This document shows positions 1 to 64,000 of a stretch of 64,000 nucleotides of DNA, one piece after another. This DNA comes from an uncultured Chloroflexia bacterium (lineage in GTDB: Bacteria; Chloroflexota; Limnocylindria; Limnocylindrales; CSP1-4). The stretch lies in the NCBI GenBank assembly GCA_963845925.1, contig CAWJUA010000022.1, forward strand, positions 145,863 through 209,862. Direction: 5' to 3'. The position numbers and the translations under genes are program-made. The stretch's first letter is position 1. Every line of letters begins with the position of its first letter. Below the pieces are notes generated by a model, which did no database searches, had not been told where the DNA came from, and saw only the letters and a program-made list of their open reading frames with translations.

Positions 1-275
1 ATCCCGCCGTCGCCCGGCTCCTCGCCCAGCGGATGCGGGCGAAGAAGGCCGGCGAGGACGAGCCCATCGAGCCGCTGACCGATCGCGAGAAGGACGTCCT
101 CCGGCTGCTCGGCCAGGGGATGAGCAACAAGGAGATCGGGTCGGCCCTGTTCATCACGGAGCGGACCGCCCGGACCTACGTCTCGAACATCCTCGGCAAG
201 CTCGGCCTCGCGTCGCGGACGCAGGCGGCCCTCTGGGCGGTCGAGCACAAGCTGGCCGAGCCTGCCCGGGACTGA
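1..275 (+). CDS. LuxR/NarL-family response regulator, C-terminal HTH part only (5' end lies outside the window)
   Basis: In-frame translation from the window edge. Contains the LuxR-type HTH signature (EKDVLRLLGQGMSNKEIGSALFITERTARTYVSNILGKLGL). Only the C-terminal DNA-binding domain is present. Confidence 0.7.
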   Translation, partial: PAVARLLAQRMRAKKAGEDEPIEPLTDREKDVLRLLGQGMSNKEIGSALFITERTARTYVSNILGKLGLASRTQAALWAVEHKLAEPARD

Positions 276-282
276 TGTCGCG

Positions 283-963
283 GTGACAACCGAGCCCGAT
301 CCGGCGGCCCCGACGGGGTCCGGTTCGGGTTCGGAGCGCGCCGCGGACGCCTCGTCCGCGCAGAGCTCCGCGCCACCGCCTTCGTCGCCTTCATCTCCGC
401 CGTGGTCGGCGCCCGGCGGCCCAGCCCGGACGAACCGCGTCGGGATCATCGTCGGCGCGATCCTCATCGTCGTCGGCCTGCTGTTCCTCGCCGAGCGGCT
501 GTTCGACATCGACCTGGGTCATTACGGCTGGCCGCTGTTCGTCATCCTGCCCGGCGTCCTGCTCTTTCTCGTGAGCCTGGTCGCGCCGCCGCGCGAGGGA
601 GTCGGCCTGGCGGTCGCGGGTGCAATCACGACCGTCGTCGGGCTGATCCTCGCCTTCCAGAACGCGACCGACCTCTGGGCTACGTGGGCCTACGCCTGGC
701 CGCTCGTCGCGCCCGGTGGCAGCGGCTTCGGGATGGCCCTCTACGGCCTCGTCCGCGGCCAGCCCGATTTCGTCGGCCTGGGTGTGCGCCAGCTCGGCGC
801 GGGCCTGGCGCTGTTCGTCGGGTTCGGGCTGTTCTTCGAGGGCGTGATCGGCCTGTCCGGCGACCCGTTCCTCATCGGCTCCGACTACCTGCCCATCGCC
901 CTGATCGGGGTCGGCGTCCTGTTCCTGCTCTGGGGCGTGTTCCGGGGTCGCCGCACGGCCTGA
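283..963 (+). CDS. Polytopic membrane protein of unknown function, encoded directly after the LuxR regulator
   Basis: 226-aa ORF with 5-6 hydrophobic helices, Gly/Leu/Val-rich and not the R/P/A junk typical of spurious GC ORFs. Starts 8 nt after the regulator stop. The Ser/Pro-rich N-terminal region is cytoplasmic-looking. Confidence 0.5.
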   Translation: MTTEPDPAAPTGSGSGSERAADASSAQSSAPPPSSPSSPPWSAPGGPARTNRVGIIVGAILIVVGLLFLAERLFDIDLGHYGWPLFVILPGVLLFLVSLVAPPREGVGLAVAGAITTVVGLILAFQNATDLWATWAYAWPLVAPGGSGFGMALYGLVRGQPDFVGLGVRQLGAGLALFVGFGLFFEGVIGLSGDPFLIGSDYLPIALIGVGVLFLLWGVFRGRRTA

Positions 964-1156
964 CGCGCCGCTCGATGCAACCCGCGAGGAGTCGCCGCGT
1001 CACATCCCATTGACAGACGTCATCTCCCGCCGCGACGGGCGACGATGGCGCCACGGGACGCGGCAGGCGACGATCACCGGGTGGACCGGGGCGATCTCCC
1101 CACCCGGTCCTCACTTCCGCCCCAGCCGTGCCCGCGGCCCCTCGCGCGGTCGCGAG

Positions 1157-1744
1157 CTAGTCGATCGCGACGATCCGATACTCGACGGCGCCCCGAGGCG
1201 TCGTGACCGCGACGACATCGCCGACGCTCCGCCCGATGAGCGCCCGTCCGACCGGCGACGAGTTGGAGATCCGGCCCTCGGCCGGTTTCGCCTCGGTCGA
1301 GCCGACGATCCGGTAGACCACGACCTCGCCGTCGCCGTCGACCTCCTCGACGCTGACCTCCGACCCGAGATGGACCCGGCCATCGGCTCCCGGCGCCTCG
1401 ATGACGACCGCAGTCCGGAGCATGCCCTCGATGTTCGCGATCCGGCCCTCGAGGAACGACTGCTCCTCGCGGGCCGAGGTGTAGTCGGCATTCTCCTTGA
1501 GGTCGCCGAGCTCCTTGGCGGTCTTGATCCGGAGGATGACTTCCGGCCGCTTCACCGTCGTCAGCGTCACGAGCTCCTCGCGGAGGCGGGCGATCCCCTC
1601 CGGCGACAGGTACGTGGCGTCGTCGGCAGGGCGGGTGGCCGGGCCACTCGCGGGCGGCCGCGCAGCCGGCGGGCGCGGAGCAGCCGGCGGGCGTGGAGCA
1701 GCAGAGCGCGGAGCAGCGGATCCCGATGCGCGCCCGGGGCGCAC
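1157..1744 (-). CDS. greA: Transcription elongation factor GreA
   Basis: C-terminal ~157 aa match GreA (LSPEGIARLREELVTL..RPEV..ELGDLKENADYTSAREEQSFLEGRIANIEGML..YRIVGSTEA..GRISNSSPVGRALIG..VGD). No ATG lies near the conserved N-terminus. The best start is a GTG at ~1744, which adds a Pro/Ala-rich extension. The exact 5' end is uncertain. Confidence 0.8.
   Translation of the reverse strand: MRPGRASGSAAPRSAAPRPPAAPRPPAARPPASGPATRPADDATYLSPEGIARLREELVTLTTVKRPEVILRIKTAKELGDLKENADYTSAREEQSFLEGRIANIEGMLRTAVVIEAPGADGRVHLGSEVSVEEVDGDGEVVVYRIVGSTEAKPAEGRISNSSPVGRALIGRSVGDVVAVTTPRGAVEYRIVAID
1662..1735. repeat. Imperfect tandem repeat, 3-4 copies of CAGCCGGCGGGCG(C/T)GGAG
   Basis: Direct tandem copies are visible at 1662-1698 with degenerate copies following. 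On the minus strand they encode the AAPRPPAAPRPPAARPPA low-complexity stretch in the putative GreA N-terminal extension. Confidence 0.4.
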
Positions 1745-1759
1745 GCCGCGTCGTCCCAC

Positions 1760-2450
1760 CCGCGGCCCGCGTCGGCGGCAGCCCGGACGCGCCCTCTGCA
1801 TCGCCCGGCGGCAGATCCGTGACCCGGGTCGGGGGGCTCGGCGCCGCAGGGTCTTCCGGGACGAGGAAGCCGGACAGCCCGTGGGCCTTGCGTTCGCCGG
1901 CAGTCGAGCGCAGGTTCGCGAACGGCAGGACCGGCGGCGCGGCGTGCAACCGGGCCCGCTCGTCCGGCGGGATCGCCTCGGCGAACGCGCCGAAGAGCGC
2001 GTCCTCGTACTCCTCGACCGCGGCGGTCCGGGCCCACCAGAGGCGGGTCCGCTCGAGGCCGACAAGGGTCTTGAGCCAGGTGCCGCCGGCGTACGGCTTG
2101 CGGTCGCCGAGGACCGTCGCCTCGATCGCCCCGACCCGGCCGGCGATGTTCGACGTGCTGCTGCCGACGTAGAGCACGGTCGTCGAGGGGATCCAGAACG
2201 AGGCGAGGCGGGCCGCAACGGCCTTCGAGGTCGGGGCCTCGCCGTCGAGGCGGAACGCCGGCAGCCGCTCGATCCACTTGCCGACGCGGGTGAGCTCGAT
2301 CGGCGCCGATGCGAGCGGCGCGGAGAGCTCGACGACGAACACGCCCGGCCCGGCGGCCGCGAACGGCCGGCCCCAGACCGCGGGGCCGTCGGCGAGGAGC
2401 CCGACCGAGCGGAGGAGCGTGGCCGCGGTCAACGGCGTCTGGACGGCCAT
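1760..2450 (-). CDS. Conserved hypothetical protein upstream of greA (3' end unresolved)
   Basis: ATG at 2450 lies 2 nt after the stop of the VOC gene. About 230 aa of protein-like sequence follow (MAVQTPLTAATLLRSVGLL..VLYVGSSTSNIAGRV..LWWARTAAVEEYEDALFGAF..). The frame carries no stop until 1074, so it overlaps greA in another frame. The true end therefore needs a frameshift or is mis-assembled. Confidence 0.4.
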
Positions 2451-2452
2451 CG

Positions 2453-2827
2453 TCACGCGCCTCCCGCGACGCGGCCCATGATCTCGTAGACGTTGCCGTC
2501 CGGGCCGACATAGTGGTTCCAGGCCGCGTCGCCGGCCCGCTGCGGTTCGCCGATGAACGCGATCCCGGCCGCGGCCATCGCCGATCGCGTCGCGACGAAG
2601 TCGTCGACGACGAGGCCCACGACCGGCGCCGCCCCGAAGAACGCGTGATCTTCTTCGCCCGGCCCGTAGACGTGGACCTGGCTGCCGTCGCTGGCCCGGA
2701 ACCAGACCGCCGCCGGCTCCTCGACGAACGGCTCGGCGCCGAGCAGGTCGCGGTACAGCGCCACGGTCGCCTCGAACGCCGCCTGGGACGGCGTCCGGAC
2801 GCCGAGGAAGCCGAGCCGCTGGATCAT
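2453..2827 (-). CDS. VOC / glyoxalase-bleomycin-resistance family protein
   Basis: MIQRLGFLGVRTPSQAAFEATVALYRDLLG..VHVYGPGEEDHAFFG..GLVVDDFVATRSAMAAAGIAFIGEPQ..NVYEIM has the VOC-fold pattern. The internal Met at 2827 is taken as the start. Confidence 0.65.
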   Translation of the reverse strand: MIQRLGFLGVRTPSQAAFEATVALYRDLLGAEPFVEEPAAVWFRASDGSQVHVYGPGEEDHAFFGAAPVVGLVVDDFVATRSAMAAAGIAFIGEPQRAGDAAWNHYVGPDGNVYEIMGRVAGGA

Positions 2828-2897
2828 CTGGTGGAGACCTCGCTGGCGGGTGCGATCCGCGGGGCGTTCGATGCGCAGGCGGTATCGTCCCCCCATC

Positions 2898-4370
2898 ATG
2901 GGCCGTCACCCCGATCCTCGTCCGGGCGAGGACGCCGCCGCCTCGTCCGACGAGCCGGTCGAGCCCGCCAGCCGTCCCCGCCGATCCCGCCTCGCCACCC
3001 GCCTCGTCGCAGTCGGGTTGACGGTGCTGCTTGGCGGCTGGGCGGCCGTGGCGGTCGCCGGAGCCGCGACCGCGGCCCTCGCGTCACCGATCGCTGCCGC
3101 GGTCCCGACGCCGGCCGTGACTTCGCCGTCGCCAGCGGCATCCGCGTCAGCCCGAGCCACCGCCTCGTCCGGGCCGTCGCCGTCAGCGTCGGCCGACGCC
3201 TCGGGCAAGCCGCCGTCCGCCCCGAAGCCGCCGGCGCCGGCGCCGGACGGCAACGGGCTCGCGAGGCCGCGCCTCACGACCACCCCGATCGGGACGCGGC
3301 TGCAGGCCCAGCTGGACCGCATCCGGGCGCGTCTCGGGATCCCCGGCGTCTCCGCCACGATCGTCTTCCGCGACGGGACGAGCTGGACCGGCGTGAGCGG
3401 CCTCGCCGACGTCGCCCGCAAGGTCCCGGTTGCCGACGACACCGCGTTCGCCGTCGGCAGCATCAGCAAGACCTACACCGCGGCCCTGATCCTGGCGCTC
3501 GCCGGCGACGGCAAGATCGGCCTCGACAAGCCGGCCGCGAGCTACCTGCCGGGCTTCGGCCTCGACAAACGGATCACGGTCCGGATGCTGCTCGACCACA
3601 CGAGCGGCCTCGACGACTTCTTCATCCACGGCGCGATCGACATCGCGCTCCAGAAGGCGCCGGCCGCCCACTGGTCGGTCGCCCGGACGCTGAAGTACGT
3701 CGCGAAGCCGTACTTCCCGCCCGGAAAGGGCTACCACTACTCGAACACGAACTACCTCTACCTCGGGCTGATCGCCGAGGCCGTGACGAAGATGCCGCTC
3801 GGAAAAGCGCTCCATGAGCGGTTCTTCGGGCCGCTCGGCCTCGACGCGACGTGGTACCAGGCGTCGGAGAAGCCGCGCGCCAGGACCGCCCATGGCTACC
3901 GCTTCGCCGGGACGTCGCGGACCGCGCCGGCGATCGATCTCTCCGATGGGACGGGGATCGTGCCGTTCACGTCGGTCGTCACCGCCGCCTCCGGCGCGGG
4001 TTCGATCGCGACGACCTCGAAGGACGCGGCGACGTGGGCCCGGCTGCTGTACTCGGGCCGCGTCCTCGGCCCGGAGATGACCGCCGAGATGCTGCGCGGC
4101 GTCGCCCTCACCTCAGTCTACAAGCCGCGCGTGCCGTATGGCCTCGGCGTCCAGTCGTTCCCGATCGACGGCCGGCCGACGATCGGCCACAGCGGGACGC
4201 TGCTCGGGTTCCGGGCCGCGATGCGCTACCTCCCGGGCGAGACGACGACGATCTCCGTCCTGACCAACCAGAGCCGGGCCGACCCCGGCGCGATCGTCCA
4301 GGGCCTGCTCTCGGTCGTGTTCGCGCCCGAGCCGCGCTGCTTCCGCTGCCAGGACGCGAGCGCCAGCTGA
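2898..4370 (+). CDS. Membrane-anchored serine hydrolase of the beta-lactamase / D-Ala-D-Ala carboxypeptidase (class C-like) family
   Basis: SxxK motif (SISKTY), YxN motif (YSNTNY) and HSGT-like box (HSGTLLG). An N-terminal transmembrane anchor is followed by an Ala/Ser/Pro-rich linker. Divergent from the VOC gene. Confidence 0.8.
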   Translation: MGRHPDPRPGEDAAASSDEPVEPASRPRRSRLATRLVAVGLTVLLGGWAAVAVAGAATAALASPIAAAVPTPAVTSPSPAASASARATASSGPSPSASADASGKPPSAPKPPAPAPDGNGLARPRLTTTPIGTRLQAQLDRIRARLGIPGVSATIVFRDGTSWTGVSGLADVARKVPVADDTAFAVGSISKTYTAALILALAGDGKIGLDKPAASYLPGFGLDKRITVRMLLDHTSGLDDFFIHGAIDIALQKAPAAHWSVARTLKYVAKPYFPPGKGYHYSNTNYLYLGLIAEAVTKMPLGKALHERFFGPLGLDATWYQASEKPRARTAHGYRFAGTSRTAPAIDLSDGTGIVPFTSVVTAASGAGSIATTSKDAATWARLLYSGRVLGPEMTAEMLRGVALTSVYKPRVPYGLGVQSFPIDGRPTIGHSGTLLGFRAAMRYLPGETTTISVLTNQSRADPGAIVQGLLSVVFAPEPRCFRCQDASAS

Positions 4371-4404
4371 TCGCTCGCCGCGGGCGACGTGACCTCGAAT
4401 CGCG

Positions 4405-5142
4405 TTGCGGCGAGGCACAACCGACGCACGATCCCGGGACCATCGTCTCCGGACCGGGTGGGACCCACGGCCCATTGCGGACGCCTTTGCCCGGCGCATG
4501 CTCGACCGACGCCAGAGGCACACGGGGATGCCGATCAGGGTCGAGGCCTACACCGCCGGGGGAGTCGCGACAGGCGTCGTCGCGCGGAGCGGACCGCTCC
4601 GCGAAGCCCTCGACGACGCCGGCGACCTGCTCGTGGAACGCGCCCACTGGCTGCCGCTGGACGGGTCCGGCGAGCAGCCCGCAGGTGAGCTCCGCCTGAC
4701 CATCGACGACCTGCTCCTGCTCGTCGCCGAGGAGGCCGAGGGCGGCCCCGTTCACGCCCAGTGGCACACGATCGAGCTCCAGGCCGGCCCGTACGAGGTG
4801 GTCGGCGAGATGCCGACGATGCCCGGGTTCGATCCCGGCCGCGCGCTCGCTCGTCCGACCGGCGAGTTCGTCTTCCTGCGCGACGCCCGGATCCGCCTCG
4901 TGGATCAGCCCGACGCCGGCGAGGCGAGCGCCGCGCGGCTCCTCGTCAACCGCTACACGGTGGACCGGGTCAAGGCCGACTTGATGCTCGGGTTCTTCTT
5001 CCCGGGCGCCGAGATGGTGCTCACGGGGGCAGCAGCGGTACAGGCGGCACAGGCTGCGGCGACCGCGGCGCAGCCCACGACGACCGAAACGGCAACGCCG
5101 GCGCCGAGCGCGCCGGCCGAACCGACCCCGCCGGCCGCCTGA
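4405..5142 (+). CDS. Hypothetical protein with an Ala/Thr/Pro-rich C-terminal tail
   Basis: Protein-like composition (PIRVEAYTAGGVATGVVARSGPLREALDDAGDLLVERAHWLPLDG..LLVNRYTVDRVKADLMLGFFFPG). The antisense 345-aa ORF is Arg-rich junk. The start could instead be the internal Met at 4528. Confidence 0.4.
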   Translation: MRRGTTDARSRDHRLRTGWDPRPIADAFARRMLDRRQRHTGMPIRVEAYTAGGVATGVVARSGPLREALDDAGDLLVERAHWLPLDGSGEQPAGELRLTIDDLLLLVAEEAEGGPVHAQWHTIELQAGPYEVVGEMPTMPGFDPGRALARPTGEFVFLRDARIRLVDQPDAGEASAARLLVNRYTVDRVKADLMLGFFFPGAEMVLTGAAAVQAAQAAATAAQPTTTETATPAPSAPAEPTPPAA

Positions 5143-5172
5143 CACGCGGCGTCATCGCCGCGCGCCGGACGA

Positions 5173-6587
5173 TCAGCCCCGGGCGGCTTCCGCCGAGCGG
5201 CGGACCGGCTTGCGGTGGAGGAGATGCTGCGCCCGCGGCGCGCCGCGACCCGCGCTGCTGCGGCCCCGTCCCGTATCGGGCCCACCGCGGAGCGGCTGCG
5301 GCGGCGTGTTCCGGTCGGGGATGAAGCCCTCCTCGACCGTCCACGGGATCGCCTTGCGGAGCAGCCGCTGGACGCCCCGCAGCAGGTCGGTCTCGTCGAT
5401 GCAGACGAGGCTGATCGCGTCGCCCATCTGGCCCGCGCGTCCCGTCCGGCCGATCCGGTGGATGTAGTCCTGCGGGTTCCACGGCAGCTCGAAGTTCACG
5501 ACGTGGGGCAGGTCCTCGATATCGAGGCCGCGGGCCGCGACGTCGGTCGCGACGAGGACCCGGATCTCGCCCGACTTGAACCCTCGAGCGCCCGCGTCCG
5601 CTCGGGCTGCGTCCGGTCGGAGTGGATCGCGACCGCGTCGATCCCGGCCCGGTCGAGCCACGACGCCAGCCGTGAGGCCGCGAGCTTGGTCCGGGTGAAC
5701 ACGAGCACCTGGCGGAGGTCCTGCGACCGGATCAGGTGGGCCAGCAGCTCCTCCTTGCGGTCGCGGTCGACCGGGTAGACGAGCTGGCGGATCGTGTCGA
5801 TCGTCGCGTTGCGCGGCGCGACCTCGACCTCGACGGGGTTCCGCAGGATCGTCTTCGAGAGGCGCCGGATGTCGTCGCTGAAGGTCGCCGAGAACATCAG
5901 GTTCTGGCGCTGTGCGGGGAGCAGGGCGAGGATCTTCTGGATGTCCGGCAGGAAGCCCATGTCGAGCATCCGGTCGGCCTCGTCGAGGACGAGAATCTCG
6001 ACCTGGCTGAGGTTCGCGACCCGCTGGCCGACGAGGTCGAGCAGGCGGCCCGGCGTCGCGACGAGGATCTCGATCCCGCCGCGGAGGGCCTTGATCTGGG
6101 GATCCATCGGGATGCCGCCGTAGACAACGGTCGAGCGGAGCGGCACGGAGCGGCCGTAGGTCCGGACGCTCTCGTCGACCTGCATCGCGAGCTCGCGGGT
6201 TGGGACGAGGATGAGGACGCGGACCGGGTGACGGGCCGGCGAGAAGGAGGTGTTCGCGTGATGCCGGAGCCGGTCGAGGATCGGCAGCGTGAACGCCGCG
6301 GTCTTGCCGGTGCCGGTCTGAGCGGCGGCGAGAACGTCGCGGCCTGCGAGGACGAGGGGGATGGCCTCCGCCTGGACGGGAGTCGGGATGATGTAGCCCT
6401 CCTCCTTGACGGTCTGGAGGAGATCGGCCGACAGGCCGAGCGAATCGAAGGTCAAGTGGTCTCCTGCGGGCCCGACCGCGGCCTGATCGTCAGGCGTCTG
6501 GCGGTGGGCTGTTGGGGCTGGGTCGACGGGCCGCCGGCCCGCGCAATCGTTGTAACGCGAACGAGCATACCCGATCCGGGGCGTCAA
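5173..6587 (-). CDS. DEAD-box ATP-dependent RNA helicase (RhlE/CshA-like), interrupted by an apparent single-base frameshift near 5580
   Basis: Motifs Q, I (AQTGTGKT), Ia (PTRELA), II (DEAD), III (SAT) lie in ORF 5496..6587. Motifs V/VI ([15 protein letters not shown]) continue in ORF 5173..5661 in another frame. The junction RALEG|[10 protein letters not shown] sits at a short A/T run. The likely start is the TTG at ~6455 (MTFDSLGL). The RG-rich C-terminal tail is typical. Confidence 0.85.
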
Positions 6588-6711
6588 CCCCTCGCCGCGC
6601 CTCGCAGGACACGTGAGTGCGCCGGCCCGGGTGTCCGGACCGGCGCGCCCGCGACCACGCCGGTGGGGGAAACCGGGGGCCGCGGGGGATGAATGGCGCG
6701 AAGTGCCCTGG

Positions 6712-6897
6712 CTACGCGGCCCTTCGAAGCGCGAAGAAGGCCGGGACCTCGCCGTGGAGGCACTTGTAGCAGGCGAACTGGGGCGAGACGTGCGCGCCGT
6801 TGTCGTGGGCGACGGCCAGCCGCGCCACGAGGATCTCGTGCTGGCTGAGGCGGCGCACCGGGAAGCGAATCTGCGAGACGGTGGCGGTCGTGGTCAT
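6712..6897 (-). CDS. Small hypothetical protein (61 aa) between the helicase and the secreted peptidase-like gene
   Basis: ATG-initiated ORF MTTTATVSQIRFPVRRLSQHEILVARLAVAHDNGAHVSPQFACYKCLHGEVPAFF with non-junk composition and a Cys pair. I recognise no homology. Confidence 0.25.
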   Translation of the reverse strand: MTTTATVSQIRFPVRRLSQHEILVARLAVAHDNGAHVSPQFACYKCLHGEVPAFFALRRAA

Positions 6898-7435
6898 GAC
6901 GAGGCGATCTCCTGGATGGACGGGCTGAGGTCGTATCGTCGCCGGGGCCGGGCCACGATCCCATGGCCGCACGTCCGGTGCCGGTGCTCGACGTTTGACG
7001 ACCACGCGGTCGGCGCACGTCGACTGGCGCCTGGCGTCTGCCCGATCGGACATCCGGGTCACGGCGGCGATGACCGCGCCCATCGGCCGGGTCGACTGAA
7101 TGCACCGAACCATTGGCGGCCGGGGACTGGCCCCTTCGGGCGAGCGACGGGCTTCCCACGAGTGGCATACTCCCCCTGACCCCCAGGCCACGAAGACAGG
7201 ACAAACAGAAGACCGCCGCCCCCACGGCAGAACCCTGTCGTCCGGCCGAGCGCCCCCCACGCCCGGCCACCCTTCAGGATCGGCTCACCCGGTCCCGCCC
7301 CCATCCCTGGCGTTCCGCTCTTTGGTGTGCCTGCGCGCGCGCCTGGAGTCGCGCCATGTCTCCCTCTGCCGCCGGCGGCCCACCACCGTCACCGCGACTC
7401 ATGCGCGGTGTTCCGGGAGAGAGGAGGCAAGAGCG

Positions 7436-8314
7436 TTGCCGGTCCACCAAGAGGGCGCCCAGAGGGCGTCTGGCCATCGAACCCTGCGGCTGCTCGTCAG
7501 CCTGGCGATCGCCGCCGTCTTCGCCACCACCGGCGCAGCCGCCCATTCCGCGGCCGCCGCGACACCGATGAAGGTCGTCATCGTCGTCGGGCCGGTCGGG
7601 TCGGCGACGTCGAACTACATCTACAACGCGAAGAAGCTCGCCGCCCAGGCCCGCTCGTACGGCGCGACGGTGATCGAGCTGTACAGCCCCCACGCGACGT
7701 GGTCGCGGGTCAAGAGCGCCGCCCAGGGCGCGAACGTCCTGATCTACCTCGGCCACGGCAACGGCTATCCCAGCCCGTACGGCGCGTTCAGCGCGAAGAG
7801 CAAGGACGGGATGGGCCTCAACAGCTACGACGGCAGCTCGTCCCACACCTACTACGGCGAGTACTACGTCGACCACGACATCCAGCTCGCGAACAACGCG
7901 GTGGTGATCCTCAACCGCCTCTGCTACGCGTCCGGCAACAACGAGTGGGGCGCGGGCTACCCGGCGCGCTCGACCGCGATGGCGCGGGCCGACAACTACG
8001 GCGCGGGCTTCCTCCGGGCGAACGCCAAGGCCGTCTTCGCGGAAGGCATCGACAGCGCCTCGTACATCCTCTACGGCCTGTTCAAGACCGACCGATCGAT
8101 GACCCAGATCTGGTGGAGCGACCCGGCCCGTGACGGGCGCTGGGACTTCGGGTTCAACTCGGCCCGGACGCCGGGTTACCGCGTCTCGATGGATCCGACC
8201 GACGGGTCGAACCGCTACTACCGGTCGCTCGTCGGGAACATCTGGATGACGGCGAAGGAGTGGCGCACGGCCGCGGCCGCGTCGGCACTGGGCGTGGCGA
8301 CGACTGGCCGGTAG
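7436..8314 (+). CDS. Secreted protein with a caspase/gingipain-like (peptidase clan CD) His-Gly...Cys arrangement
   Basis: TTG start at 7436 preceded by GAGAGGAGG. Signal peptide RTLRLLVSLAIAAVFATTGAAAHSAAAA. Beta-strand then HG (VLIYLGHGNG) and beta-strand then Cys (VVILNRLCYASGN), as in clan CD peptidases. The family assignment is tentative. Confidence 0.6.
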   Translation: MPVHQEGAQRASGHRTLRLLVSLAIAAVFATTGAAAHSAAAATPMKVVIVVGPVGSATSNYIYNAKKLAAQARSYGATVIELYSPHATWSRVKSAAQGANVLIYLGHGNGYPSPYGAFSAKSKDGMGLNSYDGSSSHTYYGEYYVDHDIQLANNAVVILNRLCYASGNNEWGAGYPARSTAMARADNYGAGFLRANAKAVFAEGIDSASYILYGLFKTDRSMTQIWWSDPARDGRWDFGFNSARTPGYRVSMDPTDGSNRYYRSLVGNIWMTAKEWRTAAAASALGVATTGR

Positions 8315-8421
8315 GCAGCGCGAGTCGCGTCGCCCTCGCCCGACCGGGCGTCAAAGGGCGCGGCAGGCGGAGTACGGCGCGGGCGCCTCGGAGCGAGCGC
8401 GGCGCGCCCGCGCCCCAGCGG

Positions 8422-8613
8422 CTACGCAAAGATCGAGGTCTGGCGGGGAAGGACCTGGATCGTCCGGCGGCTGGACCGCTCGATGATCGCCGGGTCGCTC
8501 GCCACGCGGGCGACGACGCCGAGGATCGTCTGGTAGCGGTCGGGCCGATCGACGCAGATCCGGAACGCCCGGATCGCCGGCTGCGGCTGCGACGGGAGGT
8601 GGTGGCTGTCCAT
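8422..8613 (-). CDS. Small hypothetical protein (about 63 aa)
   Basis: MDSHHLPSQPQPAIRAFRICVDRPDRYQTILGVVARVASDPAIIERSSRRTIQVLPRQTSIFA has balanced composition and high GC3. Competing ORFs here are R/S/P junk. Confidence 0.3.
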   Translation of the reverse strand: MDSHHLPSQPQPAIRAFRICVDRPDRYQTILGVVARVASDPAIIERSSRRTIQVLPRQTSIFA

Positions 8614-8818
8614 GGCCCACAGCATCGACCCGTCGTGCGTCGGGCCGTATCAACGGCAGGAGTCAATCGCCCGGGACGTCGGCGGTAGCGCCCGATTGGT
8701 CACATGACGTAGGACTCGGCGGGACTCGTCCGGCCGCAGACGCGCGGAGGCCCCGGTCCGCCCCGCCGCATCGCGGGTCGGCCGGGGCCATGAGGTTCCC
8801 GGTTGTTCCGGCCTCGGT

Positions 8819-8949
8819 CTAGGCGAACGTGGCCTGGGCCACGATCCCGAGGATCGAGAGCAGGATCATCAGCAGGAGCAGGGACCCGATGAAGGCCCCG
8901 CTCTGTCGCTGGACGTCGTTGATGTCGATCAACGGTGTCGATGCGAACA
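8819..8949 (-). CDS. Possible tiny single-TM membrane peptide (about 40 aa) downstream of the MFS gene
   Basis: GTG/TTG-initiated ..LIDINDVQRQSGAFIGSLLLLMILLSILGIVAQATFA*. A GC-rich inverted repeat (GGCCCCGG...CCGGGGCC) lies just upstream at ~8745-8790. Confidence 0.25.
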
Positions 8950-9194
8950 CGTCGTGCCTCCTTCCGGCCTGTGCCTGCGAGCGGCCGGGCTGGCCGCCGT
9001 TGCCAACACCGTAGGCGCGGCGGGCTCGGCAGCCAGTCGGCGGGCGTCGCCTCGAGCCGCTCGGCGAACGACCGCTCGGGGACTGGACGGATGTCGGGAG
9101 ACGGCGAACGCGGCGCCGCCGGCGCCCGGTGCCCGGAGGGGTGGGAGATCCCTCCGTGGCGACCGGCGCCGGCGGGTGCCGGAGAGGCCGCGGC

Positions 9195-10547
9195 TCAGTC
9201 GGCGGCGGACGTCGCGAGGGCCGGGAGGCGGCCCTCCTCGACGACCGGCCGCGGCTGCATGCCGCGGAAGCCAATGAGCGAGATGACCGCGCCGACGGCG
9301 ACGATCGCGCCGGCGAGGAAGAAGACATTGCGGACCCCGACGAGGTCCCCGGCGATCCCGGCAAATGCCATCGACAGGACGGTCGCGGCCGACATTGCCG
9401 CGTTCAGGACCGACATGATCCGGCCCCGCTCGGCGTCGACGACGTTCGTCTGGAGCAGCGTCACGACCGACGCCTGGAGCGGCGAGACGAACCAGCCGAC
9501 GAGGAACATCAGCAGCAGGACCTGCCAGATCGCCGTCACGGCGCCGGTCAGTGCGATGAGGACCGCCACGCCGACGAGGCCGATCGTGATGATCGCCGTC
9601 GGTGGGATGCGGGCCGCGATCGCGCCGATCATGCCGGCGGCGAGGATCATCGATGCGCTCTGGGCCATGTCGAGCGGGCCGAACCACGCCGGGCTGACCA
9701 CGAGGACGCGGGTCATCAGCGGCACGAACAGGACGTTGACCGCGCCCAGGCCGAGCATGACGACGGCGAGCGAGGCGATCGTCGTGGAGAGGAGCCGCGA
9801 GTGGGCCACGCGCGAGAGGCCGAGGGTGAGGCTGGCGAAGATGCCCGGGGTGGGTGCCGGGGCCGGCGCGGCGGTTGCGTCGGCGGAGGTCGAGGCGGGC
9901 GTCGCCGCCGGGCTCGGCGTGATCCGGCCGACGACGGCGGGCAGGCCGAGGATCAAGACGAACGAGGCGAGGAACGACAGCCCGTCGAGCACGAACGCCG
10001 GCCAGAACACGCCGGCCAGGCCGATGATCAGCCCCGCGAGGCCGGCCCCGACGATCCCCGCGATGACGCGCGTCGCCTGGGCGATGGAGTTCGCGGCGAG
10101 CAGGCCCTCGCGCGGGACGACCTTCGGGATGACCGCGCCGCGGGCCGGCGCGAAGAACGTGCCGATGCTCGATTGGACGAACGCGAAGAGGAACAGCAGC
10201 CACAGGCGGTCGGCGCTGCCGACGAGGACGAAGCCCAGGACGACGATCGCCCGGAGCAGGTCCGAGGCGAGCATGATCCGGCGTCGGTCGGCGCGGTCGA
10301 CGTAGGCGCCGGCGAACAGCCCGATCGTCAGCGGCGGGATCGCGAGGCAGATCGCCATCGCGGCGATCGCGGCCGTCGAGCCGGTGATCGAGTTCACGAG
10401 CAGGAGCAGGGCGAGGTTCGTCAGCCCGTCGCCGGCCTCGGAGACGAGCTGGCCGAGCCACAGCCGGCGGTAGTTCGGGAGGCGCAGGACCGCTCTGGCG
10501 GAGAGCGTGGCCGGCGCAGACGGCGCGGGCGCCGTGGATTCAGTCAT
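9195..10547 (-). CDS. MFS transporter (12-TMS, EntS/DHA3-like)
   Basis: 450-aa polytopic protein with the N-terminal LRLPNYRRLWLGQLVSEAGDGL motif of the EntS/DHA3 MFS subfamily. Its start overlaps the stop of the ArsR-type regulator by 8 nt. Confidence 0.85.
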   Translation of the reverse strand: MTESTAPAPSAPATLSARAVLRLPNYRRLWLGQLVSEAGDGLTNLALLLLVNSITGSTAAIAAMAICLAIPPLTIGLFAGAYVDRADRRRIMLASDLLRAIVVLGFVLVGSADRLWLLFLFAFVQSSIGTFFAPARGAVIPKVVPREGLLAANSIAQATRVIAGIVGAGLAGLIIGLAGVFWPAFVLDGLSFLASFVLILGLPAVVGRITPSPAATPASTSADATAAPAPAPTPGIFASLTLGLSRVAHSRLLSTTIASLAVVMLGLGAVNVLFVPLMTRVLVVSPAWFGPLDMAQSASMILAAGMIGAIAARIPPTAIITIGLVGVAVLIALTGAVTAIWQVLLLMFLVGWFVSPLQASVVTLLQTNVVDAERGRIMSVLNAAMSAATVLSMAFAGIAGDLVGVRNVFFLAGAIVAVGAVISLIGFRGMQPRPVVEEGRLPALATSAAD

Positions 10548-11217
10548 CGGATGCCTCCGGGTTGGTCGTCGTCGATTCCGAGGGGTAGATCGCGAGCAGG
10601 TAGCCGAACGGGACGGCTCCCGGCTCGACCTTGGAGGGATCGTCGGTGTCGAACTCCTCGAGGAGCTCGCGAAGCCGTCGGCGGAGCTCGGCGGCCCGGT
10701 CGGGGTGGAGCATCGTCAGGCCCCGGACGAGCAGCTCGCGGAGCGGGTCGTCCTCGGACTTGACCATGCCGCTCGCGAGTCCCCGTTCGATCTCGTCACG
10801 TACCGAGTCGAAGACGACCGCGAGGACGTCGTGAACGCTGCTCCGGACGTCGGCGCCGGCGCCCGAGAGCAGGGACCGGTCGAGCCGGATGGACATCGCG
10901 CTGATGCGGTAGCTGGTCTCGATGATCCCCGAGACGACGCGCGTGCCGGCGATACGGATGAGGTCGCGCTCCTCGAGGATGTTGATGTGGTGGTAGAGCT
11001 TCGTCGTGTTCGTGCCGAGGGCCTTCGCCAGGCGCTTGACCGTCCAGGCCTCGTCCGCCGCGGTGACCATCGTCTCGAGGATCCGGAGGCGGACCGGGTC
11101 GGAGATCGCCTTGAGCGTCTCGACGTCCGAGATCACGCGCTCGGCGAGCGGCTCGAAGGGCTCGACATCCTCGCCGCTGCCCGTTGCCGCCGCGCTCACC
11201 GCTGCCTGATCGTTCAT
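10540..11217 (-). CDS. ArsR-family (HTH_20-like) transcriptional regulator, co-transcribed with the MFS transporter
   Basis: HTH ISDPVRLRILETM...VKRLAKALGTNTTKLYHHINILEERDLI. ATG at 11217 with AGGAGC SD. The track ORF extends to a TTG at 11238. Confidence 0.8.
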   Translation of the reverse strand: MNDQAAVSAAATGSGEDVEPFEPLAERVISDVETLKAISDPVRLRILETMVTAADEAWTVKRLAKALGTNTTKLYHHINILEERDLIRIAGTRVVSGIIETSYRISAMSIRLDRSLLSGAGADVRSSVHDVLAVVFDSVRDEIERGLASGMVKSEDDPLRELLVRGLTMLHPDRAAELRRRLRELLEEFDTDDPSKVEPGAVPFGYLLAIYPSESTTTNPEASDD

Positions 11218-11230
11218 TCCGCTCCTATCA

Positions 11231-11246
11231 TTCAACAATCGTTGAA
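11231..11246. promoter_or_regulatory. Perfect 6-4-6 palindrome TTCAACaatcGTTGAA, candidate autoregulatory operator
   Basis: Lies 14 nt upstream of the ArsR-type regulator ATG (minus strand) and overlaps its 5' UTR. ArsR-family repressors bind palindromes of this kind. Confidence 0.4.
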
Positions 11247-11537
11247 CGTACAGTAGCGGCTAACAAGCAGATGTCAAGCCCTGGGCGGCTGCTTGTCGGC
11301 GTTGGGCACCGGAATTCCGCTGGGAGCGGCCAAACCCGGGGTAACCGGCCAATAGGGCCTCCCGACCCGGGCGGTTTCGGGCGAGCGCGTGCTCAGCCGA
11401 ACGGCGGAGCGCCCGCGCGAGGGCCCTGGGCCGACCGTATCGCCCTCCAAGGCCCCGAATTTGCCGGTGGGAGCGGAATTGGCGTCGCCAAGGCGGAACC
11501 AGTCGGCGTCCGCGAGTACGCGGCCGGCCCCCGCCGC

Positions 11538-14500
11538 TCAGCCTGGCGCGGCCGCGAAGCTCCCCGGCGAGCTGGCACGGGCCCCGGCGCCACTCCCCGT
11601 CGACCCCGGGAACGGTGCCGCCTCGACCGAGATCTCCTCCATCTTCGCCGCGTAGAACCCGTAGCGCCGGCGCGCCTCGCCGTGGCGTCCGGCCGCGACC
11701 AGCGCGGCGACCAGTCCCAGGTGGGCGCCCTCGTCGTACGGGTCGCGCTCGAGGATCCGGAGGTAGTAGCGGGTCGCGCCGTCGGCGTCGCCGTCCACCG
11801 CGGCGGCCTCGGCCAGCGACCGGGCGATCGAGATGTACGTCGCCTGGGCCTCCTCGCGCAGCGCCGACCGCCCAGTCCTCGTACGGGTCCTCCTCGAGGA
11901 AGTCGCCGCCGTACAGCGCCTCGGCCGTCTCCAGCTTCGACCGCGCGGTCCCCGCGTCGCCCGATGCGGGCCAGCCGTGCGGCCGCCGCCGCCTCGACGA
12001 GGAACGCCTCGACGTCGAGCTCGAGGTGGTCGAGGTCGAGCGCGATCGAGCCCTTGTCGGCCGGCACGAAGTACTCGGCCGGGTAGCGCTTGTCCGGGTC
12101 GAGGACGGACCGGACCGTGGCCAGCGCGACCGACAGCCGGTTGCCGAGCGGCTCGGGGTCGTCGTCCGGCCAGAGCAGCTCGAAGAACGTGTCGCGGGTC
12201 GTCGGCCGGCCGCGCCGCGCGACGAGGATCTTCAGCAGGTCGCGGGCCTTCTTCGACTGCCACGCCGTCGTCGGGACGGGCATCGCCGTCGCGGACGAGC
12301 CGGAACCGCCCGAGCGACTGGATCCGGAGCGTCGGCCGCGCCGCGCGGTCGTGATCGCCTCGACGATCTCGTCCGCGTCGGCGGCCGGCCCGCGGGCGCC
12401 CATCGAGCGGAAGGCCCGCTCCGCCTCGATCGCGGCGTCCCGCCCCGCGTCCCCGCCGGCGATCCGGGCGAACACGAGCCGGTTGCGGGCGTGGCCGTAC
12501 GGCGCCGGCGAGCCGGCACCAGATCCGAGGCGGCCTCGTCGACGAGCGCCGAGCGCCTCGTCGGGGTCGAGCGCGGTCAGCGCCGCCAACTCGAGCGACG
12601 CGGCCATCCCCGGATCGTCGCGGCGCGCCCGCGACACCTCGATCGCCTCGCGTGCGCGACGCTTCGGCCGCCTCGCGGTCGCCGAGGGAGAGCGCGACCC
12701 GCGCCGCGCCGAGCAGGACCGTCACGGCCGCGACGTCCCGGCCGATCGCCATCGCCCGCTCGGACGAGCTCGGCGGCCTGGGCCGGGTCGTCGAACACGA
12801 TCGTCTGGGCGAGCCCGATCAGCGCCGGCGCGAGGGCCTGGCTGTCGTTCGCGTCGCTCGCCGCGCGGACCGCGTTCTCGAACGCCGCCCGGGCGAGGAA
12901 CCCGTCGCCGCGCAGCGCGTGCATCGAGCCCTCGCGGGTCAGCGCCAGTGCCACGGACGGCGACCCGATCCGCTCGTAGATCGCGCGGGCCGCGGTGAAG
13001 TCGGCCATCGCCTCCTCGAACCGGCCGATGCCCTGCTTGGCCCGGCCGCGGTTGACGAGCGCCCGGGCGTGGAACGCGGAGAAGCCGACCGTGTCGGCGT
13101 GGCGGACGGCCTCGTCGAGGATCTCGAGGGCCGGCCTCGAACTGGCCGCGCTCGACCTCGAGCGCGCCGCGCGCGTTGCGGATCCGGGCGACCTGGAGCG
13201 CGTCGCCCGCGCGGTCCGCGGCCACGAGCGCGGCCGCGTAGTCGGACGACGCGCGCGAGGGATCGTTCGCGAGCTCGTGGAGCTGGCCCATCGCGGTGTG
13301 CGCGGCGGCCATCGCCCGCGGGTCGTCGCAGGCGACCGCCAGCGCGACGGCCTTCTCCGCCGCGACCCGGCTCGCCTCGACGTCGCCGCGGTGGGCGTGG
13401 GCCGAGGCGATCCACGCCTCGAGCAGCGCTTCGTCGGCCGGCTGGCTGCCGTCGACCTCGGCCCGGGCGTAGATCGCGAGGGCCTCGCCGTAGGCGCCGC
13501 GGACGCCGTGGACCACGCCCATGCGCCACGCGGTCGCCGCGTCGAGTCGCCCATCCGGCCCGACCGCCCGGCCGAACGCGGCGAGCGCCTCGCGCCACTC
13601 CCCGCGGGCCAGGCACGCCTCGCCGAGCGCCCGCTCGATCGCCGGCTCGCGGAGCTCGATCGGCACGAGCGCCGTCGCCTCGACGACCTGGCGCGTGGCG
13701 CCGCGCAGGACGAGCTCGCCGCCGTGGCGGCCGAGGAACCGGGCCAGCGCCGCCGGATCGTCGGCCTCGACGAACGAGGCCAGCGCCGCCTCGAGCCGGC
13801 CCTCGCCCTCGAACCAGCCGGCCGCCGCGTGGTGGAGGTCGCGGATCTCGGCCGGCGACAGCGGCAGCCGGGCCAGCGTGTACTCCCGGATCAGCCCGTG
13901 CAGCGAGAACCAGCCGGCCTCGCCCGGCAGCGGTTGGAGGAACAGCGCCCGCTTCGCGAGCTCCTCGAGCGTGTGGGCCGGGTTCGGCACGCCGATCGCC
14001 GCCAGCAGCGGCGCCGAGAACCGGTCGAAGTGGACCGCGCTCCTGACCAGCGCCCGGGTGTCGTCGGTGGCGTTCGCGACGACCTCCTCGGCGAGGTACG
14101 CGAAGATCGGGCCCTCCGGACGCTGGAGACGATCGAGGACCGCTTCGCGGTCGCCGCCGGGCGCGTTCCGATACGCCTCGAGCGCGAGGCGGACGGCCGC
14201 CGGCCAGCCGCCGGTCGCGACGTGGATCCGCGTCGCCGCGACGTCGTGCAGGTCGGCGTGATCGCGGTCGTCGCCGAGCAGGGCGTGGAGCAGCTCGTGG
14301 ATCTCGTCGGCCGAGAAGGCGAGCGCGGTCCCACCCAGGTCGAGCACCTGGCCCTGGCCCCGCAGCCGCTCGATCGCGAACGGGACCTCCGACCGGGACG
14401 TGACGAGGACATGGAGCCCGGCCGGAGCGAGCCGGACGAGCGCCTCGACGAAGCGGAGCGAGCCGGACGCCCCGGCGAGGACGTGGAGGTCGTCGAGGAC

Positions 14501-14989
14501 GAGCACGAGGTCGTCGTCGAGCGCGGCCTGGAGCGCGTCGACGACGAGCGCGGCCGCGGCCGACGCCTGGGCGACGATCGCCGCGTCGTCGGTCGCCTCG
14601 ATCGAGCTCTCGACCGCGTCCGCGGTGTCGTCGGCGATCGCGGGCACGCGGACGCGGAGCGCGGCGGTGATCCCGGACGCGAGCGCGCCGATGTGGCGGT
14701 CGGAGGCGTCGAGCGTGTACCAGGCGGTCGGGCGGGCCGCGGCGACGCGGGCGGCGAGCGTCGACTTCCCGAAGCCGGCGCCACCGACGACGATCGTGAG
14801 CCGGCGGTCCGTGCCGTCGAGCAGCCGCGCCTCGAGCTCGGGTCGGGCGAGCGTCCCGATCGGATCCGTCGGCGGCAGCAGCTTCGCCGACCGCCCGCGG
14901 CCCGCGCGCGTGACCTCGTCGCGCGCCGGCGGCGTCGCCCCGGCTGTTTCGGTCGTCGATTGCCTGACGGCGTCGGGGTCGGCGGTCAT
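11538..14989 (-). CDS. Very large regulator: STAND/MalT-like P-loop NTPase, TPR repeats, then C-terminal OmpR-type winged HTH + BTAD (SARP module). Broken by five or more apparent frameshifts (possible pseudogene).
   Basis: Walker A TIVVGGAGFGKSTLAA and Walker B LVLVLDDLH near the N-terminus (14.9-14.4 kb). Long TPR-like region follows. wHTH (WQSKKARDLLKILVARRGRPTTRDTFFELLWPDD..) and BTAD (AEALYGGDFLEEDPYEDWAV..YYLRILERDPYDEGAHLGLVAALVAAGRHGEARRRY) lie at 12.3-11.5 kb. The sequence hops between all three frames near 13140, 12715, 12655, 12320/12290, 11900 and 11850. Confidence 0.7.
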
Positions 14990-15110
14990 CGGGATCCCCT
15001 GCGAACTGTCGCAATGGTACGAGCCGCCAGCGCCCGCGGCCATAGACTCTCGGCCGATGCGGCCGGACGCTCATCAGGATGATCAAGGATTACAAAGTGC
15101 AAAGAGGACT

Positions 15111-15140
15111 TGACATATAGAAAGTCCATTGGCATATTGT
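15111..15140 (+). promoter_or_regulatory. Sigma-70-like promoter in an AT-rich island (TTGACA-N17-CATATT)
   Basis: The only strongly AT-rich stretch locally (gatgatcaaggattacaaagtgcaaagaggacTTGACAtatagaaagtccattggCATATTgt). It lies ~30 nt upstream of the GTG start (15173) of the DUF2089 gene, which has a GAGGA SD. Confidence 0.45.
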
Positions 15141-15172
15141 GGCCCATCACCTCACAAACCACGAGGAACCCA

Positions 15173-15602
15173 GTGCCGCACGACGTCATCTCCACCTGTC
15201 CCGTCTGCTCCAGCGAGCTGGCGGTCACCCGCCTCCACTGCTCGAGCTGCGGGACGACCCTCGAGGGCGACTTCAGCGTCGGCCGGTTCGGCCGGCTGTC
15301 GCGCGATCAGCTCGCCCTGCTCGAGAGCTTCCTCCGGTCGCGGGGCAACCTCCGCGACATGGAGCGCGAGCTCGGCATCTCGTACCCGACGGTCCGCTCG
15401 CGCGTCGAGCAGCTCGTCCGGTCGCTCGGCTTCGGGCCGCGCGGCGACGACGACGCGACCGACGACGCGACGGCCGCCGCACCCGCCGGCGACGCCGCCG
15501 GGAACCCCGTCCCGACAGGACATCCTCGAACGGCTCGCTCGCCATGAGATCGGCGCCGAGGAGGCCGCGGCGGCCATCCGGGCGCTTGGGAGGACCCGAT
15601 GA
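15173..15602 (+). CDS. DUF2089-family protein (zinc-ribbon + HTH) with a SHOCT-like C-terminus. Apparent frameshift near 15512.
   Basis: CPVCSSELAVTRLHCSSCGTTLEGDF...LSRDQLALLESFLRSRGNLRDMERELGISYPTVRSRVEQL. The C-terminal RQDILERLARHEIGAEEAAAAIRALG is in a +1 frame (ORF 15129..15602). The junction sits at a CCC run. Confidence 0.7.
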
Positions 15603-16682
15603 ACGCGACCGACACCACCCAGACGATCGAGCACGGCATCGGCGACCACGGCATCGTGACCGTCCGCCTCGCCGACTGGGACGCCGAGATCCGCGGCATC
15701 GACGGCGACACGGCCCGGGTCTGGAACGCGAACGGCGGCCCGCTGCCGGACGAGCTCCAGGTCGACCGGACTGCCGACGGCATCGCGATCCGGCAATACG
15801 ACAAGGGCCTGACGATCGTCCTCGGCCGGCGCTCGCGCGACGTCCGACTCGCGATCGAAGTCCCGAAGTCCGCCGCCGTCTCGATCCAGACCGCGAGCGG
15901 CGACGCCCAGGCGACCGGCCTGCGCGGCCCGGTCAATGCCCGGTCCGCGAGCGGCGACCTGATGCTCGTCGACGTCAACGGCGAGGTCCAGGCGGAGACC
16001 GTGTCCGGCGACGTCGCGATCCGCCTCGACGGCCCGACCGGCCTCGTCGTGAAGACGGTCTCAGGCGACGCGATCGTCGAGGGCAGCCGGGTCGACCGGT
16101 TCGCGTTCACGACGACGAGCGGCGACCTGCGGATCACGAGCGAGCTCGGCGCGGGACCGCACACGATCGCGACGGTCAGCGGCGACGCGATCGTCACGAC
16201 CCGCAACGGCATCCGGGTCTCGGCCCAGACCGTCGCCGGCGATCTCAGCAGCGACCTGCCGCACAGCTCCGAGGGCCGCGCCGGCCGCCGCTCGCTGATC
16301 GTCGGCGAGGGCACGACCGTCGTCCAGTTCCGCTCGGTGTCGGGCGACCTGCGGGTCGTCGGGCCGAATGACGGCAACCACCTCGTCGCCCCGACGCCGC
16401 CGGCCCCGCCCGTCGCCCCGACGCCGCCCGCGCCGCCGGTCCCGCCGCTCGCGGCCGCCTCCGCCGCGGTCGAAGCTCGAAGCGGAGCTCGAGGCCACCA
16501 ATGCCGAAATCGAGGCGGCTAATGCCGAAATCGAGGCGGCCAACGCGGAGATCGGGGAGACCGTCGCGGACCCGGGCGAGGACGCCCGCCTCGAGATCCT
16601 CCGCGCGCTCGAGCGCGGCGAGATCGGCATCGACGAGGCCACGAAGCGCCTCGCCGAGCTGGACGGTCAGTCCGATGTCTGA
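15599..16682 (+). CDS. DUF4097 / LiaG-YvlB-like putative adhesin (beta-helical SGD repeats) with a coiled-coil C-terminus. Apparent frameshift near 16472.
   Basis: Repeated ...SGD(V/L)x(I/V).. units (ASGDAQA, ASGDLML, VSGDVAI, VSGDAIV, TSGDLRI, VSGDAIV, VAGDLSS, VSGDLRV). A Pro-rich linker (APTPPAPPV x2) follows. The C-terminus KLEAELEATNAEIEAANAEIEAANAEI..RLEILRALERGEIGIDEATKRLAEL continues in another frame (ORF 16368..16682). Confidence 0.7.
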
Positions 16683-17070
16683 TCCGCTCGACCAGGTCCT
16701 GCGCCTCGTCGCCGAGGGCCGGCTGACCGCCGAGGAAGCCGCGCCGATCATCGACGCGCTTGAGGCGACCGGCCAGACCGGCGATGACGGCGACGAGCCG
16801 GTCGCACCCCTCGGCGCGACGGGCTCGCCCGGGGCCAGGTCGTCCGGCCGGCCGAAGGTCATCCGGATCGAGGTCTCGGAAGACGGCCGCAAGGTCGTGA
16901 ACCTCCGCGTCCCGATCTCGCTGGGCCGGATGGGCCTGGACCGCATCCCCGGCCTTTCGGCCGACAGCATCTCCAGCATCCGGCGGGCCCTCGACGAGGG
17001 TCTGACCGGCCCGATCCTCGCCGTCGACGAAGACAGCGAGGGCAACGGCGTCCGAATCGTCCTCGAGTAG
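16675..17070 (+). CDS. Hypothetical protein with an N-terminal SHOCT/DUF1707-like helix pair
   Basis: MSDPLDQVLRLVAEGRLTAEEAAPIIDALEATG... then VIRIEVSEDGRKVVNLRVPISLGRMGL... The ATG overlaps the stop of the DUF4097 gene (ATGTCTGA). Confidence 0.55.
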   Translation: MSDPLDQVLRLVAEGRLTAEEAAPIIDALEATGQTGDDGDEPVAPLGATGSPGARSSGRPKVIRIEVSEDGRKVVNLRVPISLGRMGLDRIPGLSADSISSIRRALDEGLTGPILAVDEDSEGNGVRIVLE

Positions 17071-17094
17071 CCACGAGCCCAAGGAGCAGGAACG

Positions 17095-17358
17095 ATGAAC
17101 GCGACCTTCGACGGAGCCCGGATCCATCAGCAGGAGCTCGATCGGGAGATCGAAAGCATCCGCACCGAGAAGTTCCTCAACGCCCAGGTACCGAGCCGGC
17201 CCGGCCCGATGGCCCGCGGCCTGGCGTCGGTGGGGCGGGGGATGATCAGCGTCGGGACGGCGCTCGCGAGCCGCGTCGACGCGGCTCCGGCGCGCTCGAC
17301 CGGACGGCGGCCAGGCCTGACCGTCAGGCCCTCGCCGGATCGCTTCGAGCGTCCTTGA
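17095..17358 (+). CDS. Small hypothetical protein (87 aa)
   Basis: Perfect SD (AAGGAG) 9 nt before the ATG. MNATFDGARIHQQELDREIESIRTEKFLNAQVPSRPGPMARGLASVGRGMISVGTALASRVD. Confidence 0.5.
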   Translation: MNATFDGARIHQQELDREIESIRTEKFLNAQVPSRPGPMARGLASVGRGMISVGTALASRVDAAPARSTGRRPGLTVRPSPDRFERP

Positions 17359-18573
17359 CCACGATGCCGCCCTTCATCACGATCGGCACGTCGGACAGCA
17401 CGCCGACGTCCGCCAGCGGATCGCCCGCCACGGCCACGAGGTCGGCGGCGAGTCCGCGCGTCAGCCGCCCGACGCGGTCGCCCCAGCCCATCAGCTCCGC
17501 GGCGACGACCGTCGCCGAGCGGAGCGCCTCCGCCGACGTCATCCCGTATCGGACGAGATAGGGCAGCTCGCCGGGCGTTGAGCCCGTGCGGGTAGACCCC
17601 GCTGTCCGTCCCGTAGGCGAGGCGGACCCCCGCCGCGACGGCCTTCCGGAACCCCTCCCGCTGGGCATCGGTCGTCTGCCGGTTCTTCTCGAGCGTCTCG
17701 GCCGGCCACCCGTCGCGCGCCCCGACCTCCTCGATCCAGTCGCCGTCGTAGATGTCCGCGACCCAGAACGTGCCGCTGTCGGCGAGCAGCGCGATCCCCT
17801 CGTCGTCGATGAGCGAGCCGTGCTCGACCGACCGGACGCCGGCCCGGATCGCGACCTTGATCCCCTCGGTGCCGTGGGCATGGGCCGCGACGAAGACGCC
17901 GTGGGCCGCTCGCCTCCTCGACCGCCGCCCGGACCGTCGCCTCGTCGAGCTCGACGACGTCCGGCCTCGTGCCGCGCGTGAGGACGGCGCCGGTGACGAT
18001 CAGCTTGATCAGGTCGGCGCCGCCGCCGACGAGCTCGCGGACCTTCTGGCGCGCCTCGGCGGGCGATCGCACGACGCCGAAGCGCAGGTCCGCGGGAAGG
18101 GTGACGTCGAGGGCCAGCCCGGTGACCTCGCCGCCGCCACCGGGCGAGGTGACGTAGGCGCCGGCGCACTGCATCCGCGGGCCGGCCAGCCAGCCGGCGT
18201 CGATCGCGTCGCGCAGCGCGACGTCGACGAACGCGCGGTACGTGCCGACGTCGCGGACGGTCGTGAACCCCGCCTCGATCGTCGCTCTCGCGTTCCGGAC
18301 GCCGGTCATCGCCTCCTCCGCGGCGCTCGTCGTCGTCGCCGGCACGCCGGCGAACTCCATGTCGCCGATGAGGTGGCTGTGGCAGTCGATGAGGCCGGGC
18401 AGGATGGTCAGGCCGGACAGGTCGAGGACGCGCGCGCCGTCGGGCGTCGCCTCGCCGTCGCCCAGGACGGCCTCGACCGCGCCGTCCGCGATGAGGAGCT
18501 GGCGACCGCCGAGGACCTCGCCCGCGTCGACGTCGAGGAGGTCCGCGCCGCGGATGACGAGGAAGTCCGCCAT
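17324..18573 (-). CDS. Metal-dependent amidohydrolase (imidazolonepropionase / Xaa-Pro-dipeptidase-like superfamily), split by an apparent frameshift near 17930
   Basis: N-terminus with the HxH metal motif (LIDCHSHLIGD) is in ORF 17539..18573. The middle (AAHGVFVAAHAHGTEGIKVAIRAGVRSVEHGSLIDD...) and C-terminus (LPYLVRYGMTSAEALRSATVVAAELMGW..DLVAVAGDPLADV) are in ORF 17324..18169 and a third frame. Confidence 0.75.
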
Positions 18574-18614
18574 GGCGGCCGATCCTAGCAGCCGTCCGAG
18601 GCTATGATCGGGCC

Positions 18615-19187
18615 GTGCCCCACGTCGAGAAGCTCCCGTTCACCGGCGACGACGAGGCCGACCGCCTCCTCGTCGACGAGCCGCTCGCGCTGCTGATCGG
18701 CTTCGAGCTCGACCAGCAGGTGACGCTCCAGAAGGCGTTCTCCGGGCCGCTCGAGCTCAAGCGCCGGATCGGCGGGCTGGATGCAGCCACGATCGCCGCG
18801 ATGGACCCGGAGCGGCTGAACACGGTGTTCCGCACGCCGCCCGCCCTGCACCGGTTCCCGGGCAACATGGCCCACCGGACGCAGGAGCTCTGCGCGTTCA
18901 TCGTCGAGCGCTACGGCGGCGACGCCGGCCGGGTCTGGTCCGAGGCGAAGGACGGTGCGGACCTGAACGCCCGGCTGCTCGAGCTGCCCGGGTTCGGGCC
19001 GATGAAGGCGGGCACCGTCACCGCGATCCTCGGCAAGCAGCTCGGCGTCGCCCCGGCCGGCTGGGAGCAGTTCGCGCCGGACCACATGACGCTCGGTGAC
19101 GTCGACTCGGCCGAGACGCTCGCGACGTACCAGGCCGGGAAGCGGGCCAAGAAGGCGGAGATGCGAGCCCAGGGCAAGCGCGTCTGA
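18615..19187 (+). CDS. HhH-GPD-type base-excision DNA repair family protein (putative DNA glycosylase)
   Basis: 190 aa starting with GTG. Helix-hairpin-helix-like LELPGFGPMKAGTVTAILGKQLGV. The family call is from overall similarity and is of moderate certainty. Confidence 0.6.
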   Translation: MPHVEKLPFTGDDEADRLLVDEPLALLIGFELDQQVTLQKAFSGPLELKRRIGGLDAATIAAMDPERLNTVFRTPPALHRFPGNMAHRTQELCAFIVERYGGDAGRVWSEAKDGADLNARLLELPGFGPMKAGTVTAILGKQLGVAPAGWEQFAPDHMTLGDVDSAETLATYQAGKRAKKAEMRAQGKRV

Positions 19188-19235
19188 TCCGGGCCCTCGC
19201 CGGCCATCGCTGCGCCAGGCGCGGATGGTAGACTC

Positions 19236-19252
19236 AGTTGCATCTTGCAACT
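19236..19252. promoter_or_regulatory. 7-3-7 perfect inverted repeat AGTTGCAtctTGCAACT upstream of the DUF385 gene
   Basis: Lies 23 nt upstream of the ATG at 19275. TAGACT immediately upstream could serve as a -10. Operator candidate. Confidence 0.3.
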
Positions 19253-19274
19253 CACTACTCCCGAAGGGACAGGC

Positions 19275-19643
19275 ATGAACGCCACCGCCGCCGTACCCGG
19301 GCTCGACGGACGTCGCCCGATCGACATCACCACCACCGGCCGCCGCACCGGCACCGCCCGCCGGATCGAGATCGCGATCCACAACGTCGACGGCCGGCTG
19401 TTCATCAGCGGCACGCCGTCGCCGCGGACGCGCGCCTGGATCCACAACCTCGAGGCGGACCCGCGGATGACCGTCCACGTGAAGGACCCGGCGTTCGCCC
19501 GCGACCTGCCGGCGACGGCCCGGGTCATCACCGACGAGGCCGAGCGGCGCGAGATCATGCCGTTCATCGCCGCGAACTGGCGCCGGACCGACATCGACCT
19601 GATGGTCGAGCAGAGCCCGCTGATCGAGGTCACCCTCGACTGA
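19275..19643 (+). CDS. Deazaflavin (F420H2)-dependent nitroreductase family protein (DUF385 / Ddn-like)
   Basis: PIDITTTGRRTGTARRIEIAIHNVDGRLFISGTP...WIHNLEADPRMTVHV... is typical of PF04075. Confidence 0.7.
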   Translation: MNATAAVPGLDGRRPIDITTTGRRTGTARRIEIAIHNVDGRLFISGTPSPRTRAWIHNLEADPRMTVHVKDPAFARDLPATARVITDEAERREIMPFIAANWRRTDIDLMVEQSPLIEVTLD

Positions 19644-19646
19644 CGG

Positions 19647-20531
19647 TCAGGGCCGGGGGTTCGGCGCGGGGCCCTCGCTCAGCGACACCGCGCCCGTCGC
19701 CGGATCGCGCCGCGCGGACAGCATCCGGCTCGGGGCATAGCGCACCTGGACGACCCACGCGCCGTCGACCCAGCGGATCGCGACGGACTCCCAGCTCTCG
19801 CGCCGGTGCTCGGTGAGCCACGCCGTGAACGCCGCGTCCCCGAGGACCGCGTCCATCGCGTCGCTCGCCGACGGCACCGGCGGGTGGTCCTCGACCGTGA
19901 CGACGATCCGGGCGGTGATGGGTTGGACCTGCGCCGCCGCCTCGAAGTTCGCGAGCGGATCGCCGATGTCGCGCCCGATGAACGGGAAGGCCACCGCGAC
20001 CTCGTAGTCGCCGGCCGGAGCGGGCGAGCCGGCCGCCGTGGTCGCCACCCAGACGATCGTCGCGTCGGCCTGCTCGCCGGGCTTCAGCTCGTTGTAGGCG
20101 AGCTCCAGGGTGCAGCCGAACGCGACGTCGACGTGGGCCAGGTCCGGCGGGACCGGCCCCCGGATCGCGTAGGCCTCGGGCAGCGCCAGCTGCTTGATGA
20201 CGTTCTTGTCGCCGTCCCAGACGTGACCGATCGGTGCAGCGCCGACCGTGAGGAGCGGCGTCACCGTGAACTGGCCCTGGAGCTCGCAGCCGCCGCCCTG
20301 CCACGTGACGACGCCGGGGGCGGCGTTGCGAACGGTCACGGCCGCGACGAGGTCGCCGCCCGCCGGGACCAGCGTCCGATCGACGCTGAGCGTCACGCCG
20401 ACGCCGTCGCCCGTCGCGATCGCCTGCGCCGGCTCAGCCGGCTGTGGATCGCCCGTCGCGCCCGGCGGCCCGGAGCACGCGCCAACCGCCAGGACGGCCA
20501 GGGCGAGCGGAACGAGGAGGGGCGCGCGCAT
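19647..20531 (-). CDS. Putative lipoprotein / secreted protein of unknown function
   Basis: MRAPLLVPLALAVLAVGACSGPP signal with a lipobox-like AVGAC. ATG at 20531 with an AGGCGG SD. The longer track ORF (to 21002) is upstream junk. Confidence 0.55.
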   Translation of the reverse strand: MRAPLLVPLALAVLAVGACSGPPGATGDPQPAEPAQAIATGDGVGVTLSVDRTLVPAGGDLVAAVTVRNAAPGVVTWQGGGCELQGQFTVTPLLTVGAAPIGHVWDGDKNVIKQLALPEAYAIRGPVPPDLAHVDVAFGCTLELAYNELKPGEQADATIVWVATTAAGSPAPAGDYEVAVAFPFIGRDIGDPLANFEAAAQVQPITARIVVTVEDHPPVPSASDAMDAVLGDAAFTAWLTEHRRESWESVAIRWVDGAWVVQVRYAPSRMLSARRDPATGAVSLSEGPAPNPRP

Positions 20532-20688
20532 CCACCGCCTGACGCCGCGAACGTTCGCCCGGTTTCGCCGGACCGCGACGGATGTCGCATTCGCCGCCTC
20601 GACATCCGCCCGATGCCGCGGCTCGCCGCCGCGGCGCGACGATCGGTCCACCAACACGAACCACGTCTTCGTCTCTGGGGAGAGCTCG

Positions 20689-21168
20689 ATGCGACACACC
20701 CGCACCGCCACGATCGCCACGGTCGCGATCGCCCTCGGCCTCGCGCTCACGGCCATCGGCATGAACCGCGCGCTGCCGCATGAGATCGGCGGGATCGGCT
20801 CGAGGCTCACCGTCGGCGCCGACACGTGGGCCAGCGGCACGGCGATCTCGCCGCCGCTCGTGTTCCTCGTCGTCACCGGCCTGCTCGCGGCGATCACAAT
20901 GCGCTCGACGCGGGGTGGCGCGCGCGCCGCGTCGTGGCTCGCGGTTCTCACGGTCGTCGCGATCGTGGCCGGCCTGATGGAGCCGGTCCAGCAGCGGATC
21001 ATCCTGTTCCAGGACCACGACCTCCTGCTCGCGCTGACGCTCTACGCGGCGTACGTGGCGTGGATCGCGCTCGCGGTCGCGTCGGTCATGCGGTCCCGCG
21101 ACACGAGCGACTCCCCGGCGACCGCGAGGGCGCTCGCCCCGGCGGTCGGCGCCGCCGCGGCGGCCTGA
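20689..21168 (+). CDS. Small polytopic membrane protein (159 aa) of unknown function
   Basis: MRHTRTATIATVAIALGLALTAIG.. has four hydrophobic helices. The upstream part of the track ORF is antisense of the lipoprotein gene. Confidence 0.5.
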   Translation: MRHTRTATIATVAIALGLALTAIGMNRALPHEIGGIGSRLTVGADTWASGTAISPPLVFLVVTGLLAAITMRSTRGGARAASWLAVLTVVAIVAGLMEPVQQRIILFQDHDLLLALTLYAAYVAWIALAVASVMRSRDTSDSPATARALAPAVGAAAAA

Positions 21169-21174
21169 CGGACT

Positions 21175-22260
21175 TCAGCGCCGGGCCGCTCCCGCCGTCA
21201 CCCGGCAGGCGTCGACCGACAAGCCGATCGACCGATACGGACAATCGGCCATGTCGAGCAGGTACAGCACCGCGCCGCGGTTCCGGCCGGTCTCGGTCGG
21301 GATCGCCTCGTCGTGGGGATACGCCGGCGAGTCCGGTGACATCTCGATCGTGAACGCGAAGATCCGGTAGCGGCCGTAGAGCCAGTCGCGGGACGTGCCC
21401 GACGAGATGTACAGGTCGCTCGCCTGCTCGGGCGTGTAGCCATTCGACTTCGCCATCGCCGTGCCCATCGCGACGAACGCGTTGTGGTCCTTCGCCGCCA
21501 TGTCGGACGGGACGTCGGTGAGCGTGTAGCCGTATGGCCACATCACGAGCCGGCCGGTCGTGTGGAAGCTGATCGAGGCCGTGATCTGCTGACGGCCGTC
21601 GACGACGCGACTCGCGATGAAGTCGCGGAAGGCCCGAGTCTCGGGCGCCGAGAATGCCTTCGGCCCGCGATAGCGCGACGAGCTGGGCGACGAGCTCGAG
21701 CCGCCGCAGCAGCCCCAGCGGTAGTCGTAGTTCCGGTTCAGGTCGGTCCCGATGGACGACGAGCCCGGCGTCGGCTGGCGGTTCTTGCGCCAGTAGTGGT
21801 ACGTCCGGCCGCCGATGTCGTACGTCGCGCCGTCGGGGTTCAGGGCGAACACGATCCAGATCTCGCGGGTGTCGACGAGGCGGGTGATCGTCGGGTCGGT
21901 GCCGTAGCCGGTCACGAGCCAGCGGAGGATCGCGAGCGTCATCTCGAGGCTCATGTGCTCGTCGGCATGGTGGAGGCCGTCGAAGACGACCTCGGGCTCG
22001 CGCTCGTCGACTCCGACGTTGTCCGAGACCTTCACGGCCCACAGCTGACGGCCCTGGTAGGACGTGCCGATCGAGAACCGCTTGACGATCGCGGGGTGGG
22101 CGGCGGCGGTCGCGGCGACCTCGGCTGCCATCTCGTTGTAGGTGTGGAATCCCGTGTCCCCGGGCGGAAACTCCGGGTCGGCCGCCACGGCATGGGGCGT
22201 CAGGAGCCCGGTGGCGGCGAGGAGGACGACGGGCAGCAGGCCGAGCCTGCGGGTTCGCAT
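21175..22260 (-). CDS. Secreted zinc carboxypeptidase, peptidase M14 family
   Basis: Signal peptide. HxxE zinc motif ([10 protein letters not shown]). NPDG and downstream His/Glu pattern of the M14 fold ([10 protein letters not shown]...). Confidence 0.8.
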
Positions 22261-22334
22261 GGCTCCATCCTGCCGCCTGGGTCGCCCGCGTCAAGCGGTC
22301 CCATCGTCCCGGTGCGGCGATCCGCCTCAGCCGC

Positions 22335-23204
22335 TCAGATCGGGTTGTGGAGCGTGTCGCACGAGTCGGGCGTGCCGGTCTGCAAACCGACGGTGAACCA
22401 GTGCTGGCGCTGCTCGGCCGAGCCGTGGGTCCAACCCTCCGGGTCGACCTGACCCTGGGTCTTCTGCTGGATCCGGTCGTCCCCGACGGCCGCGGCCGCG
22501 TCGAGCGCCTGGCCCACCTGCTCCTTGGTCGGTGCCTTCAGGAAGCCGGTCGAGGCCGCGTGGTTGACCCAGATCCCGGCGAAGCAGTCGGCCATCAGCT
22601 CCGTCCGGACGCTCCGGCTGTCGGCGCCGGTGCCGCCGCCGCCGCCCGACAGGAGACCCTCGAGGTCCTGGATGTGGTGGCCGTATTCGTGGGCGACGAC
22701 ATAGCCCTCGGCCAGCGGGCCGCCCTCGGCGCCGAATCGCGATTGGAGCTCGTCGAAGAAGCCCAGATCGATATAGACGGTCACGTCCGGCGGGCAGTAG
22801 AACGGTCCGACCTCGGTCGTCGCCGGGCCGCAGCCGGTGTCGACCGCGTCCGAGAAGATGACCGTCTGGGCCGGCTGATAGGTCCCGCCCTCCCGGGTGT
22901 ACTCGTCCTTCCAGTACGCCTGGATGCTGTCGACGAAGCCGACGATCCGGCAGTCCGTGCGCGCGTTCGCCTGGTCGCCGCTCTTGCATTCCTGCGTCGC
23001 CTGCGAGCCGATCGGGCCGTTCGCGGCACCGCCGCCGGCAGGGGCGAGGTCGGCGGGGTTGCCGCCGAGCAGCAGATACACGACGGCGATGACGAGGCCG
23101 ATCCCGCCGCCGCCGACCGCGAGCCCGCGGCCGCCGCCGTAGGAGCGGCCGCGAACGTCGGTGACCTGGTTCGGGTCCAGCTGGGCCCCTGAGTTGAATG
23201 TCAC
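22335..23204 (-). CDS. Putative neutral zinc metallopeptidase (YpfJ / PF04228 family) with an N-terminal TM anchor
   Basis: HEXXH motif (VAHEYGHHIQ) in the family-typical context (FYCP..., GYVVAHEYGHH). GTG start with a GGGAGG SD. Confidence 0.75.
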   Translation of the reverse strand: MTFNSGAQLDPNQVTDVRGRSYGGGRGLAVGGGGIGLVIAVVYLLLGGNPADLAPAGGGAANGPIGSQATQECKSGDQANARTDCRIVGFVDSIQAYWKDEYTREGGTYQPAQTVIFSDAVDTGCGPATTEVGPFYCPPDVTVYIDLGFFDELQSRFGAEGGPLAEGYVVAHEYGHHIQDLEGLLSGGGGGTGADSRSVRTELMADCFAGIWVNHAASTGFLKAPTKEQVGQALDAAAAVGDDRIQQKTQGQVDPEGWTHGSAEQRQHWFTVGLQTGTPDSCDTLHNPI

Positions 23205-23415
23205 GGTATGGCTACCTCCCGATCCCCCGATGCGCGGCCGCCATCGTCACGTGTGGAGGCGTCGGAACGCGCGTCGCCGGTCCATCGCCGCGCTGCAATC
23301 GCCTTGCGACTCGTCAGTGGTGTTTCGGGCTAGTTCCTGACAAGTTCTGGCCACTTCCTCCGGTAGTCTCGACGTATCGATGACGGGCAGGAAGGACACG
23401 GGGAAAGGGGCAGGT

Positions 23416-23616
23416 ATGCTCTCCGAAGAACTGCTGAAGACCATCATCTGGGACCGTGAGCGGCAGATCGCCGAGGCCCAGCGGATCCGCTCCGCCCAGG
23501 CTCCACGCGACGACGAACGCCACGGCCGGAGCTGGTTCCAGCACCTGTGGCCGACGCCGCCGAAGTTCGGCGGCCGGACTCACCCGGGCAAGGCGGCGAC
23601 GGAGTCGCTGCTGTAG
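23416..23616 (+). CDS. Small hypothetical protein (66 aa)
   Basis: MLSEELLKTIIWDRERQIAEAQRIRSAQAPRDDERHGRSWFQHLWPTPPKFGG. Weak support. Its end overlaps the convergent WYL regulator by ~36 nt. Confidence 0.3.
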   Translation: MLSEELLKTIIWDRERQIAEAQRIRSAQAPRDDERHGRSWFQHLWPTPPKFGGRTHPGKAATESLL

Positions 23617-24575
23617 CGGGCGATGATCGCCTGGGCCGCGGCGAGGATCGATTGACGCAGCCACTCCGGTTCGAGGACCTCGGCGTCGGCTCCCATGCGG
23701 AGCACGGCGCCGACGGCCTCGTCCATCCAGTCGAATGCGACGCGCAGCCGGACCAGCTCCGGGTAGTCCGGATCCGGCGTCCGGGTCGCGGCCGCCATGA
23801 TCCGCGAGCCGGCGATCCCGGCGAACGCGTCGAGGCGCTCCGGCGCCAACCGGACCGTGATCGGGAAGCGCTCGATCGAGCGCTCGTACGCCTCTGTCGA
23901 GCGTTCCCAGTGCTCGGCCAGGTCGAAGCCGTCCGGTCGGTCGAACCGGTCCGCGATGATCTGGACGTCCTCGACCCGCGACACCCGGTACGTCCGGAAC
24001 TCGCCGTCCGTCCGGCCGACGAGGTACCAGACGCCACCCTTCAGCACGAGGCCGAACGGATCGACGAGGCGCTCCACGACCCCGCCCCGCTCGCCGCGGC
24101 GGTAGCGCATGAGGATCGAGCGGTTGTCCCAGACGGACGCGGCGAGGACCTCGAGGTGGGGCAGGCTCTCCGACGCGCGGAACCAGCCCGGCGCGTCGAG
24201 GTGGAAGCGCTCTGCGACGCGACTGGCCCGGGCCCGGAGCTCCGGTGGCAGCGCGGCCATGACCTTGAGCTTCGCCGCGGCCACGACCGTCCCGAGGCCC
24301 AGCTCCGCGGCCGGACCCGGCAGGCCCGAGAGGAACACCGCCTCGGCCTCGTCCGCGGTCAGGCCCGTGAGGCGGGTTCGGTAGCCGTCGACGAGGCGGA
24401 CGCCGCCGTGCGGCCCGCGCTCCGCGTAGATCGGGACGCCCGCCTCCGCGAGCGCCTCGACGTCGCGGTAGATCGTCCGGACCGAGACCTCGAGCTCCTC
24501 CGCGAGCTCCGCGGCCGTCATCCGGCTGCGGGTCTGGAGCAGGAGGAGGACGTTGACGAGGCGGCTGGCGCGCAT
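23580..24575 (-). CDS. HTH + WYL-domain transcriptional regulator (YafY family)
   Basis: N-terminal HTH (RLVNVLLLLQTRSRMTAAELAEELEVSVRTIYRDVEAL) with WYL and WCX-like C-terminal domains. ATG at 24575. Confidence 0.85.
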   Translation of the reverse strand: MRASRLVNVLLLLQTRSRMTAAELAEELEVSVRTIYRDVEALAEAGVPIYAERGPHGGVRLVDGYRTRLTGLTADEAEAVFLSGLPGPAAELGLGTVVAAAKLKVMAALPPELRARASRVAERFHLDAPGWFRASESLPHLEVLAASVWDNRSILMRYRRGERGGVVERLVDPFGLVLKGGVWYLVGRTDGEFRTYRVSRVEDVQIIADRFDRPDGFDLAEHWERSTEAYERSIERFPITVRLAPERLDAFAGIAGSRIMAAATRTPDPDYPELVRLRVAFDWMDEAVGAVLRMGADAEVLEPEWLRQSILAAAQAIIARYSSDSVAALPG

Positions 24576-24597
24576 CGCCACAGCGTACACCGGTTGA

Positions 24598-24612
24598 TGA
24601 CAGCGAGTGTCA
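24598..24612. promoter_or_regulatory. Inverted repeat TGACAgcgagTGTCA in the WYL-regulator / DUF72 divergent intergenic region
   Basis: 5-5-5 palindrome in the 66-bp spacer between the divergent genes. Candidate WYL operator. Confidence 0.3.
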
Positions 24613-24641
24613 GGTATGACGCGAGAGGATAGGCTGACGGC

Positions 24642-25652
24642 ATGACACCCGACAACGACCCCGGATCGGCGGCGGCCTCGGCGCGCGTCGCCGCGCTCGA
24701 GTCCGTCGCCTCGGAGCCGCTCCAGCTCGACGGCGGCGGCCGGATCTTCGTCGGCACCGCGTCCTGGACGGACCCGACGATGACCGCGGCCGGCGTGTTC
24801 TACCCCAACGGCGCCGACAGCGCGGAGGAGCGGCTGCAGTACTACGCGGCGACGTTCCCGGTCGTCGAGGTCGATGCCACCTACTACGCGCTGCCGGCCG
24901 AGCGGACCTCGCAGCTCTGGGTCGACCGGACACCACCGGACTTCACGTTCGACATCAAGGCCCACGCGCTGATGACCGGCCAGGGTACGGAGACCCGGCG
25001 CCTGCCGAAGTCGATCCGCGAGGCCCTGCCGGAGGACCAGCAGGCCAAGGCCCGGATCTACACGAAGGACCTGCCGGCGGAGCTCCAGGACGAGGTCTGG
25101 CGGATGTTCCGGGACGGGCTGGCGCCGCTCGCGGAGCGCAACCAGCTGGGCTCGATCCTCCTCCAGTACCCCAAATGGGTGTTCCCGTCGAACGAGAACC
25201 GGGCGCTGATCGAGGAGGCGGTGGAGCGGCTCGACGGCTGGAAGGTCGCGGTCGAGTTCCGCAATGGCTCGTGGCTCAACGAGAAGAACGTCGAGCGGAC
25301 GACGCGCTTCCTCGCCGAGCGGAACATCCCCTTCGTGATGGTCGACGAACCGCAGGGCTTCAAGAGCTCGGTCCCGCCCGAGACGCTCGTCACGTCGTCG
25401 GATCTGGCGCTCGTCCGCTTCCACGGCCGCAACGCCGACACGTGGGAGAAGAAGGGCATCACGCCGGCCGAGCGTTTCCGTTACCTGTACTCGCGCGACG
25501 AGCTGGCGGAGTGGGTCCCGCGAATCCGGGAGGCCGCGAGCGAGGCCCGCGAGGTCCACCTGATGTTCAACAACTGCTACGCGAACTACGGCACGACGAA
25601 CGCCCGGGAGATCGCGGCGCTCCTCTTCGACCTCCAGGCCGGCCAGGACTAG
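24642..25652 (+). CDS. DUF72 (YecE-like) family protein
   Basis: Full-length match to the DUF72 pattern (GTASWTD..FYP....YYA..F..VE.D.TYY...VVRFHGRN). Divergent from the WYL regulator. Confidence 0.85.
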   Translation: MTPDNDPGSAAASARVAALESVASEPLQLDGGGRIFVGTASWTDPTMTAAGVFYPNGADSAEERLQYYAATFPVVEVDATYYALPAERTSQLWVDRTPPDFTFDIKAHALMTGQGTETRRLPKSIREALPEDQQAKARIYTKDLPAELQDEVWRMFRDGLAPLAERNQLGSILLQYPKWVFPSNENRALIEEAVERLDGWKVAVEFRNGSWLNEKNVERTTRFLAERNIPFVMVDEPQGFKSSVPPETLVTSSDLALVRFHGRNADTWEKKGITPAERFRYLYSRDELAEWVPRIREAASEAREVHLMFNNCYANYGTTNAREIAALLFDLQAGQD

Positions 25653-26911
25653 CGGGCCGGAGACTCCGCTTCGCGGGGCGCCTCGTCCGGCAGCGGCTTG
25701 TCCGCGCCGACACCGGTTCGCTCGATGAGCCACTCGATCGTCGTGCCCTGGACGAGCAGCGTGAACAGGACGATCCCGAACGTCGTCGCCTGGAGCAGCT
25801 CGCGCTGCGGGAAGTCGACCGGCAGTGACAGCGCCATCGCGATCGCGACGGCGCCGCGCAGCCCGCCCCAGAACAGGATGTGGAGCCAAGCGACCGGCAA
25901 GCCGCGGCGGTGCTCACGCCCGAGCGCGAGCCGCGCCGCGCCGCCAAGCATCACGTAGACGACGACCGCCCGGCCGACGAGGATCGCGACAATGCCCCAG
26001 GCGATCCACGGCAGCGCCGACACGACGTCGCCGAGGCCGATCGCCAGCCCGACCAGCAGGAAGACGACCGCGGTCAGCAGGAACGCCGCGAACTCCCAGA
26101 CGGTGTCGAGCGCCTCGAGCGACCGCTCGCTCATCCCGACCCGCCGGGCGTGGTTCCCGATGAGCAGTCCCGCGACGACGGTGGCGATGATCCCGGACTG
26201 GCCGAGCCGGTCGGCGACGATGTAGGTCCCGTACGCCGCCGCGACCGACAGCGTCAGCTCCACGAGGTGGTCGTCGACCGCGGCGATCAGCCGCGACGCA
26301 ACCCAGCCGCTGGCGAGCCCAATTGCGGTGCTGACGACGATGATCGTGACGACCGAGACGACGATGCCGCCCGGGGTCACGCTGCCGACGACGACCTGGA
26401 CTGCGATCGTGAACACGACGAGCGCCGTCCCGTCGTTGAAGAGGCTCTCGCTCTCGATGAGCGTCGCGAGGCGGCGCGGCGACCCGAGCTGCTTGAACGT
26501 CGAGACGACGGCGACCGGATCGGTCGCGGCGACCATCGCGCCCACGACGAAGCCCAGCTCGAGCGGGAGCCCGGTCGCGACCGCGAGGACCGCTGCCACG
26601 ATCGCCGCGCTGACGAGCACGCCCGGCGCGGCGAGCAGGACGACCCCGCCGAACGTCCGCCGGAAATCGTCGATGTCGATCCGGAGCGCCGCCTCGAACA
26701 CGAGGCCAGGCAGCAGCACGAGCAGGACGATCTCGGGGCTGACCGCGACGTCGACCGGGAGCACGACGCCGGCGACGACGCCGAGCACGACCAGCGCGAC
26801 GGTGTACGGGATCGGGAGCGCGAGGCGGTGGATGATCCAGCCGACGAGGCCGGCCGCCGCCACCAGGCCAACGAACAGCTCGATCGCCAGGGTCGTCGTC
26901 TCGGCCGTCAT
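25649..26911 (-). CDS. Na+/H+ (cation:proton) antiporter, CPA1 / NhaP-type
   Basis: 420 aa with 11-12 TMS and the characteristic LFNDGTALVVF segment. Confidence 0.85.
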   Translation of the reverse strand: MTAETTTLAIELFVGLVAAAGLVGWIIHRLALPIPYTVALVVLGVVAGVVLPVDVAVSPEIVLLVLLPGLVFEAALRIDIDDFRRTFGGVVLLAAPGVLVSAAIVAAVLAVATGLPLELGFVVGAMVAATDPVAVVSTFKQLGSPRRLATLIESESLFNDGTALVVFTIAVQVVVGSVTPGGIVVSVVTIIVVSTAIGLASGWVASRLIAAVDDHLVELTLSVAAAYGTYIVADRLGQSGIIATVVAGLLIGNHARRVGMSERSLEALDTVWEFAAFLLTAVVFLLVGLAIGLGDVVSALPWIAWGIVAILVGRAVVVYVMLGGAARLALGREHRRGLPVAWLHILFWGGLRGAVAIAMALSLPVDFPQRELLQATTFGIVLFTLLVQGTTIEWLIERTGVGADKPLPDEAPREAESPAR

Positions 26912-26964
26912 CAGGACCTGATCCTACGGGGTCGGCGCCCCGCCGCTCGCCCGGATCCGCCCCG

Positions 26965-27816
26965 TCAGGTGCGCTCCTGGCCCTCGCCGCCGCGGTCGCG
27001 CAGGAAGCGCTCGATCTCCGAGATCAGGTCGTCGCCGGACGGCAGCCGCTCCTCGTCGACCATCGCCTCGAGGCGCTCGACGTAGGACCGGGTGGTGTCC
27101 TCGAGCGCTGCCGCGGCGTCGAGCCGCTCGCGCAGTTGGCGGGCCTCCTCGATGAGCGCCGGGTCGACAAGGTCCGTCTCGACGTGGCGCCCGACCGCCG
27201 TCAGGAGCGCGACCGCGGCCGCCGGATACGGACCGGAGATGTAGTGCGGAACCTGGGCGTAGTAGCCGCAGGCCGCCACGCCGGCCGCCCCGACCGACGA
27301 CTCGAGCACGGAGATCGCCGCCGACGGCACCCGCAGGATGCCGGCCGGGCCGGGCGCCACATTGCCGAGCAGCAGTCCGGGCCTCGACGTCGAGCCCAGG
27401 ACGTTGACCGCCCGGGTGTGAGGCACGGCGGCCGGGATCGCTCCGAGGCTGATCCAGAGCGCGACGTCGAGCTCCCGGACGATGTCGACCACGTCCGCGG
27501 CGAACTCGCGCCAGCGGAAGTCCGGTTCGGCGCCCGACAGGACGAGCAGATCGTGGCCCGCGACGCGACGGTGGCGGAGCGTGAGGCCGGGCCAGGTGAG
27601 GTCCGCCAGCCGGCCATCATGGATCTCGAGCGTCGGACGGCGGCTGCGGTAGTCGAACAGGGTATCGGCGTCGAAGTCGACGACGATCGGGCCGTCGCCG
27701 GCGAGGTTGTCCGCGGCCGTCGAGGAGGCGTCGCCGGCGTCGATCCAGCTGTCGAACGCGGCGACGAGCACCGGGGCGCGGAGGTCCGGCGGGCGGTCGA
27801 TGCGGTAGCGGGTCAC
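26965..27816 (-). CDS. PAC2 (proteasome assembly chaperone 2-like) family protein
   Basis: PVLVAAFDSWIDAGDAS..., VLGSTSRPGLL, CGYYAQVPHYISGPYPAAAVALL match PAC2. GTG start at ~27816. The track ORF extends upstream as junk. Confidence 0.75.
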   Translation of the reverse strand: MTRYRIDRPPDLRAPVLVAAFDSWIDAGDASSTAADNLAGDGPIVVDFDADTLFDYRSRRPTLEIHDGRLADLTWPGLTLRHRRVAGHDLLVLSGAEPDFRWREFAADVVDIVRELDVALWISLGAIPAAVPHTRAVNVLGSTSRPGLLLGNVAPGPAGILRVPSAAISVLESSVGAAGVAACGYYAQVPHYISGPYPAAAVALLTAVGRHVETDLVDPALIEEARQLRERLDAAAALEDTTRSYVERLEAMVDEERLPSGDDLISEIERFLRDRGGEGQERT

Positions 27817-27894
27817 GGCCGAAGGATAGGCCGAACCGCGGCCGCGCCACGTCCGTCGTCCCGCCCGATTCCACCGGACGAGTAGGCTGGGCGG

Positions 27895-28452
27895 GTGACG
27901 TTCGAGGTGCCGGTCTCGGCAGTGTCGCGGTCCCGAACCCCGCGCGGGGTCTTCGTCGTCGCGGCCGTCTCGGCCGTCATCGTGCTGGGCGCGGCCGTCG
28001 CCGCGTTCGCCGCCCCGTCGCCCGCATCGCTCGGCGCCGCTGCGGCAGCCCACGCGTCGCCGCCGGCCGCGAGCCTGCCGCCCGCCCTCGCCGCGTTGGT
28101 CGGCCCGGCCGCGACCCCGCCGTTCGAGCCGGCGAGCTTCAACCGGCCGCTGCCGACGCAGATCGATTGCCATCGGGTCACAGCGGACCAGTGCCATCGC
28201 CTCGTCCGGGCCGCGCTCCGGATCCTGCCCGACGAGCTGCCGAAGGTCGGCTGGGCCGAGGCCTGGGGCTCGCTCGTCTGCAACGACAACTTCGATTGCC
28301 CGGCCGACTATCTGCGCGACGCGGACCCCGCCGGCAGCGTCGTCGTCGCGTTCGTCGACGGCAGCCAAGCGGTGACCGTCAACGTCGTCGACTGGGGCTA
28401 CGGGACGGCGGTCCGCATGGGCCTGCGCGCCTGGCTCATCCCGACGTCCTAA
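27895..28452 (+). CDS. Secreted Cys-containing protein of unknown function
   Basis: Signal/TM (VFVVAAVSAVIVLGAAVAAFAAPSPA). Four Cys in a CxxxxxxC...CxxxC pattern. GTG start. Confidence 0.5.
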   Translation: MTFEVPVSAVSRSRTPRGVFVVAAVSAVIVLGAAVAAFAAPSPASLGAAAAAHASPPAASLPPALAALVGPAATPPFEPASFNRPLPTQIDCHRVTADQCHRLVRAALRILPDELPKVGWAEAWGSLVCNDNFDCPADYLRDADPAGSVVVAFVDGSQAVTVNVVDWGYGTAVRMGLRAWLIPTS

Positions 28453-28985
28453 CCGCGCTCCTCGCTCCCGGCCTCGGCCCGGCCACTCGGCGGTCCGCCG
28501 TGCTCGCCGACGCCGGGGTGGATCCCGCGGGCGAGCCCGACGTCGTCGGCGACCCGCTCGAGCAGGTCGACGAGCTGCGCCTGCTCATCCGGGGAAAGTG
28601 CGGCCGTGAGCTCCGATTCGTGCTCGGCGGAGGCACGCTTCAGGGCCGTCAGCGCGTTGCGCCCGGCATCGGTCAAGTGGATGACCCACACGCGGCGATC
28701 GCCATGCGCCGCCTGGCGCTCGACGAGCCCGGCCGTCGCGAGCTCGTCGACGAGCCCGACGACCTTGCTGGCCGGGACGCGGATCGCCCGGGCGAGGTCG
28801 GCCTGGCTCATCGCACCGCCGGCGTCCAGCACGCGCAGGACGATTCCCTGGCGCGGCTCGAGCCCGAGCGGAGCGAGCCGGGCGGCCCAGCGCCGGGCGG
28901 ACTCGAAGCCGAGCTGGGACATGAGGAAGCCGACTCCCGGGGTGGGGAGGCGCCGCGCGGACGGCTTGGTCGGGTCGTCGGTCAC
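28449..28985 (-). CDS. MarR-family transcriptional regulator
   Basis: wHTH (MSQADLARAIRVPASKVVGLVDELATAGLVERQ..GDRRV). GTG at 28985, or ATG at 28922. Lies 34 nt downstream of the EamA gene, so the two are probably co-transcribed. Confidence 0.8.
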   Translation of the reverse strand: MTDDPTKPSARRLPTPGVGFLMSQLGFESARRWAARLAPLGLEPRQGIVLRVLDAGGAMSQADLARAIRVPASKVVGLVDELATAGLVERQAAHGDRRVWVIHLTDAGRNALTALKRASAEHESELTAALSPDEQAQLVDLLERVADDVGLARGIHPGVGEHGGPPSGRAEAGSEERG

Positions 28986-29019
28986 CGCAACGGATCGTAG
29001 TCCCGTTGACCGGCCGGGA

Positions 29020-29991
29020 TCAGCCGAGGACGGCCCCGATCGCGGCAGTCGACCGGGCGACAAGCCGCCCGACCGTGACCCGCAGCGCGTCCGGCCGCGG
29101 GACCGGCAGCCGGAGGACGAGGACGAGGCTCACGATCACGAGCGCGAAGCCCGCGAGAAGCTCGGGCCCGACGTGCTCGCCGAGGATCAGCCCGCCCCAG
29201 ACGATGCCGAACATCGGCACGAGGAACGTCGAGCTGCTGGCTGCCGTCGCCGTCGTCCGGGACAGGATCCGGAAGTAGACCGGCCAGGCGATCGCGGTCG
29301 AGACGACGCCCATCGTGACGAGCGACCCGGCCGCGGCCGGCGAGGGCACCGGTGGGATCCCGCTGAGCAGCGAGATCGGCAGGAGGATGACGGCCGCGGC
29401 GACGAGCTGGCCCGTCGCGAGGTCGAGCGGCGCGACGTCGCCCAGTCGCCGTCGGACGAACGTGCCGGCGAATGCGTAGCTGAGCGCCGCCCCGAGACCC
29501 GCCGCGACCGCGACGACGGTGGCCGGCCCGATCTCGATCGGCGACCCACCGAGCAGGAACACGACCGCCCCGAACCCCAGAACGAGACCGGCGAGGACGC
29601 TCGGCGCGAGCCGCTGGCGGAGCCACACCGCCGAGACGATCGCGGTGAAGAGCGGCGTCGTCGCCATCAGGAGCGAGGCCAGCGACGCCGGGAGGCTGAG
29701 CGTCGCGAAGGCGAGCAGCGAGAAGGGGATCGCCGAGAACGTCGCACCGACGATCAGGAACGCCGCCGGCTGGCGACGCGCGGCCGCTAGGGCCGAGCGG
29801 CCGCTGACGAGCGCGAGGACGAGGCCGGCGATCGCGACCCGGATCTCGGCCGTCCAGAGCGGCCCGATCTCGGGCGAGGCGACGCGGAAGAACAGGAAGG
29901 CGGCGCCCCACACCGCGCCCAGGTAGACGAGCAGGGCGAGGTCGGTCGGCGAGACGCGGGACGGGGCGGGAGTCGCTGGCGACGAAGGCAT
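29020..29991 (-). CDS. DMT superfamily transporter (EamA family, 10 TMS)
   Basis: Two EamA-like repeats. ATG at 29991 (MPSSPATPAPSRVSPTDLALLVYLGAVWGAAF). Confidence 0.8.
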   Translation of the reverse strand: MPSSPATPAPSRVSPTDLALLVYLGAVWGAAFLFFRVASPEIGPLWTAEIRVAIAGLVLALVSGRSALAAARRQPAAFLIVGATFSAIPFSLLAFATLSLPASLASLLMATTPLFTAIVSAVWLRQRLAPSVLAGLVLGFGAVVFLLGGSPIEIGPATVVAVAAGLGAALSYAFAGTFVRRRLGDVAPLDLATGQLVAAAVILLPISLLSGIPPVPSPAAAGSLVTMGVVSTAIAWPVYFRILSRTTATAASSSTFLVPMFGIVWGGLILGEHVGPELLAGFALVIVSLVLVLRLPVPRPDALRVTVGRLVARSTAAIGAVLG

Positions 29992-30056
29992 GCTCGAATG
30001 GTCGCCTCGCGACGCTCGCAGGACGAGGGCCAAGCGTGGTCGACGAGGCTGGACGG

Positions 30057-31076
30057 ATGACGGTCCGAACGGGAACCCGGATGCGACGAGCGGCGTACGA
30101 GAGCCGATGCGTAACGACCCGCCTGCCGACGCTCTGCGGCCTGCTCCTGCTCGTCGCCCTCGTCGCGGTCGCTTGGCCGGCGACGCTCGCCGCTGCCTCA
30201 CCGCCGGCCGAAGTCTCACCACCGCCGAGCGAGCAGCCGCCGGAGCGCCCGCCGTACGAGGCCTGGCTCGACCGACCGCTCCCGGCCGACGCCGCCCCGG
30301 GAACCGGGCTCGAGGTCGGCGTGACGATCTGGGACGCGCTCGGGCTCGAGATCCCGCGCCTTGGGGCGACGATCTTCGTCCAGGCAGTCCCGCCGGCCGG
30401 TGTCGGCGAACCGGTCCGTGTCGTCGCCATCCGCGACTGGCCGGGCCATTTCCGGGCCCGGATCGACGTCCCGCCCGGCGGGCTCGACCGCGTCGAAACG
30501 GGAATGCCGGGGACGGTCTGCGAGAACGACGTCTGCCGGCCGGACGACTGGATCATCCCGGTCGTCGGGGCCGGTCCGCCGCCGGACGCGCCGATCACGA
30601 CGCTCGCCGCGGCACGGATCGACGTCGGCGACCCGGCGCTGGCCGCGGACGAGCCGACAGACCTTTCGGTCGTGGTCCGGGCGCGGGCGAATTGGGAGAG
30701 CGTTCCGCTGCCGGCGCAGATCGTCGTCCGGGCTCGCGAGCCGCGCGGCCCGAACGTCGCGACGGCGACGCTGCCGCTGGCCGATCCCGCGACCGGCACC
30801 TACCGGGGGACGATCACGATCCAGCGGACCGGCGAGCTGGTCCTCGAGGCGGCGACGGACGCCGACGGTGGCGATGCGACCCGGTTCGGGACGTCGATGA
30901 CGCCGGTCTCGGTCGCCGCCGGGTCTGGAGGCGGTGGCGATGTCGCGCCGGCGGCGCCCGTCGCGGGCGAGCAGTCCGACGAGGGCCTGCCGGCGATCGT
31001 CGTCGTCCTCCTCGTCGGGGCCGCGGTCGTCGGGGCGGGCGTGATGCTCGCCGGCTTCCGGTCGGGCAGCCGCTAA
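30057..31076 (+). CDS. Exported protein with an N-terminal signal/TM and a C-terminal TM anchor
   Basis: LPTLCGLLLLVALVAVAWPATLAAA signal. C-terminal LPAIVVVLLVGAAVVGAGVMLAGF anchor. Divergent from the EamA gene. Confidence 0.5.
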   Translation: MTVRTGTRMRRAAYESRCVTTRLPTLCGLLLLVALVAVAWPATLAAASPPAEVSPPPSEQPPERPPYEAWLDRPLPADAAPGTGLEVGVTIWDALGLEIPRLGATIFVQAVPPAGVGEPVRVVAIRDWPGHFRARIDVPPGGLDRVETGMPGTVCENDVCRPDDWIIPVVGAGPPPDAPITTLAAARIDVGDPALAADEPTDLSVVVRARANWESVPLPAQIVVRAREPRGPNVATATLPLADPATGTYRGTITIQRTGELVLEAATDADGGDATRFGTSMTPVSVAAGSGGGGDVAPAAPVAGEQSDEGLPAIVVVLLVGAAVVGAGVMLAGFRSGSR

Positions 31077-31250
31077 CCGCCCGAGCGGTGCGTCCCGGCA
31101 CCATAATCGGTCGACGATATTCGCACGACTAACCCGCGTTACTCATCGAATATCGTGACAGAGGTGAGACAATAGCGGTGCATCCGTCACGACACGGGCC
31201 ATGTTTCCGGCGTCGCGCACCGAGTGCTCGCGCCAAAGGAGCGTGTGCCC

Positions 31251-33347
31251 ATGCCTGCTGCCCTGCAGGTGCTTTCGCCTGTCCTCGTCGCGGTCCTGGC
31301 CGGGCTCGCGATCGTCGTCGCGTTGCTCGTGGTCTGGGCGACCCGGTCGGTCCAGTTCATCTCGAACAACCGCGTCGGTGTCGTCGAGAAGCTGTGGAGC
31401 CGGCGTGGGTCGGTGCCCTCCGGGCTGATCGCGCTCCGCGGCGAGGCCGGCTACCAGCCGGACGTCCTCCGCGGCGGCATCCACCTCTTCCGGCCGTTCC
31501 AGTACCGCGTCCACCGGTTGCCGCTGGTGACGATCCCCCAGGGCCAGATCGGCTACATCTTCGCCCGCGACGGCGATCCGCTGCCGCCAACCCAGACGCT
31601 CGCCCGGTTCCCGGACGGCGCCGACTTCGGGGACGTCCGGTCGTTCCTGGCGAACGGCGGTCAACGCGGCCCGCAGCGCCGGATCCTGCGCGAGGGCACG
31701 TACGCCGTGAACCTCGCCCAGTTCGTCGTGATCACCGACGGCCGCGTCTTCGGCCTGCCGCTCGAGAAGAGCGACACCGCGCTCCTCGACGAGATGGCGA
31801 CGCTCATCGCCGAGCGTCACGGGTTCGAGCCGGTCGTGCTGACCGGCACCGACGACGTCCTCGGCGTCGTGACGATCCACGACGGCCCGTCGCTCGAGCC
31901 GGGCGAGATCATCGCCCCGACCGTCGGCGACGACGCGTCGAGCGCGGCCACGTACCACAACAATTTCCAGGATCCGGAGCGCTTCCTCGCCGCCGGCGGC
32001 CGCCGCGGCCGCCAACTCGCGGTGCTCGTCGAGGGCACGTACTACCTCAACCGGCTGTTCGCGACGGTCGAGGTCGTGCCGAAGGCGGTCGTCGAGGTCG
32101 GCACCGTCGGCGTCGTCGTCTCGTACACGGGCGAGCACGGCTCCGACCTGTCGGGCGACGCCTACGGCCACGGCGAGCTGGTCGGACGCGGCGAGCGCGG
32201 CGTCTGGGCCGAGCCGCTGCTGCCCGGCAAGTACGCGTTCAACACGTACGCCGGCAAGATCGTGATGGTCCCGACGACGAACTTCATCCTGAAGTGGAAT
32301 CGGGAAGAAACCGGGTCCCACAACTTCGACGAGAACCTGTCCGAGGTCGACCTGATCACCCGCGACGCGTTCGAGCCGAGCCTGCCGCTGTCGGTCGTCG
32401 TCCACATCGACTATCGCAAGGCGCCGCTCGTCGTCCAGCGCTTCGGCGACGTCAAGCGGCTCGTCGAGCAGACGCTCGACCCGATGGTCAGCGCCTACTT
32501 CAAGAACGTCGCCCAGACGCGGACGCTCATCCAGCTCATCCACGACCGGGCGGCGATCCAGGACCAGTCGAGCGTCGAGATGCGCGGCCGGTTCGACCGC
32601 TACAACCTCGAGCTCCAGGAGGTCCTGATCGGGACGCCGATGCAGGGCCACGGCGACGCCAAGCTCGAGGAGATCCTGACCCAGCTCCGTGCACGCCAGG
32701 TCGCCGAGGAGCAGGTCGAGACCTATACCCGCCAGCAGACGGCGCGGTGAAGGAGCGCGAGCTGCGCGAGGCCGAGGCCCGGGCCAAGCAGCAGACGTCG
32801 ATCACCGAATCCGAGCTCTCGATCGCGATCCAGGCCAACCACGGCAAGGCGGACCTCGCCCGGGCGGAGCAGCAGGCGGCCCAGATGAAGGCGCTCGCGG
32901 CGGCCGAGGGCGAACGGACGCGGCTCCTCGGGGCGGGTGAGGCCGCCCGCGGTGAGCTCGCTCGCCGGCGCCGAGGCGGAGCGCGCCGCTCGCGTCGGCG
33001 TGGCGCAGGCGCTCGCGATCGAGGAGCAGGTCCGGGCCTACGGCGGGCCGCGCTACCAGCTCACCCAGCAGGTCATGTCCCGGTTCGCCGAGGCGATCCA
33101 GCAGGCCGGCGTCGACATCGTGCCGAAGGTCGTGATCGGCCACGACCGGCGCGACGGCGAGGGCGACGGCGCGTCGCCGATCGGCGGCAGCGTCCTCGAG
33201 GCGCTTCTGGCGATCCTGCTCTCGGACCGGCTCGGGGTCGACGTCACGGGCGAGGGGAGCGAGGGCGCCGGTCGCACGCCGAGCGAGGCGGCCCGCGTCG
33301 TCCGCGAGGAGCTGCAGCGCCGGCTCGGCTCGGGCGAGGCCGCCTGA
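31251..33347 (+). CDS. Flotillin / SPFH-domain (band 7) family membrane protein. Two apparent frameshifts (~32745 and ~32945).
   Basis: AAGGAG SD, then ATG at 31251. N-terminal TM with SPFH domain. The EA-rich flotillin coiled-coil (AVKERELREAEARAKQQ..AEQQAAQMKALAAAEGERTRLL) and C-terminal part (SLAGAEAERAARVGVAQALAIEEQVRAYGGPRY...) lie in two other frames. Confidence 0.75.
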
Positions 33348-33370
33348 GCGTCGCTCGCGCGACACGCGAA

Positions 33371-33402
33371 AACGGCCCGGCCGCCGATGCGACCGGGCCG
33401 TT
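33371..33402. terminator. GC-rich hairpin between convergent genes (AACGGCCCGG-12 nt-CCGGGCCGTT)
   Basis: Perfect 10-bp stem, 24 nt after the flotillin stop and 13 nt after the beta-propeller gene stop on the opposite strand. No U-tract, as is common in high-GC actinobacteria. Confidence 0.45.
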
Positions 33403-33414
33403 CGGTGGGCGGCG

Positions 33415-34573
33415 TCAGTCGACGACCATCCCGAAGGGCGCCGCGCCGCCCGGGATCGCCACCGGCGAGCCGGCTCAGCTCGGTGAGGCCGGTCCCCTCG
33501 ACCGCGAAGACGCTGACCTTCGCCACGCCGGCGTCGACGACGTAGAGGAACCCGCCGTCGGGCGAGACCGATGCGTCGAACGGCCGGAGGCCGGTCGGGC
33601 TCGTCATGCCGGTCGATCCGGCCAGGGCCAGCGTCCCATTGGCCGCGACCGCGTAGCGCGAGATCGAGCTGACGCCGGTGTTGATCGCGAACAGGGCCGA
33701 CCCGTCCGGGCTCAGCGCGACCCAGCAGGGGGCCGTCTGGTTGTCCGCAAACGGCGAGCCGCTGATCGCGGTCAGCCCGCCGTCCGAGGCGACGTCGTAC
33801 ACGGACACCGATCCGTTGCCCGGGCCGTCGTGGGCGTTCGAGACGAACAGGCGGTCATCGTCGACCGGCGAGAAGGCGCTGCCGAACGGGCCGATCCGCT
33901 GCGCGGCGAACGGCGAGCCGGCTGCGGCGGTCAGACGGCCGTCGGTGCCGATCCGGAAGCCGTCGAGGTACGACGGACCGGCGTTCGGGCCGACCCGGGT
34001 GCCGACGAGGCGCCGGCCGTCCGGGCTGATGAGGACGTGTCCCGGAAGGGCGTTGTCCGGCAGGGCGACGGTCGAGTTCGCGATCGGCGTCAGGTGGCCG
34101 CCGGCGTTCAGCTGGAAGCCGGTGTAGTTGCTGCCGCCGGCGCCGCCGTTCGCGACATAGACGAGGCTGCCATGGACCGCGATGCTCGTCGGGAGGCGGC
34201 CGTTCGCGTCCTGGACCTCGACGAGGCGGAGCGCGCCGTTCGGCAGGATGCGCAGCACGGAGATCTCGTTGCTGCCGGGGTCCGTCGCGAGGAGGTAGCG
34301 GCCGTTGGCCGTCTCCTGGAGGCCGCCGGCCGAGCCGAACGGGGCGCCGGTGCCGACGCCACCGGCGTTGAACGGGGAGCCGGCGATCGGCGTGAGCGTG
34401 CCGTCGGCATGGCGGTTGAAGCCGGCGATCGTGTTGTGGCCGGCGCTGTTGTTGTTGACGTAGACGTGGCCGACGACCGGCGAGCCGGCGGCGAATGCGG
34501 CGCCTGCGGTGAGGCTCGCGGCGACCAGGGCGACGGTGGCCGCCAGGCCGAAGAGGCGGGCGATGCGGTGCAT
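33415..34573 (-). CDS. Secreted beta-propeller protein (YVTN / lactonase-like repeats). Apparent frameshift near 33480.
   Basis: Signal peptide. Repeated LYVANGG..SN / LFVSNAHDGPGNGSVSVYDV / LYVVDAGVAKVSVFAV blades. The C-terminal 20 aa (SPVAIPGGAAPFGMVVD*) are in a different frame ending at 33415. Confidence 0.7.
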
Positions 34574-34718
34574 CCGTGTGCTCCTCCATGGTGGCCGACA
34601 GGGTTCGTCGGCCCGTGGCGAGCACGTTGGCGAGGCGCCGTGTCGGGGTCGTGACCGGCCGATGACGGTTCGGTGACGAGGCGTGACGGCGGGCGTCGGC
34701 GGGCGTCGGCGGCGGCGG

Positions 34719-35048
34719 TCAGTCGCCGAGCGCGATCACCGTCTCGCCGCCGAAGGCCAGCGCCTCGCCGACCTGGAACGTGTCGGCGATCTTGTTCCAC
34801 GCCTCGAAGCCGGGATGGCTGTCGTGCTCGTGATGGCCCTCGCCGGTCGCGAAGACCGCCACGATCAGGAACTGCGTGGAACCCGCGACCGGCCGTGAGC
34901 TGATGTCGAGCCGCGAGATCGACGCCCTGAGCAGCGTGCCGCGCCCGGCCAGCTCTTCCCAGATCGGGACCTCGTGGGCGCGGAAGCCGGCGAGGAACTC
35001 GTCGACCTGGCCGGAGTCGACGTTCAGGACGACGCCGATGGTCTCCAT
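34719..35048 (-). CDS. Hypothetical protein (109 aa)
   Basis: Strong SD (GGGAGGAG) before the ATG at 35048. METIGVVLNVDSGQVDEFLAGFRAHEVPIWEEL... has a balanced composition. Confidence 0.5.
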   Translation of the reverse strand: METIGVVLNVDSGQVDEFLAGFRAHEVPIWEELAGRGTLLRASISRLDISSRPVAGSTQFLIVAVFATGEGHHEHDSHPGFEAWNKIADTFQVGEALAFGGETVIALGD

Positions 35049-35067
35049 GGCTCTCCTCCCGTGGATG

Positions 35068-36531
35068 TCAGCCCAGCCGGCGGAGCGCCGAGCGGGCAGC
35101 GAGCATGCCCGACACGCCGTGGACGCCGCCACCGGGCGGCGTCGATGCCGAGCACAGGTAGATCGCCGGGTTCGGGGTCGAATACGGGTCGAGGATCCGG
35201 AGCGACGGCCGCGTGAACAGCTGCCGCAGGTCGAACCGCCCGCCGGCGATGTCGCCGCCGACATTGTTCGCGTTGGCCGCCTCGATCCGGGCCGGTCCGG
35301 TCGCCGATGAGGCGAGGATCCGATCCCGGAATCCGGGCGCGAAGCGCTCGATCTGGCCGACGATCCGGTCCGTCGCGTCGACCGTCGAGCCGTTCGGGAC
35401 GTGGCAGTACGCCCAGACGGTGTGCCGGCCTGCGGGGGCGCGGGTCGGGTCGAACAGGCTCGCCTGGGTCAGCAGCACGAACGGCCGATCCGGGACGCGG
35501 CCGGCGGCGACCTCGGCCTCGCCGCGGGCGATCTCCTCGAGCGTGCCACCGAGGTGGACGGTCGCAGCGTCGAGCAACTCCGGCGCGCGCCACGGGATGG
35601 GGCCGTCGATCGCGAGGTCGAGCTTGAAGACTCCCGGTCCGTGGCGGAAGCCCTCGAGCCGGCGCCGATAGCCGGCCGGGAGGCGGTCCCCGGCGATGCC
35701 GGCGAGCCCGCCGGGCGACGTGTCGAACAGCGCGATCCGGTGGGGCGGCAGCTCGTCCGCGCTTGCCACCCGCCGGCCCGTCTCGACCCGCCCGCCGAGC
35801 GCCTCCAGCTCGGCGACGAGCGCGCGGGGCAGCATTCCCGCACCGCCCTCGGGGAGCGGCCAGCCGTCGACGTGTGCCGCGGCGCCGAGCACGAGCCCCG
35901 CCGCCGCGCTCACCGGCTCGGTCAACGGCAGGATCGAGTGGGCGGCGATCCCCGCGAAGAGCGCCCGGGCGGCGTCGCCCCGGAACCGTCGCGCGACCCG
36001 CGTCGCCGGCTGCAGTCCCAGCAGACCGAACCGGGCCATCCGCAGCGCCCGCGGCGGCGACAGCGGCACGTGGAACGGGGCGAGCAGGTCCGGCAACAGC
36101 GTCGGCGCCGCGTCGACCATCCAGCCGAGCAGGTTGCGGTACGCGTCGCCGTCGCCGCCCAACCCGCGGGCCGTCTCGTCGACGTCGCCACGGAGCAGGA
36201 CGGCGGAGCCGTCGTCGAGCGGGTGGCCGAGCGCCGCCGGCGGTCGGATCCAGCGCAGGCCGTGCGCCGCGAGGGCCGGCTCGAGGTCGGCGAAGAACGG
36301 CGAGATCCGGCCGAAGACGTGGATCGAGCTGCAGACGTCGTGGACGAACCCGGGCAGGGTCAGCTCGGCGGAGCGCGACCCGCCGCCGGGCTCGTCGGCC
36401 GCCTCGAGGACCGTGACCCGGAGACCCGCGCGGGCCAGCGTGATCGCCGCGGCGAGCCCGTTCGGGCCGGAGCCGACGACGATCGCATCCACCGCGTTGC
36501 GGTCGTCGGCCCGGCCAGAGCCGCCGGTCAC
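35068..36531 (-). CDS. FAD/NAD(P)-dependent oxidoreductase, phytoene desaturase (CrtI)-like family
   Basis: Dinucleotide-binding motif AIVVGSGPNGLAAAITLARAGLRVTVLEA. ~487 aa with C-terminal CrtI-family conservation. The GTG start overlaps the stop of the LMF gene (GTGA). Confidence 0.8.
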   Translation of the reverse strand: MTGGSGRADDRNAVDAIVVGSGPNGLAAAITLARAGLRVTVLEAADEPGGGSRSAELTLPGFVHDVCSSIHVFGRISPFFADLEPALAAHGLRWIRPPAALGHPLDDGSAVLLRGDVDETARGLGGDGDAYRNLLGWMVDAAPTLLPDLLAPFHVPLSPPRALRMARFGLLGLQPATRVARRFRGDAARALFAGIAAHSILPLTEPVSAAAGLVLGAAAHVDGWPLPEGGAGMLPRALVAELEALGGRVETGRRVASADELPPHRIALFDTSPGGLAGIAGDRLPAGYRRRLEGFRHGPGVFKLDLAIDGPIPWRAPELLDAATVHLGGTLEEIARGEAEVAAGRVPDRPFVLLTQASLFDPTRAPAGRHTVWAYCHVPNGSTVDATDRIVGQIERFAPGFRDRILASSATGPARIEAANANNVGGDIAGGRFDLRQLFTRPSLRILDPYSTPNPAIYLCSASTPPGGGVHGVSGMLAARSALRRLG

Positions 36532-37964
36532 AGCAGCGTGCCTCGCCCGCCCGCCCCGACGTCCGCCAGCCCGAACGGCGGCACGTACTCCGCCGCGAGC
36601 GTCCGCACCCACCAGCGGCCTGTCTCGCGCCACTCCCGCCACGTCGAGTAACGGTAGTGGAACAGCCGAGCCCGCACGACCTCCGGCGCCTCGTCCGGGA
36701 ACGGATTGCGCCGCAGCAGACGGAGCGTCGCCGCGTCGTTCTCGAGGAGGCGGACGAGGAACACGAGGAACCAGTCGCCGGCGTATCGCGGCGAGAGCGG
36801 GATGAACCAGATCATCCAGTCGAGTCGGTAGTGGTACGGCGCGACCTGCGGCGGCCGTCGTCCGGGGTCGCCGGGCTTGCCCTTGAACTCGTACTCGCGC
36901 CAGCCGTCGTCGGCCGCGCCGTCCGCCGCTCCCTCCACGACGACCTCGTAGCGCGTCCGCCCCACCGTCCCGAAGGCCCCGTAGGTGTTGACGATGTGGA
37001 ACGGGTTGAACGAGGCGTTCATCGCCTGGCCCGGGCTGGCCATGTTCCGGATCGGCCACCAGCTCAGCACGACGACGAGAGCCGCCAGCCCGATGACGAG
37101 GGCGCCGAACCAGGCCGGCGTCGGGCCGAACGTGCCCGCGGCGGCGACGCCCGCCGGGTCCGCGATGCCGGCGAAGCAGGCGAGGATCGTCAGCCAGTTC
37201 AGCCACGCGTAGTTGCCGCTGACGACGAGGTAGAGCTGGGTGAGGATCATCAGGACGGCCGCGACCGAGGCGAACGGCTGGGGCAGGAACAGGCCCCACG
37301 GCAGGACCAGCTGGGCGAAGAAGTTGCCGAGCACTTCGAGGCGGTGGAGCGGTCGCGGCAGGTGGTGGAAGAACCACGAGAGCGGGTTCGGCATCGGCTG
37401 CGTCTCGTGGTGGAAGTCCATGCATCGCAGGCGGCGCCAGCACTCGTCGCCGCGGAGCTTGATCAGGCCCGCCCCGAACTCGACCCGGAACGCGAGCCAG
37501 CGGAACGCGAGGATCACGAGCCACTGCGGCGCGGTCTCGGCGTTGCCGAGGAAGATCGCGAGGAACCCGGCCTCGAGGAGGAGCGACTCCCAGCCGAAGC
37601 CGTAGAACGTCCCGCCGACGTTGACGATCGACTGGTAGAGGATCCAGAGCGCGAGCCACGCGGCCATCGTCACCGGCAGCGGCGCCCGCTGCGGCAGCCC
37701 GATCACCAGCAGGATCGAGATCGCGATCCCGGCCCACGCGACGACTCGCAGCCGCCGGTCCGAGTAGCCCCAGTGGAAGAGGCTGGGCACCTCCAGGAAC
37801 CGCGTCCGGGCGAGGAGGCGGGTCGCCGGCTGGAGACCGCGCTCGCCGCTGAGCGCCGGGAACTGGTTCGCCGCGACGAGGAAGGCGATCGCGTAGATCA
37901 GCGCGAGGCCGCGCTCGATGACGAACCGGGCGATCGTGTAATCGGGTGCGTCGAGGGTGGGCAT
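36528..37964 (-). CDS. Lipase maturation factor (LMF / DUF1222) family polytopic membrane protein
   Basis: ~478 aa with multiple TMS and LMF-family segments (WGYSDRRL, FYGFGWESLLLEAGFLAIFL, NPFHIVNTYGAFG, YHYRLDWMIWF). Confidence 0.7.
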   Translation of the reverse strand: MPTLDAPDYTIARFVIERGLALIYAIAFLVAANQFPALSGERGLQPATRLLARTRFLEVPSLFHWGYSDRRLRVVAWAGIAISILLVIGLPQRAPLPVTMAAWLALWILYQSIVNVGGTFYGFGWESLLLEAGFLAIFLGNAETAPQWLVILAFRWLAFRVEFGAGLIKLRGDECWRRLRCMDFHHETQPMPNPLSWFFHHLPRPLHRLEVLGNFFAQLVLPWGLFLPQPFASVAAVLMILTQLYLVVSGNYAWLNWLTILACFAGIADPAGVAAAGTFGPTPAWFGALVIGLAALVVVLSWWPIRNMASPGQAMNASFNPFHIVNTYGAFGTVGRTRYEVVVEGAADGAADDGWREYEFKGKPGDPGRRPPQVAPYHYRLDWMIWFIPLSPRYAGDWFLVFLVRLLENDAATLRLLRRNPFPDEAPEVVRARLFHYRYSTWREWRETGRWWVRTLAAEYVPPFGLADVGAGGRGTLL

Positions 37965-38131
37965 ACCTGACCGTCGGCTGGGTCGACGCCCGCATCGTGG
38001 GCCACCGCCGGTATTGCTGTCATGCCCCAGCGCGGCTCGGGATGCGACGGCGGCGTAGCGAGATGTCACCGCGACGGTGCACGCTTATCGTCGGATCGAC
38101 CGCCACGCAGCACACCGGGGAGGAACGAAAC

Positions 38132-38969
38132 GTGCGGCTGCCCGAACGCGCCGATCAGCTCGCCTGGGGGATCCTGGGCGCGACCGCCGCCGCGACGTTC
38201 GCCGTCTGGATGTTCTTCTTCCCAGACTCGATCGCGGAGAAATTCGCCTGGGACGTCCATCCGCGGATGACGCAGCTGTTCATCGGTGCCGGGTACGTCT
38301 TCCGGACGGCGTTCTTCCTGTCGGTCGCGTTCGGGCGCGACTGGCGGCAGGCTGCGCTGGATGTTCTGGGGCAACCTCGCGTTCACGGGGACGCTGCTGC
38401 TGGCGACGTTCTGGCACGCCGGCGAGTTCAACTGGGATCCGTCGCAGACGATCGTCGGCCACCTCTGGCTGATCCTGTACATCTTCGAACCGGTCACGAT
38501 GCTCTACATGGTCCCGCGCGGCGTGTGGCGGCTCCCCGCCCCGACGGAGGGCGGCCCGATCTGGCTGCCGTTCCGCTGGTTCATGATCGCGGCGACCGGC
38601 CTGCTGCTCTCCGACGGCCTGCTGCTCGTCATCAACCCGGAGTTCGCCGCACTCCGGTGGCCGTGGGAGCTGAACCCGCTCGACGCGCGGATCATGGCGG
38701 CCTGGTTCCTCGGCTGGGCTGTCTGGCTCGGGACGATGGCGTTCGCCCGTGACTGGCTCGAGATCCGGCTGCCGGCCGCGCTCTTCATCCTCAACGGCGC
38801 GGCGCTCACCGCCGTCAACTTCCTGAACGGCGATCTGCTTAGCGGCACGGGGCCGGCGCATGCGTACCGGACCGGCCTGCTGCTGCTGACCCTGCTGATG
38901 GCGGGCTTCGCCGCGTACCAGGAGGTTCGCCGGGTCCGGAGCGTGCCAGCGCGCGAGGTGGAAGCATGA
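38132..38969 (+). CDS. Polytopic membrane protein of unknown function, translationally coupled to the P450 gene. Apparent frameshift near 38340.
   Basis: GGGGAGGA SD, then GTG at 38132. The N-terminal part (ORF 37946..38752) and the remainder (ORF 38286..38969) are in different frames. The stop overlaps the P450 start (ATGA). Confidence 0.5.
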
Positions 38970-40303
38970 CCTCGGGGCTGCCGCGGGCGTCGCTCGGCGA
39001 GAACGTCCGCTTCACGCTGACGTACCTGCTGCCGAGCTTCCTCCGGGGGATCGCGATCCCGTTGCCGTTCTGGACCGAGGTCGCGACGCGGTTCGACACC
39101 GGGCGCGGCGTGGCGACGGTGGAGCGTCTGACCAAGCGCTACGACGGCCGGCCTGTGATGCTCAAGAGCGTCCTCGGGCAGACGCTCCTCGTCCTGGCGG
39201 CCGACGATGTCCGCCGGGTCCTGGAATCACCCGTGTCCGTCTATGGAATGAACGCAACCGAGAAGCGTCGGCTGTTCTCCCCGTTCGTGCCTGATGCGCT
39301 CAACGGCTCACCTCCGGACCTCCGTGCCGAGCGCCGCCCGTTCAACGAGGCCGTCCTCGACTACGGACACGAGCCCCATCGCTTCGCGGAGCAATTCCTC
39401 AGGGTCGTCCACGAGGAGGTCGCGGCGATGCTGGCGGACGCCGGGGACCTCGACTACGAGCGGTCGCTCGCGGCCTTTCGAAGGATCGCCCGGCGCTGCG
39501 CCCTCGGCGATGCCGCCGCGGATGACACGGAGCTGAGCGAGGAGCACAGCCGATTGCGCGCCGACGCCGACTGGCTGGGGCTCAAGGTCTGGGCTCGACG
39601 CCGGGACGCGCGGCTTCGAGCGGCGATGGACGAACGGATCGAGCGGTACGTTGCCGCCGCCGAGCCCGGCACGCTCGTCAGTCTCTTCGCCTCCGCGCCC
39701 AAGGAGGCGGAGACCGATCCGAACGGCCAGGTGCCGTTCTGGTTGATGGCGCTCGACGCGGTTCGGACCGCGGTCTTCAACGCGCTGGCACTGCTCACGA
39801 CCGATCCTGCGGCGCACGAGCGCGCGCTCGCCGAGGTCCGCGCGGCGGACGCAGCCCACGGGCCGGGTACGGTCGCCGGCCTCGCCGACCTTGCCTTCGT
39901 GCGCGCCTGCCTGCTCGACAGCGTCCGGCTGTGGCCTGCGGCAGCGATGCTCGTTCGAGTCACGGCGGCCGAGACCGAGTGGTACGGCGAGACGCTGCCG
40001 ATCGGTTCGAGGGTCCTCATCCCCGTCGTCGCCCACCACCGCGCGCGTCGGCTGCCGCAGGCGAACCGGTTCGCTCCCGACCTCTGGCTCGATGGCTCGG
40101 CAGACGCCGACTGGCAGATGAACGTGTTCTCGCGCGGCGGCGCGCAGTGTGCCGGCCGGAATCTCGCCCTCCTGCTCGGCACCGCCAGCCTCGCGGAGCT
40201 GCTCCGGCAGGGGGAGTTCGAGCTCCTGAGGCCGAAGCTGGCCCCGGACCGGCCGCTGCCGTACGGAATGAACCCGTTGAACGTCCGGTTTGCCGTTCGC
40301 TGA
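38966..40303 (+). CDS. Cytochrome P450
   Basis: Haem-binding loop FSRGGAQCAGRNLA (FxxGxxxCxG). ExxR-like (LLDSVRL). 445 aa. Confidence 0.85.
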   Translation: MTSGLPRASLGENVRFTLTYLLPSFLRGIAIPLPFWTEVATRFDTGRGVATVERLTKRYDGRPVMLKSVLGQTLLVLAADDVRRVLESPVSVYGMNATEKRRLFSPFVPDALNGSPPDLRAERRPFNEAVLDYGHEPHRFAEQFLRVVHEEVAAMLADAGDLDYERSLAAFRRIARRCALGDAAADDTELSEEHSRLRADADWLGLKVWARRRDARLRAAMDERIERYVAAAEPGTLVSLFASAPKEAETDPNGQVPFWLMALDAVRTAVFNALALLTTDPAAHERALAEVRAADAAHGPGTVAGLADLAFVRACLLDSVRLWPAAAMLVRVTAAETEWYGETLPIGSRVLIPVVAHHRARRLPQANRFAPDLWLDGSADADWQMNVFSRGGAQCAGRNLALLLGTASLAELLRQGEFELLRPKLAPDRPLPYGMNPLNVRFAVR

Positions 40304-40390
40304 ACCCGCCTGACAGACCGTCACCGGGCGGCTCCGACAACGGCCGGGCGTTGTCATGGAGCCGAAAGAATCGGCCGGCATCCTTCCGGC

Positions 40391-40723
40391 ATGACTTCTC
40401 AACGCCGGCTTCCCGCCGAGCGCGATCGCGCGGTCGCCCGCCTCCACTCGCTGACCCGGGGCGCGGCCGTGGGCGGCGTTCTTGGCACGCTGCTGTTCGG
40501 CGCCGTGGCGGCAGCCTCGTATGACGGAACCGTTACGACGACGACGGCGGCGAACTCCAACGAGAGCGCGGCCCAGGTTGCCGCCGACAATTCGACGGCC
40601 AACGGAGCGACCGCGACGACGGACGGCGAAAGTTCGACCGACGACAGCCAGCTCCAGGCCACCCCGGCGCCCACGACCTCGACGACGTCGGGCGCCGCGC
40701 ACGCCTCGACCGGCGGCTCATGA
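40391..40723 (+). CDS. Small exported Thr/Ala/Ser-rich protein (110 aa) heading the ApbE operon. Candidate flavinylation substrate.
   Basis: N-terminal TM/signal (GAAVGGVLGTLLFGAVAAASY) and a low-complexity TS-rich tail containing ..DNSTANGATATTDG.., which resembles the ApbE target motif [ST]GA[ST]x[ST]. Its stop overlaps the apbE start. Confidence 0.45.
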   Translation: MTSQRRLPAERDRAVARLHSLTRGAAVGGVLGTLLFGAVAAASYDGTVTTTTAANSNESAAQVAADNSTANGATATTDGESSTDDSQLQATPAPTTSTTSGAAHASTGGS

Positions 40724-41700
40724 CCGACATCGCAGCGGCCGGCTGGCGGGCCATCGGCACCGGCGTCCGCGTCGTCGTCCACGATGGCAGCCTCGACGCC
40801 GCCCGGGCGGCCGTGGTGGACGTCCTCGACGAGGTCGACCGGGCCCTGAGCCGGTTCCGCGACGACAGCGAGCTGTCCCTGTTGAACGCCCGATCCGGCG
40901 AGGAGGTCGGCGCTGTCGCCGCTTCTCGGCGACGCGATCGCGGCCGGGCTGCGCGCGGCCCGGATCACGAACGGCGCCGTCGACCCGACGGTCGGGCGGG
41001 CGATGCGCCTGATCGGCTACGACCTCGACTTCCGGAGCCTGCCCCAGGACGGAGCGCCGCTCGAGGTCCGCTTCGAGGCCGTGCCCGGCTGGCAGACGGT
41101 CGCGCTCGCCGCGGACCGCCGCCGCGTCCGGGTCGCGCGCGGCGTCGAGATCGACCTTGGTTCCGTCGGCAAGGCGCTCGCCGCCGATCTCGCCGCGGGT
41201 CGTGCGCATGCGACGCGATGGGCCGCGGCGGCGTCCTCGTCTCGCTCGGCGGCGACATCGCCGTCGCGGGTACGCCGCCCGACGGCGACTGGCGGGTCCT
41301 CGTCGCGGAGGACAGCGAGGCGCCGGCCGACGGACCCGGCGAGGTCGTCGCGATCCGGACCGGCGCGATCGCGACGTCGAGCACGACCGTCCGGCGCTGG
41401 CGGCGCGGCGACCGCGCCCTGCACCACCTCATCGATCCTCGGACCGGCGCCCCGGTCGAGTCGCCGTGGCGGACCGCGTCCGTCGTCGCGGCCACGTGCG
41501 TCGACGCCAACACGGCCGCGACCGCGGCGATCGTCCTCGGCGACGCCGCGCTTGACTGGCTCGGGTCGACGGGCCTCGTCGCCCGCCTCGTCTCGACCGA
41601 CGGCGAGGTCGTCCGCGTCGGCGGCTGGCCGGAGCCGGCCGAGACGCGATCGTCTCCGGAAGCGGGCGCCCTCGTGTCGTCCGGACGGGCCGGCTCGTGA
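40720..41700 (+). CDS. apbE: FAD:protein FMN transferase (ApbE family). Two apparent frameshifts (~40913, ~41218).
   Basis: ApbE hallmarks IDLGSVGKALAADLAA, LVSLGGDIAV, HHLIDPRTGAPV, DANTAATAAIV. The central third (SPLLGDAIAAGLRAARITNGAVDPTVGRAMRLIGYDLDF...) lies in ORF 41003.. in another frame. Confidence 0.75.
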   Translation: MTDIAAAGWRAIGTGVRVVVHDGSLDAARAAVVDVLDEVDRALSRFRDDSELSLLNARSGEEVGAVAASRRRDRGRAARGPDHERRRRPDGRAGDAPDRLRPRLPEPAPGRSAARGPLRGRARLADGRARRGPPPRPGRARRRDRPWFRRQGARRRSRRGSCACDAMGRGGVLVSLGGDIAVAGTPPDGDWRVLVAEDSEAPADGPGEVVAIRTGAIATSSTTVRRWRRGDRALHHLIDPRTGAPVESPWRTASVVAATCVDANTAATAAIVLGDAALDWLGSTGLVARLVSTDGEVVRVGGWPEPAETRSSPEAGALVSSGRAGS

Positions 41701-42299
41701 GCACCCAGCTCCTGTGGTTTGCGACCCGCGGTGCCGGCATCGTGTCCCTGATCCTGTTCAGCGTCGTCGCCTGCCTGGGCCTGCTGGCCGTGGCTCGCGC
41801 CCAGTCGACGTGGTGGCCGCGGTTCCTGACCGTCGAGGTCCATCGGTCGCTCGCGCTGCTCTCGGTCGCGTTCCTCGCGGTCCACATCGCGACCGCCGTC
41901 TTCGACCCGTTCACCCACCTCGGCCTGGCGGCGGCGATCCTGCCACTCGCGTCGAGCTACCGACCGGTGCAGGTCGCGCTGGGCGTGGTCTCTGTGTACT
42001 TCGCCGCCGCGATGATCGTCACGAGCCTCCTCCGCGACCGCCTGGGTCACCTGGCGTGGCGGACGGTCCACTGGCTCGCGTACGCGGCGTGGCCGCTGGC
42101 CGTCGCCCACTCGATCACGGCCGGCAGCGACGGCATCGCGGTGTGGATGCTCGCGGTGACGGGACTGTGCGTCTTGGCCGTCGGCGCCGCGCTGTTCTAC
42201 CGACTCGAGGCCGGCCGGACGAACCGCAGCCGGCTGCCCGCGGTCGCAGCCGGCACCGCCGCCCCGATCCCGGCCGAGCCGGCCTGGCGGAACGACTGA
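41697..42299 (+). CDS. Ferric-reductase-like transmembrane di-haem b protein (MsrQ/YedZ-like, PF01794) with no fused FAD/NAD domain
   Basis: Six TMS. His pairs with 13-14 residue spacing in two helices (VHRSLALLSVAFLAVHIA and VHWLAYAAWPLAVAHSI) give the bis-His ligation of two b haems. Start overlaps the apbE stop. Confidence 0.7.
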   Translation: MSTQLLWFATRGAGIVSLILFSVVACLGLLAVARAQSTWWPRFLTVEVHRSLALLSVAFLAVHIATAVFDPFTHLGLAAAILPLASSYRPVQVALGVVSVYFAAAMIVTSLLRDRLGHLAWRTVHWLAYAAWPLAVAHSITAGSDGIAVWMLAVTGLCVLAVGAALFYRLEAGRTNRSRLPAVAAGTAAPIPAEPAWRND

Positions 42300-42300
42300 C

Positions 42301-43560
42301 ATGGACCTGCGCCTGCTCGCCGGCCCACCGGCCGCGGCCGGGACCGAATCGTTCGGCGACCATCGCGCCCGCCTCGGCGGGCGGCCGGACGGCCCGTCGG
42401 CCCGGGACACGATCCCGGCCCTCGAGGCAAGCGGGCTGCTCGGCCGCGGCGGGGCGGGCTTCCCGGTGGGGCGCAAATGGCGATCGGTCGCCGAGCAGGC
42501 CGCCCGGGCCGGCACTCGACCGGTCGTCCTCGTCAACGGCGCAGAAGGCGAGCCGCTCAGCTCGAAGGACCGGACGCTGCTCCGTCTTCGGCCGCATCTC
42601 GTCCTCGACGGGGCGCTGACCGCCGCCGACGCCGTCGGCGCCGACCGGATCGAGCTCTACATCGGATCCGAGCACCGCGACGCCCGCCTCGCGCTCCGCC
42701 GCGCGATCACCGAGCGGTCCGATATCCGGCTGCCGCTTCGAATCGTCGACGCCCCGGCCGCGTACGTCGCCGGCGAGGAGTCCGCGGCCGTCCACTTCGT
42801 CAACGAGGGCGACGCCCGCCCGACCACGACGCCGCCACGCCCCTTCGAGCGGGGGATCGGCGGCCGCCCGACGCTCGTCCAGAACGTCGAGAGCCTCGCG
42901 GCAGCCGCGCTGATCGCCCGCCGCGGGCCCGGCTGGTACCGCGAGACCGGCCGCGGCGCGACGCCCGGGACCGCGCTGATCACCGTCACCGGCGCCGCGA
43001 ACGACGGCATCCACGAGATCGAGATCGGCACGCCGATCGCGGAGCTGGCAGGGGCCGCTGGCGCCGGCGCGGGCCCCGACGACCGCCAGGCGGTCCTGCT
43101 CGGCGGCTACTTCGGCGGGTGGGTCGGCGCCGAGCGAGCGTGGCGCCTGCCGCTCGACCCGGTCGCGCTCCGCGACGCCGGCACCGCGTTCGGCTGCGGC
43201 GTCGTCGCGTTCCTCGGCAACGGCATCTGCGGCGTCCGGACGACCGCCCGGATCATGGACTGGATGGCTGGTCAGAGCGCGGCGCAGTGCGGCCCGTGCG
43301 TCTTCGGCCTCCGCGCGATCGCCGACGCAACCGGGCGAGTCGCCGCCGGCCATCCCGAGCGTGACGACGTGGCAAGACTCGAGCGCTGGGCGGAGCAGAT
43401 CGCCGGCCGCGGCGCGTGCCGCCATCCCGATGGCGCCGTCGGCCAGCTGCTCAGCTCGCTCCAGGTCTTCAACGCGGAGTGGAAGCTCCACCAGCGCCAC
43501 CGCCAGTGCAGCTTTGGGCACAGCGGCGGGCTGGATGCCGACGGGCGGAGGGTCGCCTGA
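42301..43560 (+). CDS. NuoF/RnfC-like NADH-binding FMN + [4Fe-4S] protein (Complex1_51K family), stand-alone
   Basis: GRGGAGFPVGRKW (FMN/NADH motif). Fe-S cysteine motif SAAQCGPCVFG. Further Cys at C-R-H. 1-nt gap from the upstream gene. Confidence 0.75.
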   Translation: MDLRLLAGPPAAAGTESFGDHRARLGGRPDGPSARDTIPALEASGLLGRGGAGFPVGRKWRSVAEQAARAGTRPVVLVNGAEGEPLSSKDRTLLRLRPHLVLDGALTAADAVGADRIELYIGSEHRDARLALRRAITERSDIRLPLRIVDAPAAYVAGEESAAVHFVNEGDARPTTTPPRPFERGIGGRPTLVQNVESLAAAALIARRGPGWYRETGRGATPGTALITVTGAANDGIHEIEIGTPIAELAGAAGAGAGPDDRQAVLLGGYFGGWVGAERAWRLPLDPVALRDAGTAFGCGVVAFLGNGICGVRTTARIMDWMAGQSAAQCGPCVFGLRAIADATGRVAAGHPERDDVARLERWAEQIAGRGACRHPDGAVGQLLSSLQVFNAEWKLHQRHRQCSFGHSGGLDADGRRVA

Positions 43561-43838
43561 TGCCGGCCGGCCCGCCGACGCGAACGTGGGATCGGATCGA
43601 CCAGCCAAGGCGAACCGGCTGGGGAATGTCGGACGCCCAACTCAAGGTCGACCGGATCGCCTGCGACGGCTACGGGATGTGCGCCGAGCTGCTCCCCGAG
43701 CTGATCGACCTCGACGACTGGGGCTACCCGATCATCCGCGAGGGCGGCGTCCCGGACGCACTCATCGATCACGCCCGCCGCGCCGTCGCCGTCTGCCCGG
43801 TGCTGGCCCTCCGGCTCGCCCGGGACGTGCGACCCTGA
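43560..43838 (+). CDS. Small ferredoxin-like [Fe-S] protein
   Basis: CDGYGMCAELLPEL...AVAVCP is a single-cluster ferredoxin pattern. The ATG overlaps the upstream stop (TGATG). Confidence 0.55.
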   Translation: MPAGPPTRTWDRIDQPRRTGWGMSDAQLKVDRIACDGYGMCAELLPELIDLDDWGYPIIREGGVPDALIDHARRAVAVCPVLALRLARDVRP

Positions 43839-43842
43839 GGCC

Positions 43843-44511
43843 ATGCGCATCCTGGTCGCGGAGGACGATCGCGGTCTCCGCGACGTCATCGTCCTCGGCC
43901 TGACCGACAGCGGCTACCACGTCGACGCGGTCGAGCGCGGCGACGACGCGATCGACCAGCTGCGGTTCTACGAGTACGACGTCGCGATCCTCGACTGGCG
44001 AATGCCCGGCCGCGAGGGGATCGACGTCGTCGAGTGGGCCCGTCGCCACAAGCGCCCGACGGCGATCCTCATGCTGACCGCCCGCGACACGCCGGCCGAC
44101 CGGATCCGCGGCCTCGACAGCGGCGCCGACGACTACCTCGTGAAGCCGTTCGACTTCGGCGAGCTCCTCGCCCGCGTTCGGGCCCTCCAGCGGCGGCCGC
44201 GCGGCGTCGATGGCGCGACGATCGACCGGGGCCGGCTCAGCCTCGACCCGGTCAGCCGGCTGGTGATGGTCGACGACCGCGAGCTGAGCCTGACCTCGAC
44301 GGAGTACCGGATCCTCGAGCTGCTGCTGCGGCGCTCGCCGGCCGTCGTCGACCGCAAGGCGATCGCCGAGCATGCCTGGGCCGACGAGACCGACCCGCTC
44401 GGCTCGAACGCGATCGACGTCCAGCTCAGCCGCCTCCGGGCGAAGCTGCCCGGCGCGGGAATCCGGATCGTCACGGTCCGCGGCGCCGGCTATCGGCTCG
44501 AGGAGTCCTGA
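43843..44511 (+). CDS. OmpR-family response regulator
   Basis: Receiver domain (DVAILDWRMPG, phospho-acceptor Asp) with a winged-helix C-terminus (YRILELLL..GAGYRL). 4 nt after the ferredoxin stop. Confidence 0.9.
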   Translation: MRILVAEDDRGLRDVIVLGLTDSGYHVDAVERGDDAIDQLRFYEYDVAILDWRMPGREGIDVVEWARRHKRPTAILMLTARDTPADRIRGLDSGADDYLVKPFDFGELLARVRALQRRPRGVDGATIDRGRLSLDPVSRLVMVDDRELSLTSTEYRILELLLRRSPAVVDRKAIAEHAWADETDPLGSNAIDVQLSRLRAKLPGAGIRIVTVRGAGYRLEES

Positions 44512-44513
44512 CC

Positions 44514-45737
44514 GTGGCCGTCGCGGCGCTGCCGAGCGTCCGCCGGGTCTCGATCCGCGTCGCCCTCCTCGCGACGGCGGTCGTCGCGGCCGCGTACCTC
44601 GCGGTCTGCGTCGGCGTGATCGCGATCGTCCAGCGCAACCTCACTGACCAGATCGACCAGCGGATCACCGCGTCGTTCGTCCGGCTCGACGACGACCACG
44701 GCCGCGACGACCACCCGTACCAGGCCCCACCGCCGGAGCGGTTCGGCGGCGCCCCGGTCGTGGTCTGGGCCGTCGATTCGGGTGGCCAGGTCCACACCGA
44801 CAGCGCGAACCCGGCCCTACCTGCCGAGTACACCAGCGTCCGCGGGCCGGTCACTGCCACGATCAACGGCGTCGATCTCAGGCTCGCCGGCCAGGCCGTC
44901 GGCGACGACTGGGTCGTCATCGGCCAGTCGCTCGAGGGGGTCAGCGAGACCCGCCAGAACGTGATCGTCGCGGAGCTGCTGATCGCGCCGTTCCTCCTTG
45001 GGGCGGTGTTCCTCGGCGCGCTCTGGATCGGCCGGCGGGTTGCCGCGCCGATCGAGGCATCGCGCCGCCGCCAGCTCGACTTCACGGCCGACGCTTCTCA
45101 CGAGCTGCGGACGCCGCTCGCGGTCATCGAGGCCCAGACGAGCCTCGCCCTGGCCGGCCAGCGGGACGTGGCCTGGTCCCGGGCCGCGTTCGAGCGTGTC
45201 GACGACGAGGCCAAGCGGATGCGAAGGATGCTCGAGGACCTCCTCTGGCTGGCCCGGTTCGACGCCTCGAAGCGGCCGGTCGACGTCGAGCCGGTCGACC
45301 TGGCGGTGATGGCCGGCCAGGCAGTCGATCGGTTCGGGCCGGTCGCCGAGACCCGGCGCCTCACGATCGAGGTCCACGCGCCGCCCGACGGCGCGGTCGT
45401 CGCGGCACCGCCCGAATGGCTCGATCGCCTGCTCGGCGTGCTGCTCGACAACGCCTGCAAATACGCGCCCGACGGCGGCCGTGTCGACGTGACCGTTGCG
45501 ATCGACGGGTCGCGCGTCGCCCTGACGGTGGACGACAGCGGCCCGGGCATCCCCGAAGGCGAGCGGACGCGGATCTTCGACCGGTTCCACCGGGCGACCG
45601 ACGAGGCCGGCGGGGCTGGCCTGGGCCTCGCGATCGCCGACGCGATCGTCCGGGCGACGGGCGGCCGCTGGCGCGTCGCGAGCTCGCCGTCCGGGGGCGC
45701 CCGGATGGGCGTCAGCTGGACGCGCGCCCTCGCCTGA
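44514..45737 (+). CDS. Sensor histidine kinase (HAMP-HisKA-HATPase_c)
   Basis: GTG start 2 nt after the response regulator stop. Two TMS. H-box SHELRTPL. N, G1, G2 boxes (LDNACKYAP, DDSGPGIP, GGAGLGLAI). Confidence 0.85.
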   Translation: MAVAALPSVRRVSIRVALLATAVVAAAYLAVCVGVIAIVQRNLTDQIDQRITASFVRLDDDHGRDDHPYQAPPPERFGGAPVVVWAVDSGGQVHTDSANPALPAEYTSVRGPVTATINGVDLRLAGQAVGDDWVVIGQSLEGVSETRQNVIVAELLIAPFLLGAVFLGALWIGRRVAAPIEASRRRQLDFTADASHELRTPLAVIEAQTSLALAGQRDVAWSRAAFERVDDEAKRMRRMLEDLLWLARFDASKRPVDVEPVDLAVMAGQAVDRFGPVAETRRLTIEVHAPPDGAVVAAPPEWLDRLLGVLLDNACKYAPDGGRVDVTVAIDGSRVALTVDDSGPGIPEGERTRIFDRFHRATDEAGGAGLGLAIADAIVRATGGRWRVASSPSGGARMGVSWTRALA

Positions 45738-45781
45738 CGAATCTCATCAAATCGAAAGGTTTGGGTGGCAGCCTGTCCCCG

Positions 45782-46123
45782 ATGAACCGCGCGACCCGGC
45801 AGCAGGTCACCCGCCGCTCCGTTGCGCTCGATCGCCTCGAGTCGATCACGACCGGGGCGGCGATCGCGGGCGTCGCCGGCACGATCGGCTTCGGCGCGCT
45901 GGCGGCGATCACGTTCTCCGGCACCGCGAACGCCGCGAACCCCGCGGACGGGCAGTCCGGCCCGAACGTCCAGACCGACCGGAGCGGCCCGAGCCGCGAC
46001 GACGTGATTAGCCCAGTTACCCCGAACACGAACGACGACAACGGCGCCCAGCCGTTCGTCGCGGCTCCGGCGCCTCAGACGAGCTCCCGCCGCAGCCACG
46101 CCACGACCGGAGGGTCGGGCTAG
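45782..46123 (+). CDS. Small secreted protein (113 aa) downstream of the two-component system
   Basis: MNRATRQQVTRRSVALDRLESITTGAAIAGVAGTIGFGALAAITFSGTANAANPADG... has a signal peptide/TM and an Asp/Asn/Pro-rich tail. Confidence 0.4.
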   Translation: MNRATRQQVTRRSVALDRLESITTGAAIAGVAGTIGFGALAAITFSGTANAANPADGQSGPNVQTDRSGPSRDDVISPVTPNTNDDNGAQPFVAAPAPQTSSRRSHATTGGSG

Positions 46124-46158
46124 GCCGGAGTCCGGTCCTCGCGATCGACCGTGAATTG

Positions 46159-46189
46159 AAACGCCGCCCACCGGATTGGTGGACGGCGT
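46159..46189. terminator. Hairpin AACGCCGCCCACC-ggatt-GGTGGACGGCGTT between convergent genes
   Basis: 13-bp stem with one mismatch and a 5-nt loop. Lies 36 nt after the small-protein stop and 24 nt after the sigA stop on the other strand. Confidence 0.45.
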
Positions 46190-46212
46190 TGCCGTATCTG
46201 GGTTGACGGGCG

Positions 46213-47772
46213 TCAGTCGCTGACGAATTCCCGGAGCTTGCGGCTCCGCGAGGGGTGGCGCAGCTTGCGCAGCGCGTGCGACTCGATCTGGCGGATCCGC
46301 TCGCGCGTCAGGCCGAACTCCTTGCCGACCTCCTCGAGCGTCCGCGGCCGGCCGTCGTCGAGGCCGAACCGCAGCCGGAGGACGCGCTCCTCGCGGCCCT
46401 CGAGGCTGTCGAGCACCCGGGAGACCTGCTCCTTGAGGAGCTGCTCGGTGACGACCTCTTCCGGCCGAAGCGCGTTCGGGTCCTCGATCAGCTGACCGAG
46501 CTCCGTGTCGCCTTCCTCGCCGACGGGCGTCTCGAGCGAGATGGGGGAGCGACCGTAGCGGCGCACCTCCTCGACCCGCTCGGCGGTGATCGCCATCCGC
46601 GGATCCTTGGACAGCTCGTCCGCGATCTCCTCGGTCGTCGGCTCCCGCCCGAGCGTGAGCGTCAGCTCGCGCGTCGTCCGGGTGACCCGCTGCATGGTCT
46701 CGACCATGTGGACCGGGATGCGGATCGTCCGCGACTGGTCGGCGAGGCCGCGCTGGATCGCCTGGCGGATCCACCACGTCGCGTACGTCGAGAACTTGAA
46801 GCCGCGCTGCCACTCGAACTTGTCGACGGCCCGCATCAGGCCGGCGTTGCCCTCCTGGATGAGATCCAGGAAGCCGAGGCCGCGGTTCATGTACTTCTTG
46901 GCGTTGGCGACGACGAGCCGGAGGTTCGCCGACGTCAGGTGGTCGCGGGCCGCCCGGCCCTTCGTCGTGAGGTCGTCGATCATCTCGGCGACCGTCTCGA
47001 CGTCGTTGCCGGCCTCGACCCAGCGGCGGACCGCCGGGATCGCGACCTCGTCGCGGGCCCAGGTGCGCATCGCCACGATCGGCTTCTCGTCACGGACGAG
47101 CGGCCGGCGGCCGTCGCCGTGGACCCAGTCGAGGAGCGCGCTGAATGTCTCCGCGTCGAGCTGCTCGTTATAGATCGCCCGGAGGTTGCGGGCCTTGCCG
47201 AGGAGCTCGCGCGCCTCGCCTTCGGCCGACGCGATCGCGTCGGTCAGGCCGACCTTCGGCGCGGTCGTGAGCAGGTCGAGCGCGCCATCGTCGGCGAACG
47301 CCGCCAGGACGATGCGGTGGGCCTCCTCGGCGAACGGCAGCAGGTACGCCGGGTTCTTCGCCCGGGTCTTGGCCTCGGTGTCGTTGAGGGTCCACTCGTG
47401 GATGTCGAGGATCGCGGTCCACGGCTCAGTGGCCATGCGGACGCCGAGCTCGATCGACTTCGCGAGGACGACCTCCTCCTCTGCGCTGAGGAGCGGGACG
47501 CGGGCGATCTCCCGGAGGTACAGGCGCGTCGAGTCCTCGACGTCGAGCGACTCTTCGTCGACGACCTCGGCCGGCTCCTCGTCCGGATCCGCGACGGCCG
47601 GCGTGGCCGTGGCCACGGGTACGACCGCCTCGGGCTCCGCGGCAGCCGCCGCGAGCTCCTGGTCGCCCGGCTCCGGGATGGCGTCGAGCGAAAGCGCGGG
47701 AACGAGCTCCGACTCTGTCGGCTCGATCCCTTCGGTTCCATTTTCAATGAAGGTGATCAACGGTGACTCCAC
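46213..47772 (-). CDS. sigA: Principal (group 1) RNA polymerase sigma factor, sigma-70 family
   Basis: 519 aa. Acidic region 1.1. Region 1.2/2 ([72 protein letters not shown]). Region 3 and region 4.2 ([28 protein letters not shown]). The long non-conserved insert is typical of RpoD/SigA. Confidence 0.9.
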
Positions 47773-47897
47773 TCACATCAGGGCGGCACACGGCGACCGC
47801 CGCCCCGACGCAGAACAATGATGAACAGCCGATCCGCCCTCCGCCGCAGCGGATCAGCCCCATATGCCGGTCCCGCCTCGAGCCGGACATACGTTCT

Positions 47898-47920
47898 GGC
47901 GTGTCAAGTCTTGACACGCC
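47898..47920. promoter_or_regulatory. Perfect 11-1-11 palindrome GGCGTGTCAAGtCTTGACACGCC carrying TTGACA on both strands
   Basis: Lies between divergent sigA (start 47772) and the MBL gene (start 48005). Each arm contains a TTGACA -35-like hexamer pointing outward. Two further inverted repeats flank it (GATCCGC..GCGGATC at ~47837-47861 and CAATACT..AGTATTG at ~47960-47982). Confidence 0.4.
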
Positions 47921-48004
47921 AGCGATGCCCATATCCTACCCGAAACGGGGTCGATTTGGCAACCCCTTTGTCAATACTCCCGACCAGTATTGCGAGTTCT
48001 TCAC

Positions 48005-48724
48005 ATGGCCGAAATCCGCGTCGAACGCATCCATTACGGCTTCCTCGTCGCGCCCGAGGGAACCCGCGATGCGGGCCAGCCGATCCCCGTCGTGGGCTAC
48101 GTCGTCCGCCATCCGGACGGGCTGTTCCTGTTCGACACCGGGTTCGCGCCGATCGACGACGGCACCCGCGAGCGGTATCACCCGCAGGCGGTCAACGTCG
48201 AGCAGGCGCTGGCCGGGATGGGCCTCCGGCCGAGCGACGTCGACGTCGTCGCGAACTGCCATCTCCACGCCGACCACGGCGGCGGCAACGCGGCCTTCCC
48301 GGGCACGCCGATCTACGTTCAGCGCCTCGAGCTGGAGGCGGCCGGCGAGCCCGAGTACACGAACCCGGCGGGCACGCACGACTTCCCGGGTGCTCGCCTC
48401 GAGGTCCTCGACGGCGAGGCGGAGCCATTGCCCGGGATCCGGCTCCTGCCGACGCCAGGCCACTCGCCCGGCCACCAGTCGCTCGCCGTGGCGTTCGACG
48501 GCGGCTGGCTGCTGCTCGCCGGCCAAGTGTTCACGACGGCGTCGGAGTTTGGATTCGCGCTGTTCTCGGACCGGCTCGCCCGGAGCGGCAAGCCCCCGAT
48601 CGGGACGGTCCCGGACTGGATGGAGCGGGTGGTGGCGCTCGACCCTGCGCGGGTCTACTTCGCCCACGACCTCCTCGTCCACGAGCGGGACACGGCGTCG
48701 CTGGGTACCGCCGAGCCGATCTGA
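48005..48724 (+). CDS. MBL-fold metallo-hydrolase (N-acyl-homoserine-lactonase / AiiA-like)
   Basis: HLHADHGGG (HxHxDH) with a downstream PTPGHSPGH His motif. 239 aa. Confidence 0.8.
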   Translation: MAEIRVERIHYGFLVAPEGTRDAGQPIPVVGYVVRHPDGLFLFDTGFAPIDDGTRERYHPQAVNVEQALAGMGLRPSDVDVVANCHLHADHGGGNAAFPGTPIYVQRLELEAAGEPEYTNPAGTHDFPGARLEVLDGEAEPLPGIRLLPTPGHSPGHQSLAVAFDGGWLLLAGQVFTTASEFGFALFSDRLARSGKPPIGTVPDWMERVVALDPARVYFAHDLLVHERDTASLGTAEPI

Positions 48725-48782
48725 CCAACCGCCGCCGCCGGACCGTTCGACCTGACTCCAAGTCCGGTCGCCGGGCCATCGC

Positions 48783-50054
48783 TTACGAGGGCGCGGACGT
48801 CGGGGCGGACTCGGGTTTCACCTGGACGACCATCTCGGGCCGGCCGGTCACGATGAGCCAGGCCGGCAGGACGACCACCGCCAGGACCGGCAGGATCGTC
48901 GGGTCGCCGATCATCAGCTCGCCCATGAACAGCGCCAGCCAGCCGCTGCGGGTGACCGCCACCAGCACGCCGACCACGCTCGCGGCGAGCGCCACCTCCT
49001 CGGGCACCTGCGGGACGAGCGCGTGGATGAAGAGCCCGAACGCGACGGCCGCGAACACCGACGGGAAGATCCGCCCGCCGCGGAAGCCGCTGCCGCTCGC
49101 GACGATCACCGCGATCAGCTTGATGACGGCCAGCAGCGCGAGGCTGGCGGGGGCGTAGTCGGCGTACGTCGCGGTCAGCTCCTTCATCTCGTCGAGGCCC
49201 TTGAACAGCGAGATCGGGCCGCCGATCACGCCGAGGATCCCGAGCACGAAGCCGCCAACCGTCAAGACAACGATCGGCGGACCGAGGCGGTGGAAGGCCG
49301 CGTGAACGACGGGGAAGGCGTAGATCGCGGCAAGTCCCAGCAGCGCCGCCGCCACCGCGACCAGCGACCCGGTCACGAGGTCGATGAGCTGGGGCGAGCC
49401 GTACGGTTCGATCGACAGCGCGAACGACTCGCCACCGAGCAGGAGCATCGTCAGGGCGCCCGCGCTCGCCGCGATCAGCGGCCCGAACAGCCGATCCCAG
49501 AGTGGCCGGCCGGACGTATCGGGGCTTTCGGTGAGGAGCAGTGCCGCACCGAGCGGCGTCCCGAACATCGCGCCGAGCGTCCCCGACAGGGCGAGACCGG
49601 CCCACGCGGGGACTGGGATCCGCGGCACGACCCGCAATCCGATCGCCGCCGCGAGGCCGATGTTCACCGCGAGGATCGGGTTCTCGGGCCCGAGGCTGAC
49701 GCCGCTCGCGAGCGTGATCACGAGCGCGACCGCGAGGCCCGGCAGCACGGCCAGGGGCAGCGGCGGCGCGGCCAGCTCGGTCGTCGCCGGGTCGGGGCCG
49801 GCGTGGCCCGGCACGAAGGTGACGACGAGCCCGACGACGAGGCCCGTCAGCGTCAAGACGCCGAGGATCCAGCCGGGCGAGTCCGACGCGATTCCCAGGT
49901 TCGCGGGCAGCGTGTCCCAGATGACGTCCTGGATGACCTTTGCGAGCTCGCTGACAACGAGGAGGATCAGCGCGGACGCGACGCCGACCACGATACCGGG
50001 CAGAACGAGCGGCAGGAGCTGGCTCGCCGGAGACGGTCTCGGTGCCTCTGCCAC
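48783..50054 (-). CDS. ClC-family chloride channel / H+-Cl- antiporter (short form)
   Basis: ~10-12 TMS. ClC selectivity-filter-like segments (GSGFRGGRIFPSVF, GxxLGPENP, GTLGAMFGTPLGAALL). Confidence 0.75.
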   Translation of the reverse strand: MAEAPRPSPASQLLPLVLPGIVVGVASALILLVVSELAKVIQDVIWDTLPANLGIASDSPGWILGVLTLTGLVVGLVVTFVPGHAGPDPATTELAAPPLPLAVLPGLAVALVITLASGVSLGPENPILAVNIGLAAAIGLRVVPRIPVPAWAGLALSGTLGAMFGTPLGAALLLTESPDTSGRPLWDRLFGPLIAASAGALTMLLLGGESFALSIEPYGSPQLIDLVTGSLVAVAAALLGLAAIYAFPVVHAAFHRLGPPIVVLTVGGFVLGILGVIGGPISLFKGLDEMKELTATYADYAPASLALLAVIKLIAVIVASGSGFRGGRIFPSVFAAVAFGLFIHALVPQVPEEVALAASVVGVLVAVTRSGWLALFMGELMIGDPTILPVLAVVVLPAWLIVTGRPEMVVQVKPESAPTSAPS

Positions 50055-50203
50055 GCTCCCTCCCGATTGCGTTTCCGGTGCCCGCCGGCACAGTATGCGA
50101 CGGCCGTTGGCTCGGAACGGCGGGCAACGGCCCCGTGCCAGCGCGTAGGATGGCGCCGCGAGCGAGTGCCGCCCCCGTCACCGCCGCGCAAGGGAGGGAC
50201 CGG

Positions 50204-50494
50204 ATGGGCTGCTTCAACGCCATCTTCACGATCATCCTGCCGCGGTTCGCGCTGCTCGTCGGCTGGTACAACGACCCGACGTTCTGGAACTCCCTCTTCG
50301 GCTCGCAGTTCCTGCTCGGCCTGGGCTGGCTCGCGATTCCGTGGACGACGCTGATCTACGGCTTCGTCTCGCCGAACGGGATGTCGTTCGTGAACTGGAT
50401 CTTCGTGCTGTTCGCGTTCCTGCTCGACATCGGGACGTACGGCCTGGGCTTCTTCGGCGGCCGCAAGGAGTACTCGAGCTACCGCGGTTCGTAA
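50204..50494 (+). CDS. Small membrane protein (96 aa)
   Basis: GGGAGGGA SD before the ATG at 50204. MGCFNAIFTIILPRFALLVGWYNDPTFWNSLFGSQFLLGLGWLAIPWTTLIYGF... has three TMS. Confidence 0.5.
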   Translation: MGCFNAIFTIILPRFALLVGWYNDPTFWNSLFGSQFLLGLGWLAIPWTTLIYGFVSPNGMSFVNWIFVLFAFLLDIGTYGLGFFGGRKEYSSYRGS

Positions 50495-50601
50495 CCTGGG
50501 CGGGGAACCTGCCATCGGTTGGCGAGTACACACGGTAGGTTGACGGGGCAGGGTTATCCTGCCGGAGCCCTGCTTCCTCGCTCCTGCCCACGAGGTTCTC
50601 A

Positions 50602-52287
50602 ATGACCGACGTTGCCGCTGCCGTGCCCGCGAACGAGACGCCGGGCGTCAACCTCAGCAATCGCCAGAAGCTCGAGATCCTCCTGGCGATCCTGCTCGCG
50701 CTGTTCCTGTTCGCACTCGACCAGACGGTCGTCGGCACGGCGCTCCCGATCATCGTCACGGACCTCAACGGCAACTCGCTGTACACGTGGGCAGTCACGA
50801 TCTACCTGCTGACGTCGACGATCAGCGGCCCGATCTACGGCAAGCTCTCGGACCTGTACGGCCGGCGTCCGATCTTCATCTGGGCACTGTCGCTGTTCAT
50901 CGTCGCGTCGCTCCTGTGCGGCCTCAGCCAGGAGATGTGGCAGTTCATCCTGTTCCGCGGCCTGCAGGGCCTCGGCGGTGGGGCGGTCTTCCCGGTGGCG
51001 CTCGCGGTGGTCGCCGACCTGTACTCGCCGGCCGAGCGCGGCAAGTACCTCGGGCTGTTCGGGGCGGTGTTCGGGCTCTCGTCGCTGCTCGGTCCGGGCA
51101 TCGGCGGGTTCATCACCGACACATGGGGCTGGCACTGGATCTTCTTCGTCAACATCCCGCTGGCCCTGGTCTCGCTCTTCGTCTGCTGGCGGCTGCTGCC
51201 GCCGATCAAGCGACCCGAGGCCGGCCGGAACATCGACTACCTGGGCGCCGCCGTCTTCACGGCGGCGATCGCGCCGTTCCTGATCGGGCTCACGAACAAG
51301 CAGACCGGCGAATGGACGGATCCCGCGGTCGGCGGGCTGATCCTGCTCGGCCTGGCGCTGGGCGCCCTGTTCGTGTTCGTCGAGTCGCGGGCCGTCGACC
51401 CGATCGTGCCCCTGGGCCTCTTCCGGAACCGGTCGTTCACGATCTCGGTCGCGGCGATGTTCCTCGCGGCGTTCGGGTTCTTCGCCGGGATCATCTTCCT
51501 GCCGCGCTACTTCCTCGTCGTCGAGGGCCTCAGCGCGACGCAGTCCGGGTACAGCTTCCTGCCGCTGCTGGCGGCGCTGATCGTCAGCGCCACGCTGTCG
51601 GGCCAGATCGTGGCCCGGACCCATCACTACAAGCTGCTGATCGTGTTCTCGATGGTCCTGCTCGCGATCGGCTCCTTCCTGATGACCAACCTCACCGCCG
51701 ACACCGACCGGCTCCAGCTCTGGCTGTGGATGGTCATCGCCGGGCTGGGCATCGGGCCGTCCTTCGCGGTGTTCACGCTGATCGTCCAGAACTCGGTCGT
51801 GCCGCGGCTCATCGGCGTCGCGACGGCCAGCCTGACGTTCTTCCAGCAGATTGGCGGGACCGTCGGGCTCACGATCGCCGGCACGCTGTTCGCGGACCGG
51901 TTTGTCGCCGAGCTGCCGAAGCAGATGGCCGCGGCCGGCGCCGATCCGCTCGTCGTCCAGGCGTTCGGCGCGGCGGGTGGGGCGGCCGGCAACGCGCTGG
52001 GTCAGCTCACCGGGACCGGTGATCTGGGCCAGCAGATCCTCGCCGGGACCCCGGAGCCGTTCCGGCCGCTCGTGCAGGCCAACCTCGACGCGATCGTGAC
52101 CGGAATCCACGATGCGTTCGCCCTGGCGACGGCGTCGGTCTTCTGGGTCGGCGTCGTAGCGGCCGCGATCGCGGTCGTGTTCTGCCTGTTCCTGCAGGAG
52201 CAGCCGATGGGGGCGGGGGCCGATGCCGCCGCCGAGGCCGAGTCCGCCGCCGAAGCGCCCGGGGCGGTCGCCGCGCCAGGCGGCTAG
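50602..52287 (+). CDS. MFS transporter, DHA2 (14-TMS drug:H+ antiporter, EmrB/QacA) family
   Basis: 561 aa with 14 TMS and motif A (GKLSDLYGRRP). C-terminal Ala/Gly-rich tail. Confidence 0.9.
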   Translation: MTDVAAAVPANETPGVNLSNRQKLEILLAILLALFLFALDQTVVGTALPIIVTDLNGNSLYTWAVTIYLLTSTISGPIYGKLSDLYGRRPIFIWALSLFIVASLLCGLSQEMWQFILFRGLQGLGGGAVFPVALAVVADLYSPAERGKYLGLFGAVFGLSSLLGPGIGGFITDTWGWHWIFFVNIPLALVSLFVCWRLLPPIKRPEAGRNIDYLGAAVFTAAIAPFLIGLTNKQTGEWTDPAVGGLILLGLALGALFVFVESRAVDPIVPLGLFRNRSFTISVAAMFLAAFGFFAGIIFLPRYFLVVEGLSATQSGYSFLPLLAALIVSATLSGQIVARTHHYKLLIVFSMVLLAIGSFLMTNLTADTDRLQLWLWMVIAGLGIGPSFAVFTLIVQNSVVPRLIGVATASLTFFQQIGGTVGLTIAGTLFADRFVAELPKQMAAAGADPLVVQAFGAAGGAAGNALGQLTGTGDLGQQILAGTPEPFRPLVQANLDAIVTGIHDAFALATASVFWVGVVAAAIAVVFCLFLQEQPMGAGADAAAEAESAAEAPGAVAAPGG

Positions 52288-53103
52288 CTAAGCCGCCGTC
52301 TCCGAGGCGACCGGTCCGACGCGGATCGAGACCACCTCGGTCGGCAGCGCCTTGCCCTTCAGATCGAGCGATCGCCGCTCGAGCGCGGGGTCCAGGCCGG
52401 CGGCCGCGGCCGCTGGAGTCGTCACGAGGATCTCGCCGGCGCGAGCGGTCGAGGCCAGGCGGGCCGTCGTGTTCATCGCGTCGCCAACGGCTGTCAGCTG
52501 GGTCCCGCCGCCCTCGCCAACCGCGCCGAACCAGGTCAGTCCGGTGTGGACGCCGGCGCCCAGCGGGACCCACGGCCCGGCGGGATCGTCGTGGCCGACC
52601 GCGACGAGGAGTGCCCTGGCGGCCTTCACCGCCTGCTCGGCGTGGTTCGACCCGGTGATCAGCGGGAAGAACAGCGCGACAAGCTCGTCACCGACGAACT
52701 TGTCCAGGCTGCCGTCGTGAGCGAAGACGACCCGCGTCGCGACGTTGTAGAAGCGGTCGAGCAGGGCCCGGAACTCCGTCGGCGACAGGTCCTCGGCGAT
52801 CGTCGTCGAGCCGCGGATATCCGCGAACAGCATCGACGCCTCGATCTCCGCGCCGCCGTGGTGGGTCGAGATGAACTCGAAGCACTGGTTGCACGTGTTG
52901 GGGTTCTGTGGAGCGCGGCGCTTGCCGATCACTCGCATCGCCGCGCCGCCGGGGCCAGTGAACGGGGCGGCGCAGAGGTGGCAGCGCGGCTCGGACGGCA
53001 AATGCTTGAACACGATCCGCAGGCGGCGCTCAAGCGTGTCGCCGTTCGTGAGGAAGTTCCGCCAGTAGTCCTCGCCGTAGACGCGCGGCGACTCAGCTGG
53101 CAT
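52288..53103 (-). CDS. Class III adenylate/guanylate cyclase with an N-terminal Cys4 zinc-ribbon
   Basis: Cyclase homology domain (FADIRGSTTIAEDL, FVGDELVALF, VGDAMNTTARLAS). N-terminal CHLC...CNQC. Confidence 0.8.
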   Translation of the reverse strand: MPAESPRVYGEDYWRNFLTNGDTLERRLRIVFKHLPSEPRCHLCAAPFTGPGGAAMRVIGKRRAPQNPNTCNQCFEFISTHHGGAEIEASMLFADIRGSTTIAEDLSPTEFRALLDRFYNVATRVVFAHDGSLDKFVGDELVALFFPLITGSNHAEQAVKAARALLVAVGHDDPAGPWVPLGAGVHTGLTWFGAVGEGGGTQLTAVGDAMNTTARLASTARAGEILVTTPAAAAAGLDPALERRSLDLKGKALPTEVVSIRVGPVASETAA

Positions 53104-53229
53104 GGATCCCGGCTCGCATCGCCCGAGTATGAGCGGGATCGGGTTCGCCGCAAACCTGACGGCCTGTGACAGGTGTCCGGGACTACAACTGCGTCACGAC
53201 GCGGGATGCCATCGAGCCAGGAGACGACG

Positions 53230-53749
53230 ATGGGAACATCCACGACTGATCTCGCCCCGCAAACGGACGCCGCGGATCACGACCCGGCCCACGACTTCGA
53301 CTTCTACTTCGGGTCGTGGCGCATCCACCACCACCAGCTCGTCGAGCGGCTCGCCGGGAGCGACACCTGGCGGGAGTTCGAGAGCACGTCCATCGCCCAG
53401 CCGACGATGGGCGGCCTCGGCAACATCGACGACAACGTCCTCGACCACCCCAACGGCACCTACCGCGCGATCTCGATCCGGGCCTACGACCCCGAATCGA
53501 GGCAGTGGGCGATCTGGTGGCTCGACGGCCGCAACCCGCACCACATCGACCCGCCGGTCATCGGCGGCTTCGAGGACGGCGTCGGGACGTTCATCGGCGA
53601 GGACACGTTCAACGGGCATCCCGATCCTCGTCCGGTTCCGCTGGTCGGACATCACCGAGACGACCTGCCGCTGGGAGCAGGCGTTCTCGACTGACCAGGG
53701 CGAGACCTGGGAGGTGAACTGGGTGATGGAGTCGACGCGGATCTCGTAG
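53230..53749 (+). CDS. Hypothetical protein (DUF-like, WxW/His-rich). Apparent frameshift near 53620.
   Basis: GGAGACGA SD, then ATG at 53230. The body is in ORF 53173..53694 and the C-terminus (ILVRFRWSDITETTCRWEQAFSTDQGETWEVNWVMESTRIS*) in ORF 53102..53749 in a different frame. Confidence 0.5.
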
Positions 53750-53784
53750 CCTTGTCGCCGAGGCGCGCCCGGCCGCTCGTCGGG

Positions 53785-54021
53785 TCAGTGGCCGCCGGGA
53801 GCGAAGGCGCCGAAGACCGCGGCGCCGCTCTCCAGCTTCCGGCGGTCCTCGTCCGAGAGCGGCTCCCGGCGCCGGGCGTCCACGACGCGCTCGACGCACG
53901 GTGCGCAGAGGAACGTCCGCTGGCCCTTCGCGTCGGTGACCTCGCGACGGTCGGAATAGAGCGGCGTCCCCGCGGCGGTGTCTTCGCCGCAGGACTCGCA
54001 GGGCTCGAGCTGTCGGATCAT
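53785..54021 (-). CDS. Small zinc-ribbon protein (CxxC...CxxC, 78 aa)
   Basis: MIRQLEPCESCGED..RTFLCAPCVERV has a balanced composition. Confidence 0.45.
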   Translation of the reverse strand: MIRQLEPCESCGEDTAAGTPLYSDRREVTDAKGQRTFLCAPCVERVVDARRREPLSDEDRRKLESGAAVFGAFAPGGH

Positions 54022-54150
54022 GGCCGTTCTCCCGTGCTCGCGTCTCCGTCCACGCTGCCCTGATCGGCCGTCGCCGTCAAGAGGCGTCGGCGGGACCTAC
54101 ACTCCTCCAGGGCGCGGCGAGGTTCGCCGGATAGCCGAGGATGGGCTGCC

Positions 54151-56142
54151 ATGGGTGCGACCGCGCCGGGGGTCCGCGACGAGGCCCGCTACGACTATGC
54201 GGCGATGTCGCCGGCGACGGTCACCGACGCGACCGACGCGGCGCTCGCCGAAGCCGAGCGCTTGATCGAGGCCGTCGTCAGCGCGCCGGACCCGCGGACG
54301 TTCGACTCCACGATCCGGCCGCTGGCCGCCGCCGCGGCGGTCGTGTGGGCGGCCGATGGCGTGGGCTCGAGCATCGGCTACGTCCACCCCGACGCGGCGG
54401 TCCGGGACGCGGCGAACGCCGCCGAGGAGCGCACCCAGAAATGGCGGGCGGGTCTGGCCCGGCGCGACGACCTGGCGGCCGCGATCCTCGCCTACGCCGG
54501 CACCGACGAGGCGGCATCGCTCGACGGATCGCGCCGCCAATCGGTCGACCTGTGGCTCCGCGACATCCGGCGAGCCGGGCACGGCCTCCCGCCCGAGCAG
54601 CGCGAGGAGTTCGCCGCCCTCAACGACCGGATCGCCGACCTCTGCGTCGCGTTCGGCCGGAACCTCGGCGACTGGCACGACGACATGGTCCTGGGCGAGG
54701 TCGACCTGGTGGGGCTGCCGCAGACATTCGTCGACCGACTGCCTGCTGGCCCGGAGCCCGGGAGCCGCCTCCTCGCCGCCGGATACGCGACGACCTTCGC
54801 GTTCATCGAGCAGTCCCCCCGGCGCGATCTTCGCGAGATCGCGTTCGCCAGGTACTACAGCCGAGCCGCCGCGCTCAACGCCCCGATCCTCGCCGAGATC
54901 GTCGACGCTCGCCGGCGCGCCGCATCGATCGTCGGCGCCGACTCGTGGAGCCAGTTCGCGAACGAGGCCCGGATGTCCGGCGGCCGGGCGGAGGTCATGG
55001 CCTTCCTCGAGGGCCTCATCGGGCCGCTCCAGTCACTCGCCGCCGTCGAGCAGGCCGCGATGCTCGAGCAGCTGCCCGCCGACGACCCTGACGCCGTCCT
55101 GCGCGCTTCGGACTGGATCTACCTCCACGAGCGCCAGCGAGAGTCGGTCGGCGTCGACTTCGAGCGGCTCGCCGAGTACTTCCCGGTCGACGGCCTGCTC
55201 GAGCGGATGATCGACCTGCTGAGCGACGTGTTCGGGCTCGCCATCTCAGCGCTGCCGGACGCGTCGGTCTGGCACCCGGACGTTCGCGTCTTCCGCATCG
55301 ACGACGCCGCCACCGGCGAGCATCTGACCGACGTCTACCTCGACCTCTTCAGCCGCGACGGCAAGCGGCCCGGCGGCTGGATGCAGTCGCTGCGCCTGCC
55401 GGACAACACCCCGGGCCGGCCGCGACGGCCCGCGGTGATCCAGCTCGTCCTGAACTTCGCGGCGCCGACCGGGACCGGCCCGACGCTCCTGCGCCACGAC
55501 GACGTCGCCGGGCTGATCCACGAGTTCGGTCACGTGCTGGAGTTCGGGCTTGCCCGGACCGACGGGGCAATGGTGACCGAGAGCTGGACGGAGATCGACT
55601 TCGTCGAGGCGCCGTCGCAGATCATGGAGCACTGGGCGTGGTCGCCGGCGGTCGTCCAGCGGCTCGGCCGCCATCACGCGACGGGCGAGCCGCCGCCGGA
55701 CGAGCTCGTCGCCGGGCTGCCCGCGGCCCGGCAGCTGAACATCGGCACGCAGACGCTCTTCTTCTTCATCTTCCGGGCCCTCCTCGACCAGTACCTGCAC
55801 GGCCCGGAGCCGGTCGATGCGATGGACGCGTACCGGCGCGCGTACGCGGTGACCGGCTTCCCGTTCATGGAGGGCACGTTCCAGCCGGGAACCTTCGACC
55901 ACATCACGGGGATCTACGACGCCGGGTTCTACAGCTACATCTGGGCCCAGGTCTTCGGCGACGACATGTTCAGCGCGTTCCTGGACGGCGGGCTGCTCTC
56001 AGCCGATGTGGGTGCGCGGTACCGGCGCGAGGTCCTCGAACCCAGCTGGGGCGTGCCCGGCCGGCGGCGGGTCGAGAACTTCCTTGGCCGGCCGCCGTCG
56101 GACCGGGCGTTTCTGGAGCGGCTCGGGATCGCCGACGGTTAG
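54151..56142 (+). CDS. M3-family zinc metallopeptidase (oligopeptidase A / peptidyl-dipeptidase Dcp-like)
   Basis: HEFGH zinc motif (GLIHEFGHVLEF) with a downstream Glu. 663 aa. Confidence 0.85.
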   Translation: MGATAPGVRDEARYDYAAMSPATVTDATDAALAEAERLIEAVVSAPDPRTFDSTIRPLAAAAAVVWAADGVGSSIGYVHPDAAVRDAANAAEERTQKWRAGLARRDDLAAAILAYAGTDEAASLDGSRRQSVDLWLRDIRRAGHGLPPEQREEFAALNDRIADLCVAFGRNLGDWHDDMVLGEVDLVGLPQTFVDRLPAGPEPGSRLLAAGYATTFAFIEQSPRRDLREIAFARYYSRAAALNAPILAEIVDARRRAASIVGADSWSQFANEARMSGGRAEVMAFLEGLIGPLQSLAAVEQAAMLEQLPADDPDAVLRASDWIYLHERQRESVGVDFERLAEYFPVDGLLERMIDLLSDVFGLAISALPDASVWHPDVRVFRIDDAATGEHLTDVYLDLFSRDGKRPGGWMQSLRLPDNTPGRPRRPAVIQLVLNFAAPTGTGPTLLRHDDVAGLIHEFGHVLEFGLARTDGAMVTESWTEIDFVEAPSQIMEHWAWSPAVVQRLGRHHATGEPPPDELVAGLPAARQLNIGTQTLFFFIFRALLDQYLHGPEPVDAMDAYRRAYAVTGFPFMEGTFQPGTFDHITGIYDAGFYSYIWAQVFGDDMFSAFLDGGLLSADVGARYRREVLEPSWGVPGRRRVENFLGRPPSDRAFLERLGIADG

Positions 56143-56154
56143 GCGACGGCTCGT

Positions 56155-56985
56155 CTACGGCGCGCGGACCGTCTCGGCAAGCCGGATCGCGTCGTCCACC
56201 GGGAAATCGGCCTCGTTGACGATGAGCCCCATCCCGTCCCCACCCACCGTCCACACGAGGGCGAGCTCGCCGTCGGGTGGATTCCGGTACAACGTCGCCG
56301 GCGCGCCGTTCACCTGGACGCCGCTGAGCTCGTCGCCGCCGGTCACGTTCGCCGGGCTGTCGAACGACTGGTAGAGGGCGATCTGGCCCTTGCTCGTCGC
56401 CGGGTCGGGTGGGCCGCCCTTCGTCCAGGTCCGCTGCCACCGCCCGCCCGGGCTCTCCTCGGTGTCCCGTTGCGCGGCGAGCGTCCAGCCGTCCGGCACG
56501 TCGATCGTCGCGAGCCCGTCGGGTGGCCGGACGAAGTGGACGTAGCCTGCAAGGTCCTCGACCCGGAACCCCTGAAACGGCCGATCGAGGCGAATTGCGA
56601 TCGACTGACCGTAGCCGACGAGGTCGCACGCGAATGGAATCTGCGGCGTGGGCGTCGGCGGCGGGGCGGGCGTGTCGTCGACGACCTTCACCCGGAGGAC
56701 GCCTTCTGACTCCCGGGCCCAGCCGAAGTAGTGGTTCGTGCACGGGTCGCTCGGGTCGTAGTCCTTGCCGCCGATGAACGTGACGGTCAGGGTCGATCCG
56801 TCTCCGCTGATCGCGGCGGTGTCGATCCGCACCGGCAGGCCAGGCGGCGGGTCGATGCTTGTCGCGGGCTCACTCGTCCCCTCGCCCGCGGAGCCGATCG
56901 CGCTCGGCGGGACCGTGGGCGACGGCGAGCCGCACGCCGCGACGGCGAGGACCAGGGCGGCCAGCGCCGCGGCGCGCCTGATCAC
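56155..56985 (-). CDS. Lipoprotein of unknown function
   Basis: MIRRAAALAALVLAVAACGSPS lipobox. Last gene of the hydrolase-VOC-lipoprotein operon. Confidence 0.6.
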   Translation of the reverse strand: MIRRAAALAALVLAVAACGSPSPTVPPSAIGSAGEGTSEPATSIDPPPGLPVRIDTAAISGDGSTLTVTFIGGKDYDPSDPCTNHYFGWARESEGVLRVKVVDDTPAPPPTPTPQIPFACDLVGYGQSIAIRLDRPFQGFRVEDLAGYVHFVRPPDGLATIDVPDGWTLAAQRDTEESPGGRWQRTWTKGGPPDPATSKGQIALYQSFDSPANVTGGDELSGVQVNGAPATLYRNPPDGELALVWTVGGDGMGLIVNEADFPVDDAIRLAETVRAP

Positions 56986-56990
56986 GGGGT

Positions 56991-57383
56991 CTAGGCAGTA
57001 TCGCCGGAGCCGCCGCCCATGCCCTCAGGCTGCATCGGGCTCATCAGCTGGAAGTAGTTGCCATCCGGATCTGCGAGCGTGGCGATCGACGAGCCCGGCG
57101 CGCCCTCGAACTCGTACGGCTCGCGGACGACGATGGCTCCGGCGGCCTTCATCCGCTCGAACTCGCCCGCGACGTCGTCGCTCTCGATGTTCCAGATGAG
57201 GCGTCCGGGACTGACGTTGCTGCCGCTGACCTCGGAGTGCGGTCCGACGCTCATGAAGCCCGTCCCGATCAGCCAGCCCGCGTAGCCACCGTCCGCCATC
57301 ATCGGCTCGCCCAGCAACTTCGTGTAGTAGTCGACGAGCCGCTGCGGGTCGGCCGAGCCGATGAGGATGCTGTTGAAGTTCAT
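56991..57383 (-). CDS. VOC / glyoxalase family protein
   Basis: VOC fold pattern (DPQRLVDYYTKLLG..GW..G...PGRLIWNIESDDV..EFERMKAAGAIVVREP..ADPDGNYFQLM). The ATG overlaps the upstream stop (ATGA). Confidence 0.7.
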   Translation of the reverse strand: MNFNSILIGSADPQRLVDYYTKLLGEPMMADGGYAGWLIGTGFMSVGPHSEVSGSNVSPGRLIWNIESDDVAGEFERMKAAGAIVVREPYEFEGAPGSSIATLADPDGNYFQLMSPMQPEGMGGGSGDTA

Positions 57384-60151
57384 CGTCGCCTCCTTGGGAC
57401 GGTCATTCTCCCGCCGATGGGTGGCGGCGTCTCAGGCGCCCGCCGGCCGCGGCGGTTCGTTCGTCGTGATGATCGGCGGGGCGTCGCTCGCCGAGCCCCC
57501 GCGGCCGGCCCGCCGCCGTCGACGTCGATGTCGTTGTCGACGATGTCCTTGGCGAGGCTGAACAGGACGATCGCGACGACCGCCCCGACCGTCGCCACGA
57601 GCCACGCGTCGCGCGAGACGCCCCACCAGCTCGAGCCCTCCGAGCCGAGCGCCACGATCGACGTCGCGGCGAACACGAGCAGCGTGAGGATCAGCCCCAG
57701 GACGTAGGGCCACGTCCGGACGGGCGACGTCGTGGGTGCTCGACGGAGGCCGCGCCGCTCGCGGCCGTCCCAGATGTCCCAGCGCCAGGTGCCCAGCCGG
57801 GCCAGCAGGTTGAAGAGAACGAGGACCGCGATCGCTCCGATGACGAACTGGTGGTTCGCGAGGTGGTTGTGGCCACTGTCGATGACCACGAGCACGATCG
57901 ACAGGGCGATCAACAGCATGCCGATGAGGACGGTGCCGAGGAACGCCGCCGAGACGAAGATCCCGACGCTCCTCGTGACATGGCCCATCTGGCCCTGCCC
58001 CAGCTTGGTTCCGCGCAGGAAGCCGCGCGCCGCGCGACCGGCGCCGCCGACGGCTGCAGCGAAGAGCCCGGCCCCGATCAGGAGCACGAACGGCCCCAGC
58101 GAAAGCCCCTCCCAGATCGCCGCCCGCTGCTCGGCGGTCAGCAGGATGAAGAACCCCGCGACGACCATCGCGAACGCCCCGATGCCGACCGCGTAGTCGA
58201 CGACCAGCAGGATGAACCGCGGCCCCGCCCCACGCTCCGAGTTCGACCACAACCGGTCGATCTGGCCCGGCAACAACGCGTTCGCGAGGAGCGCGATGAG
58301 GATCGCCTCGAGGGCCCACGTGCCCAGCGTGTAGAGCGGCGTCAGCAGGGAGTCGAACTGGAGGGCATTCGGGATGAGCGGGACGCCCTCCGTCGAAAGC
58401 CCGGCGATCCAGTTCACGAACCCGGCCGCCGCCTTGTCGACGATCTCGTTCCCGGGAATCAGCCCGAACAACTGCAGCGCGAGCTTTCCGAGCGTCGGGA
58501 CGAAGCCGGGCTCGCTGACCGTCGCCGCCGCGACGATCGCGACGAGCGGCAGCGACAGCAGTGCCCGCCGCCAGAGCGCGAGCAGGCCGACCCGCTCCTT
58601 TCGGCGGGACCGGAGGTAGGACTCGGCGCCGTCGCTGTAGAACCGCGAAGCGCCGCGGTCGCCGGTCGGGACGTCGAGCTCGCGCAGCAGCGGCACCACG
58701 AAGTGCTCGTCGTTGTCCCAGTAGCCGCCGTGGTCCTCGAGCAGCGACATCCGGTTGTAGACACGTTCGGCGGTGAAGCGCGGCCACGTGTCCTTGGTGA
58801 AGGTCTGCGGGAGCTGCGGCCGGCCCGACGGTGCGGGGTCGTCGGTGCCCCAGAAGTCGCGCCACTCGAGGTTGGGCTGGAGCCGGCCGATGTCGCCGGC
58901 CATCCGGTCGCCCGGCGGCGGCGTCGGTGGGGGATTGTCCGGGTCCGCGTCGTTCAGCCGCCAGCCGAGGTTGAGCGCCTCGCCGATCGTGATCAGCTTC
59001 TCGACCCGGAGGCCGGCGAAGGCCGGGTCGGTGAGCGTCGTGAGGCTGACCATCGTGCCGCCGGAGTGGGCAATGATCACGACATCCCGGCAGCCGTAGG
59101 CCCGGAGCGCCTTGATCGTCGAGAGCAGCCGGTACCGGACGTTCGCGCTCTGGCCGGCGTCACGGAGCAGCGTCCGGGCACCGCCGAACCAGTCGGTCAG
59201 GAAGCTCGAGGCCAGTCGCAGCACGACGGCATCCCGCAACGGCCCGAACGGGATGACCTTCGCGATTGCCAGCAGCAGGACGAAGAGCAGCAGGATGAAC
59301 GACGTCAGGACCGACACGATCGGCTGGAGGCTGATCCGGCCGAGGATCGCCCAGCGCCCGCTGAGCTTGTTCTCCTGGATGCCCTGGACGATTCGGCCGA
59401 CGCCGCCCTGCTCGCCGAGCCAGCTGATCATCGTCGCCAGTGACGGCGCCCGGACCTCCGACGCCCACCACGCCTCGGTGAACACCCAGGTCCGCTCCTT
59501 CGCCCGCGGGTCGTCGTCCGCGACGTCGCTCCGCCGCGGAACGCCGACCTGAATCACCGGGAACGTCTCGCCCGAGAAGTCGATGTTCGACTTGATCACC
59601 GGGTCGCGGACGGCCCCCGCGCTCGCGAGCGGCACGACGAGGCCCGGGTCCGCGGCCGGCGCGTCGCGCAGCAGCTGGATGATCGGGCGGGTCCAGTCGA
59701 GCAGGGTCTGGCCGGCGAGCTGCGGTCCGATGCCGTGGACGACGACGATCCCGGTCCGCTCCGGCCGCCAGGCGAAGTCGCGCTGCTTCTCGGGCCTGGC
59801 CGCGTTCGCGTCGGCGAGGGCCTTCGCGTATTCGGCGGCCGGCGGCGCCTTGACGGGCGGCAGCGAGCGGTTGCGCTTGTCGTCGATCGCCGGGTCGGCG
59901 GCCCGCTGGCGGCGGAGCGCGGAGGACGCCGTCGACCCGAGCGACGGCGCGGACGGGGCCGTGCGCTTCTCGCCGATCGGGAACTGCCAGGGCCGGTTGA
60001 CCTCGACGGCGGGCATCGGCTCCGGGAACCGGGCGCGCTCGCCCTCGAACAGCTCGCCGGTCGCGAGCTGCGTGTCGAGCTCCTTGTCGAGGGCGAGCCG
60101 GAGGGCGCGGTCGATCCCCGAGTCCGACAGGCCCGATCCGGTGAGGCTCAT
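57380..60151 (-). CDS. Large (923 aa) polytopic membrane protein with an N-terminal alpha/beta-hydrolase (lipase/esterase-like GHSxG) domain
   Basis: HG oxyanion box (GIVVVHGIGPQ). Nucleophile elbow (VVIIAHSGGTMVSL). A TM hairpin is inserted in the hydrolase domain and ~10 further TMS follow. A basic Arg-rich tail ends the protein. I recognise no named family. Confidence 0.7.
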   Translation of the reverse strand: MSLTGSGLSDSGIDRALRLALDKELDTQLATGELFEGERARFPEPMPAVEVNRPWQFPIGEKRTAPSAPSLGSTASSALRRQRAADPAIDDKRNRSLPPVKAPPAAEYAKALADANAARPEKQRDFAWRPERTGIVVVHGIGPQLAGQTLLDWTRPIIQLLRDAPAADPGLVVPLASAGAVRDPVIKSNIDFSGETFPVIQVGVPRRSDVADDDPRAKERTWVFTEAWWASEVRAPSLATMISWLGEQGGVGRIVQGIQENKLSGRWAILGRISLQPIVSVLTSFILLLFVLLLAIAKVIPFGPLRDAVVLRLASSFLTDWFGGARTLLRDAGQSANVRYRLLSTIKALRAYGCRDVVIIAHSGGTMVSLTTLTDPAFAGLRVEKLITIGEALNLGWRLNDADPDNPPPTPPPGDRMAGDIGRLQPNLEWRDFWGTDDPAPSGRPQLPQTFTKDTWPRFTAERVYNRMSLLEDHGGYWDNDEHFVVPLLRELDVPTGDRGASRFYSDGAESYLRSRRKERVGLLALWRRALLSLPLVAIVAAATVSEPGFVPTLGKLALQLFGLIPGNEIVDKAAAGFVNWIAGLSTEGVPLIPNALQFDSLLTPLYTLGTWALEAILIALLANALLPGQIDRLWSNSERGAGPRFILLVVDYAVGIGAFAMVVAGFFILLTAEQRAAIWEGLSLGPFVLLIGAGLFAAAVGGAGRAARGFLRGTKLGQGQMGHVTRSVGIFVSAAFLGTVLIGMLLIALSIVLVVIDSGHNHLANHQFVIGAIAVLVLFNLLARLGTWRWDIWDGRERRGLRRAPTTSPVRTWPYVLGLILTLLVFAATSIVALGSEGSSWWGVSRDAWLVATVGAVVAIVLFSLAKDIVDNDIDVDGGGPAAGARRATPRRSSRRTNRRGRRAPETPPPIGGRMTVPRRRR

Positions 60152-60265
60152 GCCGACCTATCTTGCAACGCCGTGTCTCGGGCCTGTCTCGCCGATGAGT
60201 TCCGCGGGGCCCGGGAGTCGGACAATCAGCGGCAGCCGACGCCGCCCCGAACCAGGAGGTCTCCC

Positions 60266-60664
60266 GTGGCAGCCCCCAACGTCGCCGCCTGGCCGAAGGC
60301 CATCAGCGCGATCACGCTCTTCGTCGAGGACCTCGCCGCGACGAGGGCGTTCTACCTGGAGGTATTCGGCCTGCCGGTCGCGTTCGAGGACGACGCCTCC
60401 GCGGTCTTCATGTTCGGCGAGACGGCGATCAACCTCCTCAAGGTCGGCGAGGCGCCGGAGCTGATCGCGCCCGCGCCGGTCGCCCCGCCGGAGGCCGGCT
60501 CGCGGTTCCAGTTCACGATCTCCGTCGACGACGTCGACGCGATGTGCGACGAGCTCCGACGCCGCGGCGTCGAGCTGCTCAACGGCCCGATGGACCGGCC
60601 GTGGGGCATCCGGACCGCGACGTTCCGCGACCCGGCCGGGCACATCTGGGAGATCGCGAAGTAG
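60266..60664 (+). CDS. VOC / glyoxalase family protein
   Basis: AGGAGG SD, then GTG at 60266. ITLFVEDLAATRAFYLEVFGLPV...GHIWEI. The upstream part of the track ORF is junk. Confidence 0.65.
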   Translation: MAAPNVAAWPKAISAITLFVEDLAATRAFYLEVFGLPVAFEDDASAVFMFGETAINLLKVGEAPELIAPAPVAPPEAGSRFQFTISVDDVDAMCDELRRRGVELLNGPMDRPWGIRTATFRDPAGHIWEIAK

Positions 60665-60691
60665 GCTGGGCCCTCCCAGGAGGAGTGCCCC

Positions 60692-61087
60692 ATGCAGCGT
60701 CACATCGTCCGCCCGGAAGGGCTCGCCGCGACCAGCGGCTACAGCCACGTCACGGAGTTCAGCGGCCGGCTCGTCGCGGTGTCGGGCCAGGTCGCGTGGG
60801 ACGCCGATGGCAACGTCGTCGGCCGTGGCGACGTCGAGGCCCAGGCGCGGCAGGTCTTCGCGAACCTCGGGACCGCCCTCGTGGCCGCCGGCACGGATCT
60901 CGCCCACGTCGTCAAGCTGACGGTCTTCCTGACCGACATCGGCGACGTCGCGACGGTGCGCCGCGTTCGCAACGAGTTCGTCGACCCGGCGTCGCCGCCG
61001 GCGAGCACGCTCGTCCAGGTCGTTGCGCTGGTCGACCCGGCGCTCAAGATCGAGGTCGAGGCCCTCGCGGTCGTCGAGGACGCCTAG
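60692..61087 (+). CDS. RidA (YjgF/TdcF) family reactive-intermediate deaminase
   Basis: Full-length RidA pattern (SGYSHVTEF..LVAVSGQVAWD..QARQVFANLGTALVAAGTDLAHVVKLTVFLTD..VR..F..PASTLVQV.AL). GGAGGAG SD. Confidence 0.85.
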   Translation: MQRHIVRPEGLAATSGYSHVTEFSGRLVAVSGQVAWDADGNVVGRGDVEAQARQVFANLGTALVAAGTDLAHVVKLTVFLTDIGDVATVRRVRNEFVDPASPPASTLVQVVALVDPALKIEVEALAVVEDA

Positions 61088-61217
61088 CCGGCTCGGACCT
61101 GCTCGCCGGACTCGAGCAGGCCGGTACGACCCGTCGTGGAGCACCTCGTCCCGGGATCAGGGACCGGCTGCGGGACGAGCGGTCGCCGGACCTGTCGACC
61201 GGCGACCGCCCATCGGA

Positions 61218-61400
61218 TCAGGTGTCGGCGTGGGCCGGGACCTGCGCGTAGTGGCGGTGGAAGAGCCAGACCCAGCCGGCGAAGCCGAGGCTCGCGACCG
61301 CCGGGAAGACGTACTCGCCGAGCCAGAGGTTGACGGCGACGTCGACCGCGACGACGGCCCACATGGCCCCGGCGACGGCGAGCACGAAGTTGCGAGACAT
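61218..61400 (-). CDS. Small two-TM membrane protein (60 aa)
   Basis: MSRNFVLAVAGAMWAVVAVDVAVNLWLGEYVFPAVASLGFAGWVWLFHRHY. Confidence 0.35.
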   Translation of the reverse strand: MSRNFVLAVAGAMWAVVAVDVAVNLWLGEYVFPAVASLGFAGWVWLFHRHYAQVPAHADT

Positions 61401-61518
61401 CGATCACCTGCAAGTGCGGAATCCCCGATTTCGCCACGGTAGCCGAAGGTACCGGTCGTTCAAGGCCCGGAAGTCCTATGTGGTTCGCCGCGGCAACGGA
61501 TTCGCGGGTCTCCCGCGC

Positions 61519-62283
61519 CTAGAGCGGGACGTCGAAGGGGCCGAGGAGCGGTCGTACCGACCGGGTGGCCGGCGGGCCGGCGACCGGCAGGACGAGCACG
61601 TACTGGCCGTCCTTCTCGACGTAGCGGACGGCGGGCCGGCGCCACGGCAGGAAGTCGGCCGCGAGCTTCGACACCGGGATCACGCTGTCCGGTCGCTGGC
61701 CGGCGCCCCAGATCGAGCTCGTCCGCGGATACCACGGGTCGACGACCCGGATGCTGTTCACCGTGAACCGCTCGCTCGTCGCCGGATTCGCGGTCGCCTC
61801 GAAGCCCGACATCACCCAGGCATGGGCGCCACGCCACATGAGCAATCCGACCGGCCGGCGGGTCAGCGCCATCGCCCGCACGGCCGTCGCGATGGCCTCG
61901 CCGCGTGAACGCACGGAGACGACGACGTACGGGCCCAGCCCCAGCTCGTTCAGCGCACCGGCCCAGCCCTCGGGCTCCGACCCCGGCCCGACGAGGCGGT
62001 CGCTCGAGAGCGAGCGGGCCAGGCGGTCGAGCTGGCGCTGCGAAGGCACGGCCGCGTCACGGGCGTAACCAGGCGTGATCAGGTTCGCCATCGTCTGGAT
62101 CGCCGCGGGGACGCACCAGTCGGCGCGGGCCTGCGAGACGAAGTCGCCGGGCTCGTAGAGATCGACGGCGAACGCGGTCCGCGCCCCGGCCGGCGCCGGC
62201 ACCGATACGAGGCCGGCGGCCGCGCAGACCAGGGCGGCGACGACGATCCGCCAGGCCGGCCGTCGCGCCGCGATCACTCCCAT
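61519..62283 (-). CDS. Secreted hypothetical protein
   Basis: Signal peptide (WRIVVAALVCAAAGLVSVPAPAGA), then a ~230-aa domain with protein-like composition. The longer track ORF begins upstream at an Arg-rich start. Confidence 0.5.
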   Translation of the reverse strand: MGVIAARRPAWRIVVAALVCAAAGLVSVPAPAGARTAFAVDLYEPGDFVSQARADWCVPAAIQTMANLITPGYARDAAVPSQRQLDRLARSLSSDRLVGPGSEPEGWAGALNELGLGPYVVVSVRSRGEAIATAVRAMALTRRPVGLLMWRGAHAWVMSGFEATANPATSERFTVNSIRVVDPWYPRTSSIWGAGQRPDSVIPVSKLAADFLPWRRPAVRYVEKDGQYVLVLPVAGPPATRSVRPLLGPFDVPL

Positions 62284-62297
62284 TCGCGGAGTGGGCG

Positions 62298-62966
62298 TCA
62301 GCCCGCGCGTAGCCGTTCGAGGCCGTCGAGGATCAGGTCGAGGCCGAAGGCGAATTCGACGTCGTCGTCGCACCGGCCAAGCACGCCTTCATGGCTGACC
62401 GACCCAGCGAGCTCCGCGATCCGCGGGAATTGACCGCTGAGGTACCGCGCTGCGATCGCGGCCTCCTCCGCCGTCGGGTCGGGCCCGGTCTCCTCGAACA
62501 GGTCCTGGGCGAAGCCGAAGATCCGGCTGCCGAGCAGGTGCAGCGAATGGTGCGCGAGCTCGAGCGAGAAGCCGCCGTCGCGCAGCGCTCCGAGGACGAA
62601 CTCGATGTGGACCATGCTGGCCGGTCCGCCCGTGCCGCGGTCCTCGATGACCCGGCGCGCCCACGGATGGCGGAGCATGACCGCCCTCGCGCTCATCGCC
62701 TGGGCGCGGACGGTGGCCTTCCAGTCGTCGCCCGGGGCGGGATGGTCGATCTGGCGAAGGATCGCCTCGAGCAGGCCATCGAGGAGGTCGTCCTTGTTGC
62801 GGACATGGCGATAGAGCGCCATCGCGTCGACGCCGAGCTCCTGGCCGAGCTTGCGCATGCTCAGAGCCTCGACGCCGCCTCGATCCGCGAGCTCGATCGC
62901 CACGCGGAGGACGCGCTCGCGCGTGAGCGGGGTTCGGCGCTGGGCTGGACTGGCTTCGCGGATCAC
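62298..62966 (-). CDS. TetR/AcrR-family transcriptional regulator
   Basis: HTH (RERVLRVAIELADRGGVEALSMRKLGQELGVDAMALYRHV). GTG at ~62966. Divergent from a DUF385 reductase gene. Confidence 0.8.
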   Translation of the reverse strand: MIREASPAQRRTPLTRERVLRVAIELADRGGVEALSMRKLGQELGVDAMALYRHVRNKDDLLDGLLEAILRQIDHPAPGDDWKATVRAQAMSARAVMLRHPWARRVIEDRGTGGPASMVHIEFVLGALRDGGFSLELAHHSLHLLGSRIFGFAQDLFEETGPDPTAEEAAIAARYLSGQFPRIAELAGSVSHEGVLGRCDDDVEFAFGLDLILDGLERLRAG

Positions 62967-63094
62967 CACGTCGCTGGACTGACTCCCGGGCTGGTTTGGG
63001 CGCTTGACAAGTGTAGGCCGATGTGGGACGTTTACGGCGTCGACTACAGTGTAGACTACGCTGTAGACACAGAGCCATATCGAGGAGACCCACG

Positions 63095-63568
63095 ATGACT
63101 GACGCCGCCCAGCAGCGCTCGCAGCCCATCCCGGCCTGGCTGATCCGCACGATCTGGACGCTCCACCGCGCACTCCTCCGGTTCAGCGCCGGGCGGCTCG
63201 GCCTGCGCCGTCCCACCGACACCACGTGGGGGATGCTCCGCCTGGAGACCGTGGGCCGCCGCAGCGGCCGTGTGCGGCGAGCGATCGTCGGCTACATCGA
63301 GGACGGCCCGAACATCGTGACGCCGGCGATGAACGGCTGGCTCGAGCCGGATCCCGCCTGGTGGCTGAACCTCCAGGCCAAGCCCGAGGCGACGGTCCTG
63401 TTGCCGGACGGGCCGCGGGCCGTCAGGGCGCGGGCCGCGGTCGGGGAGGAGCGGGACCGGCTGTGGCGGCGGTACGTCGATCTGGGCACATCGGCGTTCA
63501 ACGACAAGAGCGCGGCGTACAGATCGCACGAGACCGCGATCGTCGTCCTCGAGCCGCGGTCGGCGTAG
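63095..63568 (+). CDS. Deazaflavin (F420H2)-dependent oxidoreductase family protein (DUF385), divergent from TetR
   Basis: GAGGAGA SD, then ATG at 63095. RLETVGRRSGRVRRAIVGYIEDGPNIV..WWLNLQA.P is typical of PF04075. Confidence 0.75.
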   Translation: MTDAAQQRSQPIPAWLIRTIWTLHRALLRFSAGRLGLRRPTDTTWGMLRLETVGRRSGRVRRAIVGYIEDGPNIVTPAMNGWLEPDPAWWLNLQAKPEATVLLPDGPRAVRARAAVGEERDRLWRRYVDLGTSAFNDKSAAYRSHETAIVVLEPRSA

Positions 63569-63614
63569 CGTCTTGTCGCGCGAGGCCGCCGCGCGACGCC
63601 CGGAGACGGGAGGG

Positions 63615-64000
63615 CTACCCGGCCCCCAACGCGGCCACCGCCGCCGCCGCGCCGCCGACGAGCGGCTCGCCGTGACCGACGAGCAGCGTCTCGAACGCGA
63701 GGCCGCCCAGCTTGGCGATCGACCGTTTCGCCTCGTCCATGTCTGCGGTGGCCTGGGGCGGGGGAAGGACCGGCTTGCCGCCGTCGGTGCGCATCGCGTC
63801 GCCGACGACGAGCAGCCCGGTCGCCGGGTCGAGGACGGAGATGCTCCCCGCGGTGTGGCCCGGCGTCGTCACGACTCGTAGCCCGAACACCGCGTCGCCG
63901 TCGCCGACCGCCGCCAATGGCCGCGGCACGCTGATCACCGGGATGTCCTCGCGCCGGCGTAGCCGGCGACGTCGGGCGCGCGGTCCATGACGTCGGCCGC
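63615..64000 (-). CDS. MBL-fold metallo-hydrolase, C-terminal part (gene continues beyond the window end)
   Basis: VVTTPGHTAGSISVLD..LLVVGDA...ETLLVGHGEP is a C-terminal MBL motif. The reading frame stays open to position 64000. Confidence 0.7.
   Translation of the reverse strand, partial: GRRHGPRARRRRLRRREDIPVISVPRPLAAVGDGDAVFGLRVVTTPGHTAGSISVLDPATGLLVVGDAMRTDGGKPVLPPPQATADMDEAKRSIAKLGGLAFETLLVGHGEPLVGGAAAAVAALGAG

Follow-up and report, generated by a model that had tools for sequence, protein, structure and literature searches.

That long-read assemblies fragment genes through small indels is documented (PMC12007338, PMC9262707), and such gene-fragmenting errors have been treated by Watson and Warr (2019, as discussed in PMC12007338), in connection with Kastor (PMC12007338) and by Sereika et al. 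(2022, PMC9262707). In these long-read and hybrid assemblies, indels of 1-2 nt divide conserved genes into adjacent ORFs of different frames, and the breaks are found by comparison with intact orthologues while no other sign of decay is present. The same is seen in the window analysed here, the whole stretch of 64,000 nt, and a public contig of long-read style (L091) similarly has an MFS gene split into three calls. The insertion-dominated, homopolymer-independent spectrum of the window differs from the best-documented Nanopore/HiFi consensus errors (PMC12007338); what remains there is mostly tied to homopolymers and, in Nanopore data, often consists of deletions, whereas ~90% of the window events are insertions, packed into tight patches and never at a run of four or more.

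Pseudogene-rich genomes, i.e. those of leaf-nodule Burkholderia (PMC6054270), Sodalis glossinidius (PMC7067036) and Salmonella (PMC2916853), likewise contain many frames disrupted relative to intact orthologues. The pseudogenes of leaf-nodule Burkholderia, which are GC-rich, hold 396 deletions totalling 7,421 nt and 300 insertions totalling 1,340 nt, a natural insertion:deletion count ratio of 0.76 (PMC6054270). Deletions outnumber insertions and sizes are broad in natural pseudogene sets, whereas the window events are of 1-2 nt only, with insertions ahead by about 20:2, and neither stops nor relaxation were detected. Natural pseudogene sets also have nonsense mutations and a relaxation of constraint. 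Programmed +1/-1 frameshifting, as in prfB, dnaX and the transposases of IS elements, uses sites that are kept among orthologues and accompanied by slippery or stimulatory motifs. There too a frame change is needed for the full-length product, but the window sites have neither a conserved shift nor a slippery or stimulatory motif.

Placement of the frameshifts

The GC content of 72% and the 'SARP' label would suggest that the window comes from an actinomycete, but this origin was rejected, since its nearest relatives are Chloroflexota. Its coding sequence carries at least 22 frameshift events, amounting to some two dozen stray single bases, insertions in nearly every case (~20 one-base insertions against 2-3 one-base deletions; all events 1-2 nt). 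They break a dozen otherwise well-conserved genes, ~12 of the ~60 in the window. The first-pass annotation had named at least 11 frameshifted genes; the frame map, split Pfam domains and alignments agree that all 11 are shifted, within ~25 nt of where it had placed the slips, and the observation is confirmed as real and larger than first reported. A GC3 Viterbi frame map switches frame on the same strand at 5581, 13129, 12762, 12650, 11959, 11862, 16473, 17904 and 17570, and further at 32738, 32929, 38350, 40908, 41192 and 53613, while Pfam divides single domains between frames in the helicase, the amidohydrolase and ApbE.

Events were placed by frameshift-aware protein-to-DNA alignment against intact orthologues together with DNA-level alignments. 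In independent short-read contigs of related Chloroflexota ('Ca. Limnocylindrales'), at 75-96% amino acid identity, every one of the broken genes occurs as one uninterrupted ORF. The comparators were L001, a MEGAHIT MAG, and L008, L010 and L051, which are JGI soil contigs; L088-L090 were also used. All of these are intact at the homologous positions, where the indels are absent. Two intact proteins of the window, the P450 and a 923-aa ORF, had no exact match in the contig collection. At every junction, both pieces match one and the same intact orthologue end to end at 71-100% identity, which excludes chance. This holds for the pieces of all 11 genes first listed, and it bears out the earlier view that conserved sequence resumes past the junctions: split Pfam domains continue, the alternative-frame continuations match the expected domains or orthologues, and identity is as high after the shifts as before. 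At four sites, base-level alignments show otherwise conserved flanks interrupted by a single additional base in the window; for 53617 (against three contigs), for 38349 and for 33474 the alignments have 87-92% nucleotide identity. The region from 43 to 64 kb was screened by Pfam completeness and the frame map, the longer contigs (L091, L092) with homologues of the 53.2-kb gene being non-syntenic or too short. The events outside the large regulator are as follows.

5580-5584, minus strand: DEAD-box helicase (CDS ~5176-6461), 1-nt deletion, the C of a GGC Gly codon missing; DNA gap against L001, L002 and L003
15500-15503, plus strand: DUF2089 protein (CDS ~15173-15602), +1 insertion between the HTH domain and the C-terminal tail; DNA gap
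16448-16473, plus strand: DUF4097 toastrack protein (CDS 15599-16682), +1 insertion in a Pro-rich linker, the exact base not placeable
17907, minus strand: amidohydrolase (CDS ~17324-18594), +1 insertion; Amidohydro_1 split, protein and DNA alignments
17569-17570, minus strand: amidohydrolase, second +1 insertion; same evidence
32740-32743, plus strand: flotillin/Band_7 protein (CDS ~31251-33347), 1-nt deletion; DNA gap
32951, plus strand: flotillin, +1 insertion that restores the frame; protein and DNA alignments
33472-33474, minus strand: lactonase-type beta-propeller (CDS ~33415-34576), +1 insertion 18 codons before the true stop; blastn gap
38348-38349, plus strand: membrane protein upstream of the P450 (CDS ~38095-38969), +1 insertion, A in GGC[A]GGC; blastn gaps against L008 and L051
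40909, plus strand: ApbE flavin transferase (CDS ~40659-41700), +1 insertion; ApbE profile split and alignments
41206-41214, plus strand: ApbE, net +2 (two +1 insertions 4 nt apart, 41206/41210) that restores the frame; profile split and alignments
53617, plus strand: conserved hypothetical protein (CDS 53230-53749), +1 insertion of C in AACGGG[C]ATCCCG; DNA alignments

The helicase is an intact single ORF in L001, L002 and L003, and its Helicase_C profile runs from 2 to 59 in one frame and from 59 to 110 in another, with 90/89% amino acid identity before/after the shift. The lesion had been attributed to a slip in an A/T run, but it is the lost C (window GAGGG-TTC, L001 GAGGGCTTC), and the local sequence contexts given at first were wrong, there being no homopolymer association overall. 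In the amidohydrolase, where a single slip near 17930 had been reported, that event lies at 17907 and the one at 17570 had been missed; Amidohydro_1 falls into three frame pieces (1-144, 146-258 and 252-342). The ApbE profile is similarly spread over frames (~1-49, 49-146 and 146-257). We had considered reading the DUF2089 gene as unshifted, both Pfam domains being complete in one frame that stops at 15545; this was overruled by the L001 orthologue, which is 88% identical across the +1 junction and up to 15593. A linker rich in Pro, together with a repeat specific to the window, weakened a first alignment of the DUF4097 protein, and three references resolved the site: the C-terminal tail ARLEILRALERGEIGIDEATKRLAELDG is readable in the shifted frame only, matches the in-frame tails of L001, L002 and L003, and that frame gives a weak SHOCT-like Pfam match.

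Flotillin has an intact 698-aa orthologue in L010 (85% identity). The flotillin segment is missing from L008, and a search for flanking repeats as its cause gave nothing convincing. The blastn gap in the beta-propeller lies in an alignment to L008 of 92% nucleotide identity, and all 18 downstream codons are identical once corrected. The corrected stops fit the local architecture; that of the beta-propeller, for instance, stands just before a hairpin (33371-33402) between convergent genes. The membrane protein aligns to L008 at 95%, with amino acid identity of 82/91% before/after the shift. For the hypothetical protein, the identical 1-nt gap is found against three independent short-read contigs (L088, L089 and L090), and the corrected 172-aa product has 1948 homologues, the best of them 95% identical over 100% coverage and of equal length.

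The AAA_16-TPR-Trans_reg_C-BTAD regulator (CDS ~11541-14990, minus strand) was credited at first with five or more sites, which is right as to their being multiple but an undercount. Ten events, all on the minus strand, were recovered twice, by a protein-guided aligner against the intact 1176-aa L001 ORF and as independent blastn gaps; further evidence is given in brackets.

13132-13135: +1 insertion
12764-12765: +1 insertion, T on the coding strand
12662-12670: +1 insertion
12550-12551: +1 insertion, first of a triplet restoring the frame within 40 nt
12525-12528: +1 insertion, second of the triplet
12512-12514: +1 insertion, third of the triplet
12339-12352: net +2 (CG insertion, or a +3 codon with a -1 deletion)
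12281-12282: +1 insertion (T) within Trans_reg_C (also Pfam)
11965-11966: +1 insertion within BTAD
11862: +1 insertion (G) within BTAD (also BTAD profile 52-134, in the shifted frame only)

Amino acid identity is 81% before these shifts and 71-92% after them in the corrected frames. All ten lie in the C-terminal 1.27 kb (1 per 127 nt), far denser than in the rest of the window, while the N-terminal 1.86 kb has none; the segment that bears them is more conserved than the N-terminus. Blastn also aligned a group of intergenic insertions, and two further coding events are probable.

14994-15029, no strand: five +1 insertions within 40 nt, intergenic, just upstream of the regulator start codon
30112-30113, plus strand: probable +1 insertion two codons after the putative start, the ATG of the L008 orthologue (gene ~30107-31076)
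1652-1730, minus strand: probable +1 in an Ala/Pro/Arg-rich linker joining a ~300-aa domain of unknown function to GreA

The intergenic group may reflect natural divergence. The locus at 1652-1730, which lies outside the range first annotated (5173-53749), is a single ORF in L002 and L003, and the upstream frame of the window stays open as far as the end of GreA. Aligner events at 6498, 15002, 15157, 15493, 17094, 18596, 20484-20664, 38056/38089, 40386 and 41693 were discarded: because stop-to-stop reference ORFs were used, they fall upstream of true starts or in antisense or overlapping ORFs. Those at 7194 and 7378 are intergenic, and one at 8274 was too weak to call.

Origin of the shifts

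The indels exist and are specific to the window sequence, and, read in the corrected frames, the genes beneath them show normal purifying selection. We infer that they arose during sequencing or assembly: very probably, the frameshifts are patchy errors in the assembly consensus, mostly stray single-base insertions that would come from unpolished long-read stretches. The contig would contain patches with a base accuracy far below that of the rest. Their plausible source would be single-molecule long-read stretches, thinly covered or missed by polishing, such as gap-filling or repeat-bridging segments of a hybrid or metagenomic assembly. PacBio CLR-type sequencing, with its random insertions, is a candidate for the producing platform by the resemblance of the error profile.

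Genuine and very recent pseudogenisation, leaving ~22 frameshifts in ~12 genes after, for example, a host-restricted or small-population shift or in a mutator background, appears unlikely. It would account for frames that are truly broken relative to intact orthologues, and several lesions in one gene, as in the regulator, are expected once that gene is dead. The comparators, moreover, are other strains than that of the window and only 75-96% identical, and individual sites may be very recent real mutations. Yet the broken genes contain no nonsense codons, large deletions or IS insertions, and ~3,800 corrected codons of coding sequence hold no in-frame stop. After correction, amino acid identity past each shift equals or exceeds that before it, and a relative-rate test on the helicase C-terminus (window 82/81% to outgroups, L001 86/83%) revealed no significant acceleration; no relaxation of constraint was detected after the shifts, although very recent inactivation would leave none either.

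The spectrum of events also speaks against decay. An insertion excess opposes the bacterial deletion bias (PMC6054270, PMC2817411), and ~20 insertions to 2-3 deletions departs from the natural ratio of 0.76 with P = 5e-4 to 8e-6. None of the 22 events falls at a homopolymer run of at least 4, though the window has 363 such runs, and within +-3 nt the longest run averages 2.09 at events against 2.03 at random positions. Where relatives are close enough to resolve single bases, the extra bases (C, A, G, T) do not copy their neighbours. Without homopolymer enrichment or neighbour duplication, replication slippage is unlikely as their source. The clustering of 10 events in 1.27 kb (Poisson P ~2e-10), against none in the N-terminal part of the same gene, is not what neutral decay would give; ten neutral indels should also bring many substitutions, yet that segment is the better conserved one.

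The first pass had likewise preferred assembly errors to decay, and the intact orthologues, undiminished conservation, missing nonsense codons and a spectrum unlike that of natural pseudogenes (PMC6054270) uphold this preference. Its proposed mechanism, homopolymer miscalls, fails on the same run lengths and base identities, and its statement that artefacts and pseudogenes could not be told apart was too pessimistic, since comparative evidence separates them fairly well. 'Pervasive', the word it had used, does not suit the distribution of the errors, which is patchy: ~35 kb elsewhere in the window has no visible event, and none is seen in at least 25 further genes whose Pfam matches run full length.

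It seems very unlikely to us that, among sites that are mostly assembly errors, the regulator with its ten events or some other gene should be a real pseudogene. The density in the regulator would suit such a mixture, but its signature is like that of the other sites (+1, non-homopolymer, no stops, high corrected identity), and the five further insertions in non-coding DNA immediately upstream suggest a low-quality patch and not a gene-specific process. There is also a slender chance that the ~22 frameshifts are real, very recent, insertion-biased, non-slippage changes concentrated in short patches. Localised mutation of an unusual kind, e.g. error-prone repair adding untemplated bases, would then operate in a free-living soil Chloroflexota, or else the cell would tolerate or decode +1 shifts; an unusual mutational regime would be indicated, and the evidence is strongly against it. 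Programmed recoding, in which ribosomal +1 frameshifting, transcriptional slippage or quadruplet decoding would restore the frames in vivo, fits the identical +1 correction that most events require but is effectively refuted by lack of conservation, as orthologues are in frame at every site and none keeps any shift, no slippery, pausing or other motif is common to the 22 event contexts, some sites would take a correction of -1 or +2, a stretch of 40 nt holds three +1 events, and similar insertions occur in intergenic DNA.

Consequences for the reading of the genes

With consensus errors as the preferred explanation, gene calls, lengths, starts and pseudogene counts are unreliable in patches of this contig, and the same probably goes for the remainder of the genome. 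Some 12 of the ~60 genes would enter an annotation as split or 'frameshifted'; among them, a 1,150-aa STAND/SARP-type regulator would come out in five or six pieces. Insertions of random bases, patchy and independent of homopolymers, are a warning in themselves, as polishing or quality control focused on homopolymers would miss such errors. The value of the finding is practical and not biological: the affected genes are to be read in their corrected frames, and the corrected coordinates yield full-length proteins.

Frame switches and split domains

Since the GC content of the window is 72% throughout, long open stretches occur in every one of the six frames (301 ORFs of 80 aa or longer), and ORF lists by themselves tell little. 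We derived a gene map by Viterbi segmentation, with six coding frames and a non-coding state, from codon-position GC and in-frame stops. The map gave a clean gene layout plus same-strand frame switches that are no gene boundaries, at 5581, 13129, 12762, 12650, 11959, 11862, 16473, 17904, 17570, 32738, 32929, 38350, 40908, 41192 and 53613, in agreement with the coordinates of the first-pass annotation. Pfam searches on the stop-to-stop pieces flanking each switch found single domains shared between frames: Helicase_C (2-59 in one frame, 59-110 in another), Amidohydro_1 (1-144 / 146-258 / 252-342 among three frames) and ApbE (about 1-49 / 49-146 / 146-257, the third piece back in the first frame). 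The other same-strand frame changes each fell at a stop codon with a start nearby, like ordinary gene boundaries, and could hide short compensated pairs.

The nearest genomes are Chloroflexota MAGs labelled Candidatus Limnocylindrales, which rules out an actinomycete affinity. L001, a MEGAHIT short-read MAG contig, is syntenic with 4.5-22.8 kb at 75-93% amino-acid identity. A metagenome scan using the LMF1-like gene as query yielded three soil contigs: L008 (92% nucleotide identity over 29.5-31.1 and 33.4-38.5 kb), L051 (spanning 37-42 kb) and L010 (with the flotillin gene). Each affected gene covered by these four references is a single uninterrupted ORF there. Each intact orthologue was aligned to the window with a purpose-written frameshift-allowing protein-to-DNA aligner, and the results were cross-checked by gapped blastn. 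Apparent events upstream of starts or within antisense ORFs, due to the use of stop-to-stop reference ORFs, were dropped.

Affected and unaffected genes

Frame map, split domains and orthologue alignments together confirmed that all 11 genes named earlier are frameshifted. The frameshifts are real, while the earlier count of about 17 was too low: at least 22 coding events are present.

Coding events (+1, base inserted in the window relative to intact orthologues; -1, base deleted)
5580-5584: DEAD-box helicase, -1
13132, 12764, 12662-70, 12551, 12528, 12514, 12339-52 (net +2), 12282, 11966, 11862: regulator (AAA_16-TPR-Trans_reg_C-BTAD protein, about 11541-14990, minus strand), ten events
15500-15503: DUF2089 gene, +1
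16448-16473: DUF4097 gene, Pro-rich linker, +1
17907 and 17570: amidohydrolase, +1 each
32740-43 and 32951: flotillin, -1 and +1
33472-74: beta-propeller, +1, 18 codons ahead of the stop
38348-49: membrane protein, +1
40909, 41206 and 41210: ApbE, +1 each
53617: hypothetical protein at 53230, +1, two frames joined manually into 172 aa
30113: probable further event, two codons past a start codon
1652-1730: probable further event, linker of the unknown-domain/GreA ORF

For the joined 172-aa protein, 1948 homologues are found in the database; the top four match at 92-95% identity over 100% of its length, and two of these, the first included, are exactly 172 aa long. At 53617 the window reads AACGGGCATCCCG, as against AACGGG-ATCCCG in three independent short-read contigs. 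The DUF4097 C-terminal tail is legible in the shifted frame only, up to the stop at 16680. Comparison with L008 places a -1/+1 pair, 70 nt apart (30043/30112), near where gene 30107-31076 putatively starts.

The frameshifts had been described as pervasive. Their distribution is patchy rather than uniform, and about 35 kb shows no visible event. Against the same references, the intervening MFS (9198-10547), ArsR (10543-11256), P450, amine oxidase and LMF1 genes are event-free, as is coding sequence at 19260-19640 and 22338-22820. In stretches lacking a close reference, judged by Pfam, at least 25 further genes have an essentially full-length domain match within one frame (e.g., Na_H_Exchanger 5-374/375, MFS_1 1-346/347, Peptidase_M3 3-456/457, Voltage_CLC 2-343/346, sigma-70 regions 1.2 to 4).

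Gene content and domain organisation

The flotillin/Band_7 gene (31080-33371) is missing from L008, where its flanks abut at 5129-5133, while L010 (2030-4123) has flotillin without the adjacent beta-propeller and amine-oxidase genes, so that close relatives differ in gene content here. No convincing flanking repeats were found at the flotillin locus. Between the convergent flotillin and corrected beta-propeller stops lies a GC-rich hairpin (33371-33402; AACGGCCCGGCCGC / GCGACCGGGCCGTT, 4-nt loop), likely a bidirectional terminator, through which the uncorrected beta-propeller ORF would run straight. Upstream of the beta-propeller, at 34689, the window has a 10-nt insertion relative to L008 in a duplication-like CGCCGACGCCCG context.

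In the intact L001 orthologue (5733-9176), the regulator comprises AAA_16 (STAND ATPase), TPR, Trans_reg_C and BTAD in that order, which places the SARP-type DNA-binding module C-terminally. The AfsR-type order is SARP, NB-ARC, TPR, so the arrangement is reversed. On the plus strand, 15173-17067 encodes consecutively a DUF2089 HTH protein, a DUF4097 toastrack protein and a 130-aa protein (start near 16683), each with a short SHOCT-like segment of the 'LEILRALERGEI' or 'LDQVLRLVAEGRLT' type, an operon kept in L001 and in two further relatives, L002 and L003. A 21-nt tandem repeat (16489-16554, plus strand, 3.1 copies), an insertion relative to these three loci, encodes IEAANAE heptads in the DUF4097 C-terminal tail.

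A conserved domain of some 300 aa that matches no Pfam family (1160-2448, minus strand; GKWIERLP...VLYVGSS...LPFANLR) shares one ORF with GreA in L002 (16286-18631), separated by an Ala/Pro/Arg-rich linker, and its frame in L003 (19785-21233) is stop-free through the linker to the locus end. These sequences suggest that GreA may be N-terminally extended in this lineage, with the caveat that L002 and L003 are long-read style MAGs themselves. A 923-aa ORF with strong coding signal (57380-60151, minus strand) gave neither a Pfam hit at E <= 0.001 nor an identical sequence in the contig collection.

Origin of the frameshifts

The comparative evidence supports the reading preferred in the first-pass annotation, and the frameshifts are very probably assembly consensus errors. 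That annotation had held artefacts and pseudogenes to be inseparable, yet comparative tests separate them reasonably well. Genuine recent pseudogenisation is improbable, given undiminished conservation past the shifts and zero in-frame stops in about 3,800 corrected codons (the lone stop in the raw count sits upstream of the ApbE start). In corrected frames, downstream identity to the orthologue matches the upstream level at each shift: helicase 90% before and 89% after, amidohydrolase 79/85/82%, flotillin 86/83/84%, membrane protein 82/91%, and regulator 81% then 91/71/78/75/75/82/89/92/88/89%. In a relative-rate comparison of the helicase C-terminus, the distance of the window from the outgroups L002 and L003 does not significantly exceed that of L001. 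Very recent inactivation would leave constraint unrelaxed all the same.

The spectrum of about 20 +1 insertions and two to three -1 deletions, none larger than 2 nt, also argues against decay. Deletion bias is a general bacterial pattern (PMC2817411), and natural pseudogenes of GC-rich Burkholderia have 300 insertions against 396 deletions of broad sizes (PMC6054270). Relative to the latter ratio, the insertion excess is significant (P = 5e-4 on a conservative count, to 8e-6).

The homopolymer mechanism proposed earlier proved wrong, as did the local contexts (A/T run, CCC run). None of the window's 363 homopolymer runs of 4 or more coincides with an event, and the mean longest homopolymer within 3 nt on either side is 2.09 nt at events vs 2.03 at random positions. 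At sites that close relatives resolve to the base, the inserted nucleotide does not duplicate a neighbour (GGG[C]ATC at 53617; GGC[A]GGC at 38349; T, C, C, T, G, T, C and G in the regulator). The helicase deletion is the loss of a lone C from a GGC codon. Replication slippage, the usual natural origin of 1-nt indels, would not give such contexts.

Neutral decay should be uniform along a dead gene, with accompanying substitutions, whereas all ten regulator events are confined to the C-terminal 1.27 kb, with none in the N-terminal 1.86 kb (P ~2e-10 under a uniform rate), and conservation is higher in the segment rich in indels than in the event-free one. Three of these events fall within 40 nt and together restore the frame. 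Just upstream of the regulator start, non-coding 14994-15029 carries five +1 insertions vs L001 within 40 nt, and their signature is the same as that of the coding errors. A mixture, with a real regulator pseudogene and errors elsewhere, appears less probable still than genuine pseudogenisation. Programmed recoding is effectively removed, since no slippery or pausing motif is common to the 22 contexts and none of the orthologues carries a shift.

As to the source of these consensus errors, the contig would be largely accurate, with patches of low-accuracy consensus holding stray inserted bases. Such patches may derive from a long-read assembly thinly covered or not polishable, or alternatively from a hybrid assembler spanning gaps or repeats with long-read sequence. 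Residual Nanopore and HiFi errors are homopolymer-centred (PMC12007338; PMC9262707). The window's errors differ from these in being random-base insertions unrelated to homopolymers. Their profile is presumably closer to that of PacBio continuous-long-read errors. The same class of artefact is seen in a publicly available assembly whose contigs bear long-read style names (ENA ERZ1370068 contig_8523, 7758-9115), where an MFS transporter is called as adjacent 135-, 102- and 202-aa pieces, which illustrates how common such artefacts are. The frameshifts are most probably a routine technical artefact with little biological interest, and their value lies in the caution they call for on this contig and in the set of corrected gene models.

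Follow-up and report, generated by a model that had tools for sequence, protein, structure and literature searches.

The window analysed here, a stretch of 64,000 nt, carries on its minus strand a large regulator gene running from an ATG at 14989 to a TGA stop codon (Table 1). In a tblastn search the 1160-aa homologue P0001 covered this locus end to end, its residues 1-1160 being collinear with the locus across three reading frames. Nucleotide alignment affirmed the ATG at 14989 as a start codon conserved among relatives. An ATG at 15043 was rejected as translational start, being CTG in L138 and L084, and a 1-nt indel between both ATGs in L083 and L002 indicates that the stretch 15043-14989 is non-coding. 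Removal of 11 inserted bases (see below) yields a product of 1146 aa from ATG 14989, or of 1164 aa from the non-conserved ATG 15043, from which residues of the repaired protein are numbered throughout. The upstream region contains a TACCATTG...TTCGCAGGGGA(T)CCCGATG block that is conserved at the nucleotide level, and AGGGGA just upstream of ATG 14989 could, judging from its sequence, serve as ribosome-binding site. The sole sigma-70-like site detected between 11100 and 15300 maps to 15110-15138 on the plus strand. No promoter-like site was found inside the regulator gene, which is weak evidence as the scan was limited to sigma-70-type consensus sites, and a search of both flanking intergenic regions for direct repeats of the type that SARPs bind over the -35 region to activate transcription returned nothing convincing, only short two-copy matches.

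Table 1. Coordinates of the regulator gene, its domains and the inserted bases in the window
Feature	Position	Strand	Evidence
Whole regulator gene as assembled	11538..14989	-	ATG 14989 to TGA 11540-11538
5' leader and divergent promoter region, common to regulator and DUF2089 gene	14990..15140	-	Alignment, promoter scan
MalT-type nucleotide-binding oligomerisation module, residues 53-452	13688..14887	-	NF003420, PDB 8bob, AAA_16, Foldseek
AAA_16 match inside the MalT-type module	14402-14815	-	Pfam; holds Walker A and Walker B
Paired-helix (TPR-like) repeats, ~500 aa; presumed arm and sensor	12339..13855	-	TPR_12, AlphaFold
Best TPR_12 match	12973-13192	-	Pfam, 57 bits
OmpR-type winged helix-turn-helix DNA-binding domain	12040..12335	-	Trans_reg_C, 8hvr, conserved residues, model
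Trans_reg_C match	12086-12256	-	Pfam, 26.5 bits
BTAD (bacterial transcriptional activation domain), directly after the wHTH	11619..12019	-	Pfam, EmbR 2fez
Private +1 insertion 1 (~13134; extra C/G in GGCCGG)	13133..13134	-	Not in L001, L002, L004, L005, L006, L013, L082, L083, L084, L095
Private +1 insertion 2 (~12764)	12764..12766	-	Alignment to relatives
Private +1 insertion 3 (~12662)	12662..12664	-	Alignment to relatives
Private +1 insertion 4 (~12550)	12550..12551	-	Alignment to relatives
Private +1 insertions 5 and 6 (~12526 and 12518)	12518..12530	-	Alignment to relatives
Private +2 insertion 7 (~12351/12350; exact placement ambiguous within span)	12335..12351	-	Alignment to relatives
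Private +1 insertion 8 (~12282)	12282..12285	-	Alignment to relatives
Private +1 insertion 9 (~11966)	11965..11966	-	Alignment to relatives
Private +1 insertion 10 (~11863)	11861..11866	-	Alignment to relatives

The initial annotation had assigned an NTPase, TPR-like repeats, a winged helix-turn-helix (wHTH) and a BTAD, in this order, to one translational unit, and our analysis confirmed this order along the minus strand from 14989 to 11538. The Walker A (GGAGFGKST) and Walker B (LVLVLDDLH) motifs it quoted are present, and Pfam found both Trans_reg_C and BTAD in the 12.3-11.5 kb segment, where they had been predicted. Raw ORF fragments, all on the minus strand, matched AAA_16 (ORF 12722-15043), TPR_12, Trans_reg_C (ORF 11393-12637; 28 bits) and BTAD (ORF 11538-12752). 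On the repaired protein Pfam placed AAA_16 at residues 77-214, TPR_12 twice, Trans_reg_C at 927-983, just above its cut-off of 26.2 bits, and BTAD at 1006-1138 with 51.4 bits against a cut-off of 22.1 (E 1.9e-13), so that the SARP module (wHTH and BTAD) occupies residues ~900-1140 of 1164. Residues G89, G91, K92, D183 and D184 of the NTPase and W924, S926, K928, R930, D931 and others of the wHTH are invariant in 66 homologues that share 45-88% identity with P0001.

Each of these modules has recognisable homologues, and their catalytic and DNA-binding residues are conserved. The NCBIfam MalT model NF003420 aligned with its positions 5-392 to residues 53-452 (E 1.3e-46), and the N-terminal ~400 aa matched the MalT structure 8bob both by sequence (E 5e-26) and by Foldseek (E 8e-13). 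The AlphaFold model of P0001, with a mean pLDDT of 88.8, shows unbroken helical hairpins over residues 396-898, mostly above pLDDT 90, followed by a beta-sheet and three helices at residues 902-977. The top structural matches of the whole model were 6mfv and 8bob. SARP structures were not returned by this whole-protein Foldseek search, as TPR proteins swamped the list, and the C-terminal 266 aa were searched by sequence against the PDB in its place; here the best match was the SARP domain of AfsR (8hvr, E 2.6e-5), while EmbR (2fez, E 2.9e-4) aligned over both wHTH and BTAD.

This architecture, initially described as unusual, proved to be widespread: hundreds of database proteins show the same layout as a single ORF of ~1,000-1,200 aa. 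A homologue search returned 632 matches. BTAD was found in 110 of the 120 best listed, in most cases together with AAA_16, WHD_MalT, TPR and Trans_reg_C in proteins of 1,050-1,200 aa; WHD_MalT (PF25873) is a precomputed annotation in these homologues. The top homologue is one protein of 1160 aa with 92% identity, and the repaired protein is 96% identical to its counterparts on the contigs L084, L095 and L096. Homologues were found in Ca. Limnocylindrales as well as in cultured Lentzea and Kibdelosporangium. Single intact ORFs with a C-terminal BTAD are present in L002 (1166 aa) and Lentzea waywayandensis DSM 44232 (1001 aa), both with Trans_reg_C below the Pfam cut-off, and in Kibdelosporangium banguiense DSM 46670 (1031 aa), for which Trans_reg_C is not listed. 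The Lentzea gene occupies ~256265-259270 of NZ_FOYL01000005.1. The databases name such proteins 'BTAD domain-containing putative transcriptional regulator' (NCBI) or 'MalT / SARP family' (JGI). The locus is an ordinary member of a large family of ~1,100-aa proteins that is common in Ca. Limnocylindrales (Chloroflexota) and Actinomycetota.

Our literature search found no paper on a C-terminal SARP joined to a MalT-type NTPase; this absence is not proof, and the family is apparently annotated in databases without an experimentally studied member as far as the search reached. The genes around the orthologues in Lentzea and Kibdelosporangium have nothing in common with the window locus and do not form biosynthetic clusters: one neighbourhood includes a Tct transporter, a short-chain dehydrogenase and a TetR regulator, the other an amidohydrolase, a luciferase-like oxygenase and an aminotransferase. 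No regulon can be inferred from these surroundings. The cultured orthologues of either genus would provide an accessible entry point to the family.

As assembled, the regulator gene departs from the single uninterrupted ORF of its family. The frame changes already noted, put at five or more, are real in the given sequence, and their count is higher: ten indel events totalling 11 nt, nine of them +1 insertions and one a +2 insertion, which all lie within 11861-13134, that is in the 3' half of the gene. The insertions were placed by DNA alignment; tblastn with P0001 gave a long HSP through out-of-frame sequence. Deleting the 11 nt restores a 1164-codon ORF without internal stop, and taking out insertions 5 and 6 brings back the conserved ...AASIWAGSPAPYGH. 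All ten are absent from eleven relatives, eight compared initially and then three JGI contigs (L084, L095 and L096, presumably short-read), the latter three lacking all ten at 91-93.5% DNA identity and 96% protein identity. On L082, a 343-kb contig that presumably represents a long-read assembly and is 97% identical to the window at the DNA level, eight of the ten are missing, and near the other two, insertion 2 among them, L082 has different extra bases 2-3 nt away. Common inheritance of the insertions at 12766 and 12526 with L082 was therefore rejected: at both places L082 carries a different base at a distance of 2-3 nt, and neither insertion occurs in the three closest contigs.

Frame breaks are not restricted to the regulator. 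Frameshifts were also located at 5584 in the DEAD-box helicase, at 15502 in the DUF2089 gene, at 17569 and 17910 in the amidohydrolase and at ~40910 and 41205 in ApbE, and one more private extra base was located close to the 3' end of the DUF4097 ORF, at 16470. Extra bases also run on into the intergenic region downstream of the regulator (11282-11528). A codon log-odds scan, which was used for strand calls as the GC3 phase plot was too noisy, suggested further split genes at 1160-2456, 32738-33344, 38156-38924 and 53251-53743. None of these candidates was borne out by Pfam, and 1160-1627 is a complete GreA rather than a piece of a split gene. The locus had been said to change frame far more often than neighbouring genes; this holds as a density, with ten events in 1.27 kb against about seven verified in the other 62.7 kb (~60-fold; Poisson P ~8e-16), but the neighbours are frameshifted as well. 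Between L082 and the window 67 indels were counted over 20 kb, almost all of 1 nt, and on L082 the regulator copy and several other genes are fragmented too. In total, frameshifts affect five or more genes of the window. Gene calls from the source assembly will be fragmented, and a frame break in this stretch should not be taken for a biological feature.

Insertions account for 10 of 10 events in the regulator gene and for 15 of 17 window-wide (P ~0.002). Natural gene decay in bacteria is biased towards deletions. Most of the inserted bases do not extend a homopolymer, and on the plus strand they are G/T-biased, a pattern that fits no error profile we could name with confidence. Like the dense clustering in the 3' half, this counts against reading the breaks as consensus errors.

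The disrupted part shows neither a dN/dS nearing 1 nor, once repaired, any stop codon, the typical hallmarks of decay. Compared to L001, the intact 5' part of the gene had a dN/dS of 0.175 and the broken 3' part one of 0.153 (L003 was left out of this analysis). On the branch leading to the window the 3' part acquired 31 synonymous and 10 non-synonymous changes, whereas neutrality would predict ~2.7 non-synonymous changes per synonymous one (binomial P 2e-10). Since the split from L082, nine private non-synonymous changes fell into the 3' half versus none into the 5' half. Five of these coincide with insertion sites and may be products of the sequence repair; conceivably, selection on the 3' half has also relaxed slightly.

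Taken together, we consider it highly probable that the locus is one gene, encoding a MalT-type STAND ATPase with a C-terminal SARP output, whose frame breaks are consensus errors and which is intact in the organism. The ten breaks are most likely assembly or consensus errors private to this assembly and not decay, the source organism most likely has an intact gene, and the region 11.3-13.1 kb most likely constitutes a locally poor stretch of an assembly with frameshift errors in other genes too. The decaying pseudogene considered in the initial annotation is at odds with the stop-free ORF left after deletion of 11 private bases, with the same purifying selection on both halves, with the insertion-only nature of the events and with the same defect in other genes of the window; independent sequences of the same lineage (L084, L095, L096 and L082) did not confirm the disruptions. 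A real pseudogene so recent and strain-specific that a burst of small insertions in the 3' half has not yet been followed by substitutions is unlikely. It would account for insertions that are present in the given sequence and strongly clustered in one gene half, and for the slight 3' excess of private non-synonymous changes, and a TAC to TAA nonsense codon in the orthologue on L083, a short-read contig, indicates that natural loss may occur. However, it requires ten indels, exclusively insertions, beside at most a handful of neutral substitutions, in a gene whose repaired frame has no stop codon and whose broken half equals the intact half in dN/dS, and it leaves aside the same defect in the DEAD-box helicase, amidohydrolase and ApbE genes and the extra bases outside the gene. 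Very unlikely, too, is that the ten insertions are real as a localised, insertion-only, G/T-biased mutational burst in a 1.3-kb stretch of one strain, too recent for substitutions; if true, this would imply targeted mutagenesis by an unknown process, or an unknown defect in repair.

Gene callers split the locus in relatives with sequence errors or mutations, L082 (594 aa and 343 aa) and L083 (584 aa and 535 aa), which could be taken as a sign that an ATPase-TPR gene and a separate SARP gene lie next to each other and are joined only in appearance. Yet the split in L083 is a single in-frame TAA amid otherwise continuous homology, and those in L082 fall at private 1-nt insertions. When relatives were checked for one ORF or two, the clean ones, cultured strains included, encode one. 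Homology is unbroken over the TPR-wHTH junction, which shows neither a start codon context nor a promoter-like site. As most of the BTAD-bearing homologues among the 120 best are single ~1,100-aa proteins with the same layout, the locus is not a fusion of two genes, and we regard two separate genes as extremely improbable. Decoding of the frame changes by programmed ribosomal frameshifting, transcriptional slippage or editing, with the gene expressed as written, would agree only with the common direction of all shifts. The ten sites in 1.3 kb share no common motif or slippery sequence, and no Rfam family reached the gathering score anywhere in the window. Their absence from the closest relatives, with 96% protein identity, effectively refutes recoding and leaves it a negligible probability. 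The locus should consequently be annotated as one gene, probably intact with sequence errors, and neither as three or four ORFs nor as a pseudogene.

The preferred reading of a single intact STAND-SARP gene allows a regulatory mechanism to be proposed, each step of which is drawn by analogy with MalT and AfsR from what is described for STAND and SARP proteins (PMC10936776). At rest the protein would be monomeric, autoinhibited and bound to ADP. Autoinhibition would be lifted by a ligand or partner at the TPR sensor, allowing ATP binding and oligomerisation, and the oligomer would gather several C-terminal SARP modules on direct repeats of the target promoter, where BTAD and wHTH would recruit RNA polymerase. 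In this reading the output domain is the C-terminal SARP module, in the position where MalT carries its LuxR-type helix-turn-helix.

Compared to known regulators, the protein resembles MalT of Escherichia coli, the prototype bacterial STAND activator, and LAL regulators in its N-terminal P-loop module, helical-repeat arm or sensor and C-terminal DNA-binding domain. It differs in ending with an OmpR-type wHTH and a BTAD, whereas MalT ends with a LuxR/GerE-type HTH; Pfam found no GerE or LuxR domain in the repaired protein. The score against the MalT equivalog NF003420, 159 bits versus a cut-off of 537, implies that it is not a MalT orthologue. With AfsR and other 'large' SARPs of Streptomyces it shares the same three kinds of modules, SARP, STAND NTPase and TPR, and the AfsR SARP domain is the best solved relative of its C-terminal module. 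ATP-dependent release of an autoinhibited SARP has been shown for AfsR (PMC10936776), and by analogy this logic likely applies to the window regulator too. In AfsR, however, the SARP module is N-terminal. A search of the repaired protein returned no match to NB-ARC, its NTPase matching AAA_16 and MalT models instead, and the AfsR equivalog NF053617 matched the TPR region only, with 46.6 bits versus a cut-off of 1430.

EmbR of Mycobacterium tuberculosis has a comparable wHTH and BTAD module. In EmbR (388 aa in the 2fez chain) this module lies at the N-terminus and is followed by an FHA domain, without NTPase or TPR sensor. The best Foldseek match of the whole model, the STAND protein with TPR domain 6mfv (E 3e-14), corresponds to the NTPase and TPR part, its chain comprising 641 residues versus 1160 in the query model. 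SARP-LAL regulators such as PimR, SanG and FilR likewise have a SARP module joined to an AAA_16/LAL-type ATPase (PMC10972967; PMC12224297). Their SARP module is N-terminal, and they were described from Streptomyces biosynthetic gene clusters, whereas that of the window regulator is C-terminal and its surroundings are not cluster-like. All classes described in the literature covered, the small, medium, large and SARP-LAL types, carry the SARP module at the N-terminus (PMC10972967; PMC12224297), and the window regulator shows the reverse order. A classification that recognizes only N-terminal SARP modules overlooks the C-terminal SARP family, which would show control of a SARP module from the opposite end of the protein.

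The regulator is spread over four overlapping ORFs in three frames of the minus strand (15043-11538), each containing pieces of one protein. Its stop codon is the TGA at 11540-11538 and its start codon the ATG at 14989. In the alignment, the close relatives L138 and L084 read CTG at the upstream ATG 15043, and in the relatives' contigs L083 and L002 a 1-nt indel falls between this ATG and the one at 14989, so the stretch separating them is non-coding. With these limits, the coordinates initially annotated for the locus (11538-14989) correspond exactly to the gene. At its 5' end lies a conserved block, TTCGCAGGGGA(T)CCCGATG, with AGGGGA immediately 5' of ATG 14989. Conservation of the leader (14990-15140) extends to the nucleotide sequence (TACCATTG ... 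TTCGCAGGGGATCCCG), including in relatives that are just ~74-83% identical across the region. Within this divergent promoter region, a conserved TTGACATATAGAAAG block and two adjoining heptamers, CTTTGCA and CTTTGTA, are possible regulatory sites.

Frame breaks were mapped by DNA alignment with L001, the contig of the best database match P0001, and then by multiple alignments with seven and eight relatives. Each frame-disrupting difference from L001 is an extra base in the window. The multiple alignments confirmed ten events, nine of +1 and one of +2 (11 nt in total), all private to the window among the aligned relatives, and revealed no private window deletion in the regulator. The first 1.9 kb of the gene is free of frame breaks. 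Removal of the 11 nt results in a continuous ORF without internal stop, comprising 1164 codons from ATG 15043 or 1146 from ATG 14989, which reads as in the relatives at all junctions (e.g. ...AASIWAGSPAPYGH... and ...RPTLRIQSLGRFRLVRDGEPVP...). The inserted bases (plus strand: G 7, T 5, A 1, C 1) are mostly not homopolymer extensions, many adjoin a mismatch, and no platform was matched.

Coordinates of domains, frame breaks and other disrupted or possibly disrupted genes in the window
Feature	Coordinates	Strand	Detail
AAA_16	ORF 12722-15043	minus	Pfam, raw fragments
TPR_12	ORFs 12722-15043 and 12577-13554	minus	Pfam, raw fragments
Trans_reg_C	ORF 11393-12637	minus	Pfam, raw fragments
BTAD	ORF 11538-12752	minus	Pfam, raw fragments
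Frame breaks of the regulator	~13134, 12764, 12662, 12550, 12526, 12518, 12351/12350, 12282, 11966, 11863	minus	multiple alignments
DEAD-box helicase	5290-6461, break ~5584	minus	Helicase_C positions 2-59 and 61-110 in different frames
Amidohydrolase	17351-18579, breaks ~17910 and 17569	minus	Amidohydro_1 positions 1-144, 146-256 and 264-342 in three frames
ApbE	40657-41646, breaks ~40910 and 41205	plus	profile positions 2-44, 50-141 and 148-257 in three frames
DUF2089 gene	15110-15602, end near 15547/15602	plus	private +1 at 15502 vs L138 (95.7% identical)
DUF4097 ORF	15599-16522	plus	private extra base at 16470, near 3' end, vs L138

Every motif quoted in the initial annotation was found in the regulator, and Pfam searches of the raw fragments and the repaired protein confirmed the order NTPase-TPR-wHTH-BTAD, with both Trans_reg_C and BTAD matched in the C-terminal segment. 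In the repaired protein (numbered from ATG 15043), AAA_16 spans residues 77-214, followed by two TPR_12 matches, Trans_reg_C (927-983) and BTAD (1006-1138). Residues 53-452 match positions 5-392 of the MalT equivalog model (E 1.3e-46; 159 bits, far under the 537-bit cut-off) and the solved MalT module 8bob (E 5e-26). Among solved structures, the C-terminal 266 aa are closest to the AfsR SARP domain 8hvr (E 2.6e-5) and EmbR 2fez (E 2.9e-4), the latter alignment spanning both sub-domains. An AlphaFold model was computed for P0001 from a 66-sequence alignment and is confident (mean pLDDT 88.8, pTM 0.66). It consists of an alpha/beta NTPase with helical and winged-helix parts after it, unbroken helical hairpins (396-898), a small beta-sheet with three helices (902-977) and an all-helical domain (1006-1132); structurally it comes closest to 6mfv, a STAND-TPR protein, and MalT 8bob. 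No variation was seen among the 66 homologues at the Walker A/B residues or along a run of wHTH residues, which indicates that selection maintains both ends of the regulator as functional parts.

A search with the 773-aa N-terminal ORF yielded 632 matches. BTAD (PF03704) is present in 110 of the 120 matches listed, most of which are 1,050-1,200 aa long and additionally carry AAA_16, WHD_MalT (PF25873), TPR and Trans_reg_C. They are named 'BTAD domain-containing putative transcriptional regulator [Candidatus Limnocylindrales]' or 'MalT / DNA-binding SARP family transcriptional activator'. The best match, P0001 (1160 aa, 92% identity to the query), is encoded by a single gene. Scanning of species-representative genomes identified full-length matches in Ca. 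Limnocylindrales and other Chloroflexota MAGs, in many Lentzea species, Kibdelosporangium and Actinophytocola, and in Nitriliruptoraceae, Gaiellaceae and Acidimicrobiales. Thus, the domain order considered unusual in the initial annotation is so only against characterised SARPs, and is common in databases. The alternative that two adjacent genes had been fused is refuted by the three relatives inspected, each of which encodes one gene, not two: L002 (single 1166-aa ORF) and Lentzea waywayandensis DSM 44232 (1001 aa), both with a C-terminal BTAD and Trans_reg_C under the Pfam cut-off, and Kibdelosporangium banguiense DSM 46670 (1031 aa), with a C-terminal BTAD and no Trans_reg_C listed. The regulator is a plain member of the clade named 'BTAD domain-containing putative transcriptional regulator', which has numerous members and apparently no studied one; that the family is unstudied is what remains mildly interesting.

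In L083 (ENA contig HuN_farmland_Scaff1311593), gene callers split the orthologue into 584 aa and 535 aa at a single in-frame TAA (2517-2519) that stands in place of the TAC of relatives (Tyr, ...SADYAAAL...) and may represent either a true nonsense allele or an error. L004 and L013, labelled Verrucomicrobiia MAGs, share this Limnocylindrales-type locus and its gene neighbourhood (72-78% DNA identity) and are probably mis-binned contigs.

The frame breaks had suggested a decaying pseudogene, an interpretation that the sequence comparisons do not support. For the repaired gene versus L001, dN/dS (Nei-Gojobori) was 0.175 in the intact 5' part and 0.153 in the frameshifted 3' part. With L002 as outgroup, 31 synonymous and 10 non-synonymous codon changes were assigned to the window branch in the 3' part, compared to 50 and 10 on the L001 branch. 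Given a neutral expectation of ~2.7 non-synonymous per synonymous change, the window-branch ratio rejects neutrality (binomial P ~2e-10) and is not different from that of the L001 branch (Fisher P 0.45). Natural bacterial gene decay is biased towards deletions, and all ten events in the regulator are insertions (sign test P 0.002). Moreover, a metagenome scan with the repaired protein retrieved independent sequence from the lineage of the window, the JGI contigs L084, L095 and L096, presumably short-read, with 96% protein and 91-93.5% DNA identity to the window, and none of the ten insertions is present in any of them. In a pseudogene old enough for ten indels, neutral substitutions would be expected by the dozen, along with some stop codons; the regulator shows none of these signs. 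We consider a very recent real burst of insertions improbable.

Other genes in the window are broken as well, and insertions account for 15 of the 17 events verified window-wide. Both amidohydrolase breaks are private +1 events versus L082 and L138, and a further private extra base lies at 17089 versus L138 (95.7% identical). The extra base in the DUF2089 gene is located near its 3' end, and a helical-looking tail (DILERLARHEIGAEEAAAAIRAL) runs on in another frame. At the DEAD-box helicase break a run of C is short by one base relative to L082; no other clear 1-nt deletion was verified in the window. Together, selection, the insertion-only direction in the regulator, the clean relatives and the other broken genes imply that the frame breaks are best explained as errors of this assembly and not as a product of the regulator's evolution. 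Break density in 11861-13134 is ~60x that elsewhere (10 in 1.27 kb versus ~7 in 62.7 kb; Poisson P ~8e-16). Extra bases versus L082 and the JGI contigs extend into the downstream intergenic DNA (11282-11528), past the regulator stop, and the poor stretch therefore ignores the gene boundary. We infer that the clustering may reflect a strain-variable stretch in which the reads behind the consensus were mixed or sparse. In a codon-score scan, the coding signal shifted frame or stopped well before the stop codon at 32738-33344 (+), 38156-38924 (+), 53251-53743 (+) and 33464-34573 (-); these may be further frameshifts, and no Pfam match confirmed frameshifts there.

L082 (ENA ERZ25039584 contig_13070; 343 kb, presumably long-read), from a second assembly of this lineage, is ~97% identical to window 4498-24556 over a 21.8-kb locus and lacks eight of the ten insertions. 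Within 20 kb, 67 indels separate it from the window, almost all 1 nt long (~one per 300 bp), a number that greatly exceeds what coding DNA at this divergence would show. In the regulator it has its own, different extra bases at 14839, 14617, 12946 and ~11707, and others 2-3 nt from the window events 12766 and 12526. Many of its genes are fragmented, including MFS, DEAD helicase and amidohydrolase, and gene calls from this assembly are unreliable. Since the split from L082, the 3' half (11541-13134) acquired 22 private codon changes in the window versus 3 in L082, and the 5' half (13135-14989) 10 versus 17. As 13 of the 22 are synonymous, the 3'-half differences are real allelic divergence, not noise. 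This mosaic divergence suggests that the strains recombined or that the consensus is a chimera of strains.

A DUF2089 and DUF4097 gene pair lies divergent to the regulator, and an HTH_20 regulator and an MFS transporter follow downstream. This neighbourhood is kept among close relatives only; the actinomycete orthologues lack it, and their surroundings are not biosynthetic clusters. The intergenic DNA that separates the regulator stop codon from the HTH_20 gene (~250 bp, 11283-11531) occurs only in the window and L082, which are 87% identical there versus ~97% around, with ~39 bp at that place in L001. The stretch contains short repeats at 145-147 nt spacing, has no Rfam match and no second copy within the window.

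The accepted scheme for STAND regulators such as MalT and AfsR starts from an autoinhibited monomer, which becomes active when an inducer binds, the nucleotide is exchanged and the protein changes conformation or oligomerises. In AfsR, ATP binding, not hydrolysis, activates the SARP effector, which is restrained by the NTPase and TPR domains (PMC10936776). SARP modules recognise repeated DNA motifs, and recruitment of RNA polymerase is ascribed to the BTAD (PMC10972967). From the MalT order with a SARP module replacing the LuxR-type domain, a four-step activation scheme would be expected by analogy: a ligand or partner would be bound by the TPR sensor, ATP would be taken up by the NTPase, the regulator would oligomerise, and the clustered C-terminal SARP modules would bind promoter repeats and activate the promoter. 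The regulator may work like MalT with a SARP output, and like AfsR turned around. It shares with MalT the order NTPase, sensor, DNA-binding domain, but has a SARP module where MalT has a LuxR-type domain. Membership in the MalT equivalog was rejected due to the low score and the lack of a LuxR domain, and membership in the AfsR-type SARPs because NB-ARC is missing and the order is reversed. No published description of a reversed, C-terminal SARP form was found in a literature search. In the described small, medium, large (AfsR-type) and SARP-LAL classes the SARP module is N-terminal throughout (PMC10972967, PMC12224297), whereas the regulator carries it at the C-terminus.

Follow-up and report, generated by a model that had tools for sequence, protein, structure and literature searches.

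Gene organization and conservation of the locus

The stretch of DNA analyzed here (the window, 64,000 nt) has its nearest relatives in Chloroflexota (Ca. Limnocylindrales), and not in Actinomycetota as a previous sequence-only reading had supposed. A cluster of eight co-directional genes was found in it, together with the following features:

38966-40303, cytochrome P450 gene, 87 nt upstream of the gene of small protein 1
40350..40372, + strand, conserved upstream element (GTCA ... GAAAG), ~20-40 nt 5' of the first gene
40391..40723, + strand, small protein 1 (putative ApbE substrate, 'tether'), 110 aa, TM helix at aa 24-44
40700..40720, + strand, C-terminal heptad H-A-S-T-G-G-S (small protein 1, aa 104-110), recognized by homologue conservation
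40720..41700, + strand, ApbE (FAD:protein FMN transferase), Pfam ApbE 7e-32
41697..42299, + strand, ferric-reductase-domain (FRD) protein of the NOX/STEAP/MsrQ type, 200 aa, PF01794 6.5e-7
42301..43560, + strand, stand-alone NuoF/HydB-like flavo-Fe-S protein, 419 aa, Complex1_51K 1.8e-32
43560..43838, + strand, small single-cluster ferredoxin, 92 aa, Fer4_15 2.3e-13
43843..44511, + strand, OmpR-family response regulator, 222 aa, Response_reg 6e-28, Trans_reg_C 2e-18
44514..45737, + strand, sensor histidine kinase, 407 aa, HisKA 1.6e-12, HATPase_c 1.7e-22
45782..46123, + strand, small protein 2, 113 aa, same architecture as its paralogue small protein 1

Seven genes spaced by -4 to +4 nt had been claimed initially. 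The spacing was reproduced at 40391-45737, where successive junctions measure -4, -4, +1, -1, +4 and +2 nt, and the gene of small protein 2, lying beyond that segment, brings the count to eight. The Pfam matches listed above bear out the original family assignments. The gene order small protein-ApbE-FRD-NuoF-ferredoxin(-response regulator-histidine kinase)-small protein is retained in Limnocylindrales MAGs and soil metagenomes, and the core ApbE-FRD-NuoF-ferredoxin is present in 47 of 80 loci, extending to Actinomycetota, so that conservation of the cluster as a unit, as had been expected, is seen in many genomes. The GTCA and G.AAG columns of the upstream element are invariant in seven loci, some of them without the upstream P450 gene; a sigma-70 consensus scan gave no match, and the element is possibly a promoter or operator of the operon.

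Clusters combining ApbE, a ferric-reductase-domain protein and a NuoF-like protein are already known bioinformatically as 'MsrQ-like' flavinylation clusters, 31 of which contain a NuoF-like PF10589 protein and in which an FMN-binding gene is typical (Meheust et al., 2021, PMC8238504). The arrangement, first described as not familiar as a characterized system, has therefore been noted before, though it was never characterized; the new part is the likely flavinylation substrate. In line with the earlier placement of the ApbE partner inside the cluster, no PF04205 (FMN_bind) gene was found within 7-10 kb on either side in seven annotated contexts.

Predicted redox proteins and the two-component system

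The NuoF-like protein belongs to the family proposed for it, possessing a second Pfam domain, NADH_4Fe-4S (6.7e-16), and containing the motifs GRGGAGFPVGRKW and CGPC. It scores under every NuoF equivalog cutoff (206 vs 558 bits), and its best PDB matches are HydB and NuoF (~1e-44). Residues C310, C330, C333, C373 and C403 are invariant; compared with the canonical ESCGKCVPC, the segment QSAAQCGPC retains three of the four N3-cluster cysteines. A hydrophobic segment was not found in the protein, and it is predicted to be the cytoplasmic entry point oxidizing NAD(P)H. The start codon of the ferredoxin gene shares 1 nt with the NuoF-like stop codon, and the ferredoxin motif C-x2-Y-x2-C...CP offers three Cys, a pattern from which the cluster is probably of the [3Fe-4S] type. 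In 71 of 80 loci the next ORF after that of the NuoF-like protein is a ferredoxin (BLAST, E<=1e-4), and in 31 of the 80 the pair occurs without ApbE or the FRD protein, which characterizes it as a portable donor module and not a dedicated part. The electron logic put forward earlier stands as a whole, with ApbE, a NOX-type di-haem membrane protein, a ferredoxin and a cytoplasmic flavo-Fe-S protein that binds NAD(P)H as its components.

The FRD protein matches Ferric_reduct with 29.9 bits at a cutoff of 28. Its four conserved histidines, already pointed out, are H49, H63, H125 and H138, invariant in 24 orthologues; the pairs have 13 and 12 intervening residues, same as in NOX, and two bis-His haem b sites are predicted. 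A fused FAD/NAD(P)H domain is absent. The best PDB match of the FRD profile is the S. pneumoniae NOX (8qt6, E=0.004) with both His pairs aligned, and SpNOX and STEAP rank first in a Foldseek search with the protein model, but at pLDDT 64 and E>=0.06. This low-confidence model displays five long helices and one short helix, so the six TM helices proposed before are not established, and with such a poor model the helix number and sidedness are inferred from charges only.

Among NCBIfam models, RppA and the CopR/CusR type come closest to the response regulator, all below cutoff. Two TM segments of the histidine kinase, hydrophobic at aa 11-43 and 148-174, enclose an extracytoplasmic loop of ~105 aa. 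Both regulatory genes occur in 28 of the 47 loci containing ApbE and FRD.

Integrity and location of ApbE

The apbE gene is frameshifted as sequenced here: the 326-codon ORF is open, yet ~100 of its central codons are in the wrong frame owing to insertions of 1 nt near 40913 and 2 nt near 41203-41211 (references for the frame: loci L002, L008, L010, L087 and L088). Two insertions scrambling such a stretch might signify a true pseudogene and a system decaying in the source organism. We regard this as highly improbable, as both insertions are missing from relatives with ~94-95% DNA identity, where the gene is intact and encodes 325 aa, the shifted stretch still codes for ApbE at ~93% identity, and its codon-position GC tracks the original frame. 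Three others of the 12 genes compared with L087, encoding a lactonase-like protein, a 278-aa membrane protein and an MFS protein, are broken as well, which fits an error-prone long-read assembly. Considering the intact gene in relatives and these similar breaks, the frameshifts are most likely assembly errors. Once the three extra bases are removed, the 325-aa product shares 95.7% identity with that of the intact L087 gene; it matches ApbE structures at 8e-24 and aligns over residues 11-299 with solved ApbEs, the HHLIDP and DA..T segments included; judged by its sequence, the repaired enzyme looks competent.

Signal peptide, lipobox and TM segment are absent from this ApbE subfamily at all ~40 loci, and the N-terminus begins directly at the core WRAIGT in all of them. 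Natural cytosolic ApbEs exist. ApbE is predicted to be cytoplasmic and the tails of the small proteins to be outside the membrane, a combination for which the tail would have to be exported after its flavinylation, or ApbE would have to take some unrecognized route. The extracytoplasmic flavinylation that had been assumed is thus hard to reconcile with the predicted topology.

Small membrane-anchored proteins with a conserved C-terminal heptad

Small protein 1 had no match in Pfam and NCBIfam searches. Its N-terminus is positively charged and is followed by a TM helix and an acidic, Thr/Ser/Ala-rich tail of 69 aa that ends in ...HASTGGS-stop, the stop codon overlapping the apbE start (ATGA). 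Small protein 2 ends in ...SHATTGGSG-stop, its heptad lying at 46097-46117; its position after the kinase gene, or after the ferredoxin gene if the two-component system is absent, is kept in 14 loci (L003, L004, L005, L007, L008, L010, L014, L017, L019, L064, L087, L088, L093 and L094). The architecture is common to 49 proteins in related loci, with variable Ser/Thr/Ala-rich tails of 45-150 aa (45-72 aa in the close family). The whole family counts 421 cluster representatives at E<=1e-3, none of them annotated. Conservation amounts to 0.66 in the N-terminus, 0.75 in the TM helix, 0.25 in the tail and 0.89 in the heptad. Where ApbE/FRD is encoded, 33 of 49 loci have a family member, vs 1 of 31 where it is not (Fisher 4e-9). 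The AF2 model of small protein 1 contains a helix at residues 8-42 and no secondary structure beyond, with pLDDT <50 at residues 48-88; the tails are predicted to be disordered.

The charge distribution of small protein 1 (KR 6 / DE 2 in the N-terminus, KR 0 / DE 7 in the tail) points to an N-in, C-out orientation. The N-termini of the great majority of the family contain 3-13 Lys/Arg, a few being shorter, partly due to start-codon choice; acidic tails with 0-1 Lys/Arg are typical of the Limnocylindrales proteins encoded directly upstream of apbE, other tails being mixed. Genes of GtrA and a PMT_2 glycosyltransferase lie 3' of small protein 2 with start/stop overlap in L093 and L094, and PMT_2 occurs near 12 of 49 ApbE loci vs 0 of 31 others; these neighbors fit an extracytoplasmic, possibly glycosylated tail.

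The pattern H-A-x-[T/S]-G-[G/S]-S, followed by 0-2 residues, ends 117 of 120 database homologues, a count that is partly circular since the collecting profile included the motif; it is also present in 121 of 138 further representatives. Free of this circularity is the position-based count: in 25 of 42 evaluable loci, an ORF stops where apbE begins and has [ST]G[GA][ST] <=2 residues from its C-terminus, at a background of 0.5% of all ORFs, and most of the remaining evaluable loci have the variants TGSS, TGAS or SGQS. The conserved [ST]G[AG][ST] is confined to the small proteins, other cluster proteins being devoid of it. The spacing of the heptad H-A-x-T-G-G-S is identical to that of the ApbE motif D-x-x-[S/T]-G-A-[S/T] (PMC12052999). 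It differs in having Gly (Ser in a few) instead of Ala at position -1 and His (Gln, Arg or Lys in some distant members) instead of the canonical Asp at position -6, and its acceptor is always Ser, which characterized ApbEs use less well than Thr (PMC12052999). Nevertheless, Ser is tolerated as acceptor and replacing the Asp of motif position 1 by Ala matters little; ApbE needs just the seven-residue motif and is functional with it at protein termini, and a truncated cytosolic ApbE fully flavinylates a C-terminal 12-residue tag in the E. coli cytoplasm (PMC12052999, PMC9400968). The idea of a small Thr/Ala-rich protein as target of flavinylation thus gains strong support from the heptad, unremarked at the time; the predicted FMN acceptor is the C-terminal Ser110 and not a Thr as first supposed.

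Proposed electron transfer pathway and alternative explanations

We propose, with a probability of about one half, that the eight-gene operon serves the transmembrane transfer of electrons, taken from NAD(P)H in the cytoplasm, to tethered FMN along the putative path NAD(P)H -> NuoF-like protein -> ferredoxin -> di-haem b -> tethered FMN. The NuoF-like protein (FMN and one Fe-S cluster) would oxidize NAD(P)H and hand single electrons to the translationally coupled ferredoxin, from which they would proceed to the outer haem of the FRD protein. The acceptor at the outer face would be not a folded FMN_bind domain but FMN on the C-terminal serine of the heptad, attached by ApbE to H-A-x-T-G-G-S of both paralogous small proteins. 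Flavinylation may well be cytoplasmic, because the ApbE subfamily has no export signal; an unfolded C-terminal tag as substrate would allow modification before export. Control of the operon probably lies with the embedded OmpR/histidine kinase pair, which has an extracytoplasmic sensor loop.

A canonical MsrQ-like system seems unlikely to us. In this case the target of ApbE would be a conventional FMN_bind protein, or another folded protein, with its gene elsewhere in the genome, while the small proteins would be membrane or cell-wall components of unrelated function (e.g., kinase modulators or scaffolds) whose motif has another role. The typical FMN-binding gene of such clusters (PMC8238504), the two deviating heptad positions and the restriction of the genome inspection to 64 kb speak for it; against it are the missing PF04205 neighbors, the stop-to-start arrangement of the small gene with apbE, the co-occurrence of 33/49 vs 1/31, the occurrence of the motif in the small proteins alone, and the missing signal peptide of ApbE, which would keep the enzyme away from a folded domain that has been exported. 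The flavinylated tails might instead be cytoplasmic (N-out, C-in, or not membrane-inserted), carrying electrons from the NuoF-like protein/ferredoxin to the inner haem in place of the NOX FAD domain. NOX-type proteins normally require a flavin beside the inner haem, and the paradox of ApbE without a signal peptide would disappear, but the charges of small protein 1 and most family members favor the opposite orientation, and Thr/Ser/Pro-rich tails with PMT_2/GtrA neighbors are typical of extracytoplasmic segments, which makes this variant very unlikely.

Little probability is likewise assigned to the view that the NuoF-like protein and ferredoxin act as a general-purpose NAD(P)H:ferredoxin reductase pair, which in this clade has the adjacent cytochrome P450 as its main client and is linked to FRD/ApbE by neighborhood only. 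Ferredoxins of the Fer4_15 family typically pair with P450s, the P450 gene is located 87 nt upstream here and likewise in L002 and L087, and the pair is found in 31 of 80 loci without ApbE/FRD, e.g., in Mycobacterium-type loci behind genes for an amidohydrolase, a Rieske protein and a hydrolase. However, most loci retaining ApbE-FRD-NuoF-ferredoxin have no P450, the FRD/NuoF (+1) and NuoF/ferredoxin (-1) junctions are tighter than the gap between the P450 and small protein 1 genes, and the conserved upstream element opens the unit at small protein 1 even without P450. Quite improbable, too, is a split bacterial NADPH-oxidase analogue with accessory or regulatory small proteins and ApbE, its outer haem reducing O2 or a metal ion directly as NOX/FRE/STEAP proteins do with O2 or metals; the identical His spacing of the closest solved relative, S. 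pneumoniae NOX, and a two-component system nearest to metal-sensing families (though below cutoff) agree with it, but the strict order of ApbE and motif-bearing proteins with the FRD gene across phyla would be left unexplained.

According to the tethered-FMN pathway that we prefer, each small protein would be anchored by its N-terminal helix and bear the heptad at the end of a disordered tail of ~45-150 residues. Such a 'flavin on a leash' could extend into or through the cell wall and reduce an external acceptor, candidates being Fe(III), Cu(II), quinones or humics, and O2. If confirmed, the conserved seven-residue tag on membrane-anchored floppy proteins would represent a new kind of flavin carrier.

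Organization of the operon and assignment of its products

Eight co-directional genes on the plus strand of the window (40391-46123) make up the operon. The first seven had been recognized in the sequence-only reading and are all present, but the eighth, encoding the second of two paralogous small proteins with a predicted membrane anchor and a predicted disordered tail, had been missed (45782-46123).

Genes of the operon (window coordinates, strand, product, junction to the preceding gene in nt)
40391-40723, +, small protein 1, first gene of the eight
40720-41700, +, ApbE, -4
41697-42299, +, membrane protein with a ferric reductase domain (FRD), -4
42301-43560, +, NuoF-like protein, +1
43560-43838, +, ferredoxin, -1
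43843-44511, +, OmpR-type response regulator, +4
44514-45737, +, histidine kinase, +2
45782-46123, +, small protein 2, +44

The families proposed for these products were each backed by profile searches (Pfam, NCBIfam). ApbE matched PF02424 at 7e-32 (111 bits against a curated cutoff of 25.6), the NuoF-like protein matched Complex1_51K (1.8e-32) and NADH_4Fe-4S (6.7e-16), the ferredoxin matched Fer4_15 (2.3e-13), and the two-component pair displayed Response_reg with Trans_reg_C (regulator) and HisKA with HATPase_c (kinase). The Ferric_reduct match of the FRD protein (PF01794, 6.5e-7), at 29.9 bits, lies barely over the Pfam cutoff of 28. Small proteins 1 and 2 have no Pfam match at E<=0.01 and none in NCBIfam.

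Upstream, a cytochrome P450 gene (38966-40303) ends 87 nt before the operon, and downstream a principal-type sigma-70 gene is convergent with it (46213-47772, minus strand). Scanning for sigma-70 promoters and terminators yielded no promoter and one terminator-like hairpin on the wrong strand; an Rfam scan of the window gave no matches. Upstream of the small protein 1 start, a GTCA(N7)G.AAG element (40350-40372), followed by a GC hairpin (40374-40390), is conserved in seven loci, with or without the upstream P450 gene. The P450 itself was found in the window and in the loci L002 and L087 (L numbers denote loci from other genomes), which form one clade; its sole NCBIfam similarity, to the RiPP P450 ApyO, is weak (72 bits against a cutoff of 525), and it could share the ferredoxin of the operon. 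Further upstream, on the minus strand (36528-38069), lies a bacterial homologue of the eukaryotic lipase maturation factor (LMF1 1e-59, LMF1_C 1e-46), with synteny kept in L087. A 96-nt tRNA-Gly with anticodon ACC, called by ARAGORN at 24412-24507 (minus strand), is probably a false positive, since no Rfam tRNA reached the gathering threshold anywhere in the window.

Reading frame of the apbE gene

The apbE frame is open over 326 codons and matches the ApbE profile, as had been read at first, but its central stretch is out of frame. Compared with the window, the relatives L002, L008 and L010 have one base fewer near 40911-40913 and two fewer near 41213, and the loci L087 and L088, about 95% and 94% identical to the window in DNA sequence, have one base fewer at 40913 and net two fewer at 41203-41211, their apbE being intact with 325 aa. 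Between the two break points the ApbE homology switches to another frame, and the third-position GC signal tracks this switch. After removal of three bases, the repaired ApbE consists of 325 aa and is 95.7% identical to the intact protein of L087; residues 11-279 align with ApbE structures already solved (8e-24), and the protein retains HHLIDP, DA..T and ATSS, segments aligned to catalytic regions of the solved enzymes. Four of the 12 genes compared with L087 are frame-broken in the window (lactonase-like, 278-aa membrane protein, MFS, ApbE), and similar gene splits occur in several long-read 'MFD' MAG loci. Considering the intact relatives, the frame-tracking GC and homology signals, the other broken genes and the split MFD loci, the breaks in apbE are very probably assembly errors rather than signs of decay, an error-prone (long-read) assembly being the apparent source of the window.

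Outside the operon, three frames are broken by isolated 1-nt indels when compared with L087 (~95% identity): at 33472 that of the lactonase-like gene, at 38350 that of the 278-aa membrane protein, the single gene of which comprises the open reading frames 37946-38752 and 38286-38969, and at about 51366-51413 that of the MFS transporter.

The predicted di-haem membrane protein and its putative electron donors

The four conserved His of the FRD protein, presumed from the beginning, were borne out: H49, H63, H125 and H138 are invariant in 24 orthologues (32-83% identity), the pairs H49/H63 and H125/H138 being separated by 13 and 12 intervening residues. Among solved structures, the one closest to a profile of these sequences is the Streptococcus pneumoniae NADPH oxidase SpNOX (8qt6; E=0.004), with both His pairs aligned. 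As to the six transmembrane helices read at first, the AF2 model, which is weak (pLDDT 64), shows five long helices and, at 76-80, a short one, and a hydropathy scan gave 4-5 segments. Foldseek with this weak model placed SpNOX and STEAP1/2 on top, at E>=0.06 and with nothing at E<=0.001, so that SpNOX is the top match in both sequence and fold, the fold rank coming from a weak model. The distribution of basic residues (loops 34-43 and 112-117, C-tail), taken with the model, suggests that the C-terminus is cytoplasmic and that an extra loop of 20 residues faces outwards.

The FRD protein thus resembles SpNOX, NOX2, FRE and STEAP in its transmembrane core with two His pairs at the same spacing. 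NOX enzymes possess a fused FAD/NADPH dehydrogenase domain, whereas the protein of the operon, only 200 residues long and closing with a short tail, lacks any such C-terminal fusion, a separate NuoF-like protein and ferredoxin being the proposed donor; the N-terminal helix of NOX also appears to be missing. Unlike MsrPQ, the operon has no gene for the periplasmic molybdoenzyme MsrP, and no molybdopterin oxidoreductase gene was found in the cluster in any of the annotated contexts (L001, L002, L005, L087, L088, L093, L094). Some actinomycetotal orthologues (L048:2214-2930, L051:6027-6713, L055:4490-5185) carry an additional C-terminal hydrophobic segment and a Ser/Thr/Pro-rich tail, which, judged by sequence, would place their C-terminus across the membrane.

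The NuoF-like protein matched PDB entries of HydB and NuoF at about 1e-44 and shares with complex I NuoF and with HydB of bifurcating hydrogenases an FMN- and NADH-binding fold (FMN loop GRGGAGFPVGRKW) and a C-terminal Fe-S domain; C310, C330, C333, C373 and C403 are invariant. It differs from both in that Ala stands in place of the first N3 Cys, which leaves the four-Cys N3 site incomplete, in its sub-equivalog scores (206 bits against a cutoff of 558 for the NuoF equivalog TIGR01959), and in having no NuoE/HydC partner or nuo operon: neither NuoE nor nuo genes were found nearby in the loci examined, including L001, L002, L005 and L087. RnfC-type models scored about 45-50 bits. The ferredoxin contains the motif C-x2-Y-x2-C...CP; these three Cys, by the general ferredoxin pattern, make a [3Fe-4S] cluster likely.

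Conservation and taxonomic distribution

More than 7800 homologues of the NuoF-like protein are present in the protein collection, with no match in an exact-sequence look-up. Scanning species-representative genomes with this protein yielded 80 loci. The closest (57-74% identity) belong to MAGs labelled Chloroflexia, Chloroflexota and Candidatus Limnocylindrales, which overturns the initial assignment to Actinomycetota; remoter ones (38-48%) occur in Acidimicrobiia, Solirubrobacterales, Mycobacterium, Nocardioides and Streptomyces. The ferredoxin gene directly follows the NuoF-like gene in 71/80 loci (BLAST, E<=1e-4). ApbE and FRD genes both lie upstream in 47/80, and 28 of these 47 also contain a response regulator and a histidine kinase. 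The cluster is conserved as a unit, the gene order of the window being kept in seven loci (L001, L002, L005, L087, L088, L093, L094). These were analyzed as annotated contexts, i.e., with called genes and precomputed Pfam domains, and in none of them was there a PF04205 (FMN_bind) gene that could provide ApbE with a different partner. The absence of the classical Nqr/Rnf membrane subunits also held in all seven, no NqrB/RnfD, NqrD/E or RnfA/E being found among the called genes. The cluster itself contains no FMN_bind, DUF2271 or DUF3570 genes.

In 31/80 loci the NuoF-like protein and the ferredoxin occur without ApbE or FRD, which points to a portable module donating electrons from NAD(P)H to ferredoxin. 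In Mycobacterium-type loci two amidohydrolases, a Rieske protein and an alpha/beta-hydrolase precede the pair, for example in L074 (2783-8490: two Amidohydro_2 proteins, Rieske [2Fe-2S], alpha/beta-hydrolase, NuoF-like protein and ferredoxin, no ApbE/FRD), which is resembled by further Mycobacterium/Actinomycetota loci (L060, L066, L069, L070, L072, L073, L076, L080, L082). The pair of this type may represent an uncharacterized type of NAD(P)H:ferredoxin reductase serving catabolic enzymes. A second, distant set of ApbE, FRD, regulator and kinase (about 30% identity; L024:2921-6753, L026:2992-6761, L057) precedes the NuoF-like protein and ferredoxin in some Chloroflexota and has no recognizable small motif protein; L057 contains two ApbE/FRD pairs.

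The small proteins and their C-terminal heptad

One architecture is common to 49 small proteins of related loci: an N-terminus of about 25 residues in most, with 3-13 Lys/Arg in the great majority; a Gly/Ala-rich transmembrane helix with the conserved flank RLRxLTxGxAxxGxAxTxGFGxxAA; a tail of 57-153 residues, 68-94% of which are Ser/Thr/Ala/Gly/Pro/Asp/Asn/Gln; and a C-terminal motif. In the AF2 model of small protein 1 a helix (8-42) is followed by an unstructured region (pLDDT <50 at residues 48-88). One gene of this family ends at the start of apbE, stop and start codons usually overlapping. In most Limnocylindrales loci carrying the two-component system a second one is placed after the kinase; L005, on one contig with L009, has no two-component system, and there the second gene comes directly after the ferredoxin.

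The association of this family with ApbE and FRD is pronounced: it was found in 33/49 loci with ApbE/FRD and in 1/31 without them (Fisher 4e-9), the lone exception being a contig truncated inside the NuoF-like gene. A strict motif, [ST]G[GA][ST] followed by at most two residues, terminates the reading frame abutting apbE in 25 of 42 evaluable loci; among all ORFs with 40 or more codons in these loci the frequency is 0.5%, and most loci failing it have the variants TGSS, TGAS or SGQS. The C-terminal motif next to apbE is not a chance feature.

Searching 5.8 billion proteins with a profile returned 143 matches, all annotated as 'hypothetical' and without Pfam domains. Among the matches listed, 117/120 have H-A-x-[T/S]-G-[G/S]-S at the C-terminus, followed by no more than two residues. 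In these 117 listed homologues, His at -6, Gly at -2 and Ser at 0 are present without exception, position -3 is occupied by Thr (103) or Ser (14), and position -1 by Gly (111) or Ser (6). When 1.84 billion representatives were searched exhaustively with an HMM, 421 family members emerged at E<=1e-3; 121 of 138 new representatives carried the motif, all 121 with Ser at 0. Conservation was bipartite: 0.66 in the N-terminus, 0.75 in the transmembrane helix, 0.25 in the tail (45-72 residues in the close family) and 0.89 in the heptad.

A Tat signal was rejected, as the twin Arg before the helix occurs in L002 and L005 and not in the window or L001. A candidate cleavable Sec signal is represented by an AxA-like 'AAA/S' in some small proteins, with a varying residue at -1 (I, L, R). 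Long database matches suggesting natural fusions with ApbE or FRD proved to be frameshifted mis-translations (e.g., P0451).

The heptad as a candidate flavinylation site

ApbE recognizes the motif D-x-x-[S/T]-G-A-[S/T] and attaches FMN to its last residue; seven residues are enough, the tag performs best at protein termini, replacement of Asp by Ala matters little, and Ser can take the place of Thr as acceptor, though it is used less well (PMC12052999). In the E. coli cytoplasm, ApbE lacking a signal peptide modified C-terminal tags on MBP, ADH and SUMO to completion (PMC9400968). The heptad H-A-x-T-G-G-S has the same length and register as this motif and agrees with it at -3, -2 and 0, the mismatches being His for Asp at -6 and Gly for Ala at -1. 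The canonical Ala at -1 (TGAS) occurs in a few distant members; an Ala-to-Gly change at -1 is not described in the literature examined (PMC12052999).

No conserved motif of the [ST]G[AG][ST] type was detected in the other proteins of the cluster. Considering this, the motif register and the precedent of terminal tags, we read the heptad as a candidate ApbE flavinylation site. Two further sequences were considered and rejected: 'GT' in the FRD tail fails on conservation, not extending beyond the closest clade, and 'TVTGAA' in the NuoF-like protein has Ala at the acceptor position in the window and is not conserved.

Location of the modification

In about 40 loci the N-terminus of ApbE lies 5-15 residues ahead of the core W(R/K)A(L/I)GT (WRAIGT in the window), and no hydrophobic N-terminus, lipobox or C-terminal anchor was found in them; ApbE is therefore predicted to be cytoplasmic. 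The tails of the small proteins, by charge distribution, are predicted to lie outside the membrane. The simplest, speculative, reconciliation would be cytoplasmic modification of the terminal tag, which, being unfolded, might still be exported after receiving its flavin. This route through Sec would be closed to a folded FMN_bind domain, and export of the already flavinylated tail would make a FAD exporter unnecessary.

The two locations could also be reconciled if the tail were itself cytoplasmic, on the side predicted for ApbE. Against this rival stands the predicted orientation of the tail, and genes in its neighbourhood are compatible with an extracytoplasmic Ser/Thr-rich tail: a PMT_2 homologue was found near 12/49 ApbE/FRD loci and 0/31 others, and none in the window. 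GtrA-like and PMT_2/YkcB_C genes directly follow small protein 2 in L093:7366-9848, L094:7366-9848 and L001:12420-15092, with a start/stop overlap of the glycosyltransferase gene in L093 and L094. This hints at glycosylation of the tails. Another rival is that ApbE modifies a different substrate encoded elsewhere in the genome. The ApbE substrates reported in the papers examined are without exception folded domains (FMN_bind, NqrB/RnfD, DUF2271, DUF3570, Flavodoxin_4, FMN reductase; PMC11334425). When the coding frames of the window were scanned with a regular expression for further [ST]G[AG][ST] sequences, no canonical D..[ST]GA[ST] site was revealed. What speaks for the small proteins is their near-confinement to ApbE/FRD loci and the coupling of one of their genes to apbE.

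In the most far-reaching reading, the substrate would be a disordered, membrane-anchored 'leash', the sole conserved extracytoplasmic feature of which is the FMN-carrying C-terminal heptad. ApbE without a signal peptide would install FMN in the cytoplasm, the flavin leaving together with the unfolded tail, and the resulting tethered flavin would span the cell wall and receive electrons via the NuoF-like protein, the ferredoxin and the di-haem b protein. As a whole, i.e., a new class of ApbE substrate, cytoplasmic installation of FMN, export with the tail and a split NOX-like feed chain, this reading is tentative, and we give it a probability of about 35%.

Comparison with known systems

The combination of ApbE, FRD and NuoF-like proteins, initially noted as unfamiliar among characterized systems, is already on record as a prediction. 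Meheust et al. (2021, PMC8238504) described 1797 'MsrQ-like' flavinylation clusters, mostly from Actinobacteria, 1437 of them with a fused NAD-binding domain; 31 MsrQ-like clusters have a NuoF-like PF10589 protein, these being predicted and not characterized systems. The interpretation reached from the sequence alone was thus broadly sound, though not new at this level. Such clusters are delimited by a PF01794 protein at most five genes from ApbE, FMN_bind, DUF2271 or DUF3570, and in the operon the ApbE and Ferric_reduct genes are adjacent, with a 4-nt overlap. The PF01794 di-haem protein beside apbE and the proposed donor, cytosolic NAD(P)H, are common to both (PMC8238504, PMC11334425). In contrast to MsrQ-like clusters, the operon has no FMN_bind domain (typical but not obligatory there) and no signal on ApbE, has a separate ferredoxin, and offers as candidate substrate a disordered tail that bears its tag at the C-terminus. 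To be retained by Meheust et al., a cluster had to show a signal peptide or a lipobox, either on ApbE or on one of the known substrates (PMC8238504), so that the subtype of the operon would have dropped out. Huang et al. (2024, PMC11334425) later added Flavodoxin_4 and FMN reductase, both folded proteins, to the ApbE substrates. Full-text literature searches found no paper on a disordered or C-terminal natural ApbE substrate, and none except PMC8238504 on a donor chain of NuoF-like protein, ferredoxin and FRD.

The heptad resembles the engineered Flavin-tag of Tong, Fraaije and co-workers (PMC9400968, PMC12052999), a short unstructured terminal peptide with the ApbE motif, which is flavinylated, also in the cytoplasm by ApbE without a signal peptide (PMC9400968). 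The Flavin-tag is artificial (F1 = GVDGLSGATLTS) and has the canonical D...SGAT, whereas the heptad is natural, located at the extreme C-terminus and has a predicted Ser acceptor. The cytoplasmic ApbE of Klebsiella pneumoniae (PMC12052999) also lacks a signal peptide and acts in the cytoplasm, as predicted for the operon, but its substrate is the folded cytoplasmic FMN_bind domain of a soluble fumarate reductase, not an anchored disordered tail.

A functional parallel is offered by Ndh2/EetA/EetB/PplA with FmnB of Listeria, also a monoderm, in which electrons of NADH cross the membrane to an anchored protein; this protein receives its flavin from an ApbE-type enzyme and passes the electrons on to external acceptors, whereas in the operon flavinylation is predicted. 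Unlike the operon, the Listeria system employs the quinone pool, folded FMN_bind domains on a lipoprotein and the extracytoplasmic FmnB, with FAD supplied by an ECF transporter (PMC9973259); none of these parts is encoded in the operon.

What is new is the class to which the candidate substrate belongs, the lack of an export signal on ApbE and the split donor of NuoF-like protein and ferredoxin. The NOX-type haem core with its dehydrogenase exchanged for this donor informs on how FRD proteins recruit electron donors. If the proposed reading is true, flavinylation needs no flavin-binding fold, and some of the 'orphan' apbE genomes, in which substrates are still unidentified (PMC8238504), would be easier to explain. 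The heptad and its cognate enzyme would make a minimal natural pair usable for protein labelling. For monoderm soil bacteria, namely Limnocylindria and many Actinomycetota, the operon would suggest a passage of electrons through the thick cell wall without multihaem cytochromes.
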